Position numbers and translations under genes: made by a program
The notes under the pieces: generated by a model
What the model was told of the DNA's origin: nothing
Databases searched by the model: none
Seen by the model: the letters and a program-made list of their open reading frames with translations, nothing else
Part shown: positions 1 through 64,000 of the stretch, piece after piece
Layout of the letters: each line of letters begins with the position of its first letter
How positions within the stretch are numbered: position 1 is the first letter of the stretch
Source: an uncultured Candidatus Saccharibacteria bacterium
Lineage (GTDB): Bacteria > Patescibacteriota > Dojkabacteria > CAZCSM01
Assembly (NCBI GenBank): GCA_964501355.1
Contig: CAZCSM010000007.1
Coordinates: 1,096 to 65,095, forward strand
Length of the DNA stretch: 64,000 nucleotides
Direction: 5' to 3'

Positions 1-1836
1 ATCATCAAGCGCAATGAAGAATCGGGATTCGCCAGGATCACCCTGACGACCGGAACGACCTCGAAGCTGATTATCAATTCTTCGAGACTCATGTCTTTCT
101 GTACCAATAACGTACAGTCCGCCAAGTTCAGTTACACCTTCACCAAGCGCAATGTCAGTTCCTCGACCTGCCATGTTTGTAGCAATTGTCACAGAACCTT
201 TTTGTCCTGCATCTGCAACAATCGAAGCTTCTTTCTCGTGTTGTTTTGCGTTTAGTACTTTATGTTTAACTCCCATTTTCTCAAGTTGCAAAGAAAGCAT
301 TTCAGAAATTTCAACAGATCTTGTACCAACAAGAACAGGTTGTCCTTTTTGGTTTCGTTCCTTAATTTCATCAGCAACGGCTTTGAATTTCGCAGCGGAT
401 GTTTTGTAAATCACATCATTTTGATCCTTTCGAATAATCGGTTTATTCGTTGGCATGACGACAACATCAAGATTGTAAATTCTGGAAAACTCCTCTGCTT
501 CTGTGACAGCAGTTCCTGTCATTCCGGCAAGCACATCGTAAAGTCGGAAGAAGTTCTGGAATGAAACGGTTGCGAGGGTTAATGATTCCTGTTTGATTTC
601 AACTCCTTCTTTTGCTTCGATTGCCTGATGAAGACCTTCTGAGAATCTTCGGCCTTTCATCAAACGACCTGTGAATTCATCAACAATAACAACTTCGCCA
701 TCTCGAACTAAATATTCGTCACCTTCCTTGTACAAAGTTTCAGCTTTGAGTGCATTATCAACATGATGCGCCATTCGATAATCTTCCCAAAGATTTTCAA
801 CACCAAGTGTTTTCTCAACTCTATGCATTCCAGCTTCCGTTAATGTCGCGGAATGAGCTTTTTCATCAATTTCATAATCAGTCGTTGGATCAAGTTTCTT
901 AACGATTTGTGCAAACTTCAAATATAGATCATTTGATTTTTCAGCAGGTGCAGAAATAATAAGAGGCGTTCTTGCTTCATCGATTAACACAGAGTCAACC
1001 TCATCGACGATGCAGAAGAATAAATCTCCTTGAACAATTCGATCTAAACTACGTGTCATATTGTCCCGAAGATAGTCAAATCCGAATTCATTATTTGTTC
1101 CGTATGTGATATCGCAGTCGTATGCTTCTTTCTTCGAACACTCTACCAGATTCGTTCCATGCAAACTTGAAAGCAACATTCTTCCGTTTTCCTTTGCCGT
1201 CTTTTTTCTTGCTTCAATTTCTTCTTTAACCTCATCACCCTTTAATTTTATAGCTTCATCGTCAGTAACGAACTTATATGCAACTTCATGCTGAACAACG
1301 CCGACGGTCATATCAAGTGCAGCGAAAACATGTCCGGCAAACTCCGCACCAACCTTTGCAAGATAATCATTTACCGTAACAATGTGGGATCCTTTGTTTA
1401 ATAATGCATAAAGATAAAGTGCAGGATGACATGAAATTGTTTTTCCCTCACCTGTTCTCTGCTCTGCAATTTTTCCCTCAGCAAGGACAATACCTGCCAT
1501 TAACTGAACATCAAAATGTCTATGCTGAATATGTCTTTTGGAGGCTTCTCGAACAACGGCAAATGCCTCCGGCATTATTTCGAAAAGCTTTGCCTGAACT
1601 TTTCGCATTCCCGCCCTGTACGTATCATCTTTCTGTGTTGGGAAGGTTTGGAAAATTTCGTCAATTTGTGATAAATCTAATCGCTTTTTAAATTCTTCTG
1701 TTTTTGCTTTTAGCTCTTCATCAGATAGTTTGGAAACTTCCGGTTCAAATTCATTCGCTTTATCAACGATTTTCTGAAGACGCTGAATTTGTTTCTCGTT
1801 TGAATCAAAAAGATTTTTGAAAATATTGAAAGCCAT
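1..1836 (-). CDS. secA: Preprotein translocase SecA, N-terminal ~612 aa. ATG at 1836..1834; the ORF runs off the window start.
   Basis: The minus-strand translation begins [53 protein letters not shown] and continues through DEAD-like motor-domain motifs ([39 protein letters not shown]). The ORF track missed it because it is open to the window edge. Confidence 0.9.
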
Positions 1837-1864
1837 TGTTAGTAATTGTAAAAATATAAAGTTC

Positions 1865-1974
1865 TGTCATCTCGACTAAGTTTCGAAGAAACGCATGGAG
1901 AGATCTTTTTATTAAAAGACTTCTCGATTCTCCCAACTTCGCCAAGGCTACGATGGGCTCACTCGAAATGACAT
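1865..1974. repeat. REP/MITE-like element with GTCATCTCGA...TCGAAATGAC inverted termini.
   Basis: Inverted repeat gtcatctcgac / ctcgaaatgac bounds about 110 bp of intergenic DNA. It has the same terminal motif as the other hairpin repeats in the window. Confidence 0.35.
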
Positions 1975-2080
1975 AGCACAGATTCAAATTTGATTATACC
2001 TCAAAAGAGGGAAATGATGTAGAGAGAACTCAGCGATTTTATCACTACATTTAATAGAATTGGAGATCTCCAAATTAGTT

Positions 2081-3433
2081 TTACACGCTTCCCATCATTC
2101 CCCTCGCCGCCATTATCCCCGTACAAGCAGCACCTATTATATTTCCTGACAAACCGGCAGCATCGCCTGCAACAAATAATCCTTTAACGGAAGTCTCTAG
2201 ATTTTTATCTGTTAAAACTTTTGATCCACGATACTTAACCTCTGGAGCGTAAAGGAAATTTGCTCCATTATTAATACCAGGTGCAATACTTGCAAGTTTA
2301 TCCAAGCCTTCAATAATATTAGTAACAACACGATGCGGCAGCGCCATAGAAATGTCACCCGGTGTAACATCCTTAAGAGTCGGTTCAAGAAAACTTTTTT
2401 CAATTCGATTCCAAGTACTCCTTCTTCCCATCCGAAGATCTGCCAAACGCTGAATTATCGGTTTTCCACCGCCAATTGTATTTGCAAGACCCGCGATTGC
2501 CTGAGCATACTCAGTCGTATTGTCTTGAGGCTCTGTTAATTCTATCTCTGTAACGAAAGCAAAATTTGAGTTTGCAGATTGATGATCGGAATTAGAATGA
2601 CCGTTTACACATACATATCCCTGATAGTCCTCCATTGCAACCTTGCCATTTGGACAAGGACAAAATGTTCTGACAACATCATCAAATGTTTTTGTTCGAA
2701 CCTCGTAAATAGATTCATACATATTCTCTTCAAAATCTTTCATAATACTCGAAGGAAATTCATATCTCACGCCAACTTCGACTTTATCGAAGAAAACATT
2801 AATGCCATTCTTCTTGCAAACTCGTTGTAACCACAAAGCCCCTACTCTTCCGGTTGCAACCAAAACTTTAGAAGCCTTCAGTGTCTTACCGTTTACAAGT
2901 TCAACACCTTTCGCCGTTCCCTTTTCCACAATCACATCTTTTACTTCCGCATTACCAATTATTTCAACACCTTTTTCTTCAAGATAATTTTGGAAACTAA
3001 GCATAACATCGAATAATTTATCCGTACCGACATGTCGCATTCTTCGAACGAAGATTCGAATGTCATTTCTCTCACAGAGCTGAACAATCTCGTCTGCAAC
3101 ACTCATATCCTTTGGATAATATTCTGAATCAACGCCGAATTGAGTGTAAATCTCATCAACCTCATCAATTATCTTTTTATACTTGGATTCGGAAATTACA
3201 CTTAATGCTTTTTGATGACTCAAGATTGGAGTGTAGTGCAGTTTGCCATCAGAAAAAGTTCCCGCACCACCGAAACCACACATTACTTCATTTTTCTTCC
3301 TCTTCTCAATTCGGTTCCCTCTATCAAGAAGGGCAATCTTTAGATTTGGAGACTTGTTAATTAACTCATATGCGGCGAACATTCCAGCAGGTCCAGCACC
3401 CACGATTAGCACATCGTAACTTTTCGATTTCAT
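2081..3433 (-). CDS. FAD-dependent oxidoreductase/dehydrogenase (COG2509-like).
   Basis: N-terminal dinucleotide-binding motif DVLIVGAGPAGMFAA and C-terminal GLFVAGDAAGLSGNIIGAACTGIMAA, typical of NAD(FAD)-utilizing dehydrogenases. Confidence 0.7.
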   Translation of the reverse strand: MKSKSYDVLIVGAGPAGMFAAYELINKSPNLKIALLDRGNRIEKRKKNEVMCGFGGAGTFSDGKLHYTPILSHQKALSVISESKYKKIIDEVDEIYTQFGVDSEYYPKDMSVADEIVQLCERNDIRIFVRRMRHVGTDKLFDVMLSFQNYLEEKGVEIIGNAEVKDVIVEKGTAKGVELVNGKTLKASKVLVATGRVGALWLQRVCKKNGINVFFDKVEVGVRYEFPSSIMKDFEENMYESIYEVRTKTFDDVVRTFCPCPNGKVAMEDYQGYVCVNGHSNSDHQSANSNFAFVTEIELTEPQDNTTEYAQAIAGLANTIGGGKPIIQRLADLRMGRRSTWNRIEKSFLEPTLKDVTPGDISMALPHRVVTNIIEGLDKLASIAPGINNGANFLYAPEVKYRGSKVLTDKNLETSVKGLFVAGDAAGLSGNIIGAACTGIMAARGMMGSV

Positions 3434-3643
3434 TTGGGGAAATAGATTATATTAACAATAGATTATATAACGAAATCTATCGTTTGTGAAATGAAATATG
3501 ATGGATGCCTCAGGGAAAACATATGAAAGTTGTGTTATTGCGGATTCTTGTATTAAGCTTATCGAAGTATATTGCGCGATTTCAGTATTTTTAACTGAGA
3601 AAAGAGATACCGGAATAAATCTGGCATGACACGGAGAGAACGT

Positions 3644-4231
3644 TTACTTCCCTGTCAACTGAAACTCTCCAAGCTCCCTGTAAACATAGCCATCCTTTGC
3701 GGGGTCTGAATGAACAAGTTTGATTGAAGTAACAGGCATTACTTTTCCAAAACCTTCCCACGTTGCTCTTTCAATTGCATCGTTGACTTCACCAATTTTC
3801 TTTCGATGAATATTTCCGTGAAGACGACCAATCGTTATGTGTGGAATATAATCTTTTTTCGGGGCGTACAAATCTTTGAATCTTCCGCCGCCCAATGCAT
3901 GCTCTACATCGAGAACAAGCTGAGTTAGCTCCGGACTTGGTGCCAACATTATGTTCAAAACTTTTGGGAATTTATCATGTGGGAAACCAAGTTGAATTTT
4001 ACTTAAGCTAAGTTCAAAGGGTTTATGTTCTTTCAAAACATTCGGAATAATGTTTTTTAATTCTTCAATAGTTCTCTCACCGACTTCCGGGCCTAAATAC
4101 TTCAAAGTTAAATGAACATCCGGTGCCGGGACAAACCGCAGGTTTTGCTTTTGTTTTCTCAGCTGAAGTTTGAATGACTTATAATCATAAAGGATGTCTT
4201 TTGTTGGGAATATCCCCAAAAATGCTTGCAT
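3644..4231 (-). CDS. thpR: RNA 2',3'-cyclic phosphodiesterase / 2'-5' RNA ligase family (LigT/ThpR).
   Basis: Two H-x-T/S-x motifs (HLTLKYLG and HITIGRL) in a 195-aa protein, the 2H phosphoesterase signature. Confidence 0.75.
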   Translation of the reverse strand: MQAFLGIFPTKDILYDYKSFKLQLRKQKQNLRFVPAPDVHLTLKYLGPEVGERTIEELKNIIPNVLKEHKPFELSLSKIQLGFPHDKFPKVLNIMLAPSPELTQLVLDVEHALGGGRFKDLYAPKKDYIPHITIGRLHGNIHRKKIGEVNDAIERATWEGFGKVMPVTSIKLVHSDPAKDGYVYRELGEFQLTGK

Positions 4232-4244
4232 ATTAATAATATTA

Positions 4245-5411
4245 TTATTTATCTCGTTTAAGTGATTCTATAATTATATTCGCGGATTGTACAGCACCGG
4301 ATTTTCCGACCGCAATCTGGGACGACTTAACCTCCGAACTGAATTTAGATATTGCCCGAAGCAAACTTCTTTTTGTATAAAGTATTTTACCCCTTTCTTT
4401 TGTTAACAACATATTAGAGATCGTAAACTGTCCTAACATTTGAGGCCAAGCGAAGACATATTTGCCATTTGTTATCGCTTGCATCAACGATCCTTGTCCA
4501 CCGTGATTCACTACGAAGGAAACATGATTGCTTATGGTACCCCCAGGTAAAAAATCCCTAACGAAATAGTTTTCATTATCATCTTTCACTTTGAATCTTC
4601 CCCCGGTGCTTCCCAAAACGAAATAACCACATTTAACTAGATATAAAAGAATTTCCTCAAAATCATTTTTACCAAAGCCGGTTCCACCTGTGGTTAGATA
4701 AACCAAGGGACGTCCTTTCGCGATCTTATTAATTTGCTCTATATCTATTGGCAAATCCTCATACTGAGATACAGGAATCCACCCGACGAAAATAGCATGT
4801 GGATTAACCCTTGCTATTAATTTATTTTGTGGCTCAGGAACAATTTTTGTACAGCTGAAAACGTACCACCAGAAACCTAAGATCTTCCACGGCTTTACTA
4901 TCAATGCAGGAAAGGTGTTTAAAAGAGATGCGAAAAACAGATGCAGGAGAAAGAAAAGGATCCTTACCGGAATGGTCATAATATCTGTTAATCCATGAAA
5001 GAATAGGTCTCCGATTGGAAATAGTAGATTATATGAATTTGATATCAAGAAAGAAGGAATTCCAAGCTCGTATGCAGCAAACAGACTGGAGAATGAAAAG
5101 TCCGCAACAACGGCATCAATATTATGGCTTTTCAAAAAAATCCGCTCTTCCTTCAGACGACGATTTGTATTTTGAATGAAGGTTAATCCGCGCCGAATAC
5201 CGGATCTGGAGTCATTTTCTTGTGGGACCAAACCTGAAATTTCTCTATGTGTAATGTTGTATTTGGATAAATTCTCGCCAAGAGCACCAAGCTTCGCACT
5301 AGTTATACAAAAAACAACATCTACATCTCTTTGAGATAGGGCCTTTGCAATTTCAAAAGAACGCGTAATGTGAGCTATACCATAATCATTCGGGATAACT
5401 GCAATTTTCAT
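4245..5411 (-). CDS. GT-B glycosyltransferase (UDP-glycosyltransferase / MGT family).
   Basis: The C-terminal donor-binding region HGGQGSLMQAITNGKYVFAWPQMLGQFTISNML resembles the GT1/GT28 signature. It overlaps dgkA by 4 bp, which suggests an operon. Confidence 0.6.
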   Translation of the reverse strand: MKIAVIPNDYGIAHITRSFEIAKALSQRDVDVVFCITSAKLGALGENLSKYNITHREISGLVPQENDSRSGIRRGLTFIQNTNRRLKEERIFLKSHNIDAVVADFSFSSLFAAYELGIPSFLISNSYNLLFPIGDLFFHGLTDIMTIPVRILFFLLHLFFASLLNTFPALIVKPWKILGFWWYVFSCTKIVPEPQNKLIARVNPHAIFVGWIPVSQYEDLPIDIEQINKIAKGRPLVYLTTGGTGFGKNDFEEILLYLVKCGYFVLGSTGGRFKVKDDNENYFVRDFLPGGTISNHVSFVVNHGGQGSLMQAITNGKYVFAWPQMLGQFTISNMLLTKERGKILYTKRSLLRAISKFSSEVKSSQIAVGKSGAVQSANIIIESLKRDK

Positions 5412-5806
5412 TTTGTATTCGCAATTATCTCAGTAATGTATGGGAACCAAATCAGAAAACCGACGGTTGCCGTAGTTAGCGCGCCAATTAAAACTGCACC
5501 TGCCATAGCATCTTTCGCATACTCGATATCTTTGCGGTATTCTGTTGTAACAATATCGCACAAAAGTTCAACCACTCCATTTACGCTCTCTAGAGCAAGA
5601 ATTAATCCTATGCAGAAGACAACTATTGCCATTTCCACATTTGTTATTTCAAGCAGGAAACTTATGACTAGTGAAAATATTGCGGCAAGCACCTCAATCT
5701 TGAAATTGCCCTCGTGATCAAAAATCTTAACTAACCCACGCCAAGCATATTTTTGGGACTTCAGATGATTCTTGATAAGATTTTTATTTTCTACTTTTTC
5801 CTTCAT
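5408..5806 (-). CDS. dgkA: Diacylglycerol/undecaprenol kinase family (DgkA).
   Basis: About 130-aa membrane protein with AWRGL...EAIFSLV...ESVNGVVELLCD...AKDAMAGAVL, matching the prokaryotic DAGK family. Confidence 0.7.
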   Translation of the reverse strand: MKEKVENKNLIKNHLKSQKYAWRGLVKIFDHEGNFKIEVLAAIFSLVISFLLEITNVEMAIVVFCIGLILALESVNGVVELLCDIVTTEYRKDIEYAKDAMAGAVLIGALTTATVGFLIWFPYITEIIANTK

Positions 5807-5851
5807 AATAAGTTAAACTTAATCTTCATATTTTACATAAGGTTATAGGGA

Positions 5852-6220
5852 TTAGGTTTTAGCGTCTAGCTTCTTAATCATGGAATTCAACATTTTTGAA
5901 ATTTCAATAACTGTATCCATAATCTTATCAACTTTTAAGCTATCCATGTAATTTAAATTACATGCAATTCTTAATTGTGTTTCTAATTCAAAAGTTGAAC
6001 CCCTCGCAATATGTAAAAATTGGCAATAATCTTTCCTTGAAGATCGTCCGTAACCTTCTGCGATATTTGAAGGGATAGAAATCGCGGCTCTTCTTATTTG
6101 AGAAGTAAGACCGTACAATTCATCTTTAGGAAACTGTTTCGTGTTTTCATAAACCAATACAACAAGAGACATTGATTTGTTCCAAACGATAAGTTCCTTA
6201 TAAGATTTAATTCTAGACAT
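5852..6220 (-). CDS. Four-helix-bundle protein (23S rRNA intervening-sequence protein family, TIGR02436).
   Basis: 122 aa with ELIVWNKS...QIRRAAISIPSNIAEGYGR...FLHIARGSTFELETQL, characteristic of this family. Flanked by inverted repeats at 5841-5860 and 6231-6262. Confidence 0.75.
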   Translation of the reverse strand: MSRIKSYKELIVWNKSMSLVVLVYENTKQFPKDELYGLTSQIRRAAISIPSNIAEGYGRSSRKDYCQFLHIARGSTFELETQLRIACNLNYMDSLKVDKIMDTVIEISKMLNSMIKKLDAKT

Positions 6221-6259
6221 ATTGATGAAAACTAATCCCTATCCCCTATAACCTAAACC

Positions 6260-6844
6260 CTATTCAGTGGGCTCTAATATTCCATATCCACCGGTTGCTC
6301 TTTTATACACGACTGAATACTCGCCATTTTCAACATTCCGAAACATCCAAAAACGACCATCCGTTAATTCCATTCTCTCAATCGCTTCTTCCGGAGTCAT
6401 TGGCTGAGTATCAACAACTGTTCTTTTTGTAATTTCAGGGAATGAAATCTGGTATTCCTCTTGATACACATCCGTTCCTTCTTCTGAATCTTCAGCTATC
6501 ATATCAGCCTCAATTTCACTAAGACTTTTCTCACCTTTCCAATAATCAAACTTATCCTCATATCGCTTTATTTTTCGGGCTAACTGATCAGAAACTTTAT
6601 CAATCAAAGCATAAACATCGCCGCCTTTTTCGGCAACACGAATTAATGTATTTGGGATCTTGACATTTATTTCCACAACGAAATCCTGAGCAACACCGCG
6701 ATGTGGCATCAGCTCTGTTACTTCAACAAGAATGTGAGTGGCCTTTTCTAAAATATCTGCGTACTTTCCAATTTTATTTGCAGCATAATCTTTGATTGGC
6801 GTTGTTAACTCCATATTTCGAACGGTGATTTGTGGATTGACCAT
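6260..6844 (-). CDS. hpf: Ribosome hibernation-promoting factor, long form.
   Basis: MVNPQITVRNMELTTPIKDYAANKIGKYADILEKATHILVEV... plus the C-terminal dimerization domain (GEYSVVYKRATGGYGILEP). Confidence 0.85.
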   Translation of the reverse strand: MVNPQITVRNMELTTPIKDYAANKIGKYADILEKATHILVEVTELMPHRGVAQDFVVEINVKIPNTLIRVAEKGGDVYALIDKVSDQLARKIKRYEDKFDYWKGEKSLSEIEADMIAEDSEEGTDVYQEEYQISFPEITKRTVVDTQPMTPEEAIERMELTDGRFWMFRNVENGEYSVVYKRATGGYGILEPTE

Positions 6845-6907
6845 CTACTTTTTTTACTAAAATAATAAATACTTTATTTAATCTAGTTTACTATCATTCT
6901 ACACATT

Positions 6908-7570
6908 TTACACGAGATTTTTAAATTGCTTATGAAAATAATTTTCTAACAATTCTGTAAATAACTGTTGACCTAATCTGTAATCCCCGTCAATCTTATC
7001 CTGGAAATGTGATTGATACATTTCCTTCTTATCTTTAATTGATAACGACAAAGGGTTCGTATTGTCAACATGAGCTGTGACGTAATAAATATTATTCGCC
7101 TTATCTTCAAAGATTCTGATGTGCAAACGTCTTTTTCCAAATCCCGGAAGAAATAGTTGAAACTTTGGGAGAGGTAATGATATAAAGAACCAATTGATAA
7201 ATGCCCAGATCGGAGCATACAGGGATGGAATATCTAAATCTTTAACGGCCGCCATATCTGCATATTTTGAAGCTCCCCAAACCATATCCACAATAAAACC
7301 CATCTTAATCAGAAGCTTCTTGAGAAGCATTGATCCGCCGACATATTCTAATTTCACAATCTCCTCTGCACGATTTTTAAATTCGTATTTCAATAATTTT
7401 TCTAATGTTGAGGAAGATGGATTTATAGATTCTTTATCTATAACACTCCATACGAATCCGGGAAGAGGAATAAACATTAAATAAATGGCAGATAGAACCT
7501 TACGATAAAAGTATTTGAACTTTAAAGCCAATTCCACCCAAAGAGATCTCCCCGAAGAATCTTTTATCAT
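6908..7570 (-). CDS. Hypothetical protein.
   Basis: Long ORF with no recognizable motifs. It is first in a co-directional run of genes and its upstream region carries AAACATCGAC repeats. Confidence 0.45.
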   Translation of the reverse strand: MIKDSSGRSLWVELALKFKYFYRKVLSAIYLMFIPLPGFVWSVIDKESINPSSSTLEKLLKYEFKNRAEEIVKLEYVGGSMLLKKLLIKMGFIVDMVWGASKYADMAAVKDLDIPSLYAPIWAFINWFFISLPLPKFQLFLPGFGKRRLHIRIFEDKANNIYYVTAHVDNTNPLSLSIKDKKEMYQSHFQDKIDGDYRLGQQLFTELLENYFHKQFKNLV

Positions 7571-7754
7571 AGACGCATAAACCCTAAATCCGAATTCCTA
7601 AATTCTAAAAAACTTAAAACTCATTTTTGCCAAGTTCCGAAACCTAAACGCCATCCTTCTGTAACCTGCAAATTGCCAACTCGTGACCTTTGACATTATA
7701 GACGTTTGACGTTTAAACAATGTTTCGTCGATGTTTTCTCTACGTTTTATCAAT

Positions 7755-8936
7755 TTATAAAAACAACATCAACAAACTAATCGCAATAATACTAACTCCA
7801 ATCGACAACTTCATTAATGATCTGTTCTTGTGTTCCCACTCCTTGAGTTTAATCAGATCTACACCTTTTGCAATAAGAATTAATATTACAATTAGAGGAA
7901 GAACAAAAAGCAAGTTATACATACCAATTGAGGCGAAAACCTGCCAACCGAGATTTGTTTGTTGACCAAGTACCTGTAACGTCCCAACATAAATTGGGAG
8001 TGAGCATGGAGTTTCAAAAATAGTTACTAGAACACCAAGAAGAATAGTTGCAGGAATTGAACCTTTTTCAACTAGTTTATTCAACATTGGCTGAACTCTT
8101 TTCGGAATTCCAAGAGTGAATCCTTCGTCACCAGGAAACAAGAAATCTTTTATGTTAATAATCCCGGCAAGAATTAGGACCTCCGCCATTACGACTTTTA
8201 TAATATCCGAAATTTTTGAATAAACCGGATTCGCAAGAAAGGAATTTACGGAACTGTATAAAATTAATCCGACGATGAAATATGTTGTGAAAACAGTTGC
8301 AACGTATGTCATTCCGATTGGAAGAACTTTGTGTTTTTGATCTGCAAAAATTACTAAGTAACCCAATAGAAATAACATCATACCAATTGCGCATGGATTA
8401 ATACCATCGGCCAAACCGGCTGCAAATGTAACGCCAAGATTTACGCACTCATCAAGGAAATCACCTTCTTCCATCTCAGCATGGAAAGGACACGAACCGA
8501 ATTCAAGTTCATAATCGGATTGCTCCCAAGCGGAAATTCCACCTTCCAAAACGTAAAGATTGGCAAATCCGTATTCGCGAAGTTTCTTCGCTGCAGTATC
8601 ACTCATACCACAACTGACCGCGCTACAGAAAAGTACATAATCTTTTTTCTTATCTAATCGGGTATAGTCATTATCGATTTGTTCTAGTGTTATCCCAATT
8701 GCAGAAGGGATATGGCCATTTACATACTCCGCTTCCGAACGAACGTCAATTATAACTAAATTGGAATCATTTGCATCAACTCGAGTTTTCAGTTCATCTG
8801 CTCGAATAGTTTGAATATTTATGTTCTTTCTCCACTCTGCCTGAATCTTTGTTCGATATGAAACATAAAAGATAGGAGTACCAAGAGTAATTATCCCGAG
8901 AAGAATTAGTAAGATAAGTTTAATATTTTTATTCAT
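7755..8936 (-). CDS. Rhodanese-domain protein fused to a CcdA/DsbD-like membrane domain.
   Basis: N-terminal TM segment; rhodanese active-site region CSAVSCGMSDTAAKKLREYGFANLYVLEGGISAWE; then multi-TM region with CxxC-like CAIGMMLFLLGY, typical of cytochrome c biogenesis/DsbD transmembrane proteins. Confidence 0.65.
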   Translation of the reverse strand: MNKNIKLILLILLGIITLGTPIFYVSYRTKIQAEWRKNINIQTIRADELKTRVDANDSNLVIIDVRSEAEYVNGHIPSAIGITLEQIDNDYTRLDKKKDYVLFCSAVSCGMSDTAAKKLREYGFANLYVLEGGISAWEQSDYELEFGSCPFHAEMEEGDFLDECVNLGVTFAAGLADGINPCAIGMMLFLLGYLVIFADQKHKVLPIGMTYVATVFTTYFIVGLILYSSVNSFLANPVYSKISDIIKVVMAEVLILAGIINIKDFLFPGDEGFTLGIPKRVQPMLNKLVEKGSIPATILLGVLVTIFETPCSLPIYVGTLQVLGQQTNLGWQVFASIGMYNLLFVLPLIVILILIAKGVDLIKLKEWEHKNRSLMKLSIGVSIIAISLLMLFL

Positions 8937-8960
8937 ATGTAAAAACTAAATAAATTGATG

Positions 8961-9004
8961 TGTCATCCCGGACCGGACGAAGTCCGGAATGATCCGGGAT
9001 CTCG
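8961..9004. repeat. REP-like hairpin unit (GTCATCCCGGACCGGACGAAGTCCGGAATGATCCGGGATCTCG).
   Basis: Nested inverted repeats: outer stem catcccgga / tccgggatc, inner stem ccggacgaagtccgg. Member of a dispersed family. Confidence 0.6.
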
Positions 9005-9153
9005 TAAAATATATGAAATATATTTTACGGTCACTCACGCTGTTTCATTCTACCAATTTCAAGGGAACATTTCAGCAAGATTGTAGCTCCTTTTAGAATA
9101 TAAAAAACGAAGAGATCTATTAAATGGATATGATTTCAAATCTAAAACATTCC

Positions 9154-10161
9154 TTATAGCTCCCGATTTAATAAATCCTCATAATAAGCCGAGTGTTCTA
9201 CTAAAACGGGAACTGTAATTCCGAATCTACCGAAATCCTTACGTTGCCCACCATAAGCAATTGGAGCTTGTAAAGCCATAGGTAGTCCAACAGAACGGCA
9301 GATTGTATCACAACACGTATCAATATTAGCCGTAAATATAAAAGGCGGATAATTATCTCCAGAAAGACCTGTACCCCAACATCGCCTATCGTTAAGTAAA
9401 GTTTCAACAGACGATCTCTTAAAAAAAGGAAAAATATTACCAGCTAAAATGATGTCATCTGGATTAAAAGCACGACCCAATATTGCAAAATAATGAGATC
9501 CTACATTCCCATCAGAATAAACATAAAATGGTAACATCGCCAATATATCAGGTCGATCAACAATGTTTAGAATCGCATCTTTAATTAACTGAGCTTTACT
9601 TTCTCTCTCTCCATCTTCAAAACGTAATGACTTTGTTTTAAGTACTCTTCTTTTCGCCAGATAATTATCTATCACCCCCAGAGGTGTTGGCTCATTATTT
9701 CGTACAGCAAGCCAGAATTTTTTTATTAAACCGTCACCATGCCAATCCATCCCAAGACTAGCAATCTTCTTATATTTTTCTGGTGCTAATAAAAGAGTAG
9801 CAAGAAGCTTGTGCCCTATAGCACAATCGCCCCAAGTTCCTAAGCTTTCATACGATTTGATCTGAATTTGTAAGTTTCGTCGTAGATATTCATACAAAGC
9901 TGCTGGATGTATTAATTTAGCTGTCGCAATTAAATCCTCTAAATGAGCATTTTGGGAACTTAGGGCATAGTTTACTAAAGGAATTGCAGTTGTCATACAC
10001 TCCTCATCTCTTAGTGCAACAAGAATTTCACTTCTAGGAGGAAGTGAGAAGGAGTCAGAGTCAGTTTCTGGGCTCAAACTATAAGTTTTTAATAATACCT
10101 GAGTTTGACTTCCCGGTCCTTCTTGAACCAGACATGTCTCCAATCCAATTTTTCCCGTCAT
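9154..10161 (-). CDS. Hypothetical protein.
   Basis: 335-aa ORF with no recognizable catalytic motifs. Confidence 0.45.
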   Translation of the reverse strand: MTGKIGLETCLVQEGPGSQTQVLLKTYSLSPETDSDSFSLPPRSEILVALRDEECMTTAIPLVNYALSSQNAHLEDLIATAKLIHPAALYEYLRRNLQIQIKSYESLGTWGDCAIGHKLLATLLLAPEKYKKIASLGMDWHGDGLIKKFWLAVRNNEPTPLGVIDNYLAKRRVLKTKSLRFEDGERESKAQLIKDAILNIVDRPDILAMLPFYVYSDGNVGSHYFAILGRAFNPDDIILAGNIFPFFKRSSVETLLNDRRCWGTGLSGDNYPPFIFTANIDTCCDTICRSVGLPMALQAPIAYGGQRKDFGRFGITVPVLVEHSAYYEDLLNREL

Positions 10162-10352
10162 TTATTGACATTTCGGTAAAACAAAATAATATCGTGAGTA
10201 AAATTGTTCAGATTTTAATATGTTAAAAGATTTTATGCAACAAATACCTTTTCCCGCAGATTCAAGTACTTACTTTCCGCAGGAGCAGGTACTTGTGGTG
10301 AGCTATGTTGAACCATCAACCTGCTCCTTATTATTTTCTATTTCTGTGCCAG

Positions 10353-10417
10353 TCACCCGCCTACGGGTGACGAGGGGAAATATCAAAACACAAAGTCATC
10401 CGAAAGACGGATGACTT
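10353..10417 (-). terminator. Two stem-loops (gtcacccgcctacgggtgac and agtcatccgaaagacggatgact) downstream of the 10506 minus-strand gene.
   Basis: Perfect inverted repeats in the intergenic region. On the minus strand the second hairpin is followed by a U-rich tract (ttgtgttttgatattt). Confidence 0.4.
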
Positions 10418-10505
10418 CTACAAACATATTAACGCCTAAAAGTTCAACGATTTTTGCATTTTAATTTGTGACTTTTGAGATTTGATTTTTTATTTTTGGA
10501 TTTAT

Positions 10506-10787
10506 TTATGCTCCAGCCTGCAGTAAAACCCTAAAGACATCAGCTCCGGCAGCAACCTTATCATCCATCTTGACTTTAACCTTTGTTCCCATTTCCGCCC
10601 GAGTTACCGGTTCCTCATCAATTTCCATCTCTTCAACAACTTGCGACAAATTTCCATCCGCCCATCTCACGAATATTGAATCTCCAACTGATAACGACCC
10701 ATTTGTTAAATCTATCAAAGCCATTCCTATCATGTCAATATAGTCTTCAACCTTCCCAATCATTACTTCTTCCTGTAAATCTCCCAT
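10506..10787 (-). CDS. Small hypothetical protein. Start probably at the internal Met (MGDLQEEV...). The listed N-terminus overlaps a palindromic terminator.
   Basis: The first 33 codons of the ORF cover the 28-bp palindrome at 10877-10904 and are low-complexity. The C-terminal portion looks like a small beta-barrel domain. Confidence 0.4.
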   Translation of the reverse strand: MGDLQEEVMIGKVEDYIDMIGMALIDLTNGSLSVGDSIFVRWADGNLSQVVEEMEIDEEPVTRAEMGTKVKVKMDDKVAAGADVFRVLLQAGA

Positions 10788-10876
10788 AAAATAGATAACT
10801 GCTAAATTATAACAGTAAAAGTTTATCGCGAAGGAGTTATTAGAGAATAAATAGAAAGTTAAAGGAATATAAGACA

Positions 10877-10904
10877 GTAGGGACAACCCTAGGGTTGTCC
10901 CTAC
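10877..10904. terminator. 28-bp palindrome GTAGGGACAACCCTAGGGTTGTCCCTAC immediately downstream of serS.
   Basis: Perfect palindrome. A near-identical copy (1 mismatch) sits at 45584-45611, immediately downstream of the DEAD-box helicase gene. Confidence 0.55.
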
Positions 10905-10920
10905 ATAATCACAATAGTTA

Positions 10921-12195
10921 TTAACCTATTTTATCTACCCCAACCCACTTTCTCAAAACCTCCGGAACGACAACACTTCCATCAGCTTGTTGATACTGCT
11001 CAACAATGGCAGGAAGAATTCTCGAGGTTGCAAGACCAGATGCATTAAGAGTATGAACGAATTCTTTTTTATCACCATCTTTTCTTCTGAATCGCATATT
11101 TCCTCTTCTTGCCTGGTAATCGCGAGCATTCGATGCCGAACTGACTTCTTTATAAATCTCCATGCTCGGGATCCAGATTTCAATATCAAAAGTCTTTGCC
11201 ATTCCAGCACTTGCATCACCTGCGGCAAGTTTCGAGACTTGATGATGAAGACCAAGACCTTGTACAAGCTTCTCTGCTTTATTAACAAGTTCATCAAATG
11301 CTGCATCAGAACCTTCCGGTGTTGTGTACTGGAACATCTCAACTTTATTAAATTGATGACCTCGTATCATTCCTCTCTCTTCAGATCGATAGCTTCCCGC
11401 TTCTTTACGATAACATGGTGTGTAGGCAAAGTATTTTTTCGGCAAATCTTCCTCTTCGAGAATTTCATCTCTATGAAAATTGATTAATGCCGTTTCCGCC
11501 GTTGGAAGAAGAAATTGAGTTTTTCCTTCTTCTCCTGTTTGTAGATGAAACACATCATCTTTAAACTTTGGGAATTGACCTGCCGTATATCCGCATTCAT
11601 AATTTAACAAATGCGGAGGAAGAATAAATTCATATCCATCAGCTAAATGCTGTTCAACGAAATAGTTAAGCAATGCCCATTCCAGAACAGAACCCATTCC
11701 TTTGTATAACCAAAACCCATTTCCACCCATTTTCACTCCGCGCTCATAATCGATAAGCCCAAGCTTTGTACAAAGCTCAACATGATCCTTCGGTTCAAAA
11801 TCGAATTCCGGTTTTTCTCCCCAAGTTCGAAGAACCTCATTATTTTCTTTTCCTCCGGCGACTACATCATCATCGGGAATATTTGGTAAAGAAGCCATGA
11901 AGGTCTGAATATTTTCTTCGAATTCTTTGATTTGTTCGTCACCATCTTTAATCTGATCACCAACGACTTTCATTTCTTCTAGAAGATCACCAATATCACG
12001 ACCTTCTTTCTTCATCGTAGGAATTTGTTTTGAAACTTCATTGCGGCGAGCCTTCATTTCATCAACCTCAGAAATCGTTTTTCTCCGTAAATAATCCCAT
12101 TCCAAAACTTCTGTGAAATCAACATGGTCCATTCGCTTCAGAAGTTTTTGTTTAACTTCATCTGTATGTTCTCTAATTAAATTTATATCTAACAT
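10921..12195 (-). CDS. serS: Seryl-tRNA synthetase.
   Basis: N-terminal coiled-coil arm (MLDINLIREHTDEVKQKLLKR...), class II core, and C-terminal HTLNASGLATSRILPAIVEQYQQADGSVVVPEVL. Confidence 0.9.
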   Translation of the reverse strand: MLDINLIREHTDEVKQKLLKRMDHVDFTEVLEWDYLRRKTISEVDEMKARRNEVSKQIPTMKKEGRDIGDLLEEMKVVGDQIKDGDEQIKEFEENIQTFMASLPNIPDDDVVAGGKENNEVLRTWGEKPEFDFEPKDHVELCTKLGLIDYERGVKMGGNGFWLYKGMGSVLEWALLNYFVEQHLADGYEFILPPHLLNYECGYTAGQFPKFKDDVFHLQTGEEGKTQFLLPTAETALINFHRDEILEEEDLPKKYFAYTPCYRKEAGSYRSEERGMIRGHQFNKVEMFQYTTPEGSDAAFDELVNKAEKLVQGLGLHHQVSKLAAGDASAGMAKTFDIEIWIPSMEIYKEVSSASNARDYQARRGNMRFRRKDGDKKEFVHTLNASGLATSRILPAIVEQYQQADGSVVVPEVLRKWVGVDKIG

Positions 12196-12432
12196 TGTAA
12201 TAATCGTTCTAAATTAAAAATAAAAATTATTCTTCGAGTGACCCGATGGAAATCGGGGGAATCGAGAAGTTTACAAGTTCTCGACTACGCTCGAACAGTA
12301 ATCATCAGCCCCAAGACCAGTCCTCCCTAACAAATAGAGTATATCTTTTCAAAGCAAAATCAAAGTTATTTTGTTTTAAGTTATAATTTAATAAACGCAT
12401 TTCAAAAAATGATACTTATTATTATCTCATTG

Positions 12433-12662
12433 TGTCATCCTCCGAACGTGTACTGAGCTTGTCGAAGTATGGAGAATCGGACACTATTTTTTATGTCAGA
12501 TTCTCTCTTCAGAGAATGACACGAAAAAATCCCAAACAAAAAATCGTCCCCAAATTGCAAAACATTAATTCTACAATTTAAGGACGATTTAGGTTTGTCA
12601 TGCTGAACTCGTTTCAGCATCTCGAATACTTACGGGATCCTGAAATAAATTCAGGATGACAC
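12433..12662. repeat. Cluster of three REP-like hairpin units in the serS / cys-repeat gene intergenic region.
   Basis: Units at 12433-12484, 12494-12522 and 12597-12662, each with GTCAT...ATGAC-type termini and internal perfect stems (gattctct/agagaatc; atgctgaa/ttcagcat; atcctgaa/ttcaggat). Confidence 0.5.
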
Positions 12663-12859
12663 TTCATTTCGTGGTGCCACCTTTATTCATTTTCCTTCTT
12701 GCGAAAAGAAAACCTTTGGCGAAAATCTTTAGTTTTACAAATTGAACGGATTCGATGAAATGTTAATTCTCAGTAAACATTAACTTTCTCAAGGTTCATC
12801 TACTATTTTCAATTCACTTAACGGATTGTATCTTGAAAAGCGATTAATTGCAAATACCG

Positions 12860-15232
12860 TTAATCAAATGGTTGACTCGGAGAAGTCGAAAGAGCTGCAG
12901 CCGATTTCTTTTGCACCAGGATATTCTTCTTAATGACGGAACCTTCTTTCGATACGGAAAACTCCACTTCCCCCGAAGATTCATATTTATCCGAGTCTGC
13001 TGTTATCACATAATTACCTTCATCAAGAATAAAACCAAATCGTCCCGAATTATCACTAACCTGGGTATTGATTAGCTTATTATCTTTTGTATCAAATAAT
13101 CGGACAAATACTCCCGACACCCCATTATTATCAGCCAAAGTTAATACTCTGCCCCAGTCACGCCAGTATAATCGCTTAATTATAACAACAAGTGTTATTA
13201 CGGCAACGTTAACTAACAATATACCGAAATTAAGAATAGATGGATTCACTGCAAGAGAAAGTATAATTAAAATCACACCGATAATATTTATGATTAAGCC
13301 GAGTCCAATAGTAAACAACTTTAATTTATCAAGAATAGTTAATACTGAACCTCTCTTTGCCATAAATTTATACTGCATAGGAATATCGTACGCTATCGTC
13401 CTACTTTCTCTAAAATTGATAGCTCCTCCCAGATATTTTCCTAAAAGATCTTTGCCTGCGGAAGTTTGGTTGACCATTTGGTAATCGGAATGTTCAACGA
13501 CCAACTTATATGAGCCTTCGAAAGCATTGAATCTATACCGTCCATCCAAATCTGTAACGGTTTCATCTAAAACATTTCCGCTAGACGCATCCAATAGACG
13601 AACAACAGCGAACGCAATAGGCCTGTTGTTGTTAGCATAATCATATACAACCCCCCAACCTGTTTTGCGCTTCTTCCTATCGAAGATTACTCCCATTAAT
13701 GTAGAAGTGTGGGTAAGAACGTTTCCTGGACCTCCGAGGAAAAGGGCCGTGGTAACAAATTGCGTGATAAGCGTAGCTCCCACGAAGACTGTTAATTCTT
13801 CATCAATTTCATCAACAATCGCAAGCGCCTTGTCAAAAATAGATGACTGGCCTGATTCATCGTCTCCGGTTAATGGCAGTTCTTCGATATCACTTCCTAT
13901 CTTTGATTTCTCAAATAGACAAACATTACTGCAACCGTCGCTATTATACTGGTTACCATCATCACATTCTTCATCACCACGAACGTTTCCATCACCACAG
14001 TATCCATTAACTTCCGTATAACAAACATTACTACAACCATCTCCATTTAACTGGTTACCATCATCACATTCCTCATCATCCTGCAAAACATTGTCACCGC
14101 AAAAAGCATAGGTCTCTACACCACAAACAACTGAACAACCATCTCCATTCCCGCCATTTCCATCATCACAACCTTCTTCCCGATTTTCTGTAAAGTTTCC
14201 ACAAAGATTTATTTTACAGTTTGCAGAACAACCATCCATATTGCTATGATTGCCATCATCGCATTCTTCTTCATTATTAATTATTCCGTCACCACAATAT
14301 GGAGTGACCTCTTCCTGACAGATAATACTGCAACCATCTCCATTTAATTGATTTCCATCGTCACATTCTTCTCCACCCTCAACCTTCCCATTACCACAAA
14401 ACTCAAGGTACTCAGGAATACACACAGTACTACACCCATCTCCAGATACATAATTGCCATCATCACAATCCTCATCATTTAGAATAAAACCATCTCCGCA
14501 ATATTCATAATTCGTTTCAACACGACAATGCCTATTGCAACCATCGCCATCTTCGCTATTTCCATCATCACAAGTTTCACTGCCGTTTAAAATATTATCT
14601 CCGCAAAAAGGCTCAACAATACATACTACGCTACAGCCATCTCCATTGTTCTGGTTGCCATCATCGCACTCTTCTCCGGAATCTATGTCTCCGTCTCCAC
14701 AGTAAGGAGGATAAGGCTTTTCTACTACGCAAATATTGTTGCAGCCATCGCCGTTGAGCTGATTACCATCATCACAAAACTCACCGCTGGAAATAATTTC
14801 ATCACCACAATATAAGTCGGATGGCTCAATAAAACAGGTCAGAGAACAACCATCACCACTTTCCTGATTCCCATCGTCACAGGTTTCACCCAAGTTCAAA
14901 TCTCCATCCCCACAATAGCCAATTATCTCAATACTGCATCTATTACTACATCCATCTCCATTGACCTGATTTCCATCATCACAGGATTCTCTATAACCAA
15001 CTTTTCCATCACCACAATATTCAAGAGGTTTCTCCAATTTGCATAAGGAACTACATCCATCACCGTTAAAGGTATTTCCATCGTCACATTTTTCACTGGT
15101 TTCGATTATTCCATTTCCACAACCCGAGACTGGAACAGGAGGCGGTGGAAGAGAATCCTCATCCTGACATGTGCTTGAACAACCATCTCCATTTGATTGA
15201 TTTCCATCATCGCATTCTTCGCCCTCATTCAA
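12860..15232 (-). CDS. C-terminal part of a giant surface protein (frameshifted). Myxococcus cysteine-rich repeats (CxxGxxECDDGNxxNGDGCSxxC) x ~17; LPLTGDDE motif; TM; CarbopepD_reg-like domain; 2-TM hairpin; second CarbopepD_reg-like domain.
   Basis: Highly regular cysteine repeats matching the Myxo_disulf_rpt pattern. The C-terminal module is homologous to that of the 3911-aa protein. The listed start is a TTG; the frame stays open upstream to 15316. Confidence 0.7.
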   Translation of the reverse strand: MNEGEECDDGNQSNGDGCSSTCQDEDSLPPPPVPVSGCGNGIIETSEKCDDGNTFNGDGCSSLCKLEKPLEYCGDGKVGYRESCDDGNQVNGDGCSNRCSIEIIGYCGDGDLNLGETCDDGNQESGDGCSLTCFIEPSDLYCGDEIISSGEFCDDGNQLNGDGCNNICVVEKPYPPYCGDGDIDSGEECDDGNQNNGDGCSVVCIVEPFCGDNILNGSETCDDGNSEDGDGCNRHCRVETNYEYCGDGFILNDEDCDDGNYVSGDGCSTVCIPEYLEFCGNGKVEGGEECDDGNQLNGDGCSIICQEEVTPYCGDGIINNEEECDDGNHSNMDGCSANCKINLCGNFTENREEGCDDGNGGNGDGCSVVCGVETYAFCGDNVLQDDEECDDGNQLNGDGCSNVCYTEVNGYCGDGNVRGDEECDDGNQYNSDGCSNVCLFEKSKIGSDIEELPLTGDDESGQSSIFDKALAIVDEIDEELTVFVGATLITQFVTTALFLGGPGNVLTHTSTLMGVIFDRKKRKTGWGVVYDYANNNRPIAFAVVRLLDASSGNVLDETVTDLDGRYRFNAFEGSYKLVVEHSDYQMVNQTSAGKDLLGKYLGGAINFRESRTIAYDIPMQYKFMAKRGSVLTILDKLKLFTIGLGLIINIIGVILIILSLAVNPSILNFGILLVNVAVITLVVIIKRLYWRDWGRVLTLADNNGVSGVFVRLFDTKDNKLINTQVSDNSGRFGFILDEGNYVITADSDKYESSGEVEFSVSKEGSVIKKNILVQKKSAAALSTSPSQPFD

Positions 15233-15297
15233 ATCTCCATCTCCGCAATAATATTCTTCTGATTCCTCTTCACAAACATTACTGCAACCATCTCCAT

Positions 15298-18200
15298 TTA
15301 CTTCATTATCATCACATCACATTCTTCTCCGGTTTCAACTATTCCGTTTCCGCAAACTGAACCAGATGGTGTTTCTTCATCCAGACAAACACTGGAACAT
15401 CCATCTCCATTCGATTGATTTCCGTCATCACACTCTTCACCATCATTTACGTCTCCATCCCCGCAATAATATTCTTCTGATTCCACTTCACAAATATTGC
15501 TGCATCCATCTCCATTGATTTGATTACCATCATCACATTCCTCACCAAGATCCAGATCTCCGTCTCCACAATAAGGTTCCAATTCGCAAAGTGAAGAACA
15601 GCCATCACCATTAGCAGTATTCCCATCATCACATTCCTCTCCTAAGTTCAAATCACCATCACCACAACTGCTGATTGTAAAATCATATTCATATACCCCG
15701 GAAATATTTCCCCAGAAATCAGTAACGGTGAACTCTACAGAATGTGAGCCAACAGGTAATGGTTCTGATAAATCACAGGTAAAATCTTCTTCTAACGAAT
15801 CGAAATCACCATCGTCTGCTTCGCACGAACCAGAAACAGGATCACTATAAACAGTAAATAGGACTGAACTTATCGCACTCAAGGTATCTGTTGCCGTACC
15901 GGTGAAAGAAGGCGAAGGTACAGAATATATGCTTTCAACCTGCATACCCGAAAGATTTGGAGCCTCATCATCGATTTCGTAACGACGCCAAAATAAAGAT
16001 GTATGATCGATATGTTGTTCCAACGGATCGCCTTCGAAGTAAGTACGATAATGTATGAAATCAACCTGATTATCATCTATTGTAATATCTAAAGGAGCAA
16101 CTGTTAGCGGAAAAACCAATACCTCTGAAAGTACCTTCCCCGCGATATATCCCCCATCCAAGTTTAGTAATGAGAACCACGGACTACGATGAGTACCGGA
16201 GGCAGATTCGATATTATTGCCGGAATTGGAGTTCAAATCTATATCAGTCCCGGTTATATAACCCCCAATAGCTAAAACAGGATTAGAATTGTAAACTCCA
16301 ATAGAAATGGATTTTGCACTAGAAATGTCATCTTCTTCATCATCTCTCCCGAAAGCAGACGTCCATCCATATGTGCCATCGTAATTTATCCTTGTAACGA
16401 AAGGGTTGAAACAAGTTTCATCGCCTACAGAGCAAAAATTGGGATAGGTATCATTATATGGCATCTCGGCAAAGTCAGCAGCAAAGTTAACTACTGCATC
16501 GTCATTCCCATAACCACCTGATAAATAAATATTAGATTCAGCATCAAGGGTCATATCGTTAATACTAGCATCCTCAATAATTCTCACCCAATCTAACTGA
16601 TAATCAGAATTATATTTAGCTGCAAATCCTGCCCCAACTGCAGAGGTCTTGTTTTCAACCCCTATACCAGGATCAAAGTCTATTGTTCCGGAAAAACCTC
16701 CAGCAACATATATATCGTCATCTGAATTAACCTTTACTTTTAATATTCGTGAAAGAGACGATTCAACACTATTGGAAAATAATTCTGTCAATGAACCACT
16801 AGACGCATCTACCTCATAGACTGTCATAAAAGAGGATAGCCCTTCAATCTTACTACCCGATGTGAATAATTTCGATTCACTAGAATTCAAATCTAATCCG
16901 TCAAAACCCCAGGAAGTTTCATCATTTGAAGAAACCCAGAGTAAATCACCATCCGATGAAAACTTATTTACATATGCGCCTCTTTTTCCCGAAATAACTG
17001 AAATTAAGCTTTCCCCCGAACCTGGATCACAATCACAAGTACTATAAACACCGGGAGCAAAATAGCGACCAAACTGTCCACTAACATATATGTTATCATT
17101 ACTATCAATCACAACAGAATCGGGTTCAGCAGTACAATTAGAATATTCACCGACAATAATCTTTGACCACATATACTCACTATCAGAATTGTATTTGCTC
17201 AGGAAAACTTCAAAATTATTATCCTCAGAATTGGAGAAGATATCTTCGCCAGCCGTAAAATCAAGATCATTCGTACCTTCAAAATAACCAACCATATAGA
17301 TATTACCATCATCATCTTTTGCGGAATCCATAACAATAGCGCCATCATTTTCATATTCTTGTATCTGGACAACGTTTTTGTAAATAAGACTATCTTGTGC
17401 TGTCTTATCATATTTTACAATAAAAGCATCATTCGAAGTGCCTGCAGTATTTATTTCAACACCATCTCCTGAATCGAAATCTATAGAACCCGAGTAGAAT
17501 CCGTATAGGGACAAGTCTTCATCAGTTAGACTATTTATTAAATTGGGATAATAGAGAGGCAGAAGCTCAACATTTACAAAACCATGATTAGAATCGAACT
17601 GTGCTATAAAGCCCGTAATTGATGTTGGACTAGCTTGTAAAAGCTCTCCATCACCCGGATCCCAATCTATCGCCGATTGTAATCTACCGGAAACGAAAAA
17701 TGATCCGTCAGAATGGAATGCGAACCTTGATGAGAGCGGATAAGAGAATGAATAGTCTTGAGATATAGCACCTTCTACACCAAATGTTTTTACATAGAAA
17801 GTATATTGATTGGGAACACCTTCATAATATGGACCGTATAGCAGTAATTCATCTATCTCTGAAAGGTATTTTATATCCGTAACGTTGGTCTTCTCTATTT
17901 CCTCAATCCAATTAATATTTGCATCCGCGTCAAACTGCATTAGAAAAACCGAGTACCCGGCATTCGTAATAAGGTCCTCTCCAACGCCCCAATCAAAATC
18001 CATATCAGCATTGAATTTGCCGGATAGATATAAATTCCCATCAACATCTACCTCCAGATAATCGGCATAAATATTTCCTTCCGTTGCTCCAAGAGGAACA
18101 GTACCCAAAGATCTGCCCCAGACAAATGTTGCGTTTGTGGCGGAATATTTTCCAACAGCTGAATGACCGAATTCATTTGGATTTTCCTGTATGTCTTCCC

Positions 18201-18828
18201 CCAGCCCCGGATCCATATCTATTTCCGTTCCGTAAAATTCCGTTGTTAGGTATACATAACCATCGTATTCCACTGAGGAATATATTTCTTCGTAGCTATT
18301 TCCATCTAGAGTTATTGTCCAAGCATAATCACCATTGGAAAGTAGTTTAAGAAGAAAACCGTCATAATCACCAGGAACGGATGTTCGGATATCTTCTGAT
18401 ACACCTGTATCAAAATCTACAGAATCATAAAAGGCACCGGAAATATAAATGTTATCATCAGGGGATATGTAAATATCATTCGGCCAGAGATCTCCATCGG
18501 CGGAGGTTTCTACGAATTTAAACCAGATAATCTCACCGTTCTCATCAATCTTATTAATATACAGACATGTGTTTGTACAGGTGTATGTATCGTTCGTACT
18601 TTTATCAATGACTATTTCATCCCCATACAAATATCCGACGACGATTGTGTTATTTTCTGAATCTAGACTGCTAAGACCATTGTAATCGTAAGCACTAGTA
18701 CTGATGGAATTTACCCATTCGTAGTATATTTCGTCAGCGGCAAATGTAACTGATGTTGAAATCAACCCGAAGAACGCAAGACTTATTATCAAAAGGATTA
18801 TTTTTCCGAGTTTATACTTCATTTGCAA
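15298..18828 (-). CDS. N-terminal part of the same giant surface protein: signal peptide, SBBP-type beta-propeller repeats, Ig-like region, then the first cysteine-rich repeats. It ends at a frameshift.
   Basis: Signal peptide [30 protein letters not shown]. Many DFD-x-G...Y motifs of SBBP (seven-bladed beta-propeller) repeats. The last ~120 aa are the same cysteine-rich repeats as the downstream ORF. Removing the 2-bp 'tg' at ~15312-15316 restores ...[15 protein letters not shown]... in the frame of 12860..15232. Confidence 0.7.
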
Positions 18829-18894
18829 TATTTAAAACGGTAAATATTTACCTTATATAAAAGTATCAAATACTCGTGTTTTATACAATGAATA

Positions 18895-21312
18895 TCAAAG
18901 AGATGCCGTTAAATTCCTTCTTCGTGTCATTCTCCGAATGGAGAATCTAACATTAAGATATTTATAATTGATTATCAAATATAACCCTATTATGAATTGG
19001 AATATGATTCCGCTTCCCGTCTGAGGTAATACCTCTTCAATCCCAAGTGTAAACTCACTCGATGCTACGTTTCCTGCTGGATCTGTTGTCGTGATTTGTA
19101 CTAGATATGTTCCCACTCCTAATACAGACCCTAGGTCTAACTCCCAGTTACCATCTTCTCCTACTGTTATTTCTGTCTCATATACTATTGTTCCTTCCTC
19201 CGTCAATGCTGTGATTGTTACTACTGTACTCTGTTCTGCTGTACCTCTTACTATTACCGGTTCTCCTTCTGCTCTTGTATATCTTTCCTGTGTTTGTTGA
19301 TATGTTAGGTGTGTTAGATCAAGAGTAAGTAATGCAGAGGTTTTTAGAATAATAGTATCGTTAACTACTAGTGATTCATTTCCTGCATTATCTTTAAACT
19401 TTGCATATACTGTCTTACTCCCATCTCCTGATGGTAAGGACCAAGTCTTTGTTGTATCGTATGATTCCCAACTTGCTCCTGTAAAGGTTGAACTATCTGA
19501 AATCAACATTTGGGAGACTCCCGAAAGATTGTCGGTTGCAGAAAGGTTGAGAGTAACTTCTCTGGTATTGGTATATGCATCTCCCCCATTGATAGTGAAA
19601 CTTCCTGCAGGAGAATGAGTATCTAGTGTAAAAACATCATTCCCATACAATACAGCTGGCATATATACTCCATTATTATCTTTAGTTCTTACATAAATAG
19701 TATGTATTCCCTCTGATAGACTAGAGATATCACAAGAGAATTCTTCGGATGATGAATTAAAAATTCCATCCGCTGCGCTACAACTAGTCCAAAGACCTCT
19801 CACATTGTTTCCGGTTGACCATTCCACAGCTGCAATAGTGTAACCAGGTATTATATCGATAACTGTTCCTAAAATTGAAGAATTAACAGATGTATTAGGA
19901 AAAGATATGGTAGGATTACCATGACCTACTTCATAAATATACACCCTTCCTGCAGCTTGAATTCCATCGTCCGATAGTGCTTGTCCTATATATAGATCTT
20001 TCCAATCATCACCATCCATATCTCCTGAACCTACTACATTCCCAAAAGATCTATTGGGTATTCGAGAAGAAATTGTTAAATCCGCTGTAGTGTCAAAATC
20101 TCTAGTTCCATTACCTAAATAAATGTTTACATATCCATCCTGAGATCCTGATACTTGGTAAGCTCCAACTACAAGATCCATATTACCATCATTGTTAAAA
20201 TCATCTACAACTATGCTTCGACCAAAATTATCATTTGCATTAGCTCCATAAATAGTAAAACCTTCATTAGTAATTCCAAGAGAACCCAAGTCTACATTAA
20301 CCCCATCTTTTAAATCAGTAGTAGAAAACACACATTGGACTATTCCTACGTTTTCATAAGGATTATCGTATTCATATGTCCCTACACAAAAATCATCTCT
20401 TCCATCATTATCTATATCTTTTAATTGAATCTTGCCTCTTCCAATCCTATCCCATGTTTCTTCAGCCGTAAACTTAACATCATAAGTGGCATCCATGTTT
20501 TCACCACCGAAGAAAATAAATTTTTCGTTACCCCAATTCGGCTCTCCAACAACAACATCATCATATCCATCTCCATTAAAATCCCCAGACGTTAGTCCGT
20601 TATAACTAAGCATAGAAGCACTCACAACTCCAAGAGTAAGATCAGATGTAGTACTAACATTTTTAGTTCCATTTCCATAATAAACATTCGCTACACCTTT
20701 ATTACTATTTGCAAACATAGAACCAATGACAAAATCAATATAACCATCACCATTAAAATTTCCTGAAGTACTGCTAACACCTGTTGCCCGTAGATCTGTT
20801 AAATTTCCTTCAAATTCTACATCTGCCCCCTCAGCTACTGTAATATCTCCTCCCCAATCAGATGAACCCCAAAAAATCCAAGCCTTACCTTCATTTCCAT
20901 TTAAAGTAATATCATATCCCCATTCCCCCCCAAGAAAATCTAACCATCCATCATTATCAAAATCCCCAATAGCATAATCAGTATCTGCAGCAGGAAATTC
21001 ACCAGCTCCTGTAATAGTAATATCAGCATCAGTGTCAAGAATTTCTCCTCCAAAATATACATATAACCTATGCTGTTTTACTGCAGAAATTAATAAATCT
21101 TCATAGCCATCATTATTCATATCTCTAGTCATAGGTTCTCCAGATCCCCCAAACCAAGTTATCGAAGATTCTCCTCCACTAACGGTCCCTAGATAATCAA
21201 AATCTATAGCCGCATTAACCTTTCCTACAGCAAGAAAGGCAATTGCACCGACAACCATTACCGAAACAGCAACAAAAGTGAAAGCTTTTATTTTCCTTCT
21301 GAATTTTGTCAT
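18895..21312 (-). CDS. FG-GAP repeat / Ig-like surface protein with a C-terminal LPQTG sortase sorting signal.
   Basis: Signal peptide. At least 6 FG-GAP calcium-binding motifs (DFNGDGYIDFVIG, DFDNDGWLDFLGG, DFNGDGYDDVVVGE, DIDNDGRDDFCVG, DFNNDGNMDLVVGA, DMDGDDWKDLYIGQ). Ig-like domains. The C-terminus is LPQTG, a hydrophobic stretch, then RRMTRRR. Confidence 0.7.
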   Translation of the reverse strand: MTKFRRKIKAFTFVAVSVMVVGAIAFLAVGKVNAAIDFDYLGTVSGGESSITWFGGSGEPMTRDMNNDGYEDLLISAVKQHRLYVYFGGEILDTDADITITGAGEFPAADTDYAIGDFDNDGWLDFLGGEWGYDITLNGNEGKAWIFWGSSDWGGDITVAEGADVEFEGNLTDLRATGVSSTSGNFNGDGYIDFVIGSMFANSNKGVANVYYGNGTKNVSTTSDLTLGVVSASMLSYNGLTSGDFNGDGYDDVVVGEPNWGNEKFIFFGGENMDATYDVKFTAEETWDRIGRGKIQLKDIDNDGRDDFCVGTYEYDNPYENVGIVQCVFSTTDLKDGVNVDLGSLGITNEGFTIYGANANDNFGRSIVVDDFNNDGNMDLVVGAYQVSGSQDGYVNIYLGNGTRDFDTTADLTISSRIPNRSFGNVVGSGDMDGDDWKDLYIGQALSDDGIQAAGRVYIYEVGHGNPTISFPNTSVNSSILGTVIDIIPGYTIAAVEWSTGNNVRGLWTSCSAADGIFNSSSEEFSCDISSLSEGIHTIYVRTKDNNGVYMPAVLYGNDVFTLDTHSPAGSFTINGGDAYTNTREVTLNLSATDNLSGVSQMLISDSSTFTGASWESYDTTKTWSLPSGDGSKTVYAKFKDNAGNESLVVNDTIILKTSALLTLDLTHLTYQQTQERYTRAEGEPVIVRGTAEQSTVVTITALTEEGTIVYETEITVGEDGNWELDLGSVLGVGTYLVQITTTDPAGNVASSEFTLGIEEVLPQTGSGIIFQFIIGLYLIINYKYLNVRFSIRRMTRRRNLTASL

Positions 21313-21384
21313 TACAACTTTCGTGAAATTATCACATACAAATTTTGATATTTAGAAACTTTTTTATTCATAATTCTACTTAAA

Positions 21385-24300
21385 TTACATTCCAAATGGA
21401 GTATCCATATTTTCCAGTTCCTCAGGAAGATCAGTTACCTTGCTCACTCCAATATTTTTCTTTAAAATCTTCTCTTTCTTTTCCACTGTAAATTTCAACT
21501 CTTCTTCCTGTTTGTAATATGGAGATTCTACAAATACTGCATATTCTCCCTCTTCCGCCAAGAATCCATATCTACCCTTATCATCCGTTATTTGCGAGTT
21601 AATCAATTTGTTATCACTCAAATCAAATAGTCTTACAAATACTCCTTCTACTTTATCTCCCATTGGTAACTCAAATACATGTCCCCAGTTCTTTGACAGT
21701 ACATTCGTAATGTATGCAACGATTAGTAATATCAAAATATTAAGTCCTAGAAGAACGAAGTTCCAAATAGTCGGTGCAAAGATTATTCCTAATATCATAA
21801 GTACACCTCCTACTACATTAATCCATAAACCAATCTTGTTCATAAATACCTTAAACTTATCTTTAAAGTTATGATATTTATCATCTTTATCTGCTATTGC
21901 TTTGGGAAGAAGAGGTATGTCATAAGCTACTGCGAAATCATCTCTTACTTCTATCTCTCCTCCTAAATATTTGCCTGTTAAATCGTAACCTTTCATTACA
22001 TCTTCGCTTGCCTGTGGTAATACAAAGTCTGCATGTTCAACACCGATTGTATATTTACCTTCTGGTGCTAAGAATCTATACCTTCCTTCAAGATCTGTAA
22101 CAACTTCTTCTACCATTTCATTAGTTTCTGCTTTGTACAACCTAACAATTGCAAATGGTATTGGTGCTTTTTTATCTATATCAAACACTATTCCCCACCC
22201 TTGCTTCTTCCTCTCTTTATCAAATATAGCTCCCCATAACTGTGGTAGTTTTGGAAAGCCCCCCACTTTCGATAGAAAACCTAAACCCTGAAGCAAAAGC
22301 CCAGAAGTTGTTAAAGCAGGTATCAAAACTCTAGCAATAAAGTCTAACCAATCAAATGACTCCTCATCGCCAGTCTCTGGTAATTCCAAGAGATTGGTAT
22401 ATAGATAATCACGAGTCTTCGCTTGCATTTCATCTTTCCTACAGATAATTCTGTAATGTATCTCAGAATCATCTAGATTGGAGATATCTAATGGTTGCAG
22501 ATACTCAGCTTTGACTTTTGGTTTTATGTTTTCAACTAATTCTCCATATGCAACCGTTTCGCCATAATCCACCAGACATATCATATCCGTACAGCTCGTC
22601 TTCCAACTTACATCTAAATATTTTTCTGAAGATCTTTCATGCAACACGTCTGATATGGCACAAACCATAGGAATTTCGGCCAAGGTTCTAAACATTTGAT
22701 CTGCAGACCTCGTTCTGTAACCATCCTGGTCAGATGCAATAATTTGGAAATGATATGCCGTATCGGAAATTAAATTCTCAAGTAAATAGGAGTGCGTTTC
22801 TTTATAATCACTTGAAGTTAATTCAAACCCATAGGCTATAGTTTCACCATAATTAAGTACTATACTTGCAGGCTTCGTTGTACCGAAAGTAACAATTGCT
22901 GAATTGCTCGTTATGTTTGAAACTTTAATGTTTATTATTTGAACAGCATTAGCACTGGATAAAGTTGAAAAATTTGAAGTCTCAACATCTTGCAAATTTC
23001 CGCTAATTGCCGTAACTCGAATGTAGTACTGAGTGTCGATTGATAAATTATTTAAAGTTTGAGTATGGTTCAATGCAACAGATGAAATCACTGCGCTTTG
23101 TCCATAGGATGTTGTTGTCCCATATTCTAAAATAGCACTTGCCGAAATATTAGTTGTCCAAGATACAATTGCCGAATTAGTAGAAACATTAGATATATTT
23201 AGACTTGTTATCATTAAATCATAACCAAGTGTTGTAAAGGTTTGATCTGAAGATGTAACTTCATTTAGCGACGCATCCCTCGCTAAAATTTGAAAATGAT
23301 AAAGAGTTTCGGCAGTTAATCCTGTTAGTGTAACTGAATGAGTTGTCGATAATTCGTTAATATAATCTGTTGCATTTCCATAAGATGATGTTACTCCATA
23401 AGAAACTTGACCAGTTGTGGGCTCATTGGTTTCCCAGCTAATAACTGCTGATGTCTGAGTTATATTTGTAACTTGAATATTTCTAATTCTTGGTACAACC
23501 ATATCCCTTACTTGCAAAATTGCAGAAGCTTCCTGAGGATCACCATTTAATATAACTGTAATAACTTTATTCTCTGCAACAGTAGAAGAAATTCTACCAA
23601 ACGCTTTACCATTTTCATCCGTCGCTTCGATGGGCTGAATTAAGTTATTACCTGTTCCCGTCGCATTCAAAGTCACAAATGTTCCAATTACAGGATTATC
23701 AAATGAATCCAGTAAAGTAACCTCTATTACAGAAGAAGCCACGCCATCATTATTTATAATAGAAGGAATTAAGTTAATTAATGGGATAACATCGTCTGCA
23801 GACTGCAAAACATCTATGTTCTTCGTATCTGTCAAAGAGCTATTTAAGCTATCAATTATTGTAATCGCTCTGTTTCCAACTGTTTTTAATTGAACTCCAT
23901 TTGTGAAATTTTTTGTACCCATATCATCTGCGACAAAGGTGTAATCAGAAGGTAATACAGCAGCAGAGTCGGACGAACTAAAGGTTACATTTCCTCTATA
24001 TGCAGTATCTACACGACCGTAATCATCTTCTGCATGAACTTGTACCGAAAGAAAACCTCCAGCATTTATTGTGTTAACAGAAGGAGTTAAAACCAATTTC
24101 GTCATCTGTGTCACTATAAAATCTGGTGAAGTTTCTGGATTCCCGCCAAAAGAAACCCATTCGCTAAAAACACCAGAATCATCTCTGACTCTTGCTCGCC
24201 AATGATATTGGGTATTATTTACAAGATCTGTAATTGGAGTTCTTATAACAATCGGTGTTCCCGTAAAATTTGTAGCTACTCCAGTATGAGTTGGAGTTCC

Positions 24301-27300
24301 AGTGAAATCGACACCAACAGGACGCACTTCGAATTGTGGTGTTAAAATATCGGGATTATTAGGATCTGTTGCTGTTAATTCTAAAACGACAGAAGATGGT
24401 GCCGTTCCACCAATTGGAATAGGTTCAAAAGATTCAGGAAGTAATTGCTTCAAGAATTCTGGATTATTCGGATAACCAAAGGGGCCTAAAGCAGTTCCCA
24501 TTTGTCCCGACTGGTAACCGGAACCACCTGAACGACTTATTAAACCAAGATTTACATAATCTGAACCATAAAGAATAGATATTCTACCACCACCACCACC
24601 ACCACCATCAAAAATATCATCTCCACCATTACCACCATCAACACTTATACTTCCAGCCGAAGAGAAATTAACAGTTCCCGCCTTTATAAAAACGCTACCG
24701 CCAGCACCACCGCCACCGCCAGGACTAGATATTCGACCATTGGTACCACTCATATCAATTGCACCAAGAATATTTACAGCCCCGCTCAAGGCGAATATAG
24801 AAAATGCCGAACCTCCAGCTCCTCCAGATGCACCAGCACCAGAAGTACCTCCACCACTACCTAATGATAAAGGACGCAAGGCATCACCATAACTCAACCC
24901 TCCAGCTGTTGTCCCGTTTATTCCATCGCTTGCTCCAAGACCACCATTACCACCATATGCACCGCCACCTCCACCACTACCTTGTCCTCCTCCAGCGATT
25001 GCCCCTGTACTTCCAACCCCAGGACCATCATTCGCCGGAAAGCCCAAACCTTTTCCGTCAATAACGGACCCTTCGCCTAAATCAAAACTATCTAAAACAT
25101 TAAAACTAACACCACCACCGGTTCTCTCATTATACGCATTATCATAATCATCCAAATATTGTTGATATTCGGCAAATGGCATCCCGTAAAAAAGAGCACG
25201 CATTTCTGTTTGAGTTAATGCACGATTATAAACAACAATTTCATCGAAAGTTCCCCATGAGTAATTTCTATCCACACGTCCACCGTTACCCAAGAATTGA
25301 ATAGGTGCAGTTACCTGAGACAGAGATGTTCCCACTAGCTCACCATTCACATAGAAATTAGTTTGACCACTATTGGATACTGCTCCGATATGATTCCAAC
25401 CTGTTAATGTGTTTACATTGTATCCAGAACTGTAGAATCCACCATTTAAGATCCCGAGAAGCCCATTACTGTTAACGACAATATGATGAGATGTTAAATC
25501 TGTATTATCTGCTAAAAGTATTCTGTATCCACCATAAGTGCCTGTATTTAACGGGAAGTTGGACCACGCACTTATTGAGTATGTTGAACCAAGATTTAAT
25601 GGTGATATTTCAAGCTTCTGTAACAAGTCTGTTTTTCTTGCTTTTCCATACTTACCATCAACAATTGTAGAGCCAAAAGAATTTGCATGATTTAAATTGA
25701 CACTCGCATCACATGCATCAAATGGATCTAGTTCTTCTACGATACATAGATTATCTTCCGTTTCGTTAAAATGCAAAAGCAGTGTAGTATATGTGTCTGC
25801 AACAATTTCCCTATCGACCTCAGGAAGTTCTGGATATACTAAGCCAGAAGGCAGTTTTGATGTATCACCAAACATTCGCGCTCGAACATTTTGAGAAATA
25901 AATACATTATCGAAATTATATGTTCCTGCAAAGAAATCTGTTCCTTCCGCACCGATAACATTACCGTTATTTAAATACAAATCACCATATTGCTGCTCGG
26001 ACTGTTTGATAAATATCGTTCCCGGACCACCTAAGTATCCGTAAGATTGAACTCGATCATTCCCAAAATCGAATCCATTATTTTCAGAGTAATAAATAGC
26101 TACTCGACCACCTCCACCATCATATTGGGCAGAAGATCCCTCATATCCATTAGCCTTAATCAACCCTGTACCTGATATTGTCCCAGCATTAATTAGGACC
26201 GATCCTCCACTACCTCCTCCCCAATTTAAACATTCTTCTCCTGCACCAGTCCTGACTCCAGCACCACCATTAGCAGATATTATTCCATTTATTAATAAAG
26301 TATCAATAACATCAATGTTTACACCCCCGCCTCCAGCACCACCAATCATATATGTCCATGCAATGCCAGAACAGTCATTTCCTGCACTTCCTAAATCTTT
26401 CGGAGAATATAGATCGCCGTATGTTAATGTTTTAGATTGAGCCTGCCCATGTCCTCCATATGTACCTCCTCCATAATTTGTTGTTCCAGATGGCCAGCCT
26501 GGTCCTTGAGGTTCCCTGTAACGTCCATAGCCATTACCATCCGCAGTAATTATTGAACCTTCGGAAACCTGAAGATTTGCTACACTTAACTCCGCACTAT
26601 AATCATTATCCCAAACATCATCGTCGCTTATATGAGACTCGAAAAATATTATACTGCTTAAGTTCATTGTCAAGTTTCTGAATTCGTATTTATCTTCATA
26701 GCCCCGGGCCCATGTATTGGGAATCAATGTTAACGCGCCAGAATATGTTGATCCCAAAGTTAAATCCTCTACACCCGTGTATTGACCATTCAATATAAGA
26801 TGAATACCGTCAGCAACAAACAAATCATTTCCTGATAATAATGTTCCATCTATTTGGAGAGAAGGTATGGTTGAATCCCCAGAGATTTCAGAACTTGAAT
26901 CTATTTCTAAGATAGAATTTGTACCCAATATAACCAAATCTCCATATCGAGATAAATTCACAGTATTGAATTTGTATTCATCTTCGATAAGCCCCGCTTC
27001 GTAACCACTTACTCCACCGTTATCAATATATAAATCACCATTTTCACTTGCTTCTGTAAAATAACTAACTTGTTCTACATATACCGTTCCAGGACCAGCA
27101 TTATTACCCCTTGCCATTATGTGCTCTCTGTCTACAAGAAATCCATAATTTTGTTCATAATACAAAGCAACCCTACCACCCGATCCTGAATATGCAACGG
27201 TACCACCATTTGCTGAAATAATACCATTTCCTAACGAAATTAAGTCTTTAACTTTAATATGAACACTTCCCCCGCTACCACCTCCCGATGAACTTGTGCC

Positions 27301-30300
27301 ACCATACATATTGTCACCATTTGAAGAAATGACACCATTCAAAGTAAGGGTGTTATCAACCGTCAAGTCTATAGCACCTCCGCCACTACCACCAATAAGA
27401 GAGGTAGAAGCACTAGAACCACAACTTCCTAGATGAGAAGGTCTAAAAACAGAACCATATATCTGACCCCCCTTATAAGGCCAATAACGAGTAGAAATTC
27501 CTCCATCTCGATACGATTCAGAAAAACCCCCATAACTACCTCCCGCCCGAAGATCTGTAAATCCAGGACCACAGTAAGAGGAATTTAATGGAAAGCGTGC
27601 CCCATAACCATATCCCATTCCATTTGCGTGTAAACTACCACCTGAATCAATCGTTAAATCAGAGACGGATAAATGTACTCCAAAATCATTCTCCCAATCC
27701 GTATCCATAGAATTGTAACTTATGCACCGCAATGTTCCTTGTGGTCCTATGTGTAAATTTTCAAAACTGTATGGATTATCCATTCCTCTTGCCCAAGTCT
27801 TTGCGTACAAAGTCATACCAGATGGAGACAGCAAACCAATATCAATATCTGATACACCTGCAATATCTCCATTAATCCCCAAATCAACACTTTCGATACC
27901 CAAAGCACCCTCACCAGTATATGTCAAGGTTCCATCAATTTTAGCAAATGGAACCGTTAAATCCCCCTGAAAGCCATCACCCGAATTTATCGTTAATATA
28001 GATGTTTCACCAAAGAAGATAACATCTCCATATCCTGTAAGATTTACACTTCCGAAACTATAATTCCCTTCAGGTACACCTGCAGATAAGCCCTGCACAG
28101 CATTATTGTCAACAAACAAGTCTCCATTATAACTTGGACTTGACGACAATGAAGACAACTGTTCTATGTATACTGTACCAGGACCTGATTCATTAGTACC
28201 TCTTGCATATATATTTGAAGTGCTTAATGGGAAACCCATATTATTAACATAATAAACTGCTATCCTGCCCCCTGCACCATCTCCATCACTTCCAGTGCCA
28301 GGATTCTTACCGTTTGCCTGAATAATTCCATCACCAACCAGATTCTGAGCTCGTAAAAATATTGAACCACCGGAACCAGCCCTGTCCTCACATCCAATGG
28401 CACTAGTCCTATAATACCCGCCACCATTACTGGTTATTGTTCCTAACAATGTTAATGAGCCGTTAACAGTTATTTCTATAGCACCGCCTCCAGCTCCGCC
28501 GTTACCACCCCTAGCACCGGCACCAGAACAATTAGACCCGCCACTACCAAGTAAGAGTGGTTCGTATATGCTACCGAAGGGATCTATTGTGTTAGATTCT
28601 CCATATCCGCCATATGTAGCACCAGCGTAAGACTTATAGCCAGGCCCCTTTTCGGATGTTCTAACCCGTCCATAACCTAATTCATTTGCATCTATAAAAC
28701 CTCCTGATAGCACTGTAATGTTTTCTGCGACCAACGGAACAACATAGTCATTCGTTTCATCTCTAGAATCGAGAGTGTCTCCAGACTCATAACTTCTAAT
28801 AAACAAGGAACTTCCACCGAACACTTCTATATCACCGAACACATATTGTGAAGTGGTGCCATATGCCCAAGTTCCCGAGAGCAAAGTTACGGCACCTGTA
28901 ACTGAATTACCAATCCGTAAATTAGTTACACCGCTCAAAGACCCCCCTACTATTAGATTTACACCATTCACATTCAAAGTGTCAGGTAGCAAATTTATAA
29001 ATGAACCATCTACTAGTAGCCCGGGAGAAGATGCATCTCCCGATAAAACTGAACTATCAGTTATTGTTAATGATGATGTCGAACCAATAAACCTTACATG
29101 ACCCCCTCTTGATAATTTAATCTTGGAGAAATTATAATCTCCGCTCAATACACCAGCATAGTTTGATTTAAGTAAATACCTGGCCTCGTCAAAAGTATCA
29201 GCTCCCTTGTAATGAACTATATCATTATTATCAACGTACAACTTACCCTGACTTGGATTATCAATCGCACGATCCTCTATATATACAGTACCCGCACCAG
29301 CACTTGAAACTTTGTCATCCCCATAATCTCCTCCATATGACCTTATAAAGTTCTGGACATTAGTGTCCGACATTGATAAACCGATTAGATTGTCGTAATA
29401 TATGGCAATTCTTCCACCGCCACCATCTGCAGTGCCGTAATAAGAACTAGTTCCTGATCCATTCGCAACAATCAAAGCACTGCTACTAAGCTCTAATAAC
29501 TCAGCATCTATATAAACACTTCCCCCAGAACCACGCAGTAAACCATTACTTGTAATCATTCCTGACAAACTCAGAGATCCTGTACCGTAAGTGTCTTTTG
29601 CGATAAGCTTAATCGCCCCACCACCTCTAGAATTGGCCAGTGTGCTTGAAGATCCTAAATCAGAGGGGGAAAATACACTTCCGTATACACCATTTTGGTA
29701 ATACGAACCATATCCGCCATAACTTGCTCCCGTGGTTCCGCGCCCCGCCCCCCTACCCGTACCATACCCCAATCCATTAGCATTAAATGTTGCATTCTCA
29801 TCAACCGTAATTGTTTTAGCTTCAAGTGTAACACCATAATCATCTGTCCAAACATCATTGGCATTATCGTATCCATAAAAATCAACAAAGCTGCCTCCTC
29901 TCACACGAAATGTTTCGAAAATATATTGTCCTCCAGTTCCCCAATTATTAGCGTGCAATCCCAAACGTGCCGTTGCCACAGCTCCAACATCGACATTGCT
30001 CACACCGCTTAGTGAGCCAAACCATTGCAAGTCTACGTTATTAACTGTGAATGTATCTATGCCCAAATAATTAAATGAACCACGCACAAGAATCTTTGTT
30101 GTGCCATCACCGATAATGGTCGAATTATTTGCTATACTTAAACTTGAGCCGCTACCTAAAAATTCCACATGACCATTTCTCTTTGTATCTATAGAAGAGA
30201 AATTGTAGATACCTGCTGTTATTGTAGCGGACTTTTCACAATTATTTCCGCCGACCAAACAAACCCTCGATGCGGCATCGACTATTAATTTTCCTTGTCC

Positions 30301-33120
30301 AGGAGAATGAATGCCTTTATTTTCAAAATATATTGTTCCTGGAGATCCATAATATGCTCCACCAGAAAACTCTCCACCACCATAAGCCTGTATATTTGTT
30401 GGAAATGAACCTCCACTCAACACCTCGTATTTTATTGAAACACGCCCTCCAGAACCGCCTCCACGCCCAGCTCTACCGTTTCCACCATTAGCCTTAATGT
30501 ATCCGTCGCCAGAAAAAACACTGGTATTTATTAAAACGCTTCCTCCTGTTGCCCCCCCTCTGTTATTCAATGTACCAGAATCGTTCAAACCATTTGCTGA
30601 TATTGTACCGTTGACACTTGTCGTTCCAGTTATTTCTAATTTAATAGCCCCACCACCGCTTACACCGGTTGTTGCACCACCACTACCAAGTGAAGTTGGA
30701 GATAAAACATCTCCATATGACGACCCATCGCCAATAATCGCTCCATATCCATATCCCCCGTAACTTGATCCCCCAGATTTATAACCCGGCCCCTTAGTTG
30801 AGAGGTAGCCTTGTCCATCAGCACTTACAAAAGCCCCTGTTTCAACAGTCAAATTATCAGCTAAAACAGTTACTCCAAAATCATTGTCATAAATACCGTC
30901 GTTGTTGTTGTATGACTCCAATGTCAAGGTTTTCCCTGTTTTAACAACTATTGATATGCCTCTACAATCAATTATTCCAGCATTTACTGGAGTTGCCGAC
31001 CATGTTGTATTCGTATCAATTATTCCATCCGCATCAGGACAAGATCCAAAGGATTCTACAACAGCTAAGGTATTAGAATACCCTTCAACCAAATCTTCAT
31101 CTACACCCTTAATTTTGATACCTTCTATTGTATCATACGTTGCATTATCAATAGTTATAGTACCATTAATAAGTGTTGCTGTAGGATTAGTACATTCTGC
31201 ACCAACACAAAATATACCCGTTCCTGGTAATCCTATATCAGAAGCCAAGACCGCTGACAAATCAATAATTTCATTATTCACTAAAACTAAATTATCAAAT
31301 GAGTCTCGAGCATTAACAGTAATTATAAATTCTTGACCAATAAATACAGCATTCGGAACAATTATTTCATAATACGAAGTATGATCAGATGCAGCGGATG
31401 CCGTAAAAATCATAGGTGAACCCGAAAGACCGCTTCTTGTTGCACTTGCAGTATTATTGTTAATTCCAGCTGTTGGACCAAGGGTTAGAATTGTGGAAAC
31501 AAGCCCAAAACGATTAGAACGTACTAACCCGACATCGGTTGACCCACCCCCTAAAACTGCCGCCCACGTAACATCATGATAATAGACCGGAATTCCAGCG
31601 ACATCTGTCACCATTGCAACAAATGGTTCTGTGAGAGGGTTTAAAACTGTACCTGTTTGATTATCGCCCGATATTTTAATCAACTGTGTGGGCACATCAG
31701 ATATCATGAAATCTGCATCAGTTTCTACGTTTTCTCCGAATGAGACCCATTCACTCACCGCACCAGCTTCATCACGAACGCGAACCTGCCAATGGTAACG
31801 CTTACTTTTAGGCAAATTCTCTATCAGCCATGTAATTGGAACCTCTACTCCTGCATACGCAATTTGTGCACCAGTATGTGTAGGCGCATTTATAAAAGGA
31901 GTATTTATTTCCTGAATTTCAATTTGTGGGTAAAGAATGTCTGTTCCATCTACATCCGATACATTCATTCGAAACTGGATATCATCACTTCGTGTAGACT
32001 CTCCGACATTAAGCTTGTTTGTTACATAAACACCGTCAATTAGTTCTCTATAAGCATATTGCTCAAGAGCAGTCGGAACATTTGGATAACAAGTAGGACC
32101 GATTAAAGTTCCTTCTTGACCATTTTGCAAACCACCAATACCGCCCGATACCACAGCAGAAAGTGTCCCAACTGCAATATTATTACTTTGTGTACAAAGC
32201 AATACAACCCTTCCACCGCCGCCGCCGCCGCCACGAACTCCTGCATCAATAGCATCTCCACCAATTGCAGAAACGTCACCACCTGCACCAGACAAAATTC
32301 TCGCATCTACCCAAACAGTACCACCCGAACCGCCACCACCTGAAGCTCCAAACAAAACCTCTTCAGAGGGAAGACCGTTTGCGTTAATAGAACCATTTAT
32401 TGTAACTTCCCCCGTTGTTGCATCGAGACAATCTGTTTTCTCCGTACCAGTAAGGGTATTACACGTTGAATCGATTTTCAAGAAACCTCCACCTGCACCA
32501 CCAACTGCTCCAGTACCGGCACTCCCTCCACCACTCCCCAAATAATTGGGAAGTAAACTATCCCCATACACATCACCCCCAGCACCTCCCAGTTCTACAC
32601 CCGAAGGAGACCCCTCACCTCCTGCACCTCCATAACCACCTCCACCTCCACCAGAAAGAACCGCTCCATCTCCACCCGCTCCTGCTCCTCTAGAAATAGA
32701 ATACCCCGTACCATCAGCGTTTATAACCGCACCTACCTCCAAATCCAAGCTTCCGACCAACCAAGTAACACCGTAATCATTTTCCCAATTATCATCACCA
32801 TTATCATAACCTTGAATAGTTATTGTAACACCTGTATCGACAACGATATGGGTCATAGAACAGTCAACAACACCACCCGTTGATATAAAAGATGCAGCAT
32901 TGAGTGTAACACTTTCACCTATCGTTAACGTACTTCCAGCATAATTACCCAATGATGCAGGACAACTATCCGCCGCTCGAAGTCCGAACAATGTTTTCCA
33001 ATCAATAGTGAAGATTAATATAATAATAAGAAATGCAGCAAGTATAACGCCAGCATATCTGAACGCTTTAATATTACGCTGAATAAATTCCTTCCATTTT
33101 GCAAGGTTCTCTCGAGTCAT
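21385..33120 (-). CDS. Giant (3911 aa) secreted/surface adhesin-like protein.
   Basis: N-terminal signal anchor. About 8 units of ~370 aa containing xDxWxNDYGVxL...NGxGYG plus a 'GGGAI(K/E/D)L...NGxISANG' motif, resembling Pmp-type beta-helix repeats. Gly-rich stretches. A LamG/concanavalin-like domain. A bacterial Ig (Big) domain. 4 tandem FN3-like domains. Two copies of a YHW(Q/R)xRVRDxxGxxSEWVSFG domain. C-terminal LPETGDEE, a TM segment, and a double CarbopepD_reg module homologous to the C-terminus of the 12860 ORF. Confidence 0.8.
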   Translation of the reverse strand: MTRENLAKWKEFIQRNIKAFRYAGVILAAFLIIILIFTIDWKTLFGLRAADSCPASLGNYAGSTLTIGESVTLNAASFISTGGVVDCSMTHIVVDTGVTITIQGYDNGDDNWENDYGVTWLVGSLDLEVGAVINADGTGYSISRGAGAGGDGAVLSGGGGGGYGGAGGEGSPSGVELGGAGGDVYGDSLLPNYLGSGGGSAGTGAVGGAGGGFLKIDSTCNTLTGTEKTDCLDATTGEVTINGSINANGLPSEEVLFGASGGGGSGGTVWVDARILSGAGGDVSAIGGDAIDAGVRGGGGGGGRVVLLCTQSNNIAVGTLSAVVSGGIGGLQNGQEGTLIGPTCYPNVPTALEQYAYRELIDGVYVTNKLNVGESTRSDDIQFRMNVSDVDGTDILYPQIEIQEINTPFINAPTHTGAQIAYAGVEVPITWLIENLPKSKRYHWQVRVRDEAGAVSEWVSFGENVETDADFMISDVPTQLIKISGDNQTGTVLNPLTEPFVAMVTDVAGIPVYYHDVTWAAVLGGGSTDVGLVRSNRFGLVSTILTLGPTAGINNNTASATRSGLSGSPMIFTASAASDHTSYYEIIVPNAVFIGQEFIITVNARDSFDNLVLVNNEIIDLSAVLASDIGLPGTGIFCVGAECTNPTATLINGTITIDNATYDTIEGIKIKGVDEDLVEGYSNTLAVVESFGSCPDADGIIDTNTTWSATPVNAGIIDCRGISIVVKTGKTLTLESYNNNDGIYDNDFGVTVLADNLTVETGAFVSADGQGYLSTKGPGYKSGGSSYGGYGYGAIIGDGSSYGDVLSPTSLGSGGATTGVSGGGAIKLEITGTTSVNGTISANGLNDSGTLNNRGGATGGSVLINTSVFSGDGYIKANGGNGRAGRGGGSGGRVSIKYEVLSGGSFPTNIQAYGGGEFSGGAYYGSPGTIYFENKGIHSPGQGKLIVDAASRVCLVGGNNCEKSATITAGIYNFSSIDTKRNGHVEFLGSGSSLSIANNSTIIGDGTTKILVRGSFNYLGIDTFTVNNVDLQWFGSLSGVSNVDVGAVATARLGLHANNWGTGGQYIFETFRVRGGSFVDFYGYDNANDVWTDDYGVTLEAKTITVDENATFNANGLGYGTGRGAGRGTTGASYGGYGSYYQNGVYGSVFSPSDLGSSSTLANSRGGGAIKLIAKDTYGTGSLSLSGMITSNGLLRGSGGSVYIDAELLELSSSALIVANGSGTSSYYGTADGGGGRIAIYYDNLIGLSMSDTNVQNFIRSYGGDYGDDKVSSAGAGTVYIEDRAIDNPSQGKLYVDNNDIVHYKGADTFDEARYLLKSNYAGVLSGDYNFSKIKLSRGGHVRFIGSTSSLTITDSSVLSGDASSPGLLVDGSFINLLPDTLNVNGVNLIVGGSLSGVTNLRIGNSVTGAVTLLSGTWAYGTTSQYVFGDIEVFGGSSLFIRSYESGDTLDSRDETNDYVVPLVAENITVLSGGFIDANELGYGRVRTSEKGPGYKSYAGATYGGYGESNTIDPFGSIYEPLLLGSGGSNCSGAGARGGNGGAGGGAIEITVNGSLTLLGTITSNGGGYYRTSAIGCEDRAGSGGSIFLRAQNLVGDGIIQANGKNPGTGSDGDGAGGRIAVYYVNNMGFPLSTSNIYARGTNESGPGTVYIEQLSSLSSSPSYNGDLFVDNNAVQGLSAGVPEGNYSFGSVNLTGYGDVIFFGETSILTINSGDGFQGDLTVPFAKIDGTLTYTGEGALGIESVDLGINGDIAGVSDIDIGLLSPSGMTLYAKTWARGMDNPYSFENLHIGPQGTLRCISYNSMDTDWENDFGVHLSVSDLTIDSGGSLHANGMGYGYGARFPLNSSYCGPGFTDLRAGGSYGGFSESYRDGGISTRYWPYKGGQIYGSVFRPSHLGSCGSSASTSLIGGSGGGAIDLTVDNTLTLNGVISSNGDNMYGGTSSSGGGSGGSVHIKVKDLISLGNGIISANGGTVAYSGSGGRVALYYEQNYGFLVDREHIMARGNNAGPGTVYVEQVSYFTEASENGDLYIDNGGVSGYEAGLIEDEYKFNTVNLSRYGDLVILGTNSILEIDSSSEISGDSTIPSLQIDGTLLSGNDLFVADGIHLILNGQYTGVEDLTLGSTYSGALTLIPNTWARGYEDKYEFRNLTMNLSSIIFFESHISDDDVWDNDYSAELSVANLQVSEGSIITADGNGYGRYREPQGPGWPSGTTNYGGGTYGGHGQAQSKTLTYGDLYSPKDLGSAGNDCSGIAWTYMIGGAGGGGVNIDVIDTLLINGIISANGGAGVRTGAGEECLNWGGGSGGSVLINAGTISGTGLIKANGYEGSSAQYDGGGGRVAIYYSENNGFDFGNDRVQSYGYLGGPGTIFIKQSEQQYGDLYLNNGNVIGAEGTDFFAGTYNFDNVFISQNVRARMFGDTSKLPSGLVYPELPEVDREIVADTYTTLLLHFNETEDNLCIVEELDPFDACDASVNLNHANSFGSTIVDGKYGKARKTDLLQKLEISPLNLGSTYSISAWSNFPLNTGTYGGYRILLADNTDLTSHHIVVNSNGLLGILNGGFYSSGYNVNTLTGWNHIGAVSNSGQTNFYVNGELVGTSLSQVTAPIQFLGNGGRVDRNYSWGTFDEIVVYNRALTQTEMRALFYGMPFAEYQQYLDDYDNAYNERTGGGVSFNVLDSFDLGEGSVIDGKGLGFPANDGPGVGSTGAIAGGGQGSGGGGGAYGGNGGLGASDGINGTTAGGLSYGDALRPLSLGSGGGTSGAGASGGAGGSAFSIFALSGAVNILGAIDMSGTNGRISSPGGGGGAGGSVFIKAGTVNFSSAGSISVDGGNGGDDIFDGGGGGGGRISILYGSDYVNLGLISRSGGSGYQSGQMGTALGPFGYPNNPEFLKQLLPESFEPIPIGGTAPSSVVLELTATDPNNPDILTPQFEVRPVGVDFTGTPTHTGVATNFTGTPIVIRTPITDLVNNTQYHWRARVRDDSGVFSEWVSFGGNPETSPDFIVTQMTKLVLTPSVNTINAGGFLSVQVHAEDDYGRVDTAYRGNVTFSSSDSAAVLPSDYTFVADDMGTKNFTNGVQLKTVGNRAITIIDSLNSSLTDTKNIDVLQSADDVIPLINLIPSIINNDGVASSVIEVTLLDSFDNPVIGTFVTLNATGTGNNLIQPIEATDENGKAFGRISSTVAENKVITVILNGDPQEASAILQVRDMVVPRIRNIQVTNITQTSAVISWETNEPTTGQVSYGVTSSYGNATDYINELSTTHSVTLTGLTAETLYHFQILARDASLNEVTSSDQTFTTLGYDLMITSLNISNVSTNSAIVSWTTNISASAILEYGTTTSYGQSAVISSVALNHTQTLNNLSIDTQYYIRVTAISGNLQDVETSNFSTLSSANAVQIINIKVSNITSNSAIVTFGTTKPASIVLNYGETIAYGFELTSSDYKETHSYLLENLISDTAYHFQIIASDQDGYRTRSADQMFRTLAEIPMVCAISDVLHERSSEKYLDVSWKTSCTDMICLVDYGETVAYGELVENIKPKVKAEYLQPLDISNLDDSEIHYRIICRKDEMQAKTRDYLYTNLLELPETGDEESFDWLDFIARVLIPALTTSGLLLQGLGFLSKVGGFPKLPQLWGAIFDKERKKQGWGIVFDIDKKAPIPFAIVRLYKAETNEMVEEVVTDLEGRYRFLAPEGKYTIGVEHADFVLPQASEDVMKGYDLTGKYLGGEIEVRDDFAVAYDIPLLPKAIADKDDKYHNFKDKFKVFMNKIGLWINVVGGVLMILGIIFAPTIWNFVLLGLNILILLIVAYITNVLSKNWGHVFELPMGDKVEGVFVRLFDLSDNKLINSQITDDKGRYGFLAEEGEYAVFVESPYYKQEEELKFTVEKKEKILKKNIGVSKVTDLPEELENMDTPFGM

Positions 33121-33531
33121 TGAGCAAGTTTCGAATAGATATTATCACCCAACATTAAGGTATCAAGAAGAGAGACAGGAGTCAATTAATACATCGACGA
33201 AAATCGTTAACAATGGTGCCAATGTAGTAACAATATTGTATCAATGTTGTAGCAATGTCGCTCTCGCAACATTGTTTCCATATTGTTAAAACATAGACGA
33301 AACATCGACAAAACATAGTAAAACAAGTTTTAAAGAACTTAGAAAAGATTGTGTTACTATATCGGCAAAAACAAACAACTTGATTAGATATTTATCTAAA
33401 ACTTTATGACTACGTTTCAACAATGTTTGAACTATGTTTAATCAACGTTTCAACAATAAAAAATAATTTTGAATTGTCATAGTTCAACAAGCTCACCACA
33501 AGTTTTGAAATTTGATTTTTGCATTTTGATT
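33121..33531. promoter_or_regulatory. 410-bp upstream region of the giant gene, rich in short direct and inverted repeats (AAACATCGAC, CAATGT, AACAATGTT).
   Basis: Read directly from the sequence: catcgacgaaaatcg, acatagacgaaacatcgacaaaacatag, ccaatgtag/tcaatgttg/gcaatgtcg, caacattgttt, caacaatgtttgaactatgtttaatcaacgtttcaacaat. Confidence 0.35.
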
Positions 33532-34077
33532 TTAGAGACTCAGGGTCTCTTGAATTCCCTGCAACGCTTCGATCATTAACGCCAAGTGATCTGACATTTC
33601 TACACCAAGTTCATCAATTCCAACTTGCATTCTTTCTCTATCCATCTTCGCAGCGAATGATTTATCCTTTATTTTCTTGTTTACAGATTTCGGTTTCATT
33701 CCACCTAGCTTTTCGGGGCGAACAAGTGCAGCCGCAATTATTATTCCAGAAATCGAATCAACTGCATGAAGAGCTTTGTCAATTAATTCTTCTCGAACAC
33801 CTGCCGGCTTGCCATGATTTTCAATTGCTCGAATAACATCTTCCGGCAAATCTTTTGCTGATAACCATTCTCGAACTCGGAATGATGGATGTTCTTCTGG
33901 AAATTCTCCGTAATCGATATCGTGAAGAAGACCAGCAAGGCCCCAAGTTTCTATATCTTCGCCCAATTTTGCAGCATACGATCTCATTCCTGCCTCTACC
34001 GCATAAGAGTGTTGAAGTAAGTTTTCTGCAGTTACATGTTCTTTGAGTAAAGATAAAGCTTCGTCTCGTATGATCAT
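33532..34077 (-). CDS. HD-domain phosphohydrolase.
   Basis: HD motif region LAGLLHDIDYGEFPEEH in a 181-aa protein. Confidence 0.7.
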   Translation of the reverse strand: MIIRDEALSLLKEHVTAENLLQHSYAVEAGMRSYAAKLGEDIETWGLAGLLHDIDYGEFPEEHPSFRVREWLSAKDLPEDVIRAIENHGKPAGVREELIDKALHAVDSISGIIIAAALVRPEKLGGMKPKSVNKKIKDKSFAAKMDRERMQVGIDELGVEMSDHLALMIEALQGIQETLSL

Positions 34078-34170
34078 TTTTATAATGCTTAATTAGAAAT
34101 GATTAATGTTAATTATAAAATAAACTGACAAGGGTGTCATTCCCGATTTAATCGAGAATCTATAACAACG

Positions 34171-35085
34171 TTAATCAAACCATTCTTCTAAAATCTTCTG
34201 ATGCAACACAATACGACCCTTGTTAAAATCATTTAACTCTTCCGAGTACCAAGTCAAATAATCAACCACTTGGCTATAAAAATAAATCTCCTCACGAGCT
34301 TTTCCTTCCTCGGACATTTGAAGAAAATTATTATAATAATCTAAAGAACTATTAGGTAACTCAAAGTGACGAATAAATAATCGAACTCGTGCGAAATCAT
34401 ATAGTGAATCTCCGAACATTGCTTCACTCCAATCAACAATCCCTGTAATTTCTTTTGTATCCGGATTTACAAATAAGTTCCGTTGATTGAAATCCGTATG
34501 CAAAAAAGAAAAATTATTACTTGGCAAATCTGTCTGATTTATTAGTCTGACTAATTTTTCAATCGACTCATGAATCAACTCTGGATTTAGACCATCCCGT
34601 TTTAATGTTTCTTCCCAATTAAACCAACGATGTTTTCCGGAATATTTGAAAAGTAAAATTTCCTTCCAACTTCTTCCCTCATCAAGATCATTTAGCAAGC
34701 CCGCCGAACTTGACTTTATTTGATGAATCTTCCTTAAATTTTCTAACATCGACGGTATGTAGAAAGAATATGAACCCTTATCAATACTATCTAATAGCGG
34801 GAACATTATTCTTTCAGTCACAGTTATGATGTGAGTATCAATCTCAAATTCTCCTACCATTTCGGCAACAGGAATATCAAGGCCACTATCCTTAATTAAT
34901 TTATAAGCAAGCACATCATTAATTTCATCATTTCCAACCTTTATCGCATATTCGCGCCCATTTTCTGTATTCACGAAAAAGACGGTACTGTCCATACCTT
35001 GCGGAGGAATACTCGTTGAAGTGATTTTGGTAGAAAGAATAGTTTCTACTTTTCTGATAATTTGATTTTGTAAATTTTTGTCCAC
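34171..35085 (-). CDS. Phosphotransferase-family kinase (APH / choline-ethanolamine kinase fold).
   Basis: Brenner motif FLHTDFNQRNLFVNP and metal-binding IVDWSEAMFGD. Confidence 0.7.
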   Translation of the reverse strand: MDKNLQNQIIRKVETILSTKITSTSIPPQGMDSTVFFVNTENGREYAIKVGNDEINDVLAYKLIKDSGLDIPVAEMVGEFEIDTHIITVTERIMFPLLDSIDKGSYSFYIPSMLENLRKIHQIKSSSAGLLNDLDEGRSWKEILLFKYSGKHRWFNWEETLKRDGLNPELIHESIEKLVRLINQTDLPSNNFSFLHTDFNQRNLFVNPDTKEITGIVDWSEAMFGDSLYDFARVRLFIRHFELPNSSLDYYNNFLQMSEEGKAREEIYFYSQVVDYLTWYSEELNDFNKGRIVLHQKILEEWFD

Positions 35086-35097
35086 TTTCTATTTATT

Positions 35098-35232
35098 TTT
35101 TATCTGTATTCGGTTGATTAGTCGTTGAAGTCCGAAACGATAGCAGCCGGTTGCTATTTGTAAAAGGTTGATACTGGAAGGCGTGCTATTGTTTCGGAAA
35201 TTTTGGTTACTTTTGTTTGCAAAAGTAACATA
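35098..35232. repeat. ~135-bp structured intergenic repeat, type A, copy 1.
   Basis: Shares tgtattcggttg...gaagtc[ct]gaaac...ggttgctat...gtttc[ag]g...ttttggttacttttgtttgcaaaagtaaca with the copies at 39379, 58373 and 59400. Confidence 0.6.
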
Positions 35233-35252
35233 AAATTATTTAAAAAACTTTT

Positions 35253-36074
35253 CTACAACCTCTCCAAAAACACCTTCGGCGATTGCAGAAAGTCTTTCAT
35301 TAACTGCACACTTTCAATGTCTTCGTATTTTATCAAGTTGAGCACTCCCTCCCTAATTTCATAGATCTCCGCATCAGGAAACGCCATCAACATCGGAGAA
35401 TGAGTTGCAATAATAAATTGTGCTCCAGTTTCAACTTGTTCTTTTATCATTGAAATAAGCGACATTTGTCTAATCGGAGAAAGTGGAACTTCAGGCTCAT
35501 CTAAAATATATAATCCTTCAGGAACAAATCTTTGAGAAAATAAATTCAGAAAGCTTTCGCCATGGGAAAAAGCATCCGGATTTTCACCATATCTTTTTTC
35601 CAGATTGTTAATCTGATTTTGCATTGCACTTGTTGAAAGGAGTTTCCCATAACCTGTGTATTTTTCAGAAAATTCTTGTTTCTGTTTTCTGAGTTCAATT
35701 TGATTTCTTGCAATTTGCCTTTGGAAACCAAAGAAGTCTTCTGCTCGCATGAAAAAACCTCGATGATTTCGGATACTCCAAGTTAGTTGAAGATTCTTTG
35801 CCAATCGACGTGCAGGTTCCAAGGTTTCGTCTTTCGTAGAATTGTCAACACCAATAATCGGAAGATCAGTTGCAACAGCAAGTGCTTCGAGAAGAGTTGA
35901 TTTTCCGGAACCATTTTCACCAACGAAAATAGTAACAGGTTTGGTAAATCGAAGTTCCTCAAGATTTCTAATCAAATCAAGAAAAAACGGATAATCCGTT
36001 TCTTCAATTTTTGATTTTAGTTTAAAAGATTGAAGCTGCATAAATTCAAAATTAAAACCATTAGTGTATGTCAT
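35253..36074 (-). CDS. Small ABC-type / AAA_21-like ATPase (predicted ATPase, COG3910-like). Start revised to MTYTNGF...
   Basis: Walker A VGENGSGKSTLLEAL; signature-like HGESFLNLF; Walker B LYILDEPEVPLSP; H-loop IIATHSP. The first 12 codons of the listed ORF (MYGARLRVKPAM) are encoded by a REP hairpin at 36070-36097, so the ATG at 36074 is the more plausible start. Confidence 0.65.
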   Translation of the reverse strand: MTYTNGFNFEFMQLQSFKLKSKIEETDYPFFLDLIRNLEELRFTKPVTIFVGENGSGKSTLLEALAVATDLPIIGVDNSTKDETLEPARRLAKNLQLTWSIRNHRGFFMRAEDFFGFQRQIARNQIELRKQKQEFSEKYTGYGKLLSTSAMQNQINNLEKRYGENPDAFSHGESFLNLFSQRFVPEGLYILDEPEVPLSPIRQMSLISMIKEQVETGAQFIIATHSPMLMAFPDAEIYEIREGVLNLIKYEDIESVQLMKDFLQSPKVFLERL

Positions 36075-36097
36075 TGCGGGCTTGACCCGCAATCTCG
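36070..36097. repeat. REP-like hairpin unit (GTCATTGCGGGCTTGACCCGCAATCTCG) between the GIY-YIG and ATPase genes.
   Basis: Same family as the units at 36520-36599. The stem is gcgggcttgacccgc. Confidence 0.5.
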
Positions 36098-36106
36098 CAC
36101 CGTACA

Positions 36107-36382
36107 TCAAAATAAATCTTCACCCAAATCCCGGAACTTCGGATTCGTCTCTCTAATTAAATCAATTTTCCATTCCCTCCTCCATTTCTTAATTCTCTTC
36201 TCTGCATCAATTGCATTGTTAATATTTGAGAAGGTATCGTAATATAGTAGCTTCTTCACATTATACCTTTTCGTAAAACCTTCAAAGTCTCCCGATTTAT
36301 GCTGATTAATTCTTTTTGTGAGATCGCTTGTTACACCAGTATAAAAAAACCGTATGCAATTTATTTGAAAGAATGTAAACAT
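36107..36382 (-). CDS. GIY-YIG nuclease family protein (UPF0213/YhbQ-like).
   Basis: FTFFQI...FFYTGVTSDLTKRINQHKSG...KKWRREWKIDLI matches GIY-x10-YIG plus the conserved R, H and KKW elements of small GIY-YIG proteins. Confidence 0.7.
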   Translation of the reverse strand: MFTFFQINCIRFFYTGVTSDLTKRINQHKSGDFEGFTKRYNVKKLLYYDTFSNINNAIDAEKRIKKWRREWKIDLIRETNPKFRDLGEDLF

Positions 36383-36426
36383 AGTAATCTTTCATTCTAC
36401 AAAGCGATAAAACAGAAAGCTTTTCT

Positions 36427-36599
36427 GTGTCACCCCGCACAGGACGAAGTCTGTGATGCGGGGTCTCGCACTTCACACCTAACTAACAGTTAATACAAAA
36501 AATCAGTAAACAATATACTCCGAGATCGCGGGTCAAGCCCGCGATGACATCACGACAGTCTTTTATTTCTGTCATCCCGCGCTTGACGCGGGATCTCGG
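36427..36599. repeat. Three REP-like hairpin units: 36427-36468, and an inverted pair at 36520-36547 / 36570-36599.
   Basis: gtgtcaccccgcacaggacgaagtctgtgatgcggggtctcg; and ccgagatcgcgggtcaagcccgcgatgaca ... tgtcatcccgcgcttgacgcgggatctcgg, two units in opposite orientation in a BIME-like arrangement. Confidence 0.6.
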
Positions 36600-36719
36600 A
36601 CGACCGAACTAGCTAATTAAACAATTTTGAAAACTCATCCCAAGAAACATCAACCCCTATCTTCTGCAAGAGAAAGAAAAGAATTTGCAATACCAATATT
36701 CCAACATCTGCTTTTGAAA

Positions 36720-37217
36720 TTATCCAAGAGTGACAACTGTTGACCCCACAACGATCATAATCAAGATTACGCCCATACACCCCGAAGTTGTCCCATCTAT
36801 ATTTATGTAATCAAAAATTGATTTTCCAAACTTCGACTGAAAACTATTTGCAACAAATTCTAACTTATTCTCATTTATTACATCTCCAATGTTTTTCATT
36901 GTAGTCCGAAGAGAGATATTCTCCATATTCCCTTCTGATAACAATTTCTGTTTCATTTTATTCCAATCAGCCTTGTAAACAGTATATGTTTTGGCATATT
37001 GGTATGTAATATCGCAATTACAATACAAATCAAAAGCTTGATTCCTTTCAACAATAATCATTTGCTCTAACATTGTCTGATAACCTTCTTTTTCTTCTTT
37101 TGATACTTTTGGTGGAATATATTTTTTCACGTCAATTGGATCCGAAAGTTTTCCACAAAAAACACAGAAGAAATAATTGTTATCGAATTCTTGACCACAA
37201 CTTCTGCACTTTTTCAT
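36720..37217 (-). CDS. Hypothetical zinc-ribbon protein with a C-terminal TM segment.
   Basis: N-terminal CRSCGQEF...CVFCGK (CxxC...CxxC). C-terminal hydrophobic GCMGVILIMIVVGSTVVTLG. Confidence 0.45.
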   Translation of the reverse strand: MKKCRSCGQEFDNNYFFCVFCGKLSDPIDVKKYIPPKVSKEEKEGYQTMLEQMIIVERNQAFDLYCNCDITYQYAKTYTVYKADWNKMKQKLLSEGNMENISLRTTMKNIGDVINENKLEFVANSFQSKFGKSIFDYINIDGTTSGCMGVILIMIVVGSTVVTLG

Positions 37218-37310
37218 TTTGGAATATAAAATAAATTAATCATAAATGTTGTGTGCTATACACAATCATCTTAGTCCCGATGACTTCGTCAAGAATACCT
37301 CTTTAGAAGT

Positions 37311-39320
37311 TTATTTCCACAAACTAAACTTTTTCGTCAAACTGTCAATCTTCTCCTTATCCCCGAACATTCCAATTGCATAATGCTGAAGATCATCAAC
37401 ATCCTTATCAGCTAAAACTTCTGCAATATCTTCATCCTTTTGAACTTCCAAATGTTCTTTCAGAAATTCGTAAAACATTAAATCTGATTCCTTCAATTGT
37501 TCCCGAAGATGTGCAAATTGTCCGGGTTTTGCGGAAAGAACAACGACAGGATATTGGCAAGAACGATCAAAACTTTCACCATCTTCCGTTTCAAACTCAG
37601 GCCCAGAGAAAAAGTTCTCATCAATCTTGTGGCCCAAGTATGCAGAAACATGACCAATTGAATTTAGGACTTTCCAATTCTCCAATTCATTATTCACGAT
37701 AATAACAATCTTCTTTGACAAATCCTGTTTGAAAGAGTCCTCCTTATGTTCACTTTGTTCTTCAACTGAATCCTCTTCTACAGAGTGAATTCTTCTAACA
37801 TTCTTGGCCACACCTTCAAAACTATGATTTTCGGCTGTGAGCTGACCGCCGTCCGCTGATAGCTGATCCACAGGCTTCATTAATGGGAAAGCGATAACTT
37901 CTCGCAAAGTTCTTGAGCCGGTAATTAGTGCTGCAAATCTATCAATTCCAATTCCCGTTCCGGTTGCAGGAGGCATTCCGTATTCAAGAGCTTCTACATA
38001 ATCCCAATCGTTGCTCATAGCCTCTTCATCCCCCTCCTCCTTGTTTTTAATCTGACCCTCAAATCGCTCCCTCTGATCAATTGGATCATTAAGTTCCGTG
38101 TACGAGTTGCTCAACTCAAAACCATTAACAATTAGTTGGAACATTTCCGTATATCTTGAATCCTCTGATTTTTTTGCCAAAGGTTTCAATTCAATCGGAT
38201 AATTCAGAACAAATGTTGGTTGAATAATCTTTGGTCGAGTTGTAGCTTTGAATAATTCATCGATCAACTTTCCTCGTTCTGTCACACCTTCTGTGCTATA
38301 ACCACGTTTCTCCATTTCTGCGGCGAGAGTTTCTGCTGTTGGGAAATCGTTCAGGTCAATTCCTGAATGTTGCAGAACAATATCATGGAACATAACTTTT
38401 GGATATGGAGGAGTAAAATCAAGTTGATTATCGTCATGTTCGAATTGAAGAGTTCCAATAGAATTTTTTATTACATAGGGAATCATCTCTTCGTGCATTC
38501 GCATATTATCCTCATAATCAGCAAACGCCCAATAATATTCAAGCATGGTGAACTCAGGATTATGCTGACGATCAACTCCTTCATTTCGAAAAGCTCTGCC
38601 CATATCGAAAACTTTTTCGAATCCACCAACGAGAAGTCTTTTCTGCCATAACTCTCCTGCACAAATTCTCAAATGAACATCAAGATCATAAGCATTCAGG
38701 TGAGAATCAAAAGTCTTTGCCATAGCACCGGAAGAAACAGTTTCAAGAATCGGTGTTTCAACTTCTATAAAACCCTGATCTTGAAGAAATTCTCGAAGAT
38801 AACGTAAGACCTTTCCTCGAACAACAATCTTCTCCCGTTGATCTGGATTGATGTTAAAATCTAAATATCGTCTTCGGTATCTCGCTTCCTCATCTTTCAA
38901 ACCAAAGTGTTCATTTGGCAAAGGTCGAAGTGACTTTGTTAACAATTTCAGATCTTCAACCATGATGGAAATCTGTCCCGTTTTTGTTCGAACAATTTCT
39001 CCACTTGCCTGAATGAAATCACCAAGATCGAAGAGTTTTAAGTTATCGTAAAAGTTTTCGATGTTTTCCTGTTTAATAAAGAGTTGAATCTCCCCAGTCT
39101 CATCGGCAATATCCCAGAAGGTTATTACTCCATGACCTCGAAGACTTTTAATCCGTCCAACAACGAAAGCCGTTTGACCTTCTAGTTCATCAAATTTATT
39201 TAAAATATCCCCACAGGTATGAGTTCTTTTTGATCGAGCGGGAAAAGTTTCGATTTCAAGACTTTGTAATTTTTGAAGTTTTTCCAAACGAACTTGTCTA
39301 AATTCTTCTAATGTCGCCAT
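37311..39320 (-). CDS. lysS: Lysyl-tRNA synthetase (class II) with a ~185-aa C-terminal extension.
   Basis: OB-fold anticodon-binding N-terminus; class II motifs (FRNEGVDRQHNPEFTMLEYY, GGFELSNSYTELNDP, GIGIDRF). The canonical end ...VIAFPLMKP is followed by an acidic linker and a ~135-aa alpha/beta-like domain (KKIVIIVNNEL...PVVVLSAKP...HYAIGMFGDKEKIDSLTKKFSLWK). Confidence 0.85.
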   Translation of the reverse strand: MATLEEFRQVRLEKLQKLQSLEIETFPARSKRTHTCGDILNKFDELEGQTAFVVGRIKSLRGHGVITFWDIADETGEIQLFIKQENIENFYDNLKLFDLGDFIQASGEIVRTKTGQISIMVEDLKLLTKSLRPLPNEHFGLKDEEARYRRRYLDFNINPDQREKIVVRGKVLRYLREFLQDQGFIEVETPILETVSSGAMAKTFDSHLNAYDLDVHLRICAGELWQKRLLVGGFEKVFDMGRAFRNEGVDRQHNPEFTMLEYYWAFADYEDNMRMHEEMIPYVIKNSIGTLQFEHDDNQLDFTPPYPKVMFHDIVLQHSGIDLNDFPTAETLAAEMEKRGYSTEGVTERGKLIDELFKATTRPKIIQPTFVLNYPIELKPLAKKSEDSRYTEMFQLIVNGFELSNSYTELNDPIDQRERFEGQIKNKEEGDEEAMSNDWDYVEALEYGMPPATGTGIGIDRFAALITGSRTLREVIAFPLMKPVDQLSADGGQLTAENHSFEGVAKNVRRIHSVEEDSVEEQSEHKEDSFKQDLSKKIVIIVNNELENWKVLNSIGHVSAYLGHKIDENFFSGPEFETEDGESFDRSCQYPVVVLSAKPGQFAHLREQLKESDLMFYEFLKEHLEVQKDEDIAEVLADKDVDDLQHYAIGMFGDKEKIDSLTKKFSLWK

Positions 39321-39378
39321 TTTGTTAAATAAAAAATAAAGTTTTAAAGTTATTGTTTCTAAATATACTCTTTTCCCT

Positions 39379-39560
39379 TTGTTATCTGTATTCGGTTGTT
39401 AGTCATTGAAGTCTGAAACAAGCCATTCCGGTAGTTATATGTATTTGATTGCTATTTGTCGGAACTAATTCTCCTCTCTGTCACTTCGTGACATCTCTCC
39501 TCCATAGGAGGAAAGTCTTGTTTCAGGAATTTTGGTTACTTTTGTTCCCAAAAGTAACAC
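39379..39560. repeat. Structured intergenic repeat, type A, copy 2 (with a ~45-bp internal insertion).
   Basis: ttatctgtattcggttgttagtcattgaagtctgaaacaag...cttgtttcaggaattttggttacttttgttcccaaaagtaacac. Confidence 0.6.
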
Positions 39561-39577
39561 CATATATTAAAATTCCT

Positions 39578-39620
39578 GGATCCCGGATCACGCTCACAAG
39601 TTCGCTGTCCGGGATGACAC
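39578..39620. repeat. REP-like hairpin unit (reverse orientation).
   Basis: The reverse complement reads gtgtcatcccggacagcgaacttgtgagcgtgatccgggatcc, the same architecture as the unit at 8961-9004. Confidence 0.55.
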
Positions 39621-39625
39621 CGCCC

Positions 39626-40141
39626 TTACTTAAGAATCTTCAGTAACACATTCTCATCAAAATATTCCACTGCCCTATTCCAGCCCTCTGCAGTTGGTGC
39701 CCAAGGGATAAGCTTTTCAATATCACTAATTGGCACTGCCTTTACGAATTTGATAACAGGCGTATCGTCATCCTCATCCTCATGTGGCTCCAAAGTTAAT
39801 TCCGCTGCCAATTTATCTAAAACAATCACATATCTCTCCTGCAAAAACTTCTCTTCAGGAAACTTAATCAAGTAATAACCTAATTTTGCAACACAATCTA
39901 AATTATCTTCAATATCAATGCCCGTTTCCTCATAAACTTCACGCAAAAGAGTTTCCTGCCAGGATTCCGTACCATTCGGGTGGCCTCCCGGAAAATGCCA
40001 ATCTTCATTATTTTTAGAAACAATCACAATATGTTTATCCTTTGTAAAAAGGAAACAATATCTTTGTCGAATTTTAATATCTGAATGTTCCTCTAAAACA
40101 TTTTCCGAACAATCAAACCAGGTTCTGGTAAACTCTGCCAT
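39626..40141 (-). CDS. NUDIX hydrolase.
   Basis: Nudix box GGHPNGTESWQETLLREVYEETGI. Confidence 0.75.
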   Translation of the reverse strand: MAEFTRTWFDCSENVLEEHSDIKIRQRYCFLFTKDKHIVIVSKNNEDWHFPGGHPNGTESWQETLLREVYEETGIDIEDNLDCVAKLGYYLIKFPEEKFLQERYVIVLDKLAAELTLEPHEDEDDDTPVIKFVKAVPISDIEKLIPWAPTAEGWNRAVEYFDENVLLKILK

Positions 40142-40306
40142 CGTTTGAAAACTTATTTAACAAACCCCACTGACTCGCAATGCTCGTCTTCCCCCCTTGA
40201 GCTCAAGGGGAGATTGAGAGGGGTTTGACTTAAAATGCAAAAATCGCCCCCATTTAGTTTCCATCATTATTATAATAGAAACTAAACAAGGACGATAGTA
40301 TTAATT

Positions 40307-40381
40307 GTGTCATCTCGAATTTATTTCGGGATCTCGTGAGCAAACATCAGACGGGATCCTGAAACGAGTTCAGGATGACAG
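40307..40381. repeat. REP-like double-hairpin unit.
   Basis: gtgtcatctcgaatttatttcgggatctcg...gggatcctgaaacgagttcaggatgacag. The second stem is atcctgaa/ttcaggat, as in the unit at 12597-12662. Confidence 0.5.
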
Positions 40382-40619
40382 TACCGCGGTACCACCTTAT
40401 TTCAAAATATTATTACTAATATTTCCTCTGCTCCTAAGGGAGAAATTCCAAATTCAAAATTTCAAATCCCAAACAATCTCCAATTCGCAAAACATTAATT
40501 ATCTAAATGCCTCCTAATTTAGCTAGGTTCTTGTTTGGAAATTGGTGCTTAGTATTTTGAATTTACTCCGCAGGAGTCCTTGCTCTATAACGGGAGTTCC
40601 CGACTAGTTCTACTTGAAT

Positions 40620-40672
40620 TTGTCATCCTCGACCTGATCGGGGATCTAGATTCCCGTCTCCGCGGAAATGAC
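40620..40672. repeat. REP-like unit (degenerate).
   Basis: ttgtcatcctcgacctgatcggggatctag...ggaaatgac. Confidence 0.35.
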
Positions 40673-40792
40673 TCCATTCTTTCTTCTAGCAGCTTGAAAG
40701 TTCTTAATCTGATTTCTGTTGAAAGCTTTCAGCAATCTTTCTTGCTATTTTCGAAATCAAAAATTCTTCCTTAAAACGCTTTTATTAATATT

Positions 40793-41257
40793 CTATTTGC
40801 AACGAATTGAAACAACTTCAATTTCTTGTTCGCCACCATCAGGTCGAACAATATAAACAGTCTCACCTTTCTTCGCTCCAAGCAAAGCTTGTCCAAGAGG
40901 TGATTCATACGAGATTCTACCTTCTTTTGGATCCGTTTCGCTAGCACCGACAAGTCGCAATTCCTTTTCCCCCATTCCCATATTTACAGTAACCCAAGCA
41001 CCCAGAGTAACGTAATCAGTATTGCAGATGTTTTCATCAATCAGTTCAGCCTTTTCCAGAATCATTTCAATTTCCTCAATTCGTCCTTGAACTTCGTCTC
41101 GTTCTTGCATTGCCTCAGCATAGGTGGCATCTTCCATCTGATCCTTCATGGTGCTATCTGCCAGCTTATCTGCAATCTTTCCCGTAAGAATAGAATTAAG
41201 TTCTTCTAATTCCTTTTTCAACTCTGATTTATGTTCTTTTGTTATGTATGTTCCCAT
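40793..41257 (-). CDS. GreA-family transcript cleavage factor paralog (diverged coiled-coil tip; possibly Gfh-like).
   Basis: GreA N-terminal coiled coil plus C-terminal FKBP-like domain (GAWVTVNMGMGEKELRLVGASETDP). The tip motif is KDQMEDATY rather than the canonical DLSENAAY. Confidence 0.65.
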   Translation of the reverse strand: MGTYITKEHKSELKKELEELNSILTGKIADKLADSTMKDQMEDATYAEAMQERDEVQGRIEEIEMILEKAELIDENICNTDYVTLGAWVTVNMGMGEKELRLVGASETDPKEGRISYESPLGQALLGAKKGETVYIVRPDGGEQEIEVVSIRCK

Positions 41258-41317
41258 TTTATTTTTTATGAATTAACCTACAAGTCTAACGTGACCTTCG
41301 ATATATCATTACATATT

Positions 41318-41779
41318 TTAGTCAACCTTAACGACTCGAAAAATGCGATCTCCGGTAGGAAGTGTTATCGTTACGTCCTCTCCTGGCTTCTTTCCCATAA
41401 GAGCAGAACCGATTGGAGATTCGTTTGAAATTCTCCCGCCAATTGGATCCGCTTCCATTGCACCAACTACTTCATAGACAGTTTCCTTCCCTGCAATTGA
41501 AACGGTAACTTTGCTGCCTAATGAAACTTCACCATTTGAAGATTTTTCAATAATTTCTGCTCGAGAAATCATATCTTCAAGATCTCTGATTAACTTTTCA
41601 TTTAGAGTTCGATCTTCAAGAGCTGCCTTGTATGCAGCATTTTCGGACAAATCTCCCATTCGGCGAGCATCCTCAATTGCATCTGCAATTTTAGTTCGAA
41701 CAGTAGTTAAACGTTCTTGTAATTCTTGTTTTAATTTTTCCAACCCAATTCGGGTTAATTGTAATTTTGTATCTTTCAT
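41318..41779 (-). CDS. greA: Transcription elongation factor GreA.
   Basis: Canonical GDLSENAAYKAA tip motif and C-terminal domain (VSLGSKVTVSIAGKETVYEVVGAMEADP). Confidence 0.85.
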   Translation of the reverse strand: MKDTKLQLTRIGLEKLKQELQERLTTVRTKIADAIEDARRMGDLSENAAYKAALEDRTLNEKLIRDLEDMISRAEIIEKSSNGEVSLGSKVTVSIAGKETVYEVVGAMEADPIGGRISNESPIGSALMGKKPGEDVTITLPTGDRIFRVVKVD

Positions 41780-42279
41780 TTTTTAATATCTAAATTTATA
41801 AAGGCAAATAAAAAACCTATTTCATTGAGCACATCAATAAATCTTACGATTTCTGGTTGCTCGATGAAATAGGTTATCTAATCATAAACAAACCAGACAC
41901 TCTTAGGTGCTTTGGTTGCTTGCAGAGCGTATTCAGTTTTCTGCTAGTTGGCAAACGCATTGTCTGGCTGTTCTATGTATATTACTAAATATATTGAACA
42001 TAATAATTAACGAAGTCGATAATACAGTTATGAAATTTAAAAGTCAAGCATGGTTATTCAAACGAACTGTATCCCAACCCATGACGCAAAATCACACGAG
42101 TGTGTATATTAAAGGGTGAATATTAAATAAAAGTAAACTGGATTATATCAAGACAAATGAACCTGATTAACTGAGACTTCACATTGCCACTTGTGCAATT
42201 TCAAAACTGAAGTTTTTCTTTTTCTTTTTATCTTTCCTTGTGCTATATTTAAATTAATCAGTTGTCATAAACCGTAATT

Positions 42280-43047
42280 ATGAAAAAACAAGGACTTCAA
42301 CTTCATCAAGTTTTAGGAATAATTGCAATCCTAGCTGTGCTTGGACTAACCGTCTACATTGCTATTCAGAGAACGCAGCTTCTTTCTGAAGCAGGTGCGT
42401 CAGAAGATCCCAAATTCATTAACGTACTGAATGAGAATGCTGATGGTTTCACTATTGGCTGGGTAACGACAAAAAGCACTCAAGGAGCAATTCTTCTACC
42501 GGAAGAAGGACTAACATTTGTTGAAAAAGAAGAAAAAAGCAAAACACATTTAATTGAAATTACCGGTTTAGAAGCGGGAAAAAGATATGCTTTTCAAGTT
42601 TTATCTGGAACCATACTTGATGATAATGCCGGAGTTAATTATGAAGCATTCACAACAAAATACCAATTCCCGGTTGAAAATAAATTGCTTTTTGGAAGAA
42701 TATTTGGCAAAGACAGCGTTACACCATTATCAGATGGTTATGTAACAATCCATGCCGAAGTGAATGGTGTTACCACGAACAAGATTTATTCTCAACTAAA
42801 TGAGCAAGGTGGTTGGCAACTCGATTACTCCCTACTCCTGAGTAAAACACTTACGCAAAGGTTTGATGTTACGCAAAAAGCATTGGTAACATTGTCCATT
42901 TATTCGCCGGAGATTACAGATCCGGTTACTCGAAGCTACGATATTAAGCTTAGTGAAACACTGCAAATCACTGATATTTTCCTAGGAGAAGACGTTCCTT
43001 GGGAGTTACCAGCAATTGAGGATGAGAGCATACAAGTACAGCCATGA
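42280..43047 (+). CDS. Hypothetical membrane-anchored protein (N-terminal TM segment, beta-rich ectodomain).
   Basis: TM helix GIIAILAVLGLTVYIAI. The stop overlaps the start of the L,D-transpeptidase gene (ATGA). Confidence 0.45.
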   Translation: MKKQGLQLHQVLGIIAILAVLGLTVYIAIQRTQLLSEAGASEDPKFINVLNENADGFTIGWVTTKSTQGAILLPEEGLTFVEKEEKSKTHLIEITGLEAGKRYAFQVLSGTILDDNAGVNYEAFTTKYQFPVENKLLFGRIFGKDSVTPLSDGYVTIHAEVNGVTTNKIYSQLNEQGGWQLDYSLLLSKTLTQRFDVTQKALVTLSIYSPEITDPVTRSYDIKLSETLQITDIFLGEDVPWELPAIEDESIQVQP

Positions 43048-43706
43048 GACTTGAGCTTAGCTCGAAAAAGCTAGATGGAAATCCGTTCTTCAGCACAAGA
43101 AAAGTAATTCTTTTTTCTACCATTCTATTCATATCCATAACAATCGGATATTTTATCATCCCTCAGATTCTGGAAAATCCATCGTCGAATGAGGAAGATA
43201 TTGTTTTCCCCCTACTCTCAGAAATAACCGTTGAAAGCGAAGAAACCCTAGAAGAGGCTTTCCCTAACGAATATGAGGTCAAACTCCTTGATGATTGGTT
43301 GCCATTAATTCCAAGCGCACTGGATGAAACCGAGTGGATTATCGTGGTTGACAGATCGGAGCAAAAAGATTACGTTTTTCAAAACAGGAAGTTTGTAAAA
43401 AGCTACATTGTATCCACAGGATCAGCAACAAGATATGAATATGATGCAACACTACCACTCGGTGTATGGAGAGTCGGAACCAAATACGATTACAGCCTAG
43501 GAGAAATCTACGGCCCAAGACTTATGTACCTAGAAATTTGGAGAGGAAGTTTTTTTGAGAAAACGCTGAAAGCTCTGCACGGAACTAACGAGCCGGAGAA
43601 TTTAGGACAGGCGACATCAATGGGTTGCGTCTATCATTCGAACGAGGATATAATCGAGCTATTCGATTTGATTCCGGAGGGAACATTAGTAATAACTGTT
43701 GAATAA
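43044..43706 (+). CDS. L,D-transpeptidase (YkuD-family) catalytic-domain protein.
   Basis: N-terminal TM segment. C-terminal HGTNEPENLGQATSMGCVYHSNEDIIELF matches the His/Cys LDT catalytic motif (HGT...S-x-GC). Confidence 0.6.
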   Translation: MRLELSSKKLDGNPFFSTRKVILFSTILFISITIGYFIIPQILENPSSNEEDIVFPLLSEITVESEETLEEAFPNEYEVKLLDDWLPLIPSALDETEWIIVVDRSEQKDYVFQNRKFVKSYIVSTGSATRYEYDATLPLGVWRVGTKYDYSLGEIYGPRLMYLEIWRGSFFEKTLKALHGTNEPENLGQATSMGCVYHSNEDIIELFDLIPEGTLVITVE

Positions 43707-43745
43707 CAGTTTCAAATCCTGTAAAATACGAACGCAACTGAATAT

Positions 43746-43822
43746 GGCCCCTTCGTCTAGCGGTCTAGGACATCGCCTTCTCAAGGCGGGAATCGCGGGT
43801 TCAAATCCCGCAGGGGTCACCA
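43746..43822 (+). tRNA. tRNA-Glu (anticodon CTC), with encoded CCA.
   Basis: GGCCCCTTCGTCTAGCGGTCTAGGACATCGCCTTCTCAAGGCGGGAATCGCGGGTTCAAATCCCGCAGGGGTCACCA folds as a cloverleaf: acceptor GGCCCCT/AGGGGTC, anticodon stem TCGCC/GGCGG with loop TTCTCAA, T-loop TTCAAAT. Confidence 0.8.
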
Positions 43823-44290
43823 TGAAGTTCCCAATCCACATGAAGTGGATTTTTTGTTTTTATCGTCATATCTACGCAAATCCTATAATACGTGACTTTA
43901 TCTTTTTTTAATGTTATAATCATCCCACAATTATTCAGAGTAGATCCAAGTGGATATACAAGTACATTAATCTCATTGATTAATTATTCAGACATCGAAG
44001 TACGCTGTAGCAGATGAAAATGCTACGAAAGACGGTACTTCCAGTGCCGAGAGCGTACTTAATTATTCCCCAGAAGAGACAAATTTTAATTATTTCTCGG
44101 ACATCTATTTTGCATAACCCGGTAGATTATCGGGAGATAGAATTGTGCATTAATGCACAAATTGATTCTTAAGTTTTGAAAATTATAAACTAAGGGATCA
44201 CTTCTATCCTTGTCCGTCGTAGCAAACAAACTAGACTTTCAAAGAGTTTGCGAAGACGGATTAAATTACGTTTATAAAAAAAACAAAACA

Positions 44291-45577
44291 ATGGAAACAA
44301 AAAACACGAACACAAAACAATATTCGCCAAGATCCGGTAGTTCACGATCGGGAGGTTTCAGAAGATCCGGAAACGGAGGATCTGGAAGATCCTATGGAGG
44401 AGGACGATCCTTTGGCGGAGGCAGATCTAGATTTCAAGGACGAAGAGGCGGCGGCAGATCAAATCGATTCGGCGGCGCAAAAATCAACCCTGAAAGATAT
44501 ATTGCGAAAGCTATAGAATCAGACGCTCCAGAAATGTATGTTTCAAGTTATGGATATAATGACTTGGACTTACATGAATCTTTGAAACAGAACATCATAA
44601 GACGTTACAAGAACCCAACAAAAATTCAGGACCAGGCAATTCCTCATATTATTGCAGGAAAAGATATCCTTGGTCTTGCAAGTACAGGTTCTGGCAAAAC
44701 AGCAGCTTTCTTAATTCCTTTGATTAACAAGGTTTTAAGAGGTGAACAACAGAGATGTTTGACAATTGTCCCAACAAGAGATCTTGCATTCCAAATTCAA
44801 GAAGAATTTAACAAGTTTGTTGTAGGAACTAGACTTGAATCTACACTTGTCATTGGTGGAGCAAGCATGGGTAAACAAATCAGCCAATTAAGACGAAGAC
44901 CACAATTTATCTTCGGAACACCTGGACGATTAAAGGATTTAACTAATAGAAACGTTTTGCAACTTAACTACTTCAACAACATTGTTCTTGATGAGGTCGA
45001 TAGAATGCTAGATATGGGATTCATTGAAGATATTCGATTCTTAATTTCAAAAATGAACCAACAGAAGCAATCTATGTTCTTCTCTGCAACAATGACGAGA
45101 CAAGCAGAAGATATTGCAAATACACTTCTTGTAGATCCTGTCAGAGTACAAGTCGCAATACAGTCTCCAGGAAAAAATGTTGACCAGGATATTATTAGAG
45201 TGAAATCTGAAAACGAGAAAGTTGAAAAGCTTCACGACCTGTTAATCCAAGACGGTGTAAATAAAGTTTTGGTTTTCACAAGAACTAAACGTGGAGCTGA
45301 CAGAGTTAACTATGATTTGCAAGACCGAGGATTCAAAGTTTCCGCAATTCATGGAGATAAAACTCAATCAAAAAGAAAAAGAGTTATTGAAGACTTCCAA
45401 AATAGCAGAATCCAAGTTCTCGTTGCAACGGATGTTGCATCAAGAGGTCTTGATATCAAAGATATTACACATGTTGTAAACTATGATGAGCCAGCAACAT
45501 ATGAAGATTACATTCATAGAATCGGAAGAACTGGAAGAATTGGAAAAAAGGGCGTTGCGCTAACGTTTGTGAAGTAA
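44291..45577 (+). CDS. DEAD-box ATP-dependent RNA helicase with an N-terminal RGG/RS-rich low-complexity region.
   Basis: Motif I ASTGSGKTAAF; Ia PTRDLAFQ; II DEVDRMLDMGF; III SAT; VI HRIGRTGRIGKKG. The N-terminus is SGGFRRSGNGGSGRSYGGGRSFGGGRSRFQGRRGGGRS. Start chosen at METKNT (44291); the track ORF begins at 44210. Confidence 0.85.
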   Translation: METKNTNTKQYSPRSGSSRSGGFRRSGNGGSGRSYGGGRSFGGGRSRFQGRRGGGRSNRFGGAKINPERYIAKAIESDAPEMYVSSYGYNDLDLHESLKQNIIRRYKNPTKIQDQAIPHIIAGKDILGLASTGSGKTAAFLIPLINKVLRGEQQRCLTIVPTRDLAFQIQEEFNKFVVGTRLESTLVIGGASMGKQISQLRRRPQFIFGTPGRLKDLTNRNVLQLNYFNNIVLDEVDRMLDMGFIEDIRFLISKMNQQKQSMFFSATMTRQAEDIANTLLVDPVRVQVAIQSPGKNVDQDIIRVKSENEKVEKLHDLLIQDGVNKVLVFTRTKRGADRVNYDLQDRGFKVSAIHGDKTQSKRKRVIEDFQNSRIQVLVATDVASRGLDIKDITHVVNYDEPATYEDYIHRIGRTGRIGKKGVALTFVK

Positions 45578-45583
45578 ATTCCT

Positions 45584-45646
45584 GTAGGGACAACCCTAGA
45601 GTTGTCCCTACCATTTATAATCCCAACGCAAGTTGGGATTTTTTAT
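45584..45646 (+). terminator. Tandem terminators: the 28-bp palindrome GTAGGGACAACCCTAGAGTTGTCCCTAC followed by a hairpin atcccaacgcaagttgggat plus a T-run.
   Basis: The second hairpin is followed by ttttttatt. The first palindrome is a near-copy of the one after serS. Confidence 0.6.
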
Positions 45647-45681
45647 TGTATAATTTGTTCTGTAATTGAATTCATACGAAA

Positions 45682-46299
45682 ATGCTAACCATATACCTCG
45701 CAAGGCACGGACAAGATGAAGATAACGCTAACGGTATTCTGAATGGGCAAAGGGACAATCCGTTAACAAAAATTGGCAGAGAGCAGGCAGCTGCACTTGC
45801 AAGAAAGATTAAAGAGCTAAATACCAAATTCACAAAAATTTATTCCTCGCCGTTAAAGCGCGCATTTGAAACCGCAATGATTATTAGCGAGAAGATCAAT
45901 GCACCGAGACCGGAGATTATTGATGATCTAATCGAAAGAGATTTCGGTATCATGACAGGAAAACCGATATCTTCTATCGAGGAGGCTTGTAAACCAGATA
46001 TTCTCATTACCGATACCATTATATATTTTCTAAACGCGAAAGGAGCAGAAACATATCCCGCATTATTAGAAAGAGCAAAAAAGTTTATAGACTTTATTAA
46101 TAATCAAAAACTCGAGGGAGATATTCTTATCATAACTCACGGTGATATGGGGAAGTTACTTTACGCTGCATACTACAAACTTCCCTGGAAAGAAGTTTTG
46201 AAGATGTTTCACTTTGGGAATTCAGATTTAATAAAGCTTTCTCAAGACACGAAACCCCAAGATGCACACGTGTTTGAGAATAGACAATATAATCTTTAA
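45682..46299 (+). CDS. Histidine phosphatase family protein (phosphoglycerate mutase-like).
   Basis: N-terminal LARHGQ (RHG catalytic motif) and an overall GpmB-like layout. Confidence 0.7.
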   Translation: MLTIYLARHGQDEDNANGILNGQRDNPLTKIGREQAAALARKIKELNTKFTKIYSSPLKRAFETAMIISEKINAPRPEIIDDLIERDFGIMTGKPISSIEEACKPDILITDTIIYFLNAKGAETYPALLERAKKFIDFINNQKLEGDILIITHGDMGKLLYAAYYKLPWKEVLKMFHFGNSDLIKLSQDTKPQDAHVFENRQYNL

Positions 46300-46302
46300 T
46301 TT

Positions 46303-46776
46303 CTATACCTTTGCAAAGGCCACAACGTAATTCTTTCCATATTTTTTTGCACACTTGGGGCAAGTCGTGTAGTAGAAATATAAGTCCTGCATTTGCCTTC
46401 CCTTCGACGACACATATTTTTCAACCTCTTCAACCCACTTCGGAGCGTCACTAAAAGGACCTTCGAAAACTCTTGTTAAGAACGTTCCGCTTATCTTTAC
46501 GTTTTCCATATTCGGAACTTCTTTACTAACAGTCATATATTGTTCAGTTCTCCACGGCGTTGGATCCTTTGATAATAATAGAAATTGTTCCGTCGGTAAC
46601 TCCGCTCCCGCTGATTTTACCTTTTCCCACATTCGACCGATTACCTGTCCTATATTTAGAGGAATGTGAAATAACGCCATAACATTATCTTTCACAAATA
46701 ACTTGTCTTTCCAAACGACTTCTTTTTCATCCCAAGGCTCAGGATTGAATTTGGGGCAACAAACTTCTTCGTTCAT
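46303..46776 (-). CDS. Hypothetical protein (possibly GyrI-like / small-molecule-binding fold).
   Basis: 157-aa ORF with good coding character and no diagnostic motif. Confidence 0.4.
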   Translation of the reverse strand: MNEEVCCPKFNPEPWDEKEVVWKDKLFVKDNVMALFHIPLNIGQVIGRMWEKVKSAGAELPTEQFLLLSKDPTPWRTEQYMTVSKEVPNMENVKISGTFLTRVFEGPFSDAPKWVEEVEKYVSSKGRQMQDLYFYYTTCPKCAKKYGKNYVVAFAKV

Positions 46777-46891
46777 TTGTTTCGTATTAAATTAAACTAA
46801 ATCAATAATATACAAATATTCTATTAACGTGCAGTAAAAATTGCAAGGGTTTTGCAGGGACACTCCGCTAGCTGAGTGTCCCGGCCGTTTT

Positions 46892-48241
46892 CTATTTCAC
46901 CTGCCTACTCACTAACTCCGGCCATCCAATCCGAAGAAAAGGTACTCCGTTGACTTCATCTGAAATCTTTTCTGCTAAAGCTTCAAATTCCACCAACCCT
47001 TTTTCCCCTTCAAGTTCCTTTTCCCCCATCACCAAGACATTTGGAATCAAATCCCCATGTGCCATTCTAATCCGCTTGCCAACACTCTCAGCACGATCAT
47101 CAACATCAATACGTATTCTGTCTTTGTATTTTTCAGCTAAGTCCACACACTGTGGAATAAACTTTTCGCTAACAGGAATCAGTCGCAATTGAATCGGCTT
47201 CAACCAAAGCGGAAAACATTCTTCATATTTGTCGAATAACATATACAAATATCTTTCAATTCCGCCGATTCCGGCAGAATGAATAATTAGGGGGCTTACT
47301 TTTTCTCCTTTTTCGTTAATATATTCAATACCAAGCCGACTCGCATTCCCAACGTCAATTTGAATACACGATATTTCTCGGATCTGACCAAAAGAATCAA
47401 CAATATTGTAATCCACGTTTATAATCCAATATTTCGGGATCTCATCCTGACAAATTGAAATTAAAATATCACGTCCGCCATTTACAGCAATTTTAATTAT
47501 CTTCTCTTTATATTCTTCCCACGCATCATTTGAAGAAACTGCCGCAATAATTTGATAATCACGGTTAACTTCCTTTGCAGATTGAATAATTTGTTTTTCA
47601 ATTTTCGGATACCACTCGAATGCTTGGTCTACGTCCAAAAAGTATGGATGCAAATCCGGCATAAAGAATCTTCGCATTCGATAGAGAATCATACATTCCC
47701 CACTTTGTTCCTGACGATAACAATCAGAAATCGAAAAATGTGCAAATGGAAAATCCTTGTGGCTTAATCTATATTTTGAGGCCAAGTTGAATTGAGGATA
47801 GCTAGCATCATAACTCATTACAGATTTTTTCCCGCCAACCTCAAGCTGAAATAGCCGATCGCCATATAATCCAGCATAACTCTCCACCACGGGATGTGAC
47901 AGATCAAACATTACCGATCCTTTCACCTCAAATATTGGCAAATCCATTTTATGAATAATTTGTCTGGAGTATTCTTTTGCCAGCCGCATAATCAAATCCG
48001 CTTTATAATCATTCTGCATAAACCCGGATGGCGCATTTTGTTCCCAATCGAAACCAAGCTTTCTTGCATAATCCAGATACTTTGGCTTTGCATCTTCAGC
48101 AAGACTTCTCTCCACGCCCCTTCCAAAAACTTCACGCTCAATAACAACCCGGAATTCTTCCGAACAATCTTTATGATTAATAAAGAATTCTGGATCTAGG
48201 AGCTTTCCCGATTTATGAATAACAATATATTTATTTTTCAT
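46892..48241 (-). CDS. thrS: Class II aminoacyl-tRNA synthetase, ThrRS-like catalytic core plus anticodon-binding domain. It lacks the N-terminal TGS/editing domains.
   Basis: Motif 2-like CYRQEQSGECMILYRMRRFFMPDLHPYF. Motif 3 region IIHSAGIGGIERYLYMLFDKYEECFPLWLKPIQLRLIPV closely parallels ThrRS HRAILGSIERFIGILIE...FPLWLAPVQV. C-terminal HGTP-type anticodon-binding domain. Only 449 aa, with 240 bp of non-coding DNA upstream. Confidence 0.6.
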   Translation of the reverse strand: MKNKYIVIHKSGKLLDPEFFINHKDCSEEFRVVIEREVFGRGVERSLAEDAKPKYLDYARKLGFDWEQNAPSGFMQNDYKADLIMRLAKEYSRQIIHKMDLPIFEVKGSVMFDLSHPVVESYAGLYGDRLFQLEVGGKKSVMSYDASYPQFNLASKYRLSHKDFPFAHFSISDCYRQEQSGECMILYRMRRFFMPDLHPYFLDVDQAFEWYPKIEKQIIQSAKEVNRDYQIIAAVSSNDAWEEYKEKIIKIAVNGGRDILISICQDEIPKYWIINVDYNIVDSFGQIREISCIQIDVGNASRLGIEYINEKGEKVSPLIIHSAGIGGIERYLYMLFDKYEECFPLWLKPIQLRLIPVSEKFIPQCVDLAEKYKDRIRIDVDDRAESVGKRIRMAHGDLIPNVLVMGEKELEGEKGLVEFEALAEKISDEVNGVPFLRIGWPELVSRQVK

Positions 48242-48484
48242 TTTAATAATTTTTGAATTAACAATTGTCCTCTAACGGAAGGTGCCGCTACACGAGCAAA
48301 TTGTTTTTCAAAAAATGAAAACAAAAAGCTCCCCGTCGGGAGCTATTAATATCGAGGAAAAATATCCAGCATTAACCCGACGAGCCTAAATCGTGGTCGT
48401 CGTTGTTACGTTGAATAAGTTTTGAAGATTTATGAAGCTTTTCATAGTGTGTAGATTATATCCTATAACAAATGGGGTTGCAAC

Positions 48485-49558
48485 CTAAACTTCAACAATC
48501 TCACTCGCCGCTTTTCTCAAACGATTCATCACGGCAAGTCCAAGCTCGATGTCCTCCAACCCCTCGCTTATTATAACATCAACACCTTCTTCATCAAATT
48601 CGCGAAGAACCCGAAACATATTTCTGCCAAAACTTTCCGGGTCATTTCCAATATATTTGACAACATCTGCTTTGAGATTAATATTAGGTTTCGTAGTCAT
48701 TACACCAATCTTCTTCCCTTCTGATTTGTGGGTATAAATAAGCTCAGAGATTTTCATGAGAACTCGCTCATCATCACCTTCGACTAAGATAATGTTCGCT
48801 TTCGGTGCATAATGAGTGTATTTCATTCCAGGAGAACGTGCCTCAACTTTTTCTTCCACCTTTCCCGACTGAACAACTTGATGTCTATTCACATCTCCTA
48901 ACACAGATCCAAGGTTCTCAAAGGTAATTTTACCGGGACGAAGAAGAGTTACGGGATTTGTTGTGGTATCAACAACAGTTGATTCCAAACCGACATCGGA
49001 CGAACCACCATCAATTATCATGGGAATTCGCCCATCCATATCTTGCAAAACATGATCCGCAGTTGTCGGACTTGGTTTTCCGGAAAGATTTGCAGATGGA
49101 GCTGCAATTGGCACACTGGCAGCTTCGATTAATGCTTTTGCAATTTCATTGGATGGCATACGGATCGCAACAGTATCCATACCTCCAGTTGTAATTAACG
49201 GAACAATTTTAGATTTTTTGAAAACCAGAGTCAATGGACCGGGGAAGAATTTCTCAATTAGAGTCTTTGCATTATCGGTTACTTCAGAAACCAGTGGATA
49301 AATCTGATCTAATTTTGATATGTGTAGAATCAAAGGATTATCAGCAGGTCGCCCTTTTGCCTTAAAGATTTTCATAACAGCCTCAGGATCTAAGCCATTA
49401 GCTCCAAGTCCGTAAACAGTTTCCGTCGGGAAAGCAACAACCTCCCCGGATTTAATAAGCTCAGCAGCTTCGCGAACTTTATTTAAATCAGGATTGTTAG
49501 GATTAAGCTTGATTAGTTGGGTGTACATAAAACAGATCTCATTCTTGCCAATATACAA
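48485..49558 (-). CDS. tsaC: L-threonylcarbamoyladenylate synthase, Sua5 type (YrdC domain plus Sua5 C-terminal domain).
   Basis: VVAFPTETVYGLGANGLDPEAVMKIFKAKGRPADNPLILHI signature, ~350 aa with the Sua5 C-terminal domain. The true start may be the Met at 49528. Confidence 0.85.
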   Translation of the reverse strand: MYIGKNEICFMYTQLIKLNPNNPDLNKVREAAELIKSGEVVAFPTETVYGLGANGLDPEAVMKIFKAKGRPADNPLILHISKLDQIYPLVSEVTDNAKTLIEKFFPGPLTLVFKKSKIVPLITTGGMDTVAIRMPSNEIAKALIEAASVPIAAPSANLSGKPSPTTADHVLQDMDGRIPMIIDGGSSDVGLESTVVDTTTNPVTLLRPGKITFENLGSVLGDVNRHQVVQSGKVEEKVEARSPGMKYTHYAPKANIILVEGDDERVLMKISELIYTHKSEGKKIGVMTTKPNINLKADVVKYIGNDPESFGRNMFRVLREFDEEGVDVIISEGLEDIELGLAVMNRLRKAASEIVEV

Positions 49559-49564
49559 TACATC

Positions 49565-49933
49565 TCATACAGATGGAGAAACGTCATGCTGAAAGGCGTC
49601 CAATAGCTTCAAACTACTGAAAACCTCATCTATTCTAGATGGCGATAATTTTCCAATGAAGTCGCCTAAATCCTTTTTGTTAACTAACGAAATATGAGAT
49701 GGGATTATTATACTGCGTTTGTCTAAATTACCTTCGCCAGCATCTAATAAAATGTTCCCAACCTCATACGCTTTTTTCATATTGGTCGATATTTCGCACA
49801 TTACAATTGATTCAATCCTGCTGTTGTTTATAATCGTATCCTGTATCACGAGCTGAGGATGGATAATACCTCGCATATTTCCATGTTCATCCATTGTGGG
49901 TGCCCAAAAGATATCTCCTCGAAAGATTTTCAT
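49565..49933 (-). CDS. MazF/PemK-family endoribonuclease toxin-like protein. No obvious cognate antitoxin.
   Basis: MKIFRGDIFWAP...HPQLVIQD...ESIVMCEIST...IIIPSHISLVNKKDLGDFIGKLSPSRIDEV follows the PemK/MazF SH3-like barrel pattern. The 190 bp upstream contain only 13-23-aa ORFs. Confidence 0.55.
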   Translation of the reverse strand: MKIFRGDIFWAPTMDEHGNMRGIIHPQLVIQDTIINNSRIESIVMCEISTNMKKAYEVGNILLDAGEGNLDKRSIIIPSHISLVNKKDLGDFIGKLSPSRIDEVFSSLKLLDAFQHDVSPSV

Positions 49934-50124
49934 TATTATTCTAAATTCATATGAAATGAGAATATTAAGACCAGACTTTGCACATTATACGCAAAAACGC
50001 TAGAATCATAAATAGTAATAGTTGAGAAAGGGAATGTCATTTAGCAATCTCTGAAAATAAATTAGATTGCTTCATCGTAAACTCTTCACAATGACAAAAC
50101 GCACTCATTGAACAGCTCTACAAC

Positions 50125-50385
50125 CTAAACACCCACAATCTCACTTGCCGCTTTTCTCAATCGATTCATTACAGCAAGTCCAAGCCCAATACCTTCCAAT
50201 CCTTCACTTATTATCACACGAATACCTTCTTCATCAAATTCACGAAGGACCCGAAACATATTTCTTCCAAAACTTTCCGGATCATTTCCAATGTATTTGA
50301 CCACGTCTGCCTCGAAGTTAACATTTTGTTTCGTAGTTATTACACCAACCTTCATACCATTTGATTTGTGGATAGAAATAAGCAC
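50125..50385 (-). pseudogene. Degenerate duplicate of the 3' ~260 bp of tsaC/sua5 (gene fragment).
   Basis: About 85% nucleotide identity to 48485-48750. The translation KVGVITTKQNVNFEADVVKYIGNDPESFGRNMFRVLREFDEEGIRVIISEGLEGIGLGLAVMNRLRKAASEIVGV aligns with the C-terminus of the intact Sua5. No upstream Sua5 N-terminal coding sequence is present. Confidence 0.65.
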
Positions 50386-50565
50386 AGAGATTTTTATTAT
50401 TTAATATAGCTTCGCGATTAGATGAAGTTTTTGCGTAGCAAAAATTGGGAAGAACCTCGAGCCGAGGGTCGAACCATCTAGTCGCTGTTATATTCGGGTC
50501 GAACGAATGGGAGAAGCGCAGCGACCCCGACGACTGTAAGGAGGAGAGAAAATTTCGAGCCCATT

Positions 50566-51063
50566 TTATTTTAAATTATTTAATGAATCTTCTAATTCAT
50601 TTAATTTAATGTATTCAATATCAAGTCCTATTTCTTCAGGAAGTTTTTGAGAGATGAATTCGTTTATTACATAGATTCTTTTAGGATTATAATATCTTGA
50701 AAAACCTATTTCTGCCATAACCATTCCACCATAACCTACACAAAACATCACATCACATTCTTCATTATATCTTGAAGGTTGATTAGGCCATTTTCCACAA
50801 GAAATTAATTCTCCTAAATTGGTATTCAAATAATCTTCGTAATCATCATCTAATGGAACAACTTCATATATTTTTTTACCATTATTCTTTAAATATTCTT
50901 CTCCGAACAATTCCAATAGGGAATTTTTATCAGGGGTTAGAAGAATTTCAAAACCCGTTTTTGCTAAAATTCTTGCAACTTTCCTTAAATTAATTTTTCT
51001 GATTTCTAGTTCTTCTTTATTTAATTGAGGACATTGGTTAGGTCCAATAATTCCTATTCTCAT
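50566..51063 (-). CDS. LOG/TIGR00725-family Rossmann-fold protein (lysine-decarboxylase-like). AT-rich gene.
   Basis: MRIGIIGPNQ N-terminus and VGYGGMVMAE, similar to the LOG PGGxGTxxE motif. The local GC is clearly lower than in the neighbours. Confidence 0.5.
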   Translation of the reverse strand: MRIGIIGPNQCPQLNKEELEIRKINLRKVARILAKTGFEILLTPDKNSLLELFGEEYLKNNGKKIYEVVPLDDDYEDYLNTNLGELISCGKWPNQPSRYNEECDVMFCVGYGGMVMAEIGFSRYYNPKRIYVINEFISQKLPEEIGLDIEYIKLNELEDSLNNLK

Positions 51064-51244
51064 ACAAATTATATAAATACATTAATTTAAGTTATTTTCT
51101 ATTTTTAAGGGCCCAAAAATTTATTGAATATAACCAGTTACTATGCGAAGTGTTTTCACAATTCATACATTTCGTTGTACTTTTTGTGAACAACCTTGGT
51201 ATAATAACTTTAAATCAACTATCTGAAGTTTATCACATCTTAAC

Positions 51245-51946
51245 ATGAAAATTGACATAATCACACTATTCCCGCAAATGTTCTCGGGACCATTTGATGA
51301 AAGTATTGTAAAACGGGCACAAGACAAGGGACTTGTTGAAATTGAAATTCACGATTTGCGAAAATGGACAGATGATAAACGAAAAACTGTTGATGACAAA
51401 CCATTCGGAGGCGGTGCGGGAATGGTAATGAAAGTGGAGCCCGTTTATCGCGCAGTTAAGGAATTGCGAACAGAAGACTCTTTAGTAATTTACACCACAC
51501 CTCAAGGCAGAAAATTAGAACAAAGCTTGAGTAATAAATTTTCTACTCAGACACATTTAATCATACTTTGTGGCCACTACGAAGGGCTAGATGAGAGAGC
51601 GAGAGAAAATTTAATTGATGTAGAAGTATCAATTGGTGACTTTGTACTAACAGGAGGAGAGCTTCCTGCAATGGTAATCGTTGATTCTATTGTAAGGCTA
51701 ATTCCCGGAGTACTTGGCAAAGAGGAATCCCATCAGAACGAGTCTTTCATGGAAGTTGACGGTACAAAGTTACTCGAGCATCCGCATTACACCCAGCCTG
51801 CCGAATTTGTAACAGATGAAGGTGAAACATGGGCTGTTCCGGATGTTCTACTTTCCGGACATCACGAGAACATCGAAAAATGGAGAAAAGAGCAGTCAGT
51901 TAAAAGGACTGAAGAAAGAAGACCGGACCTGCTGAAAAGGTTGTAG
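51245..51946 (+). CDS. trmD: tRNA (guanine37-N1)-methyltransferase.
   Basis: MKIDIITLFPQMF...DDKPFGGGAGMVMKVEPV...LCGHYEGLDERA, the classic TrmD SPOUT signatures. Confidence 0.9.
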   Translation: MKIDIITLFPQMFSGPFDESIVKRAQDKGLVEIEIHDLRKWTDDKRKTVDDKPFGGGAGMVMKVEPVYRAVKELRTEDSLVIYTTPQGRKLEQSLSNKFSTQTHLIILCGHYEGLDERARENLIDVEVSIGDFVLTGGELPAMVIVDSIVRLIPGVLGKEESHQNESFMEVDGTKLLEHPHYTQPAEFVTDEGETWAVPDVLLSGHHENIEKWRKEQSVKRTEERRPDLLKRL

Positions 51947-52018
51947 GTTCTAGTTTCGAGTTCGATGAGCCCAATACAGATTTCTAAATTCTAAACAAAT
52001 CCCGATTTTAAACCATAC

Positions 52019-52148
52019 TGTCTCATTCGGGGTCTGGGGAGATGTGTGTTTCCTCGGGCAAAGATGACTAGAATATCTCAGACTGCAAACGGGAAAATCC
52101 ACATCTCTCCAGCGGTTTTGGTTACTTTTGTCGTCAAAAGTAACAGAA
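52019..52148. repeat. ~130-bp structured intergenic repeat, type B, copy 1.
   Basis: tcattcggggtctggggagatgtgtg...cacatctctccagcggttttggttacttttgtcgtcaaaagtaacag, with the same 3' hairpin as type A. Confidence 0.55.
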
Positions 52149-52395
52149 ATCTACACGCTACCTCGAATGAATGCACAGACTATCAAATTGTACCCCAATG
52201 ATTACTTCTATATAGGTTTATAACCCAATACCGTTGCTGCAACCCTTTCCTTCTTGCAACTTGAAACCTGGCAACTTGTAACAGCTTCTTCCTTTTTTCT
52301 TTTTTAATTTATCATTTTGAGATTTGATTTTTGAACTTTGATTTTTAACACACAATTCTCTATATTAGAAGGAGAATAATATCTGCCTTGAAATA

Positions 52396-53094
52396 ATGCT
52401 CAACGGAAAAATCGTAAACTTCTTCAAAATAATTGTAGTCTTCATCAGCCTCGGAGTAATCGGCGGAGTGGCCTATTATATACTTTCGGACAATGATGTA
52501 ATTGATTTAAACGTTATCCCCGAAGTTGAAGGTGGAATCGAATTCAAGGTATTAATACCCGGAATAGAGCTTGAGAAGGTGGTTATTCCAAACGTAGATC
52601 CAAGAGACGAAGCAATTTATAAAGAAGCTTTCAAACAAGGTGTTGCGCATGGACTCGGAACAAAGTTCCCTGATGAAATTGGAAACACATACCTTTATGC
52701 TCACAGCACAAGAGATGTAGATGACATTGAGAAAAATGCAGGATGGTTTACCAGACTTGATGAACTTGCAATCGGTGATGAATTTGAAATCATCTACGGA
52801 CAAAACATTTACACGTATTCAATTGCCTCAAGAGAAGTAATTGATCCAAGAGCAACTGGTGTTTATACCGCATATGCACCAGTGCAAATGGTTACTTTAC
52901 AGACATGCTATCCGAGAGGAGAGATCGAAGAACGGTTAATAATTAAAGCTCTTCTTCTAAAATCCGAACCGAGATTAGCCGAAGTTACAAATGAGGATTC
53001 TGAGTCTGCTATTGTATTTTTCCAAGACTCTTACTTATTCGCTCATCATCAGATCCCAATGATCCTTGAGCAACGGAAATTGAAAAAAGTATAG
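52396..53094 (+). CDS. srt: Sortase (transpeptidase) with an N-terminal membrane anchor.
   Basis: N-terminal TM segment. Catalytic His in NTYLYAHSTRD. TLxTC motif MVTLQTCYPRG. Conserved Arg in EERLIIKA. The C-terminal ~30 codons overlap the convergent small ORF and may be non-native. Confidence 0.75.
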   Translation: MLNGKIVNFFKIIVVFISLGVIGGVAYYILSDNDVIDLNVIPEVEGGIEFKVLIPGIELEKVVIPNVDPRDEAIYKEAFKQGVAHGLGTKFPDEIGNTYLYAHSTRDVDDIEKNAGWFTRLDELAIGDEFEIIYGQNIYTYSIASREVIDPRATGVYTAYAPVQMVTLQTCYPRGEIEERLIIKALLLKSEPRLAEVTNEDSESAIVFFQDSYLFAHHQIPMILEQRKLKKV

Positions 53095-53311
53095 CAATTA
53101 CAGCAAAGATTCCCCCTGCGATATACAAACCTGTCGAGATATTTCCACACAGTTCCTGATTCTGCTGAAACCAATTTAAACTCCCTGTAACTCCCGCAGG
53201 TAATATTGAATCTTCCGCCGAAAGTCCATTTAGAATTAAACCCAGAACGATTGAAAGTGGTGATAATACCTGAAAGAAAACCATTAGAGATACTTTACTT
53301 GAACTGCCCAT
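53009..53311 (-). CDS. Small hypothetical membrane protein.
   Basis: 100-aa ORF with two hydrophobic segments. It overlaps the sortase 3' end convergently by ~85 bp, so the call is uncertain. Confidence 0.3.
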   Translation of the reverse strand: MGSSSKVSLMVFFQVLSPLSIVLGLILNGLSAEDSILPAGVTGSLNWFQQNQELCGNISTGLYIAGGIFAVIAILFSISVAQGSLGSDDERISKSLGKIQ

Positions 53312-53455
53312 AAAGATGTTGTGTAAAATAGATTAACGTTGAGCAAAATTGAACTAAATAGAAACCAGGACAAGTTTACAAGCTGCTGATGCAAATCCGT
53401 TGACTAAATTCAATGTAGCACCATGTGGTTCTAGGTTGCACAATATTACTCAATT

Positions 53456-54295
53456 TCAAAACTTCGAGCTCAAAATCATCATAGCCAATAACGCCACCGA
53501 AAAGTATTCAACAAAAACAGAAAGATTCAAAGTTCCCTGGGCCTTATGATGCAACAATGAAGATAAAAGATAATATAAAATTGTAAGATAAAGACCGATA
53601 TTAAAATAGCTTGCAAAGAACATTCTTCCAATAAACCATGCGAATAATCCAATTATGAAACTGAAGAATATTGCAATTATCATTGAAATTCTGCTCATTT
53701 GCAGGTATCTCAAAAGGGCAAGGGTTAAGAGCAGCATTGAGACAAAGAATGAAACAATCCCCATGACAAGGTAACTTGAGCCGAGATAATGAAAAAGCTG
53801 CAAATTTACAGTCATTATCAAAAAGAAAACAAACACCTTAACCAAATTGTAAATTCCATGAGTGAAGGTCTCTAATTCAAAATCATGGTTGAATACAGCT
53901 TGAATGTTCACAAATAATAACCAATAAACAGCGCTAATAACCAGAATCATCACATGTGTAATCACATCATATGGATAGAAGAAAATGAAACCAACCATTC
54001 CGATGTAAAGAAGAATCGGCAATATGATTTGATGCAGAATATGAATTCGGATTAGCGGAAAAATTATCTGACGAACCTCACTATCCGTATATCTTTTGCG
54101 AATGAATAGAAGTCCATACAAAAGAAGTCCTAGCAAAATTACACCAAAAAGAACTGCGGTAAAATAGAAACGCGATACTTCCTCCGGCGCAAATTCCTGA
54201 TAAACTTTCATCATCATTTCGAATGCGAAGAAGAGGAATATCGAATAGATGAATGCTTGCTTCTTTTTCTTTATCCAGAAAATAAGGTTCTTCAT
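53456..54295 (-). CDS. Polytopic membrane protein (>=7 TM), hypothetical.
   Basis: Highly hydrophobic 279-aa ORF that follows the CAP-domain LPxTG protein gene with a 1-bp gap. Confidence 0.5.
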   Translation of the reverse strand: MKNLIFWIKKKKQAFIYSIFLFFAFEMMMKVYQEFAPEEVSRFYFTAVLFGVILLGLLLYGLLFIRKRYTDSEVRQIIFPLIRIHILHQIILPILLYIGMVGFIFFYPYDVITHVMILVISAVYWLLFVNIQAVFNHDFELETFTHGIYNLVKVFVFFLIMTVNLQLFHYLGSSYLVMGIVSFFVSMLLLTLALLRYLQMSRISMIIAIFFSFIIGLFAWFIGRMFFASYFNIGLYLTILYYLLSSLLHHKAQGTLNLSVFVEYFSVALLAMMILSSKF

Positions 54296-54296
54296 A

Positions 54297-55829
54297 TTAT
54301 AAAATCAATCCAGTCGCCGCAAAGAGCAGTGCAATAAGTAATAATATTAAAATTGGAATGTGGCTCGCGGATTCTCCACCCTTTCTCTTTATGCCTTTTT
54401 TCCAAAGAACAACAACATCAATAACCGCTAGAATTAAAAGGAAAATACCTATAAACACATTGAGTTTAGAAATTGGAGAAGATTGTACGAAAAAACCGAT
54501 AACTCTTTCCACAAGTTCAGCAAAAATAGATTTTTCTTCATCTCCCGTCTGCGGAAGTTCATCTAAAGGTTCATCCACGTGATCAAGATCAGGAATTGTT
54601 ACGTCTACCAACGATTCATTTCCCGCTTCATCTGAAATAATTATTGTGAAGACACGCCCGGCCTCTTCCAATAGAGTTCCTTCCGGATTGAATTCCGCTG
54701 ACCAGACACCCTCCTCTGTTTCCTCCAAATTAACAGAATAGGCGCCAAGGACGGCCACAACACTGGTCGGATCACCATCTATTGTAATTGAGAATTTGTA
54801 ATTTGAATCCTTTTCATTCCAGGAAATCAATTCGAAGCTATCTTCTTTTGCAGTTGGAGCAACTGTATCGACAGTAACCATAACATCTTCTGATCTATTA
54901 CTCACATTTCCCGCAGCATCTTTTGCAGTAGCACCTAAAACATGTTCGCCGTCTGCTACATTTTCATAGTTATAATCAAAAGCACCACCATCTGCGTTTA
55001 ATGTTCCTACTCTCTCTTCGCCATCATAAATTGCAACTTCAGATCCACCTTCGGCAAGACCCTTTATAGCAAACTCCGAAGTGTTTAACAAAGATCCGTT
55101 TGCCGGTTCTGTAATTACAGGTTTATCCGGTGCTGTCGTATCCTTTGGTGGAGTTGGAACAGGAGTCGGTTCCGGAGTTGGCTCAGGTTCTGGCTCAGGT
55201 TGTGGAGGAGTTGGTTCAGGTTGTGGCTCCGGTTCAGGCGTTGGCTCTGGTTCCGGCTCAGGTGCAGGAGGAATGTATTCCGAACCAAACATCTGGACAA
55301 CAATTATCGTTTCTTTTCCATCAAAAATGCCTGAAATCGCAGCAATTCCAATGTCATTATAATTTACATTAATAATATTATCTCTGTGCGTTGGACTGTT
55401 CATCCAGGCGGTATGAATCGGATCAGTCGATGTAAAGTCCTTTGCTAAGTTCTCACCAGCGTAAATATAATTGTATCCAGCGGCTTTAATAAACTGCCAA
55501 GGCGTCTCTCCATTTGGGCCATAATGCGCCCAATACTGTTTGGCGAACATATCTTCACCTTTCGCCTGTGCAGCTGCAATAAGCCTTGAATCCGTCTTCA
55601 ACGTATTTAGTCCTCTGGCAACTCTTTCTGAATTTGCAAGTTCGATTAATCGATTTACGTCAATAGAAGAAGCGGCAGCCTGTTTTGCACCACCGAAAAA
55701 TACAATCGAAAATGAATTTATTATTAGAAGGAATACAATGAATACAGAGAGAACGGAACGTTTAAAAACGTGTGGTTGATAATTATTATCTTTATTTGGA
55801 AATAAAAAGTTCTTAATACGTTTCGTCAT
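54297..55829 (-). CDS. CAP (SCP/PR-1)-domain surface protein with a Pro-rich linker, Ig-like domains and an LPQTGDEE sorting motif.
   Basis: N-terminal TM/signal. CAP signatures (GENLAKDF, HTAWMNSPTHRDNI). PEPEPEPTPEPEPQPEPTPP linker. DELPQTGDEEKS followed by a TM, KKGIKRKGGE and a second TM. Confidence 0.7.
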   Translation of the reverse strand: MTKRIKNFLFPNKDNNYQPHVFKRSVLSVFIVFLLIINSFSIVFFGGAKQAAASSIDVNRLIELANSERVARGLNTLKTDSRLIAAAQAKGEDMFAKQYWAHYGPNGETPWQFIKAAGYNYIYAGENLAKDFTSTDPIHTAWMNSPTHRDNIINVNYNDIGIAAISGIFDGKETIIVVQMFGSEYIPPAPEPEPEPTPEPEPQPEPTPPQPEPEPEPTPEPTPVPTPPKDTTAPDKPVITEPANGSLLNTSEFAIKGLAEGGSEVAIYDGEERVGTLNADGGAFDYNYENVADGEHVLGATAKDAAGNVSNRSEDVMVTVDTVAPTAKEDSFELISWNEKDSNYKFSITIDGDPTSVVAVLGAYSVNLEETEEGVWSAEFNPEGTLLEEAGRVFTIIISDEAGNESLVDVTIPDLDHVDEPLDELPQTGDEEKSIFAELVERVIGFFVQSSPISKLNVFIGIFLLILAVIDVVVLWKKGIKRKGGESASHIPILILLLIALLFAATGLIL

Positions 55830-55930
55830 ATTCTGGGCAGAAATCTACTAATATCATTGTAAAGAGAATTGAACATTTAATCAACAAATGCGCAAGAGGC
55901 ATCGCCTCTTGCGCATTAAATCTTTATGAT

Positions 55931-58225
55931 TTATTTATCTGAATCATCCTTTTCATCATCATCAAGATGAACAAGTCTTGCATCAACAATCTTTTCCTTT
56001 AACCAGACTAATACGCTGATTAAGAACATAAGTCCGACGAAGATCAATACTCCACCAACACAAATCTGTACGAATATATTGCTTGTGACATTTGAAAATA
56101 CGGTTGAAGCAGAATCCTTTGCATTATTGAAAAATTCTTTCAACTTTGCACCAAAGCTTTCTCCCGTTTCTTCTGATTCTCCCTGATTCTCGACGACGTC
56201 TTCACTATCTTGATCCTCAGAATTCTCCTCACCCACTTCTTCCGTAACTTCGGTTCCTGTAACGACATCTTCGCCGGCACCTTTCCCGACATATTGATAT
56301 TCGTAAATATCATCTGCTGTAGCGACAACTGTTGCAGATTCGCCTAAGATTGCACCGCTTGCAATAACAGGACTTATTACGGATGTATTTCCTAAATCAT
56401 CGACGGCTTCGATTGCATAATAGTAACCAGAGCCGGCATCAAGTCCTGTATCCGTCCAACTTGGATTGTGAGTTTGTACAATTAGATTATTTGCATTTGG
56501 TACAAAGTTCGGAACTGTGCTTCGATAAATATTTACATGATCAAAATCATAATCGCTTGGATCAGTCCATCTTAATGTTGCTTGATTTTCTCCATCTAAC
56601 AATATTGCAGGTTCATTCCATTCGATTGGAGAAACAGTTGTATCTTTAACAACTGTAAATTTTACCGCCTTTGAATAAAATTCTAAGTCTGCACTAACTG
56701 ACTTTACGGCGTATACCATAGCTAAGTTTGAACCTTCTGCCAATGGCATCTCGAAACTAAATACGGTTGAATTATTTGGCTCTACAACGTATGCGGAAGT
56801 TACGGAATTCAATTTGATTCCATATCCTGCAAGTTTCGTTCCGGAGACTCGAACAGTGCCTTCATTCGTTCTCTTTACATAAACAAGATTTTTTACAGAC
56901 TCGACTTTAGTATCATAGATAACCAAATCATGAACTTTACTGAAACAATAATTTTCTTCAGTACCCAAAGTCCCGTCACATTCAGATGAGAAAACATCTA
57001 CCGTAACAGCACTTTCAAGATTTTCAACTGACGGAACTCCAACCGTTCTTTCAACTCGATAAACGTCTTTTCCCTTTACATTCACACCTTCCAAAAGTAC
57101 ACCATTTAATCGAACATCGACCCTGTCTAAATTAGTGACCCCTATCTTATTTCTATATGCATCTCGTGCTTCAAAAACAATCTCTAAATCGCCACTTTCG
57201 ACTTCTACATAATTGGCATCAACTCCGTCTTTTGTAACGGACAAAGTAGAATTTGCTGCAACAGCAGAAGAAGCTTTTACAACAACATTAAAATCAGCAC
57301 TATCTGAGAAGCCATCTTCCGAAGCAACGGTAACACTTAATGTGTAATTTCCTGCAGTTTCCATAACGCCGCTTTCAATTACCCAGACATTACTCTTTAA
57401 ATTCGGATCTACTAATAATGTCCCACCATCAAATGCTGCAGTAACTGTTTCGAATTCTTCAGCTTCATAAGAGAAAACCATTCTCTCACCAGCATTGTAC
57501 GTTAATGGAAAAAATACAGATTCATCAAGAACAGGGAATACAACTTTATAACCAACCGAGTAAAAACTTTCTTGCTCAATTGTTATAGAAGAATAATAGA
57601 TAGAATCTTTCTCGCTGAATACAGGTTTATATGACGATTTGTTTTCTCCAGGAATTGGCATACAATTTTCAAAATCAACAACATCATTATCGTCAACTGC
57701 ACAGTCTTTATACCAATTATAAGCTAATTCTAATTCGGGAACCGAATCAGCTGGTGTGACCGTACTTACAAGATTTCCATTCCCATCAGCTTTAACATCA
57801 ACAGTAATTTCTGGAGTAGCAACAACTGTGAAATCTTTATTTGCTTTTGCATAGTAAACAACAGCAGAATCTAATTTATTAGCTGCTGTCACATAGACAA
57901 AATGAGTACTCAATACTGCAGGAGTATATGTTAACGTATTAAAAACTCCGCAGGAAGGATCATCTACCAGATTATCATTATTGAGATCACAGTCAACATC
58001 AGACCAAATTTGCGAAAGATCATAATCGTCTTCATCGAAATTCACATTTTCGACAGGAATCAATTCATATGACAACACTCCGGAAGATTCAGTTATTTCT
58101 ACTGTAAAAGAGGGTTGTACTTCTTGTGCAAATATTGGCATTACAGCTCCAAACATTTGGAGATATGATCCTGCCAGACAGCCAAGAAGAACCTTTGCGT
58201 AGAGAGTTCTTTTGTTCTTGTTCAT
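55931..58225 (-). CDS. Large Ig-like/FN3 surface protein with a C-terminal TM anchor.
   Basis: Signal peptide. Multiple beta-rich Ig-like repeats. FN3-like TLRWTDPSDYDFDHVNIYRS...GYYYAIEAVDDLGNTS. Acidic stretch. C-terminal TM VGGVLIFVGLMFLISVLVWL plus a charged tail. Confidence 0.6.
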   Translation of the reverse strand: MNKNKRTLYAKVLLGCLAGSYLQMFGAVMPIFAQEVQPSFTVEITESSGVLSYELIPVENVNFDEDDYDLSQIWSDVDCDLNNDNLVDDPSCGVFNTLTYTPAVLSTHFVYVTAANKLDSAVVYYAKANKDFTVVATPEITVDVKADGNGNLVSTVTPADSVPELELAYNWYKDCAVDDNDVVDFENCMPIPGENKSSYKPVFSEKDSIYYSSITIEQESFYSVGYKVVFPVLDESVFFPLTYNAGERMVFSYEAEEFETVTAAFDGGTLLVDPNLKSNVWVIESGVMETAGNYTLSVTVASEDGFSDSADFNVVVKASSAVAANSTLSVTKDGVDANYVEVESGDLEIVFEARDAYRNKIGVTNLDRVDVRLNGVLLEGVNVKGKDVYRVERTVGVPSVENLESAVTVDVFSSECDGTLGTEENYCFSKVHDLVIYDTKVESVKNLVYVKRTNEGTVRVSGTKLAGYGIKLNSVTSAYVVEPNNSTVFSFEMPLAEGSNLAMVYAVKSVSADLEFYSKAVKFTVVKDTTVSPIEWNEPAILLDGENQATLRWTDPSDYDFDHVNIYRSTVPNFVPNANNLIVQTHNPSWTDTGLDAGSGYYYAIEAVDDLGNTSVISPVIASGAILGESATVVATADDIYEYQYVGKGAGEDVVTGTEVTEEVGEENSEDQDSEDVVENQGESEETGESFGAKLKEFFNNAKDSASTVFSNVTSNIFVQICVGGVLIFVGLMFLISVLVWLKEKIVDARLVHLDDDEKDDSDK

Positions 58226-58372
58226 TTTGGAAAATTTGATATAAAAAATAAAAACTGCACAATAACCAAATAGGTTTTATGGGGCAGTTTTTTAATTAAG
58301 TGTTAACACTAAGATACACACTCAGAGGAAAGTATGTCAAGGGAAATCTCTTACTTTCTTTTCTTCTTTTTT

Positions 58373-58509
58373 TGTTACCTGGATTTCGGTTGTTAGACGT
58401 TGAAGTCTGAAACAACAGATGTCGGTTGCTATCTGTTTCAAGGTCGTGCTTGGAGGACGTTCTGTTGTTTCAGAAATTTTGGTTACTTTTGTTTGCAAAA
58501 GTAACAGAA
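58373..58509. repeat. Structured intergenic repeat, type A, copy 3.
   Basis: The internal 13-bp perfect stem ctgaaacaacaga / tctgttgtttcag encloses the conserved cggttgctatctgtttcaaggtcgtgcttggag. The 3' hairpin is ggttacttttgtttgcaaaagtaac. Confidence 0.6.
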
Positions 58510-58513
58510 CTAT

Positions 58514-59269
58514 TTATCTTCCCAGCATATCCTTCACAATCGAACTTCCAATATTCGCAGCAAAGTCGCCGGATCTCAACCCACCATGTTCACCCTGATT
58601 AGCACCGGAGGCTTCCCAGATTCTATTCGCCATTCGAGAGAAAGGAAGTGTTTGCAAATAAACTTTTCCAGGACCTGTCAAGAGTGCAAAGAATAAACCT
58701 TCGCCACCAAACAGAGTTCTCTTAAACCCACCGACAAACTTAATATCATAATTAACAGTTGATTCGAAAGCCACGATACAACCGGTATCAACACGAACTG
58801 ATTCACCTGCTTTAAGTTCCATCTCAACAAAATTGCCGCCGGCATGAATAAAGGCAGAGCCGTTTCCTGTTAAGCTTTCCAAAATGAAACCTTCTCCGCC
58901 GAAAAATCCGGCACCAAGTCTTTTCGTCAGCGCAATATCAACATTCACACCTTCCGTACAGCAAAGGAAAGAATCTCTCTGGCAAAGAATTTCTGTTCCA
59001 TTTATTTTTACCACTTGAAGTTTGCCCGGAAACGGCGAAGCGAAACCAACTTCTCCACCATTTTCACCAGCTTGGAAAGTTGTCATGAATAAACTTTCAC
59101 CACCAAACACTCTTTTTATTCCGCCCATTAGCCCACCCTTCATTTCAGCCTCCATTTCTACTGCACCTCGCATATACATCATAGATCCGGCTTCCGCGTA
59201 CATCTTTTCTCCCTTATCTAAATTCACCACAAGAGCCTGCATATTGTCACCAAGAGTTTGCGTCTTCAT
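58514..59269 (-). CDS. AIM24 / TIGR00266 (DUF124) family protein.
   Basis: Gly-rich beta-helix-like repeats GGESLFMTTFQAGENGGEVGFASP...FFGGEGFILESLTG...LFGGEGLFFALLTGPGKVYLQTLP typical of the AIM24 family. Start set at MKTQ (59269); the track ORF extends to 59329. Confidence 0.65.
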   Translation of the reverse strand: MKTQTLGDNMQALVVNLDKGEKMYAEAGSMMYMRGAVEMEAEMKGGLMGGIKRVFGGESLFMTTFQAGENGGEVGFASPFPGKLQVVKINGTEILCQRDSFLCCTEGVNVDIALTKRLGAGFFGGEGFILESLTGNGSAFIHAGGNFVEMELKAGESVRVDTGCIVAFESTVNYDIKFVGGFKRTLFGGEGLFFALLTGPGKVYLQTLPFSRMANRIWEASGANQGEHGGLRSGDFAANIGSSIVKDMLGR

Positions 59270-59399
59270 TTCTAAAAATTTCGAATAAATTACTACTAAT
59301 AATTTATAACAGAAGAGATGAGAAAACAAATTTAAAGAAAGGGTTTCGAATTTTGAATAACGAGTAATGAAGATCTTTCGGAAAGTTGTGTTTCTGTCT

Positions 59400-59535
59400 T
59401 TGTTACCTGTATTCGGTTGTTAGCAGTCGAAGTCTGAAACAAGTGATTCCGGTTGCTATCTGTTTCAAGGTCGTGCTTGGAGGGAGTTCACTTGTTTCAG
59501 GACTTTTGCATACTTTTGGTCACAAAAGTATGAGA
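59400..59535. repeat. Structured intergenic repeat, type A, copy 4.
   Basis: The stem ctgaaacaagtga / tcacttgtttcag shows compensatory changes relative to copy 3. The 3' hairpin variant is gcatacttttggtcacaaaagtatgag. Confidence 0.6.
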
Positions 59536-59609
59536 GAATAAAACCTTCTTTCTACAAATTTAATAATCACCCGATATTATTAGGACAACCTATTTAACAA
59601 ATGTAATCC

Positions 59610-60119
59610 ATGAAAGCACTCTTTATTATTGCACCAAAAGATTTCCGAGACGAAGAACTCTTCGAACCATATCGAGTATTAGAAACAGCCGGAGTTGGAA
59701 TATCCGTTGCATCACTTAGAATAACAATCGCAGAAGGAATCATGGGTGGAGTTCAGCCAATCGATTTGGACATTGATGATGTAAACGTTGACGATTACGA
59801 TGCGATAATCTTCGTCGGCGGGCCCGGAGCAAAAATTTATTTCAATCACTCGCAAGCTCAATTTATTGCACAGGATGCAAATGTCAAAAAGAAAGTAATT
59901 GGAGCAATCTGTGTGGCACCATCAATCCTTGCAAATGCTGGAGTATTGAACGGGAAAAAAGCGACGTGTTTCTCTTCAGAAGTTCCAAAATTAGAAGAAA
60001 AAGGTGCTCTTGTGCAAAAAGATCAGGATATTGTCGTTGATGGGAATATCGTAACAGCATCCGGACCGGAAGTGGCAAGAGAGTTTGGGGAGAAAGTTTT
60101 GGAAGTGATGAAGAAGTAA
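59610..60119 (+). CDS. DJ-1/PfpI family protein.
   Basis: Nucleophile elbow AICVAPSILANAG and the overall DJ-1 layout. Confidence 0.8.
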   Translation: MKALFIIAPKDFRDEELFEPYRVLETAGVGISVASLRITIAEGIMGGVQPIDLDIDDVNVDDYDAIIFVGGPGAKIYFNHSQAQFIAQDANVKKKVIGAICVAPSILANAGVLNGKKATCFSSEVPKLEEKGALVQKDQDIVVDGNIVTASGPEVAREFGEKVLEVMKK

Positions 60120-60123
60120 GAAT

Positions 60124-60378
60124 TTAAATTTCTTCAAACCTACCAGTGTAAACATCCGCATCATTGCGGAAATTACGGACTAATCCCACCTCTTGTCCAT
60201 TTGCAAATACAACATAATCGTGCCGACCATCGGCCCGAGAAACACCTTTGATAGTAACCCAATAACCGCATTTCAATTCGAAGAGCGTATTCCCTCCGTA
60301 TGACAAATCCTCAATATCAGCTCCGGGAAGATCCGGATCGTAGAAATAATCCCGGTAGATTTGATTAAGTGAAGTCAT
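60124..60378 (-). CDS. Small hypothetical protein.
   Basis: 84-aa ORF with reasonable coding character and no motif. Confidence 0.3.
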   Translation of the reverse strand: MTSLNQIYRDYFYDPDLPGADIEDLSYGGNTLFELKCGYWVTIKGVSRADGRHDYVVFANGQEVGLVRNFRNDADVYTGRFEEI

Positions 60379-60530
60379 TGTTTGCAGACATAAACTTTCA
60401 GCGATTATTGAATTTTACAGTTCAGATAATTAAATTTGCATAAAATAGAATCTCAAAGGGAATATTTAGACGTCATCAAGCCTTAAGTGGCTTAAGAATT
60501 CGGAAAGGAAGTTTTGGAAGTGATTAATAG

Positions 60531-61289
60531 TTAAAGTCTTCTGATTTTCTGCAGAAGTTCAACAACGGAAGGTTTATAACCGCCAAGATTATTCAGATAG
60601 TTTTTTAAAGCATTCTCTTCCACAAAGATGATTTTCTTCATCTCCTCGTCAGCATTTGAAAAAAGTTGACTCAGTTGATTGCTATTTACTGCCAAGTCCG
60701 TGAAAGTAATCACTATTACATTGCCAGTGTTTGAAAGAACGAGCCCCAGAATTTCAATGCTTCGTATGTCCAAATCACCAATCCCAAGCTCCTCACAAAG
60801 CTCCGATTTATCCTTCTCTAACAAAGAACTCCCATCTTTAAATTCGAAATCTTCCAAAATGCCACCAATAAAGTCTATATCCGTTGGGGTAACAGATTTA
60901 CCAGATCGTAGCCCAAATACATATTTTCCATCCAAAGTTCTGACCGGACCACCAATCGCCATTCCTTTTCCATAAAAATCCTCGCCATATTCAGATAGGA
61001 TATCTGATAGTCCCGCTAGAGAACGACGAATATTGTACTTAATCTCCGCAACTTCCAATTTTACAGCATCATCAACTTCGGTAACCGTATTCAAACGATA
61101 AGACGTCCCATTAAAAAGAGTTCTACCTTCCCGATCGGCCCACGACTTCAGCTCTTTCCACTTCTCTTCAACCATTTGGTCAATTTGGGGATTCGTTCTT
61201 CTGTTTGATTCAACGACATCAACCTTCAACTTTGAGGAATCAATAGGACCAACAAAAAGAACTTTGGGTTCAATCATAACCGGAAACAT
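60531..61289 (-). CDS. Hypothetical protein, possibly NUDIX-like with a degenerate Nudix box.
   Basis: GGILEDFEFKDGSSLLEKDKSELCEELGI resembles GX5EX7REUXEEXGU with the RE replaced. Confidence 0.4.
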   Translation of the reverse strand: MFPVMIEPKVLFVGPIDSSKLKVDVVESNRRTNPQIDQMVEEKWKELKSWADREGRTLFNGTSYRLNTVTEVDDAVKLEVAEIKYNIRRSLAGLSDILSEYGEDFYGKGMAIGGPVRTLDGKYVFGLRSGKSVTPTDIDFIGGILEDFEFKDGSSLLEKDKSELCEELGIGDLDIRSIEILGLVLSNTGNVIVITFTDLAVNSNQLSQLFSNADEEMKKIIFVEENALKNYLNNLGGYKPSVVELLQKIRRL

Positions 61290-61307
61290 CTAAATTATTT
61301 TCAAACA

Positions 61308-62567
61308 TCAATGACTAGCTCCGTTTCCCGCCACATATCCACTACTCCACGCCCATTGCAGATTATACCCGCCACTATCACCCGCAATATCAACAACCTC
61401 ACCGCAAAAATGAAGACCCGGAACAATTTTCGATTCCATAGTTTTAGGATTAATTTCCGTAACGGAAACACCGCCCATTGTAAACTGAGCTTCATCCCAG
61501 CTTCGAACAGAGACTATTTTAAATTTGTACTTTTTCAATAAATCAACAATCGCCAATCTATCTGCCTTTGAAATCTCCCCTGCTTTTTTGGAAATATCAT
61601 ACCCGGCGAATTCCAGAATTGCCGGAGCAATCTTCTTTTGCATTAAACCAACAAAGCTGAAGCCCAAAGATTTTTTCGGATTAGCTTCCCACCGATCACG
61701 AAGAATTGAATCTAGTGTATTCTTGTCATACTGTGGAAAGAAATCAAGAAATACATCAACGGATGGTTTGTTTTCCAAGTTTAGTACTCTTGAAATTTCA
61801 AAGCTCAAACGCATAATTGCCCAAGCCGATAAGCCAAAATGAGTAAAAAGAACCGTGCCTTCATCTTCCGAAAGTCTTGCGTCACCATCATATGCTGAAA
61901 CTCCGGCTTCAATCTTTACCCCCTGAAGTTTGTTCACAAGAGGCTTGAATGGAGAATCTACATCCAGACCGGATGATACAGGGTATAAGTCCTCAATCGT
62001 ATGACCGAGATTCTTGGCGAAAGAGTAACCATCGCCAGAACTACCAAAAGCAGAATAAGTTTTTCCACCAGTAGCGATAATAACCTTATCCGATTTTAAA
62101 ATTTTACCGTTAAACAAATGCGTTACAAATTCATCTCCAACCTTTTTTATCTCTGTAACTTTTGACTGGAATAAAATCTCAACGCCGAGACTTTCCAGTT
62201 CATATGTCAAAACATCAAGAACAGAATCCGCTTGATCAGAAAGAGGAAAAACACGCCCCTTATCCTCAACCTTGGTTTCCAGTCCGAGTGAGTGGAAGAA
62301 ATCTAATGTATCCCAATTGGAAAATTGCGCAAAAACCGAGGCTGCAAACTTGGGAAACTTGCCGTGATAATTTTCCCATGATACTTCCTGATTTGAGAGA
62401 TTACACCGGCCATTTCCGGAAATTAAAATCTTTTTCCCAAGTTCATTCTTCTTTTCTAAAATAGTTACCTTCGCACCATTTCTCGCTGCAACAATTGCAG
62501 CTGTCATGCCGGCAGGACCGCCACCGATTATAACAATGCTTAATTTTGATTGTTTAATGTTTTTCAT
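61308..62567 (-). CDS. HI0933/BaiN-like flavoprotein (NAD(P)/FAD-dependent oxidoreductase, TIGR00275).
   Basis: IVIIGGGPAGMTAAIVAARNGAKVTILEK...ISGNGRCNLSN and C-terminal GLHFCGEVVDIAGDSGGYNLQWAWSSGYVAG. Confidence 0.8.
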   Translation of the reverse strand: MKNIKQSKLSIVIIGGGPAGMTAAIVAARNGAKVTILEKKNELGKKILISGNGRCNLSNQEVSWENYHGKFPKFAASVFAQFSNWDTLDFFHSLGLETKVEDKGRVFPLSDQADSVLDVLTYELESLGVEILFQSKVTEIKKVGDEFVTHLFNGKILKSDKVIIATGGKTYSAFGSSGDGYSFAKNLGHTIEDLYPVSSGLDVDSPFKPLVNKLQGVKIEAGVSAYDGDARLSEDEGTVLFTHFGLSAWAIMRLSFEISRVLNLENKPSVDVFLDFFPQYDKNTLDSILRDRWEANPKKSLGFSFVGLMQKKIAPAILEFAGYDISKKAGEISKADRLAIVDLLKKYKFKIVSVRSWDEAQFTMGGVSVTEINPKTMESKIVPGLHFCGEVVDIAGDSGGYNLQWAWSSGYVAGNGASH

Positions 62568-62597
62568 TTATAAAACAGCTTTTCAAATATTCTTTTC

Positions 62598-62722
62598 CTT
62601 TTGGGGTCTGGGGGGATGTATGTTTTCTCGGGTAAAGATAAATTCATTATTTCAAAATACAAACGGAAAATGCTACATCCTCCCAGCACTTTTGGTTACT
62701 TTTTGTGTAAAAAGTAACAGAA
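62598..62722. repeat. Structured intergenic repeat, type B, copy 2.
   Basis: ggggtctggggggatgtatg...tacatcctcccagcacttttggttactttttgtgtaaaaagtaacag. The stem shows compensatory changes relative to B1. Confidence 0.55.
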
Positions 62723-62783
62723 CTTTTCAGAGCAAACCTCACCCTACCCCTCTCCTATTAGGAGAGGGAACAGCACTCTACCT

Positions 62784-63989
62784 TCAATTCACTTCGGCAA
62801 CAGTATTATCTTTCAATAAAAATCCCAATATCAAATAACCAATAGATGCAATTAAGAACAGAACCCAATATTCATAATTCAGAAAAATCAAAACTGCTGC
62901 AACAATCGACATCAATGTCCTACCGATATCAAGAGCTACCTCCCGTATTATAACAGGCCACATCGGATTGTCATGCTTTGCATCAGCATACACAATAACG
63001 TCAATTGGAACTGAATAAGCTGTGCGGAAAAGACTGAAGAGCGAATCTAAAAAGAATATGTGTAGACCATTCTGAACAAACAGCTTTCCAATCCAGATAA
63101 TTCCATTAAACACAGCGCTAAACTTATCAATTCCGCCAACCTTCTTTTCATCAGACAACTTACCGATAAAGTATGTGAAGATGGCTAATGCGAGTGAAAT
63201 GGATGATGATAAAACCCCAAGTTTCAAAATATTGTTAATGAAGAGGAAGATGAATATTCCCCAAACAACATCTTGAATTATACTTTCAAAACCAATTACA
63301 AAATAATCTGGAAAAAGCCTTTTCTCTTTTTCATACTCTTTCCGAAAATCTCTTGTATTAATATCACCAATATCCAAATCAAGTTCTCCAAAGTTCAAAG
63401 CAATTGAAGAGAGAACAAACATGAAGAATGCAATCACAAAAAGAACGTTGTATCCTCCGAAATCTTCAATGATCAATGCGGAAAGCGTAGGACTAACAAT
63501 ACCGATTATCGAACCTACAATACTTAGAAATCCCATCTGCTTCCCCATTGTGTCCGATTTGTTCTTTACGGAAAAAACAGTATGGTACGGAATCCAATAA
63601 ATATTTGTCATTATCGCTGCTGTGAAAATGTTGGGAATTAGCCACCACAGATTGTTTTGAGAAAGGGCATAAAGAGAAATCGAGATTGCGGACAAAGCAG
63701 ATCCTGTGATTAATAAAGTCTTTGAGCCGATTTTATTAACAAGTTTTGCAACAGGGATAATCGTTATGAATTTCACAAGGTAGATTGCTGCTTGGCGGAG
63801 AAGAACTAAAGCAAAGGATGTTGTTTCTGAAAACCCAAAAGCTTTGAACACGTTAAAAAGAAAAATATTTCCGAAAATTCCAAGGAAGCTATATCCAAAA
63901 TTTCGGAGGATTGATCCCAAATAAAGAAACTTCGGAACACCGTCTGTTACTTTTGATAAGAAGTGATCACTACGAAACCGAGTACTCAT
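62784..63989 (-). CDS. MFS transporter.
   Basis: 12-TM hydrophobicity pattern with an MFS-like loop between TM2 and TM3. Confidence 0.7.
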   Translation of the reverse strand: MSTRFRSDHFLSKVTDGVPKFLYLGSILRNFGYSFLGIFGNIFLFNVFKAFGFSETTSFALVLLRQAAIYLVKFITIIPVAKLVNKIGSKTLLITGSALSAISISLYALSQNNLWWLIPNIFTAAIMTNIYWIPYHTVFSVKNKSDTMGKQMGFLSIVGSIIGIVSPTLSALIIEDFGGYNVLFVIAFFMFVLSSIALNFGELDLDIGDINTRDFRKEYEKEKRLFPDYFVIGFESIIQDVVWGIFIFLFINNILKLGVLSSSISLALAIFTYFIGKLSDEKKVGGIDKFSAVFNGIIWIGKLFVQNGLHIFFLDSLFSLFRTAYSVPIDVIVYADAKHDNPMWPVIIREVALDIGRTLMSIVAAVLIFLNYEYWVLFLIASIGYLILGFLLKDNTVAEVN

Positions 63990-64000
63990 AATCCAAGTTC

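What the first reader, a model, noticed from the sequence alone, without database searches (positions are those of the whole stretch)
12860..33120. A ~20-kb block of three co-directional giant surface proteins whose two largest members share a C-terminal module: LPxTG(D/E)E, TM, and a double CarbopepD_reg domain.
The last ~300 aa of the 3911-aa protein and of the SBBP/Cys-repeat protein are clearly homologous. Shared elements include GWGIVFD/GWGVVYD, VTDLEGRYRF/VTDLDGRYRF, TGKYLGGEIEV/LGKYLGGAINF, AYDIPL/AYDIPM and GVFVRLFDLSDNKLINSQITDDKGRYGF/GVFVRLFDTKDNKLINTQVSDNSGRFGF. Their ectodomains are unrelated. In both proteins an LPxTG motif followed by acidic residues (LPETGDEE, LPLTGDDE) precedes a hydrophobic segment and a basic cluster, as in a sortase sorting signal. 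The protein then continues for ~250 aa through a transthyretin-like domain, a 2-TM hairpin and a second transthyretin-like domain. Canonical sortase substrates end shortly after the TM and its charged tail. This looks like a dedicated anchoring/processing cassette reused on different giant adhesins. I do not recognise it as a described architecture.
Basis: partly seen in the sequence, partly recalled or inferred. Interest (0 to 1): 0.75.

Follow-up and report, generated by a model that had tools for sequence, protein, structure and literature searches.

The report
Sortase motif plus extended membrane-anchor cassette
Two unrelated large surface proteins of a likely Patescibacteria (CPR) bacterium end in the same 330-residue cassette, which joins a sortase cleavage signal to a three-helix membrane anchor carrying two small beta-sandwich domains predicted to sit inside the cell; the anchor is widespread but undescribed, and its pairing with a sortase signal is unusual.

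Summary
The last ~335 aa of the 3911-aa protein and of the SBBP/Cys-repeat protein are 40% identical (E=3e-72), and their ectodomains are unrelated. Each tail reads: LPxTG, acidic patch, TM1, basic cluster, CarboxypepD_reg domain, two-helix hairpin, second CarboxypepD_reg domain.

One correction: the Cys-repeat gene is split by a 2-nt frameshift into ORFs of 1176 and 790 aa.

The TM–sandwich–hairpin–sandwich unit is not rare. An exhaustive profile search gave 2095 cluster representatives at E<=1e-30. The 237 members I inspected carry it almost always at the extreme C-terminus of proteins of 271–3951 aa. The few named relatives are all Patescibacteria. No Pfam or NCBIfam model, solved structure or paper found describes the unit as a whole.

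Charge bias across 163 members places both sandwich domains in the cytoplasm.

LPxTG sits just upstream in only about 14% of members, confined to a few clades, but is 37-fold enriched there. A sortase gene and two other LPxTG proteins lie in the same window.

Best reading: a lineage-wide membrane-anchor cassette which, in this subclade, is coupled to sortase cleavage and wall attachment, leaving a 330-aa membrane remnant. Cleavage and the cassette's cytoplasmic role are untested.

The parts
21385..33120 (-). 3911-aa surface protein. N-terminal signal-anchor at aa 23-41 (window 32998..33054). Mostly unannotated ectodomain with Laminin_G_3, Big_1 and two FN3/Pur_ac_phosph_N domains. Ends in the C-terminal cassette.
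22360..22383 (-). LPETGDEE (aa 3580-3587): sortase-type motif with an acidic patch, 9 aa before TM1.
22201..22341 (-). TM1 (aa 3594-3616), a juxtamembrane helix, and the basic cluster DKERKKQ (aa 3634-3640).
21910..22200 (-). First CarboxypepD_reg / transthyretin-like beta-sandwich (aa 3641-3737). It starts with GWGIVFD directly after the basic cluster.
21697..21834 (-). TM2, a 5-aa loop (PTIWN) and TM3, forming the hairpin (aa 3763-3808).
21388..21690 (-). Second CarboxypepD_reg / SdrD_B-like beta-sandwich (aa 3811-3894) and the terminal ..TPFGM motif.
18895..21312 (-). 805-aa FG-GAP/Big_13 protein with a canonical C-terminal sorting signal: LPQTG at 19015..19029, a hydrophobic stretch, and RFSIRRMTRRR.
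15298..18828 (-). N-terminal 1176-aa part of the SBBP/NHL-like and DUF4215 Cys-repeat protein, with a signal peptide. It is cut off by a 2-nt frameshift at about 15300-15312.
12860..15232 (-). C-terminal 790-aa part of the same gene: 12 DUF4215 repeats followed by the cassette.
12863..13879 (-). Second copy of the cassette. LPLTGDDE at 13856..13879; TM1 at 13730..13792; DRKKRKT at 13661..13681; sandwich 1 at 13376..13660; TM2-loop-TM3 at 13166..13318; sandwich 2 at 12908..13159; terminal ..QPFD at 12863..12877.
52396..53094 (+). Sortase gene (232 aa): N-terminal TM, His in YLYAHS, Cys in TLQTC. It is the candidate enzyme for the LPxTG sites.
54297..55829 (-). 510-aa CAP/Big_13 surface protein. 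It has the same LPQTGDEE + amphipathic spacer (54534..54557), but a different and shorter anchor: TM, KKGIKRK, then a second TM that ends the protein.

Best explanation
The shared tail is a composite of two separable parts.

Part 1 is a C-terminal membrane-anchor cassette that is widespread in Patescibacteria (CPR). It reads TM1, basic cluster, beta-sandwich, TM2/TM3 hairpin, beta-sandwich. The ectodomain lies outside the cell and both sandwich domains lie in the cytoplasm, each starting within a few residues of a TM helix.

Part 2 is a sortase sorting signal that TM1 and its basic cluster complete. It consists of LPxTG followed by an acidic and amphipathic spacer.

Proposed sequence of events. 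The large proteins are exported by Sec through their N-terminal signals. Translocation stops at TM1. The hairpin inserts into the membrane and the two sandwiches fold in the cytoplasm, holding the precursor firmly in the membrane. A membrane sortase, such as the one at 52396..53094, then cuts between T and G. It transfers the ectodomain to the wall and leaves a ~330-aa three-TM remnant that begins with GDEE or GDDE.

In the roughly 85% of family members without LPxTG, the cassette alone is the anchor.

Status of each step:
- Shown: homology, domain content, reuse on unrelated ectodomains, enrichment of LPxTG, and presence of a sortase gene.
- Inferred from sequence statistics: membrane topology.
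- Inferred by analogy: cleavage, wall attachment, and the 'firm retention / rivet' role of the cytoplasmic domains.
For: Homology. The two tails are 40% identical over 338 aa, E=3e-72, and the alignment begins exactly at LPxTG. The ectodomains are unrelated.

Spread. There are 9867 representatives at E<=1e-3 and 2095 at E<=1e-30. 209 of 237 inspected members carry the module within 45 aa of the C-terminus, on hosts of 271-3951 aa. Named relatives are Paceibacterota, Staskawiczbacteria and Saccharibacteria.

Topology, from mean K+R counts over 163 members:
- after TM1: 4.3
- before TM2: 3.9
- hairpin loop (mean 4.7 aa long): 0.44
- after TM3: 2.9
- before TM1: 0.96 K+R, with 1.5 D+E
Both window proteins have N-terminal signals.

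Sortase link. LPxTG is found 27 times in 17,483 juxta-module residues, against 5 times in 118,861 residues elsewhere. One clade has the exact canonical geometry: LPxTG, then the TM, then KEKK, then WG. The variants LPITA and LPETS are also sortase-type. The window holds a sortase (Pfam E=1.3e-17; TIGR01076 43.9 bits against a cutoff of 39.35) and two further LPxTG proteins.
Against: - No experiment or proteomic data shows cleavage.
- Most family members lack LPxTG, so the module does not need sortase.
- In some clades LPxTG lies 40-70 aa before TM1, which is further than in studied substrates.
- CarboxypepD_reg/CnaB-like domains are normally extracytoplasmic, so a cytoplasmic location is unusual. 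It rests on the positive-inside rule only.
- AlphaFold2 pTM is 0.46, so the arrangement of the domains is not established.
- One of the two window copies sits in a frameshifted gene.
- The sortase lies 19 kb away, and no sortase was within 10 kb of the one relative whose context I examined.
Confidence: 0.55

Rival explanations
1. The cassette is only a non-covalent membrane anchor and LPxTG is never cut. On this reading LPxTG is a relic, or a structural or juxtamembrane motif, and the proteins stay tethered by the three TM helices.
For: About 85% of module-bearing proteins have no LPxTG. Close relatives of the window module (P0032, P0040, P0047) lack it while keeping the neighbouring juxtamembrane sequence. 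A three-TM anchor makes covalent attachment unnecessary for retention.
Against: LPxTG is 37-fold enriched at exactly this position. It is kept in at least four clades, with sortase-compatible variants (LPITA, LPETS) and with the acidic residues typical of sortase substrates. The same LPxTGDEE signal occurs on another anchor in the window. A sortase gene is present.
Confidence: 0.2
2. The remnant matters more than the anchor. On this reading sortase cleavage releases a three-TM, two-domain membrane protein. Its cytoplasmic sandwiches and terminal [ST]PF[GSA] motif then recruit or signal to a cytoplasmic partner, so that ectodomain delivery is reported to the cell or localised.
For: A terminal PF motif is found in 41 of 216 C-terminal-module proteins, against about 2% expected. 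It is strongly associated with LPxT[GAS]: 24 of 32 against 17 of 184, odds ratio 29. Both domains are predicted to be cytoplasmic. From my own knowledge, cleaved sorting-signal peptides are sensed by an intramembrane two-component system in Streptococcus gordonii.
Against: The association is not corrected for shared ancestry, and the motif and LPxTG occupy the same half of the tree. No partner gene is evident next to the genes; the flanks are an HD-domain protein, an APH kinase, an AAA/ABC ATPase and tRNA synthetases. Conserved residues in the sandwiches are the usual structural ones of the fold.
Confidence: 0.15
3. The topology is the opposite of what I propose. On this reading the hydrophobic stretch after LPxTG does not span the membrane and the two sandwich domains are extracellular stalk domains, as CnaB/SdrD-B domains are elsewhere, with only the hairpin in the membrane.
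For: The fold family is almost always extracytoplasmic. The best structural matches include SdrD B repeats and pilin CnaB domains. TM1 of the 3911-aa protein is only moderately hydrophobic (1.5-1.6).
Against: The strongest and most conserved basic clusters flank the sandwich domains, while the hairpin loop is about 5 aa long and uncharged. TM1 hydropathy averages 1.96 across the family. With LPxTG upstream, the arrangement of TM plus K/R tail is the canonical stop-transfer signal. A hairpin alone, with an uncharged cytoplasmic turn, would be an odd anchor.
Confidence: 0.08

Closest known systems
Canonical LPXTG cell-wall sorting signal of Gram-positive surface proteins (for example S. aureus protein A, LPETGEENPF...; quoted from my own knowledge)
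   Same: An N-terminal signal. LPxTG followed by acidic residues. A hydrophobic segment. A K/R cluster on the cytoplasmic side. A sortase gene in the genome.
   Different: Canonical signals end a few residues after the K/R cluster. Here the chain continues for about 270 aa through a beta-sandwich, two more TM helices and a second beta-sandwich. In one window copy and in several clades the spacer between LPxTG and the TM is 24-70 aa.
CarboxypepD_reg (PF13620), SdrD B-repeat and CnaB 'prealbumin-like' domains
   Different: Those domains are extracellular stalk or regulatory domains that lie N-terminal to the LPXTG motif. Here they lie C-terminal to it, each abuts a TM helix, and both are predicted to be cytoplasmic.
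Retention module of giant RTX adhesins (LapA, MpIBP) with regulated proteolytic release (an analogy drawn from my own knowledge)
   Same: What it may work like: a compact folded domain on the inner side of a membrane barrier holds a very large adhesin in place, and a dedicated protease site next to it decides the adhesin's fate.
   Different: RTX adhesins are found in Gram-negative outer membranes, use type 1 secretion, carry the module at the N-terminus, and have unrelated sequences. Cleavage there releases the adhesin rather than attaching it to the wall.
Transthyretin-like domains next to TM helices in NOMO and EMC7
   Same: A beta-sandwich of the same fold adjoins a membrane helix.
   Different: Those are eukaryotic and lumenal, have a single TM, and show no sequence relationship beyond the fold.

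Membership tests
Sortase substrate (LPXTG cell-wall sorting signal) | N-terminal secretion signal | tested here: met
   The 3911-aa protein has a K/R-rich N-terminus followed by a TM at aa 23-41. The 1176-aa part begins [28 protein letters not shown]|ADE. The 790-aa ORF on its own has no signal, because of the frameshift.
Sortase substrate (LPXTG cell-wall sorting signal) | LPxTG pentapeptide | tested here: met
   LPETG and LPLTG are present. The motif is 37-fold enriched at this position across the family.
Sortase substrate (LPXTG cell-wall sorting signal) | Hydrophobic segment, then a positively charged cluster, directly downstream | tested here: met
   TM1 starts 9 aa after LPxTG in the 3911-aa protein and 24 aa after it in the 790-aa ORF. 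It is followed by DKERKKQ and DRKKRKT respectively.
Sortase substrate (LPXTG cell-wall sorting signal) | The protein ends shortly after the charged tail | tested here: not met
   271 and 266 residues follow the basic cluster. They include two folded domains and two more TM helices.
Sortase substrate (LPXTG cell-wall sorting signal) | Cognate sortase encoded by the organism | tested here: met
   The ORF at 52396..53094 matches PF04203 at E=1.3e-17 and TIGR01076 at 43.9 bits against a cutoff of 39.35. It reaches the cutoff of no sortase class model. Specificity for these sites is unknown.
Sortase substrate (LPXTG cell-wall sorting signal) | Cleavage between T and G, with transfer to peptidoglycan | not testable with these tools
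   This needs biochemistry or proteomics.
CarboxypepD_reg (PF13620) | Score above the Pfam gathering threshold | tested here: met
   51.9 and 64.9 bits against 32.3, with two stretches in each tail.
CarboxypepD_reg (PF13620) | Transthyretin-like beta-sandwich fold | tested here: met
SdrD B / CnaB stalk domains of MSCRAMMs | Pfam SdrD_B above its cutoff | tested here: met
   37.5 and 48.7 bits against 29.7.
SdrD B / CnaB stalk domains of MSCRAMMs | Extracellular position, N-terminal to the sorting signal | tested here: not met
   The domains lie C-terminal to LPxTG and TM1. Charge bias places them in the cytoplasm.
Transthyretin / HIUase | Score above the family cutoff | tested here: not met
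   PF00576 scores 19.3 bits against 25.3. TIGR02962 scores 21.5 bits against 87.45.

The most novel reading that the evidence does not exclude
The LPxTG-coupled version of the cassette may be a two-sided device. Outside the cell, sortase hands the large ectodomain to the wall. Inside, the remaining three-TM protein, with its two cytoplasmic beta-sandwiches and conserved terminal [ST]PF[GSA] motif, engages a cytoplasmic partner. Surface-protein delivery would then be sensed, localised or quality-controlled from within. This would be a function for the 'leftover' part of a sortase substrate that has no counterpart in studied Gram-positive bacteria.
Probability: 0.15. Interest if true: 0.85.

Novelty: new variant of a known kind. 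Interest (0 to 1): 0.6.

Why it matters
Sortase substrates are defined by a short C-terminal signal, and tools that predict wall-anchored proteins assume the protein ends there. If these sites are cut, that rule does not hold in Patescibacteria. Such predictors would then miss some of the largest surface proteins of these organisms, which live attached to other cells.

The underlying anchor cassette is also worth attention. It appears in thousands of cluster representatives, has no name, and places a normally extracellular fold inside the cell right against the membrane. It is a concrete handle on how ultra-small episymbiotic bacteria hold and deploy their adhesins. It also gives a defined peptide/enzyme pair (LPETGDEE and the sortase in this window) that can be tested in vitro.

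Tried and rejected
- The search for related loci with the five-sequence alignment failed because it had no conserved stretch. A closer alignment gave only 3 loci in the species-representative genomes.
- The look-up of encoding contigs found no record for P0010 or P0011. The listing of cluster members showed only that the window comes from an unnamed 66,339-bp NCBI contig. The organism's placement therefore rests on the names of relatives.
- The first AlphaFold2 run, with 5 sequences, was poor (pLDDT 58.7). It was replaced by the 32-sequence run.
- The afdb50 fold library was unavailable.
- NCBIfam has no model for the module.
- Literature searches on LPXTG/sortase in CPR, C-terminal extensions of sorting signals, carboxypeptidase regulatory-like domains in CPR, and giant CPR surface proteins found nothing that describes this unit. 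The Streptococcus suis WapA paper, which looked like a precedent, does not describe an internal LPXTG.
- The context of one LPETG-type relative (P0056) showed no sortase within 10 kb.
- Rejected: chance similarity (E=3e-72); a recent duplication that includes the ectodomains (no similarity upstream of LPxTG); further copies of the module in the window (a six-frame HMM search finds only the two).
Full report
**What is in the window**

Four ORFs lie head to tail on the minus strand between 12860 and 33120:
- 21385..33120, 3911 aa
- 18895..21312, 805 aa
- 15298..18828, 1176 aa
- 12860..15232, 790 aa

The last two are one gene. The 1176-aa ORF ends inside a DUF4215 cysteine repeat (...[10 protein letters not shown]). 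The repeat continues in another frame ([14 protein letters not shown]...) and runs straight into the 790-aa ORF. Removing two bases from GAATGTGAT[GT]GATGATAAT restores the repeat consensus. The intended product would be about 1,988 aa. In the sequence as given it is broken, either by a real mutation or by an assembly error.

The 805-aa FG-GAP/Big_13 protein has an ordinary sorting signal: LPQTG, a hydrophobic stretch and RRMTRRR, 44 aa from the end.

**The shared tail**

The last 349 aa of the 3911-aa and 790-aa products align at 40% identity over 338 aa, E=3e-72. The alignment begins at ELPETGDEES / ELPLTGDDES. Upstream of that point the proteins share nothing (best E=0.028). The LPxTG motif is therefore part of the shared unit.

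Pfam finds two CarboxypepD_reg domains per tail, above the gathering score, and SdrD_B as well. NCBIfam has no model for the unit. Hydropathy and AlphaFold2 (32-sequence alignment, mean pLDDT 81, sandwich domains above 90) agree on this order:
1. LPxTG and an acidic patch
2. one long TM helix
3. a short juxtamembrane helix ending in a basic cluster (DKERKKQ / DRKKRKT)
4. a beta-sandwich starting GWGxV(F/Y)D
5. a helical hairpin with a 5-6 aa loop
6. a second beta-sandwich starting (N/D)WGxV
7. a short tail ending ..PFG(M) or ..PFD

**How common the unit is**

A word-indexed search with one tail found only six relatives. An exhaustive HMMER search with a five-sequence profile, against 1.84 billion cluster representatives, gave 9867 hits at E<=1e-3 and 2095 at E<=1e-30. 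Some of the top hits are long proteins made of many CarboxypepD_reg repeats.

Among the 152 proteins held after that search (the 150 listed hits plus two), 124 matched the module profile end to end. After I dropped nine with more than 250 aa following the match, which are repeat proteins, 115 remained. A second, profile-seeded search added 113 more.

Over the 237 module-matching proteins from both sets:
- 209 have 45 aa or fewer after the module.
- Host lengths run from 271 to 3951 aa, with a median of about 690.
- 27 hosts exceed 1500 aa and 25 are essentially the module alone.

Ectodomains include DUF4215, FN3/Pur_ac_phosph_N, PKD, Big-type and many unannotated regions.

The few hits that carry a source name are from Candidatus Paceibacterota and Staskawiczbacteria. 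One genome locus is from Candidatus Saccharibacteria. The closest named relatives of the window's sortase are from the 'Patescibacteria group' and Candidatus Dojkabacteria. The window itself is an unnamed 66-kb NCBI contig. I therefore take the organism to be a member of the Patescibacteria (CPR); this is an inference.

**Topology**

Both window proteins have N-terminal export signals. Mean counts across 163 family members:

| Region | K+R | D+E | Length |
|---|---|---|---|
| 15 aa before TM1 | 0.96 | 1.5 | 15 aa |
| After TM1 | 4.3 | 0.65 | about 19 aa |
| 15 aa before TM2 | 3.9 | – | 15 aa |
| Hairpin loop | 0.44 | – | 4.7 aa |
| After TM3 | 2.9 | – | about 8 aa |

By the positive-inside rule the ectodomain is outside and both beta-sandwiches are cytoplasmic, each directly abutting a TM helix. 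This is unusual for a fold that is nearly always extracytoplasmic. It is an inference, not a measurement.

**Is the LPxTG meaningful?**

In the 115 proteins of the first set, LPxTG occurs 27 times in the 17,483 residues that precede the module (26 proteins). It occurs 5 times in the other 118,861 residues. That is 1.54 against 0.042 per 1000 aa. Including LPITA, LPETS and LPFTS, 31 proteins carry a sortase-type motif.

On a neighbour-joining tree of the module, these proteins fall in about four clades. The largest clade, marked by a DNPxVE...VAP juxtamembrane motif, has none. In the second set only 1 of 113 has LPxTG.

The geometry comes in two forms:
- One clade is exactly canonical: LPxTG, then immediately the TM, then KEKK, then WG.
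- The window clade and others have LPxTG followed by three or four acidic residues and an amphipathic stretch of 9 to about 70 aa before TM1.

The window also encodes a sortase at 52396..53094 (PF04203 E=1.3e-17; TIGR01076 above its cutoff; no class model reached). It further encodes a 510-aa CAP/Big_13 protein with the same LPQTGDEE + 'SIFAELVERV' spacer. That protein ends in a different anchor: TM, KKGIKRK and a second TM. The sortase-type signal and the beta-sandwich anchor are thus separable parts that this lineage combines.

**Best explanation**

The cassette is first of all a lineage-wide C-terminal membrane anchor. In the window's subclade, TM1 and its basic cluster also serve as the retention part of a sortase signal. 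Sortase would cut T|G and attach the ectodomain to the wall. A ~330-aa three-TM remnant would be left in the membrane.

I suggest that the two compact cytoplasmic domains, set directly against TM1 and TM3, act as stoppers that resist extraction of very large adhesins. This is a loose functional analogy to the retention module of RTX adhesins. That last step is speculation. I put overall confidence at 0.55.

**Rivals**

- LPxTG is never cut (confidence 0.2).
- The remnant has a cytoplasmic signalling or recruiting role (0.15).
- The topology is inverted (0.08).

The second rival draws on an unexpected observation. A terminal [ST]PF[GSA] motif is present in 41 of 216 C-terminal-module proteins, against about 2% expected. 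It is present in 24 of 32 LPxT[GAS] proteins against 17 of 184 others (odds ratio 29). That test is not corrected for shared ancestry.

**Comparison with what is known**

The tail meets every sequence criterion of a sortase substrate except one: it does not end after the charged tail. I therefore do not file it as a canonical LPXTG anchor. I describe it as a variant, in which a sorting signal is embedded in a larger anchor.

The domains are bona fide CarboxypepD_reg members. I found no Pfam or NCBIfam model, solved structure or paper that covers the whole unit or its link to LPxTG. The library searched does not include most subscription-journal papers, so this absence is not proof.

**Verdict**

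The cassette is reused and undescribed, but it is neither restricted to giant adhesins nor intrinsically tied to sortase.
- Novelty: a new variant of a known kind.
- Interest: 0.6.

Noticed in passing
window 15300-15312 (minus strand): A 2-nt insertion inside a DUF4215 repeat splits the SBBP/Cys-repeat gene into ORFs of 1176 and 790 aa. The sequence context is a short GTGAT/GAT repeat. It could be slippage, a real pseudogene or an assembly error.
   Followed up: partly
window 54297-55829 (minus strand): A 510-aa CAP (SCP/YkwD-like) + Big_13 protein carries LPQTGDEE, a 28-aa amphipathic spacer, a TM, KKGIKRK and a second TM that ends the protein. It is a second kind of non-canonical, extended sorting signal in the same organism. 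Its spacer (SIFAELVERV) resembles the one in the 790-aa ORF (SIFDKALAIV).
   Followed up: partly
window 52396-53094 (plus strand): A sortase gene that reaches the general sortase model but none of the class A-F models. It scores closest to class D, at 45.7 bits against a cutoff of 165. Relatives at 40-46% identity are named Patescibacteria or Dojkabacteria. Next to it lie a 279-aa polytopic membrane protein (53456-54295) and a 764-aa surface protein with a C-terminal TM and an acidic tail (55931-58225); neither has a Pfam hit.
   Followed up: partly
extreme C-termini: window 21388-21405 and 12863-12877; relatives P0001, P0003, P0016, P0020 and others: A conserved terminal [ST]PF[GSA] motif is found in 41 of 216 module proteins, against about 2% expected. 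It is strongly associated with the presence of LPxTG (odds ratio 29, not corrected for phylogeny). A short linear motif at a predicted cytoplasmic C-terminus hints at a binding partner.
   Followed up: partly
relatives P0048-P0148 (for example P0113, P0066, P0074): The largest clade of the module family, which lacks LPxTG, has its own conserved juxtamembrane motif just before the hydrophobic region: DNPxVE, 6-10 residues, then (V/I)AP. Its function is unknown. It could be an alternative processing or packing element.
   Followed up: no
window 37311-39320 (minus strand): A class II Asp/Asn-type tRNA synthetase is fused to a C-terminal DUF2000 domain.
   Followed up: no
L004 5856-10014: Upstream of the LPETG-type relative P0056 lies a run of ten short, overlapping, co-directional called genes, one with a Laminin_G_3 hit. 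It looks like one large surface-protein gene fragmented by frameshifts or by a gene-calling problem.
   Followed up: no
window 21385-33120, aa 1 to about 2500 of the 3911-aa protein: Roughly 2,500 N-terminal residues have almost no Pfam match; the only one is a weak Ig_Rha78A_N hit. The region also holds one internal chance LPGTG at window 31230.
   Followed up: no

What the first reader, a model, noticed from the sequence alone, without database searches (positions are those of the whole stretch)
21385..33120. An 11.7-kb single ORF encoding a 3911-aa protein with ~8 Pmp-like 'GGGAI' beta-helix repeat units plus LamG, Big and 4 FN3 domains.
The protein shows a ~370-aa periodicity. Each unit begins with D-x-W-x-N-D-Y/F-G-V-x-L ... 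NG-x-GYG. Each contains Gly-rich tracts and a GGGAI(K/E/D)(L/I)...NG-x-IS(A/S)NG motif, reminiscent of chlamydial polymorphic membrane protein / autotransporter passenger repeats. It then acquires LamG, Ig-like and FN3 modules and the anchoring cassette. An uninterrupted ORF of this size in a repeat-rich context is notable in itself. It is probably the main adhesin of the organism.
Basis: partly seen in the sequence, partly recalled or inferred. Interest (0 to 1): 0.6.

Follow-up and report, generated by a model that had tools for sequence, protein, structure and literature searches.

The report
Giant glycine-rich beta-solenoid envelope protein
This is a real 3911-residue cell-envelope protein built from seven copies of a widespread but unannotated glycine-rich beta-solenoid module, with conserved counterparts in ultrasmall Patescibacteria, and it is not a chlamydial Pmp or autotransporter relative.

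Summary
The ORF is real: 21385..33120 on the minus strand, 3911 aa, with no internal stops. It holds 7 glycine-rich units, not about 8. Five are tandem with a period of about 358 aa, and two are shorter, each followed by an Ig-like domain. It also has LamG, Big_1 and four FN3-like domains.

The Pmp reading fails. TIGR01376 and Chlam_PMP give no hit, FxxN occurs at chance level, and there is no autotransporter barrel.

AlphaFold models are confident: pLDDT 86 and pTM 0.90 for one unit, pTM 0.88 for two units. They are all-beta. No solved structure matches significantly, but the weak hits are almost all beta-solenoids.

The module is in neither Pfam nor NCBIfam. It matches 11,361 cluster representatives, mostly multi-copy giant proteins.

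Eight Patescibacteria genomes encode giant proteins (3346–4681-residue reading frames, one cut by a contig end) with the same domain order. This rules out an assembly chimera.

The C-terminus has LPETG, a hydrophobic segment and a basic patch. A conserved module of about 300 aa follows: beta-sandwich, TM hairpin, beta-sandwich. A sortase gene lies 19 kb away.

Best reading: an envelope-anchored rigid fibre used for attachment. The attachment function is inferred, not shown.

The parts
21385..33120 (-). Whole gene, 3911 aa plus stop
   Evidence: It is listed as one ORF and the translation has no internal stop. It is identical to P0063, an NCBI protein from a 66,339-bp contig.
32977..33120 (-). 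N-terminal basic region and hydrophobic helix (aa 1-48): a Sec signal or uncleaved signal-anchor
   Evidence: Hydropathy scan finds a TM-like segment at aa 17-48. An N-terminal TM is also present in the orthologues, at aa ~220-255 in L005 and L006.
32104..32856 (-). Glycine-rich unit U1 (aa 89-339), short type
   Evidence: Unit HMM domain, E 3e-65. Alignment.
31672..32088 (-). Ig-like domain (aa 345-483) paired with U1
   Evidence: Pfam Ig_Rha78A_N at aa 427-459. It is 35% identical to aa 2858-3009.
31021..31671 (-). Unassigned region (aa 484-700), probably Ig-like, conserved in orthologues
   Evidence: 31-41% identity to all orthologues at the same relative position. No Pfam hit, so the Ig-like fold is inferred.
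29941..30954 (-). Unit U2 (aa 723-1060), long type
   Evidence: Unit HMM, E 1e-124.
28864..29934 (-). Unit U3 (aa 1063-1419), long type
   Evidence: Unit HMM, E 7e-120.
27778..28857 (-). Unit U4 (aa 1422-1781), long type; the modelled unit
   Evidence: Unit HMM, E 2e-129. AF2 pLDDT 86.2, pTM 0.90, all-beta.
26707..27777 (-). Unit U5 (aa 1782-2138), long type
   Evidence: Unit HMM, E 1e-135. The two-unit model U4+U5 has pLDDT 85.2 and pTM 0.88.
25789..26700 (-). Unit U6 (aa 2141-2444), long type with a truncated extension
   Evidence: Unit HMM, E 1.5e-107, profile positions 1-307 of 347.
25204..25599 (-). LamG / concanavalin-like lectin domain (aa 2508-2639)
   Evidence: Pfam Laminin_G_3, E 5e-12. 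It sits at the same position in most orthologues at 36-43% identity, and at 25-26% in L004 and L005.
24490..25176 (-). Unit U7 (aa 2649-2877), short type; the best-conserved unit
   Evidence: Unit HMM, E 7e-49. It is 43-52% identical to orthologues. Translation checked.
24091..24480 (-). Ig-like domain (aa 2881-3010) paired with U7
   Evidence: Homologous to aa 320-483.
23506..24090 (-). Ig-like region including Big_1 (aa 3011-3205)
   Evidence: Pfam Big_1 at aa 3125-3198 and Invasin_D3.
22396..23505 (-). Four FN3-like domains (aa 3206-3575)
   Evidence: Pfam fn3 and Pur_ac_phosph_N, 3 stretches. Internal duplication 3218-3377 against 3401-3566. This block varies among orthologues.
22369..22383 (-). 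LPETG sortase-type motif (aa 3580-3584)
   Evidence: The same position carries LPLTG in the paralogue ORF 12860..15232. It carries LPFTG, LPETG, LPITG or LPKTG in some relatives and no such motif in others.
21385..22368 (-). C-terminal cassette (aa 3585-3911): hydrophobic segment, KERKK patch, WGIVFD beta-sandwich 1, TM hairpin, WGHVFE beta-sandwich 2
   Evidence: Pfam DUF1416 / CarboxypepD_reg-like. Internal duplication 3640-3695 against 3810-3865. Alignment of 14 cassettes. The cassette HMM hits 33 of the top 150 family representatives.
21691..21837 (-). TM hairpin of the cassette (aa 3762-3810)
   Evidence: Hydropathy scan and translation.
12860..15232 (-). Neighbouring protein with the same LPxTG plus C-terminal cassette, preceded by DUF4215 Cys-rich repeats
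   Evidence: Cassette HMM E 4e-111.
18895..21312 (-). Adjacent FG-GAP (integrin-like) plus Big_13 surface protein with a canonical LPQTG-TM-RRR end
52396..53094 (+). Sortase gene, the candidate processing enzyme for the LPxTG proteins
   Evidence: Pfam Sortase, E 1.3e-17. A TLQTC motif is present.

Best explanation
The gene encodes a giant envelope-anchored fibre of a Patescibacteria-type bacterium.

Export and ectodomain: an N-terminal signal or signal-anchor exports about 3500 residues. That ectodomain is built from seven copies of a glycine-rich module. Each module folds into a beta-solenoid of coils about 35 residues long, of the form GGG-x-I-x-I ... G-x-I-x-A-N-G-G. Five tandem long units probably stack into one rigid rod.

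Candidate binding and spacer parts: Ig-like, LamG and FN3 domains are interspersed. They would provide lectin-like ligand binding and spacing.

Anchoring: the C-terminus is held in the membrane by a conserved three-TM cassette. Its two transthyretin-like beta-sandwich domains are predicted to face the cytoplasm. In this lineage an LPETG motif directly upstream may let the sortase encoded nearby cut the ectodomain and link it to the cell wall.

Likely role: attachment to, or contact with, another cell or surface.

Shown here: the ORF, the repeat anatomy, the domains, the predicted fold class, the conservation and the cassette. Inferred: the rigid rod, the membrane topology, sortase processing and the adhesive function.
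For: - ORF and domains.
- Seven units.
- AF2 models: one unit has pLDDT 86.2 and pTM 0.90. Two units have pLDDT 85.2 and pTM 0.88, which implies a defined mutual orientation.
- Internal coil repeats of about 35 aa: hhalign gives 93.9% and 79.5% probability between successive sub-blocks.
- Foldseek neighbours are non-significant but almost exclusively beta-solenoid adhesins, tailspikes and lyases.
- Across 983 unit instances the conserved residues are Gly, aliphatics, Tyr, Pro, Ser, Arg, Thr and Asn. No conserved Asp, Glu, His, Cys or Lys appears, which fits a scaffold rather than an enzyme.
- Co-linear orthologues in 8 Patescibacteria genomes (3346-4681-residue reading frames, one cut by a contig end) carry the same unit arrangement; the HMM counts 7 to 9 segments because some units are split.
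- The cassette is conserved and shared with a neighbouring surface protein.
- A sortase gene lies in the window. The adjacent FG-GAP protein has a canonical LPQTG signal.
- Giant surface proteins of CPR bacteria are proposed in the literature to mediate host attachment (PMC8080830).
Against: - No ligand, localisation or expression data exist.
- No solved structure matches significantly. Best Foldseek E is 0.03 and TM is at most 0.26. The solenoid assignment therefore rests on AF2 and sequence periodicity.
- I could not inspect the model coordinates, so handedness and rod geometry are unknown.
- If the N-terminal helix is not cleaved, both ends are membrane-tethered. That fits an envelope scaffold better than a projecting fibre.
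- LPxTG is absent at the equivalent position in several orthologues.
- 327 residues follow the motif here, unlike canonical sorting signals.
- Taxonomy is not settled. The window's SerRS is 70-74% identical to Clostridia enzymes.
- The cassette plus module also occurs in loci labelled Micavibrio and Gammaproteobacteria. In those diderm bacteria an inner-membrane anchor would not expose the protein on the surface.
Confidence: 0.55

Rival explanations
1. It is an envelope scaffold or S-layer-like coat protein. It would be tethered at both ends, by the N-terminal signal-anchor and the C-terminal cassette, and lie along the cell surface rather than project as an adhesin.
For: - An N-terminal TM is conserved in the orthologues. 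In L005 and L006 it lies about 220 aa from the N-terminus, so it is probably an uncleaved anchor there.
- Unit number and order are strongly conserved, which suits a structural ruler.
- S-layers are reported in Patescibacteria, and beta-helix S-layer proteins exist in other phyla.
Against: - S-layer proteins are normally far smaller and abundant. They lack multi-TM cassettes (my own knowledge).
- LamG, FN3 and Big domains, and the neighbouring FG-GAP and Cys-rich LPxTG proteins, are typical of adhesion loci.
Confidence: 0.2
2. It is a beta-helix carbohydrate-active enzyme, a lyase or hydrolase, that attacks the host cell wall. Each unit would carry an active site in the conserved glycine-rich insertion.
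For: - Polysaccharide lyases and tailspikes appear among the weak Foldseek neighbours.
- Giant proteins of predatory bacteria have been linked to cell-wall degradation.
Against: - No conserved acidic, His, Lys or Cys residue appears across 983 unit instances.
- No CAZyme or lyase Pfam hit appears, even at E<=10.
- The Foldseek matches are not significant.
Confidence: 0.07
3. It is a chlamydial Pmp-like or autotransporter-type passenger.
For: - A GGGAI motif occurs in 4 units.
- The weak Foldseek neighbours include Ag43, Hbp, pertactin and TibA passengers.
Against: - TIGR01376, PF02415 and autotransporter models do not hit.
- FxxN is at chance level.
- There is no beta-barrel. The C-terminus is an LPETG plus TM cassette.
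- The coil period is about 35 aa.
Confidence: 0.03
4. It is a motility-associated surface protein related to Myxococcus AgmC, involved in adventurous gliding.
For: The only named model touched by the units is NF047640 gliding_AgmC_N. The hits are consistent in region: U4 E 2.7e-4, U5 2.2e-3, U1 0.096, and a Microbulbifer unit 2.9e-5.
Against: - Scores are about 20 bits against a cut-off of 275.
- Only part of the model is matched (positions ~232-403 of 412).
- A Myxococcia MAG protein with 9 units does not hit the model.
- No literature on AgmC could be retrieved.
Confidence: 0.05
5. It is an assembly chimera or a spurious ORF created by repeats.
For: None found.
Against: - There are no DNA repeats longer than 37 nt and no tandem arrays.
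- The units are only 30-43% identical.
- Independent assemblies encode co-linear orthologues.
Confidence: 0.01

Closest known systems
Autotransporter passenger beta-solenoids (Ag43, pertactin, Hbp, TibA; chlamydial Pmp)
   Same: Both are long, repetitive, predicted all-beta solenoid surface proteins. These proteins are the top, though non-significant, Foldseek neighbours. A GGAI-containing motif is shared with Pmp.
   Different: There is no sequence-family match and no beta-barrel translocator. The coils are about 35 aa long with long Gly-rich arcs. Anchoring is by an LPETG motif and an alpha-helical TM cassette. FxxN motifs are absent.
Giant surface proteins of CPR/Patescibacteria, e.g. Vampirococcus lugosii (PMC8080830)
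   Same: Both are very large membrane-associated proteins with integrin/FG-GAP and fibronectin domains in ultrasmall episymbionts. They are proposed to mediate host recognition.
   Different: That paper lists WD40, PKD, DUF11 and similar domains. It describes neither this glycine-rich module nor the C-terminal cassette. Here a specific co-linear orthologous group with seven units is defined.
Giant1-4 of Apilactobacillus kunkeei and SRRP beta-solenoid adhesins (PMC12863079; PDB 5ny0)
   Same: Both are 3000-8000-aa extracellular proteins of a small-genome symbiont with beta-solenoid binding domains, encoded in clusters of consecutive giant genes.
   Different: Those proteins have a single N-terminal solenoid. 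Here seven Gly-rich solenoid units are distributed along the chain. Only a weak Foldseek hit to 5ny0 was found, E 0.61.
LPXTG sortase substrates of Gram-positive bacteria
   Same: Both have LPETG followed by a hydrophobic segment and a Lys/Arg patch. A sortase gene lies nearby, and a neighbouring protein has a canonical signal.
   Different: The signal is not terminal. About 300 further residues follow it: beta-sandwich, TM hairpin, beta-sandwich. These are conserved even in orthologues that lack LPxTG.
NCBIfam NF047640 gliding_AgmC_N (Myxococcus AgmC)
   Same: Several units give weak and positionally consistent hits to this model.
   Different: The scores are far below the cut-off, about 20 bits against 275. 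Any relationship is at most a shared sub-domain.
Omnitrophota giant proteins (bioRxiv 10.1101/2023.11.21.568195)
   Same: Both are giant genes in metagenome-derived bacteria with suspected predatory or epibiotic lifestyles, and both have large beta-helix regions.
   Different: Those proteins are much larger. They have an antiparallel beta-helix with paired alpha helices and SecA-like domains. No sequence relationship was found here.

Membership tests
Chlamydial polymorphic membrane protein (Pmp) repeat family, TIGR01376 / PF02415 | Match to the POMP repeat HMM (TIGR01376) or Chlam_PMP (PF02415) | tested here: not met
   There is no hit for the whole protein at E<=0.1. There is no hit for single units at E<=10 in Pfam or NCBIfam.
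Chlamydial polymorphic membrane protein (Pmp) repeat family, TIGR01376 / PF02415 | Many alternating GGA[ILV] and FxxN tetrapeptides | tested here: not met
   GGA[ILV] occurs 4 times in 3911 aa, at most once per unit. FxxN occurs 12 times against 9.1 +/- 2.8 in shuffles.
Chlamydial polymorphic membrane protein (Pmp) repeat family, TIGR01376 / PF02415 | C-terminal autotransporter beta-barrel | tested here: not met
   No autotransporter Pfam hit. The C-terminus is LPETG plus alpha-helical TM segments and CarboxypepD_reg-like domains.
Right-handed parallel beta-helix (pectate-lyase-like) fold | Significant structural match to a solved beta-helix | tested here: inconclusive
Right-handed parallel beta-helix (pectate-lyase-like) fold | Regular coils seen as internal sequence repeats | tested here: met
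   Three successive sub-blocks of about 35 aa are homologous. hhalign gives 93.9% and 79.5% probability. DSSP shows a recurring pattern of long strand, turn, short strand. The coil is longer than the typical 22-25 aa (that figure is from my own knowledge).
LPXTG sortase-anchored surface proteins | LPXTG motif followed by a hydrophobic segment and a basic tail | tested here: met
   The sequence is LPETG, then FIARVLIPALTTSGLLLQGLGFL, then DKERKKQ. The same layout occurs in ORF 12860..15232 and in L004 and L009.
LPXTG sortase-anchored surface proteins | Sorting signal at the extreme C-terminus | tested here: not met
   327 residues follow the motif. TIGR01167 was not reported.
LPXTG sortase-anchored surface proteins | Sortase encoded in the genome | tested here: met
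   ORF 52396..53094 matches Pfam Sortase at E 1.3e-17 and has a TLQTC motif.
LPXTG sortase-anchored surface proteins | Cleavage at T|G and linkage to peptidoglycan | not testable with these tools
   This needs proteomics or biochemistry.
Unnamed patescibacterial giant-protein orthologous group (L001-L006, L009, L012; P0064-P0081) | Co-linear order: U1, Ig, five tandem units, LamG, U7, Ig, C-terminal cassette | tested here: met
   Segment-wise BLAST gives 25-52% identity at matching positions in 8 genomes.
Unnamed patescibacterial giant-protein orthologous group (L001-L006, L009, L012; P0064-P0081) | C-terminal three-TM, double beta-sandwich cassette | tested here: met
   The cassette HMM scores E 1.5e-119 for the window protein. 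The co-linear orthologues score 1e-103 to 1e-136, and more distant loci score more weakly.
NCBIfam NF047640 gliding_AgmC_N | Score at or above the curated cut-off (275 bits) | tested here: not met
   The best unit scores 20 bits, E 2.7e-4.
Laminin_G_3, fn3 and Big_1 domains | Pfam gathering score reached | tested here: met
   Scores are 46.6 against 27.6, 58.9 against 25, and 37.7 against 34.9 bits.

The most novel reading that the evidence does not exclude
The glycine-rich solenoid units and the three-TM, double beta-sandwich cassette may together form a conserved trans-envelope contact device of epibiotic bacteria. It would occur in Patescibacteria and, as labelled, in Micavibrio. A rigid extracellular rod of fixed length, seven units, would be mechanically or signal-coupled through the cassette to cytoplasmic beta-sandwich domains. 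Sortase cleavage at LPxTG would act as a lineage-specific switch between membrane-tethered and wall-linked states. This would be a new class of anchoring and signalling module, not merely a long sorting signal.
Probability: 0.12. Interest if true: 0.75.

Novelty: new variant of a known kind. Interest (0 to 1): 0.45.

Why it matters
Patescibacteria make up a large share of bacterial diversity and live attached to other cells. Beyond type IV pili, the molecules that mediate this contact are mostly unknown.

This gene belongs to a conserved orthologous group. The giant proteins share domain order and unit arrangement across divergent genomes, which gives a concrete candidate for genetic tests in cultivable Saccharibacteria.

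Its repeat module has no entry in Pfam, NCBIfam or the PDB. Yet it matches more than 11,000 cluster representatives, mostly multi-copy giant proteins from many phyla. Describing it would annotate a large block of 'hypothetical' sequence.

An LPxTG motif followed by a conserved 300-residue membrane module is also an unusual anchoring arrangement.

Tried and rejected
- Pmp / autotransporter membership: rejected by the HMM and motif tests.
- PDB sequence search with the unit profile: nothing below E 0.5.
- Foldseek against PDB and BFVD: no significant match. The best viral hit has E 3.9e-3 and TM 0.38 and is uncharacterised.
- Exact look-ups of the giant protein and of SerRS in the contig index found nothing. 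The protein does exist in the collection as P0063.
- Genome-contig scan with the whole protein: nothing found. The scan with the 4-unit alignment A3 succeeded.
- Flank synteny between the window and orthologous loci: none beyond the giant gene and the cassette-bearing proteins.
- AgmC literature search: nothing found.
- Rfam scan of the window for taxonomic or regulatory RNAs: only tRNA-Glu.
- Taxonomy from SerRS gave a conflicting Clostridia-like signal, so the window's lineage is left as 'Patescibacteria-type, not proven'.
- A toxin-delivery (CdiA/Rhs-like) reading was considered and dropped, because the C-terminus is a membrane cassette and not a toxin domain.
Full report
**Observation.** The window holds one uninterrupted ORF at 21385..33120 on the minus strand, encoding 3911 aa. 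Exactly this protein exists in the public collection as P0063, from an NCBI contig of 66,339 bp.

Pfam assigns these domains:
- Laminin_G_3 at aa 2508-2639
- Big_1 at aa 3125-3198
- fn3 / Pur_ac_phosph_N, three stretches within aa 3212-3570
- a fragment of Ig_Rha78A_N at aa 427-459
- a CarboxypepD_reg / DUF1416-like domain near the C-terminus

Self-BLAST shows a two-domain duplication in the FN3 block, so there are four FN3-like domains. It also shows a second copy of the C-terminal beta-sandwich, 3640-3695 against 3810-3865.

**Repeat anatomy.** Self-comparison, alignment and an HMM built from the units give seven glycine-rich units.
- Five long units are tandem, at aa 723-1060, 1063-1419, 1422-1777, 1782-2138 and 2141-2444. 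Their spacings are 340, 359, 360 and 359 aa.
- Two short units, at aa 89-339 and 2649-2877, are each followed by a homologous Ig-like domain.
- Units are 30-43% identical to each other.
- GGGAI occurs in four of them, against 0.08 expected by shuffling.

At the DNA level nothing longer than 37 nt is repeated and TRF finds no array. The repeats are therefore old and diverged, and assembly collapse is not a concern.

**What the unit is.** No Pfam model matches any single unit even at E<=10. NCBIfam gives only weak hits to NF047640 gliding_AgmC_N, about 20 bits against a cut-off of 275, though the hits fall consistently on the same part of the model. TIGR01376 and PF02415 never appear. A profile search of PDB sequences finds nothing.

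AlphaFold2 with an alignment of units and homologues gives a confident all-beta model: pLDDT 86.2 and pTM 0.90. It shows a recurring pattern of long strand, turn, short strand. A two-unit construct keeps pLDDT 85.2 and pTM 0.88. I read this as a defined, rigid relation between neighbouring units. That is an inference, because I could not see the coordinates.

Foldseek finds no significant solved or viral neighbour. Best E is 0.031 and TM is at most 0.26 against the PDB, with a best viral hit of E 3.9e-3 and TM 0.38. The hit lists are nonetheless filled with beta-solenoids: Ag43, Hbp, pertactin, TibA, tapirin, pectate and fucoidan lyases, and tailspikes.

Sequence alone supports a solenoid. Three successive sub-blocks of about 35 aa in the core are homologous to each other, with consensus GGGGGAIxLxVxGTLTLDGxISANG, then GGGGSGGSIWIxAxTLxGSGxISANGG, then GGGGGGGRIAIYY...AxGG. 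hhalign gives 93.9% and 79.5% probability.

Over 983 unit instances the conserved positions are Gly, aliphatics, and Y, P, S, R, T, N. No conserved acidic residue, His, Lys or Cys appears. This argues for a scaffold and not an enzyme.

**Distribution.** A profile of the seven units matches 11,361 representatives of 50%-identity clusters at E<=1e-3, and 3,987 at E<=1e-30. The top 150 have a median of 7 units and a median length of 2702 aa.

In GTDB species genomes the module occurs in giant ORFs of many phyla. Examples are Planctomycetota, Verrucomicrobiota, Acidobacteriota, Chloroflexota, Marinicella, Microbulbifer and Myxococcia. Full-length unit matches of 38-43% are confined to Patescibacteria MAGs (BroJett019 and 037, 'Saccharibacteria', Dojkabacteria).

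Those genomes encode giant proteins (reading frames of 3346 to 4681 residues, the shortest cut by a contig end) that are co-linear with the window protein. The shared order is U1, Ig, unassigned region, five tandem units, LamG, U7, Ig, Big, C-terminal cassette. Identity is 25-52% per segment. U7 is the best-conserved unit and the FN3 block is variable. This is therefore an orthologous group with a fixed unit arrangement, not a recent expansion or a chimera.

**Anchoring.** The N-terminus has a basic region and a hydrophobic helix at aa 17-48. The orthologues also have an N-terminal TM. In two of them it lies about 220 aa from the N-terminus, which suggests an uncleaved anchor at least there.

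The C-terminal region reads, in order:
- LPETG at aa 3580-3584
- a moderately hydrophobic segment
- DKERKKQ
- a beta-sandwich beginning WGIVFD
- a Lys-rich stretch
- a TM hairpin at aa 3762-3810
- a second beta-sandwich beginning WGHVFE

By the positive-inside rule, both beta-sandwich domains would be cytoplasmic. This is an inference.

The same cassette closes the neighbouring ORF 12860..15232, after LPLTG. It also closes all the co-linear orthologues and 33 of the top 150 family members. A word-indexed search found only three other homologues. The LPxTG motif is present in only a subset of relatives.

A sortase with a TLQTC motif is encoded at 52396..53094. The adjacent FG-GAP protein ends in a canonical LPQTG-TM-RRR signal. 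Sortase processing of the giant is therefore plausible, but it is atypical, because 327 residues follow the motif.

**Interpretation.** The best reading is an envelope-anchored, largely rigid beta-solenoid fibre. LamG, Ig and FN3 modules would provide lectin-like binding and spacing. It would be used for contact with another cell or surface, in line with proposals for giant CPR surface proteins (PMC8080830).

Rivals considered:
- an envelope scaffold tethered at both ends
- a beta-helix enzyme, disfavoured by the conservation pattern
- an AgmC-like motility protein, supported only by weak HMM hits
- the Pmp / autotransporter reading, which fails the sequence-based defining features tested (HMM, motifs, barrel)

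**Caveats.**
- The window's own taxonomy is unsettled. Its SerRS is 70-74% identical to Clostridia enzymes, which is either horizontal transfer or a warning.
- Loci labelled Micavibrio and Gammaproteobacteria also carry the module plus cassette.
- Structural libraries beyond PDB and BFVD Foldseek were unavailable.

**Verdict.** The beta-helix idea is right at the level of fold class. The Pmp assignment is wrong.

The protein is a new variant of a known kind, the giant beta-solenoid surface proteins. It is built from an unannotated but very widespread module and carries an unusual C-terminal membrane cassette. Interest is moderate.

Noticed in passing
window 15298..15320 (ORFs 15298..18828 and 12860..15232, minus strand): The 1176-aa and 790-aa ORFs look like one gene of about 1980 aa. 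The joined product would be signal, SBBP/NHL propeller, about 16 DUF4215/TIGR02232 Cys-rich repeats, LPLTG and the C-terminal cassette. They are split by a 2-nt insertion ('gt' in gaatgtgatGTgatgataat) inside a repeat. This could be a frameshift, a sequencing error or phase variation.
   Followed up: partly
window 52396..53094 (+) and 43044..43706 (+): A sortase gene (Pfam E 1.3e-17, TLQTC motif) and a YkuD L,D-transpeptidase gene lie in the same window as three proteins bearing LPxTG motifs.
   Followed up: partly
window 10921..12195 (-): The seryl-tRNA synthetase is 70-74% identical to Clostridia enzymes (Thermoclostridium, Acetivibrio). The giant protein's full-length relatives are all in Patescibacteria. 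This points to horizontal transfer or unresolved taxonomy.
   Followed up: partly
window 18895..21312 (-): An 805-aa protein has four FG-GAP (integrin-like) repeats, a Big_13 domain and a canonical LPQTG-TM-RRMTRRR sorting signal. It lies directly downstream of the giant gene.
   Followed up: partly
L046 3473..15439 and L020 110..15793: The C-terminal three-TM, double beta-sandwich cassette co-occurs with glycine-rich units in giant ORFs of contigs labelled Micavibrio sp., an epibiotic predator, and Gammaproteobacteria. Cassette HMM E-values are 2e-37 and 2e-50.
   Followed up: no
window 40793..41257 and 41318..41779 (-): Two adjacent GreA/GreB-family paralogues.
   Followed up: no
window 37311..39320 (-): A class II aminoacyl-tRNA synthetase of the Asp/Lys/Asn type is fused to a C-terminal DUF2000 domain.
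   Followed up: no
window 49565..49933 (-) and 35253..36110 (-): A MazF/PemK-like toxin gene and an AAA_21 (AbiEii-type) ATPase gene are present, possibly as defence or toxin-antitoxin elements.
   Followed up: no
window 54297..55829 and 55931..58225 (-): A 510-aa CAP/YkwD plus Big_13 protein lies next to a 764-aa ORF with no family hit, downstream of the sortase. They may be further surface proteins.
   Followed up: no
L069 5270..17269: A Microbulbifer giant protein carrying the same glycine-rich units also gives a weak hit to NCBIfam NF058578 'CPR_pilus_PamR', E 3e-8 and well below cut-off.
   Followed up: no

Follow-up and report, generated by a model that had tools for sequence, protein, structure and literature searches.

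A probable remnant of a second tsaC allele beside a solitary MazF-family gene in a reduced, uncultivated bacterial genome

Two PemK/MazF-fold proteins of solved structure, M. tuberculosis MazF6 (5hk0) and B. subtilis MazF/EndoA (4mdx), are encoded next to MazE antitoxins, and in a canonical MazF the change of Arg25 to Ala abolishes activity (PMC8634880). Genes of this kind also occur alone: solo genes account for more than half of the largest toxin families and form a 'solo toxin' class (Makarova et al. 2009, PMC2701414), and an unrelated, trans-acting regulator controls the solitary MazF-mx of Myxococcus xanthus (PMC4803016). Truncated genes beside functional ones are known from other settings, namely allelic replacement or homology-facilitated illegitimate recombination (HFIR, whose mechanism is described in PMC3240628) and the displacement arrays of 3' remnants found in T6SS loci (PMC5361080).

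The locus described here lies in a window of 64 kb, the whole stretch of DNA that was analysed, to which all positions refer. Read along the coding strand, a fragment of tsaC is followed by a MazF-family gene and then by an intact tsaC, all in one orientation, which places the fragment on the 5' side of the intact gene (Table 1); the genes between and around the two tsaC copies are mazF, tsaC, thrS, a LOG-like gene, trmD and a sortase gene. Like the remnants of allelic replacement or HFIR, the locus has a truncated, in-frame piece of what appears to be a second allele beside a functional gene, one illegitimate junction, and foreign DNA alongside. In T6SS, CDI and Rhs displacement arrays the displaced 3' ends, and immunity genes with them, pile up downstream of a full-length gene, whereas here a single housekeeping-gene remnant lies upstream and the mechanism is one that we infer. 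We consider it rather probable, taken as a whole, that the locus is the scar of a past recombination in a bacterial genome, probably one of the Candidate Phyla Radiation (CPR), that the fragment is what remains of a second functional tsaC allele, and that the MazF is solitary and not half of an addiction module.

Table 1 Features of the locus, with their positions in the window
Feature	Position	Strand	Evidence
Threonine-tRNA ligase, archaeal type, catalytic core only, 449 aa	46892..48241	-	NCBIfam PRK03991 positions 153-610 of 613, E 6.8e-109
Repeat copy 1: final 90 codons of intact tsaC, stop and 4 nt	48481..48757	-	blastn self-comparison, alignment
Intact tsaC/sua5, threonylcarbamoyl-AMP synthase, 347 aa	48485..49528	-	Pfam Sua5_yciO_yrdC E 8.8e-61 and Sua5_C E 7.8e-36
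Orphan PemK/MazF-family gene, 122 aa	49565..49933	-	PF02452 51.1 bits, PDB MazF6 5hk0
AT-rich gap, 187 bp, GC 30%	49934..50120	-	composition, ORF list, palindrome
Repeat copy 2: probable 5'-truncated remnant of a second, diverged tsaC allele	50121..50397	-	blastn, Pfam, dN/dS, simulation, L001/L084 junctions
Spacer, 168 bp, GC 47% (window mean 38%)	50398..50565	.	composition, repeats, RNA searches
165-aa gene, predicted LOG/Moco-carrier-protein (MCP) fold	50566..51063	-	composition, AF2, Foldseek

When the window was compared with itself by blastn, the two repeat copies aligned without gaps over 277 bp with 43 mismatches (84.5% identity, E 3e-83), in agreement with an earlier reading made from the sequence only, which had noticed a 3'-end repeat of about 85% identity. 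The repeat runs 4 nt past the common TAG stop codon at one edge and 12 nt ahead of the open frame of the fragment at the other, and in the same comparison no tsaC homology was found upstream of 50397, past the repeat edge. This frame (50385..50125) encodes 86 aa, or 76 aa if counted from the ATG at 50355, and matches positions 58-136 of the 136 in the Pfam Sua5_C profile (E 5e-19), the first 57 being absent; the sequence-only reading was also right, then, that the fragment keeps the frame of the Sua5 C-terminal domain with no upstream remainder. Since it is without the entire YrdC catalytic domain (PF01300), while the intact gene has both domains, the fragment is predicted to be unable to make threonylcarbamoyl-AMP. 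For the intact gene the ATG at 49528 is the probable start, and relatives P0046 and P0047 use the equivalent ATG; an in-frame alternative, TTG 49558, lies upstream, and the gene call on Logan contig L001 is also 347 aa long.

The fragment and the intact copy are mutual closest relatives (81% at the amino-acid level), and both stand at 60-62% from the next relatives. A large protein collection yielded two nearest relatives of tsaC, with proteins 72-73% identical, on 2-3-kb contigs with other neighbours, and in a scan of one genome per species the best tsaC was 52-53% identical. Downstream of the intact gene, a 95-bp element (48374-48468) is 83% identical to one found downstream of tsaC in relative L086; to judge from these sequences the 3' flank of the intact gene is of ancestral type and that of the fragment unrelated. 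The next gene in this direction encodes the threonine-tRNA ligase (Pfam tRNA-synt_2b and HGTP_anticodon), which is context and lies outside the rearrangement.

The arrangement itself is present in two independent assemblies from different runs, which jointly span all junctions: Logan contig L084 (SRR8925812) corresponds to 53280..49816 and contig L001 (DRR835035) to 50373..48456, each at 100% identity. Misassembly, against which the sequence-only reading had cautioned, is excluded by these contigs as far as public data allow; they may share the population of the source MAG, and so bear on assembler artefacts and not on how widespread the arrangement is. That the tsaC alleles of two strains were collapsed or chained into one contig is hardly credible, even with a metagenome-assembled source and with L001 starting within one repeat copy and stopping within the other, as contigs tend to where sequences are repeated. 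L084 crosses the fragment with unique sequence on either side, L001 runs through the fragment, the gap, mazF and tsaC, the copies are only 84% identical, and the sequences meeting at 50397/50398 do not overlap in a way that could have let k-mers be joined falsely.

The differences between the copies fall mainly at third codon positions (7, 9 and 27 at positions 1, 2 and 3), with a dN/dS of 0.18 and a synonymous excess that is significant in a binomial test (P 5e-6). In neutral simulations run with the observed transition:transversion ratio, 28.2 +/- 2.6 amino-acid differences were expected versus the 17 observed (P 1e-4), and a stop codon arose in 54% of the runs, whereas the open frame of the fragment has none. 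With an intact frame and mostly synonymous differences, the fragment does not deserve the description 'degenerate' that it had been given. Purifying selection acted on the main part of this divergence: during most of their separate history the copies belonged to two working genes, and the mostly synonymous differences argue that the fragment is a recently truncated remnant of another functional allele and not a duplicate that decayed in situ. Polarised against 16 outgroups, at whose 60% amino-acid identity synonymous sites are saturated, about 7 changes are assigned to the fragment and about 3-4 to the intact tsaC, and those derived on the fragment include changes of a conserved D to R and a conserved D to G. 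These polarised changes are in keeping with constraint on both lineages and, for the fragment, an additional brief period of relaxation; the truncation is recent relative to the divergence of the copies.

The pattern bears directly on the proposal of the sequence-only reading that a small mobile or addiction module was captured at the 3' end of tsaC. If the resident 3' end had been duplicated in place when a module carrying mazF inserted, the copy since decaying as a pseudogene, one would expect two same-orientation copies flanking mazF, as are seen; the radical changes at conserved positions of the fragment and the foreign-looking gene adjoining it would also be in keeping. Neutral decay, however, predicts a dN/dS near 1 on that branch, and neither the number of amino-acid differences, nor the share of third-position changes, nor the absence of a stop codon agrees with it; derived residues are found in the intact copy too, and it is upstream of the intact gene, rather than downstream, that the fragment stands. 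Moreover, mazF is host-like in composition (GC 37.4%), no integrase or transposase is encoded within 46-53.5 kb, no plasmid or phage relatives of mazF were detected (tblastn, E up to 1e-8), and the MazF clade is solitary everywhere. We therefore regard duplication in place as very unlikely. What stands of the earlier proposal is the rearrangement, marked by the truncated copy, the illegitimate junction and the compositionally foreign gene, and what falls is the capture of a module.

A further alternative is that an integrative element, which had the 3' end of tsaC as its target and brought a replacement for it, left the repeats as its attL/attR-like ends. Same-orientation 3'-end repeats stopping just past a stop codon do resemble those of 3'-end integrators, but the stretch between them holds nothing more than the gap, mazF and the first 770 bp of tsaC, and the 46-53.5 kb region has no excisionase or replication gene, just as it has no integrase. 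In 3'-end integration or Campbell-type insertion the displaced fragment ends up downstream, the complete gene preceding it, and here this order is reversed; the 84% identity, too, is spread over the 277 bp without an identical core. Such an origin is extremely unlikely.

We also considered that the 76-86-aa Sua5_C-derived frame is a selected small protein, which might neutralise or regulate the orphan MazF or modulate TsaC. It is open, has a low dN/dS, and, being co-oriented with mazF and 5' of it, takes the place expected of an antitoxin gene; in addition, a fragment-specific change of K to M creates the in-frame ATG at 50355, where NCBI annotates a 76-aa gene. Selection on the 86-aa frame itself would give an equally low dN/dS, which is a point against reading the fragment as a remnant. 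We nevertheless give a functional small protein a small chance, since the divergence that preceded truncation fully explains the low dN/dS, and the surplus of derived, radical changes on the fragment branch indicates relaxed constraint. The frame begins in the middle of Sua5_C, making autonomous folding doubtful, neither the 86-aa nor the 76-aa start is preceded by a Shine-Dalgarno-like sequence, and the 187 bp that separate the fragment from mazF differ from the genuine partner antitoxins of the family, which overlap the start of mazF by 4-8 nt. No tsaC-like sequence stands beside MazF in 85 other loci. Most likely, the fragment is a pseudogene of recent origin, its frame having stayed open by chance.

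The gene between the copies has the PemK/MazF fold, as the sequence-only reading had recognised. Its product exceeds the PF02452 cut-off (23.1 bits) over profile positions 2-107 of 109, and its best solved-structure matches are MazF6 (E 2.6e-10) and EndoA (E 1.4e-7), with which it shares its length, the conserved G6, G18, P26 and N36, and the Ser/Thr of the I-S/T-S/T-N motif. Specifically, I-S49-T50-N51 aligns with the I-T-A/S motif that holds Thr48 of B. subtilis MazF, so that the second active-site residue is in place, and all 11 of the 11 family-invariant residues are kept. Unlike MazF6 and EndoA, to which it is only 25-30% identical, the protein has Met in place of E20 and His in place of R25. 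In the alignment to B. subtilis MazF, His25 occupies the position of the catalytic Arg25 of canonical MazF, a residue present in both B. subtilis MazF and MazF-Da, and the protein is accordingly without the catalytic Arg of the PemK/MazF family. This His is invariant in 21/21 family members, the count across 85 loci being biased because one retrieval pattern contained 'HP'. Members of the family that carry an antitoxin also have His25, so the residue need not mean inactivity.

The end of mazF is 36 nt from the ATG of tsaC, with no match to a terminator or promoter between 49565 and 49528, and in the absence of a terminator-like site from this interval the two genes are probably co-transcribed. 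From these features we infer that the MazF is an intact, selected, sequence-specific endoribonuclease, presumably made from one transcript with tsaC; either its activity would be mild by nature, or it would be restrained by a trans-acting factor or through its expression. An un-neutralised MazF that shares a transcript with an essential gene is a point against the explanation that we prefer, and so is the inactivity of the Arg25-to-Ala form of a canonical MazF.

No antitoxin is recognisable for this MazF, on which the sequence-only reading was correct. When 15 partner antitoxins of distant MazF-family members were combined into a profile, a search of all six frames of the 64-kb window gave no counterpart (best E 0.13), and PADLOC and PHROGs returned only 'MazF-like'. 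MazF6 and EndoA have adjacent MazE antitoxins, whereas the position where a type II antitoxin of the mazEF kind would be expected is taken here by a 34-aa ORF (50040..49936) with no family match in Pfam or PADLOC, an ORF longer than the 13-23 aa that the earlier reading had given for the ORFs of this region. Nor is there a sign of a type III-like RNA antitoxin: no tandem repeats occur in 49400-51200, the gap does not fold unusually (z -0.05), and Rfam matches are not above chance.

The solitary state extends to the relatives. All of the 10 nearest, and about 60 of the 85 family loci, are without a conserved partner; this includes the five nearest (56-65% identity; L002, L003, L171/L172, L173), and no family locus with at least 49% identity has one. 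Across the 85 loci a single neighbour is conserved, an RHH-like antitoxin of about 84 aa that 20 distant members have. Among the solitary relatives no conserved small upstream ORF or operator was found, the upstream ORFs being unrelated and the palindromes not common to them, and tsaC and MazF are associated in none of the 85 MazF-family loci or 82 tsaC loci. The missing antitoxin is thus a trait of the MazF clade, seen in unrelated gene contexts, and not a consequence of the rearrangement; this MazF is not half of an addiction module. In having a PemK/MazF-fold gene without an adjacent antitoxin the locus resembles MazF-mx and the solo toxins, but no trans partner is known for it, as there is for MazF-mx, and it differs from solo MazF toxins in having His for the catalytic Arg25, in its apparent co-transcription with a housekeeping gene, and in an RNase activity that is presumed from the protein sequence.

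In the gap, a 36-bp imperfect palindrome centred on CATATG (49933-49968) adjoins the ATG of mazF, and 5 of 200 shuffles equalled or beat it; the gap has no tandem repeat. The spacer beyond the fragment, bounded on the left by the illegitimate junction at which homology to tsaC ends, is, as the sequence-only reading had it, a segment without assigned structure: no tRNA or Rfam match was found in it, and it folds no better than shuffles (z -0.8). GGGTCGAAC occurs twice within the spacer. Neither spacer nor gap is similar to any fetched locus. A T-arm-like hairpin seen by eye in the spacer (ATTCG-TTCGACC-CGAAT) was unsupported by ARAGORN or the Rfam tRNA model. An imperfect direct repeat, identical at 18 of 23 nt, brackets the spacer (50391-50413 and 50570-50592); considered as a target duplication or microhomology junction, the repeat is not reliable, a rough estimate giving about 0.05-0.6 chance matches in this AT-rich stretch.

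The 165-aa gene beyond the spacer is the strongest outlier of the 43 genes in composition, with the lowest GC (27.1%, z -3.7) and GC3 (14.5%, z -3.3). The sequence-only reading had placed it as a low-GC member of the LOG/TIGR00725 family, and this stands for its composition and at the level of the fold, but not for profiles: PF03641 and TIGR00725 gave no match, Pfam returning nothing at E up to 10 bar a chance DUF4292 and NCBIfam nothing at E up to 1. The AF2 model (pLDDT 96, pTM 0.91) predicts a Rossmann-like LOG/MCP fold, for which Foldseek found the PDB entries 6y01, 2iz5, 5zbj and 1rcu (TM 0.70-0.76, E ~1e-5 to 1e-6), among them the MCP 6y01 (E 2.7e-6, TM 0.74), the LOG 5zbj (TM 0.71) and TM1055 (1rcu, TM 0.74). 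The predicted likeness to these proteins (MCP 6y01 and 2iz5, LOG 5zbj, TM1055) is one of fold, at a sequence identity of just 10-16%. The canonical PGGxGTxxE motif is not recognisable, the corresponding region reading VGYGGMVMAE, and an invariant Glu118 lies in the glycine-rich G-Y-G-G...E segment. Homologs that are 79-86% identical in amino acids and ~80-82% in nucleotides stand in unrelated contexts in other genomes; the gene was probably acquired horizontally, and its low GC is intrinsic to it.

If the fragment is indeed the remnant of a second functional allele, the locus most likely arose as follows. Two functional tsaC genes, about 16% different in DNA and mutual closest relatives, would once have existed, either as the alleles of two related lineages, one of them imported by DNA transfer, or as two copies in one genome. 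DNA bearing a tsaC allele, with mazF or next to it, would have become linked to the resident tsaC, for instance through HFIR with the common downstream flank as the anchor, giving the order tsaC-mazF-tsaC. The redundant upstream copy would then have lost its 5' ~770 bp at the illegitimate junction (50397/50398), which now abuts the GC-rich spacer and the horizontally acquired LOG/MCP-fold gene. One tsaC (49528..48485) would thereby have stayed intact to this day and the other been reduced to its last 90 codons (50397..50121).

A different outcome would be that the Sua5_C-derived ORF has taken on the control of the His25 MazF co-transcribed with tsaC, either through the small protein that it encodes or through its DNA serving as promoter or leader. 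We hold this to be a slender prospect; if true, expression of the pathway for t6A modification of tRNA would be tied to an RNase of the MazF type. To the same slender prospect belongs a broader reading, in which the mostly solitary His25 clade would represent an exapted housekeeping RNase rather than a toxin.

The locus is a real but fairly ordinary recombination scar, not a captured toxin-antitoxin module, and it leaves the current view of toxin-antitoxin systems and t6A synthesis unchanged. It offers a small, clean case of allelic gain and loss at an essential gene of an uncultivated bacterium whose genome is reduced, and the substitution-pattern test applied here can tell a decayed duplicate from the remnant of a second functional allele. 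Beside it stands a highly conserved, intrinsically AT-rich gene of predicted LOG/Moco-carrier fold that occurs in unrelated contexts, in CPR and DPANN-labelled genomes. Since the His25 MazF subfamily is mostly solitary, annotating its members as 'type II TA toxins' is probably misleading.

All genes of interest at this locus lie on the minus strand, and their order and extent are given in the table below. The window is bacterial, encoding two GreA paralogs, an L,D-transpeptidase, TrmD and bacterial-type LysRS and SerRS. A single 3911-aa ORF (minus strand, 21385-33120), together with the Candidate Phyla Radiation (CPR) labels on MAGs with relatives of the 165-aa gene, suggests that the organism belongs to the CPR. 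In this otherwise bacterial window tsaC and the adjoining threonine-tRNA ligase gene, the latter without an editing domain, have an archaeal look, the nearest named relatives of tsaC being Nanoarchaeota MAGs (58%).

Features of the tsaC-mazF locus, in coding-strand order, and dispersed repeats elsewhere in the window
Feature	Position	Strand	Remarks
trmD and sortase gene	beyond 51245	opposite strand	
165-aa low-GC gene	51063..50566	-	first in coding-strand order
Spacer	50565..50398		168 bp, between the 165-aa gene and the fragment
tsaC 3' fragment	repeat 50397..50121, ORF 50385..50125	-	
AT-rich gap			187 bp, between the fragment and mazF
PemK/MazF gene	49933..49565	-	
Interval			36 nt, between mazF and intact tsaC
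Intact tsaC/sua5	ATG 49528..48485	-	347 aa, YrdC and Sua5_C domains
Intergenic region	hairpin 48344-48327		243 bp with terminator-like hairpin, between tsaC and threonine-tRNA ligase
Threonine-tRNA ligase	48241..46892	-	archaeal-type, catalytic core only
Dispersed repeats	58364-58503, 59392-59530, 35092-35233, 39377-39442 and 39518-39559; also 52026-52148 and 62600-62722		

The sequence-only reading had described a second copy of the tsaC 3' end beside mazF, and this observation is confirmed. The repeat spans 277 bp without gaps (43 mismatches, 84.5% identity, E 3e-83), starting in the middle of Sua5_C (profile position 58 of 136) and ending 4 nt past the common stop codon, and no resemblance to the rest of tsaC was found upstream of 50397. 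Two Logan assemblies from separate sequencing runs (L084, from SRR8925812, corresponding to 53280..49816, and L001, from DRR835035, corresponding to 50373..48456) between them cross every junction at 100% identity, which makes an artefact of the assembler very unlikely. The low GC noted for the 165-aa gene was likewise borne out (27.1%, with GC3 of 14.5%, the minimum among 43 genes), while mazF (37.4%) and the fragment (38.7%) have window-typical values and the spacer reaches 47%.

Third codon positions hold 27 of the 43 differences between the copies, and by the Nei-Gojobori method 23 are synonymous and 20 non-synonymous (dS 0.55, dN 0.10, dN/dS 0.18; P 5e-6 for the synonymous excess). Neutral simulation of 43 random changes, with the transition:transversion ratio as observed, produced 28.2 +/- 2.6 amino-acid differences compared with the 17 observed (P 1e-4), and introduced a stop codon in 54% of runs; the fragment has none. 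This pattern implies that most of the divergence occurred with both copies under selection as protein, which led us to reject a duplicate that arose in place and then decayed. When the 17 amino-acid differences were polarised with 16 outgroups, the fragment carried the derived residue at about 7 sites, among them replacements of Asp by Arg and by Gly where 12-15 outgroups are conserved, the intact gene did so at about 3-4 (such as a Glu in place of the Gly shared by 14 outgroups), and 6 were ambiguous. The two copies are mutual nearest relatives (81% aa) and the next relatives are equidistant at 60-62%, with distant outgroups somewhat farther from the fragment than from the intact copy. We read these comparisons as two sister tsaC alleles that would have diverged under constraint, followed by a brief relaxed phase for the fragment. 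Judging roughly from an excess of about 3-6 non-synonymous changes, this phase would make up ~5-10% of the fragment branch, and after so few neutral changes chance alone would be expected to leave the frame open. The main live rival, to which we give little credence, is that the fragment contains a functional ORF of 76-86 aa.

The 3' flank of the intact copy includes a 95-bp element (48374-48468) with an 83%-identical counterpart in the tsaC 3' flank of L086, a locus carrying a tsaC relative, and no match was found for the 3' flank of the fragment. This non-coding element (minus strand; L086 2248-2342) is better conserved than the 73%-identical tsaC itself, has no Rfam match, and may represent a small RNA or a threonine-tRNA-ligase leader; the terminator-like hairpin at 48344-48327 comes after it.

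As to how the arrangement arose, the proposal that a mobile or addiction module carrying mazF had been captured by duplication at the tsaC 3' end was half right. A rearrangement at tsaC stands, but capture by 3'-end duplication does not, as the fragment lies 5' of both mazF and intact tsaC. Integration at a 3' end, or of a circle with a 3' piece by single crossover, puts the displaced piece after the complete gene, and the order at this locus is the reverse. Between the repeats there is only the gap, mazF and tsaC's own 5' 770 bp, and no integrase or transposase was found near them. The simplest scheme has two steps. A close relative's tsaC allele, carrying or adjoining mazF, would first have joined next to the resident gene to give tsaC-mazF-tsaC, possibly by homology-facilitated illegitimate recombination, a described mechanism (PMC3240628), with the conserved downstream flank as anchor. 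The redundant upstream copy would then have lost its 5' part at an illegitimate junction, 50397/50398, next to which the spacer and the foreign low-GC gene now lie. The closest tsaC relatives found (72-73% protein identity) have different neighbours and no mazF. Recombination between the present repeats would remove mazF and the 5' part of the sole functional tsaC; such a loss would be selected against, so the arrangement may persist more easily.

Judged by its sequence the mazF product is a clear member of PF02452, with M. tuberculosis MazF6 and B. subtilis MazF as the nearest solved structures, and it retains all 11 columns that are invariant in a 21-sequence alignment of the family. These include His25-Pro26, whereas canonical MazF has Arg25-Pro26; Arg25 is needed for MazF-Da activity, and Arg25 and Thr48 for MazF-Bs toxicity (PMC8634880). 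Because distant family members with an antitoxin also have His25, this residue probably reflects an altered active site and not a loss of activity. The mazF start codon is abutted by a 36-bp imperfect palindrome (49933-49968; CATATG-centred, 15/18 arm positions paired), equalled or beaten by only 5 of 200 shuffles and not found in the solitary MazF relatives.

We inspected 85 MazF-family gene contexts, 80 of them metagenome loci, and in these 80 the sole conserved neighbour of mazF was an antitoxin of about 84 aa, overlapping mazF at its start by 4-8 nt, with a weak, below-threshold likeness to RHH_1/CcdA in Pfam. It occurs in 20 loci, in each of which MazF is at most 45% identical to the window protein, and is absent from all MazF loci at 49% identity or above; its profile found no match in the window. 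No small partner lies upstream or downstream of the five nearest relatives (56-65% identity), whose neighbourhoods are unrelated, and the gap upstream of mazF holds no repeats or structure pointing to an RNA antitoxin. No MazF relatives were found on known plasmids or phages, and tsaC was never found adjoining the family at other loci. Given this clade-wide lack of a partner, the solitary state is a trait of the MazF clade, which removes the addiction module from the earlier proposal and agrees with the known prevalence of solo toxins and with MazF-mx, itself a solitary case (PMC2701414, PMC4803016). Neither a terminator-like nor a promoter-like match lies in the interval between mazF and tsaC, so mazF probably shares a transcript with this essential gene; such predicted co-transcription speaks for an RNase that is mild, tightly specific or otherwise controlled, not an unchecked toxin. 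Elsewhere in the family, the antitoxin profile matches MazF's own ORF in L140 (2791-3360) and L148 (2812-3366), a possible antitoxin-toxin fusion, and the 'solitary' loci L114 (141-245) and L117 (957-1070) have short ORFs upstream that end in ..ERKW or ..KEVE, like the C-terminus of the partner antitoxin, which could be mini-antitoxins or remnants.

The assignment of the 165-aa gene to the LOG family holds for the fold, its AlphaFold model (pLDDT 96) giving TM 0.70-0.76 to Moco carrier proteins, LOG enzymes and TM1055, but is unproven for the family, as neither Pfam nor NCBIfam gives a match for the protein. Relatives of the gene (79-86% protein and about 80-82% DNA identity) always have a GC of 27-29%, within loci of 31-38% GC and unrelated context, in MAGs labelled CPR, Nanoarchaeota or Woesearchaeota; tsaC, by comparison, has no match above 73%. 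This sequence evidence suggests that the gene has either spread horizontally in recent times or been kept under extreme constraint. A Peptidase_S51 gene comes next after the relative in L167/L168 and L170, the context in L169 differs, and in L167/L168 the similarity continues for 78 bp into the region ahead of the start codon. The GC-rich spacer is flanked by an imperfect direct repeat (18/23 nt; 50391-50413 and 50570-50592), formed on one side by the left edge of the tsaC fragment and on the other by the 165-aa gene's 3' end, and GGGTCGAAC occurs twice within it (50466-50474 and 50496-50504), 30 nt apart; both could be chance.

Self-comparison of the window also revealed two families of dispersed repeats (about 120-140 bp, 74-93% identical), which could be miniature mobile elements or repeated RNA/terminator modules. 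Many internal repeats at 13918-15667 (64-88% identity, mostly 64-72%) surround a 790-aa ORF (12860-15232) and reach into the start of the adjoining 1176-aa ORF, indicating a repetitive protein region.

The explanation we lean towards, as the best available, is that the remnant of a second tsaC allele lies beside a family-wide orphan MazF. The locus is a fresh case of known kinds, an allelic-replacement gene remnant and a solitary MazF, and follow-up would be of highest value for the solitary MazF clade with His25 and for the AT-rich LOG-fold gene, which turns up in unrelated contexts.
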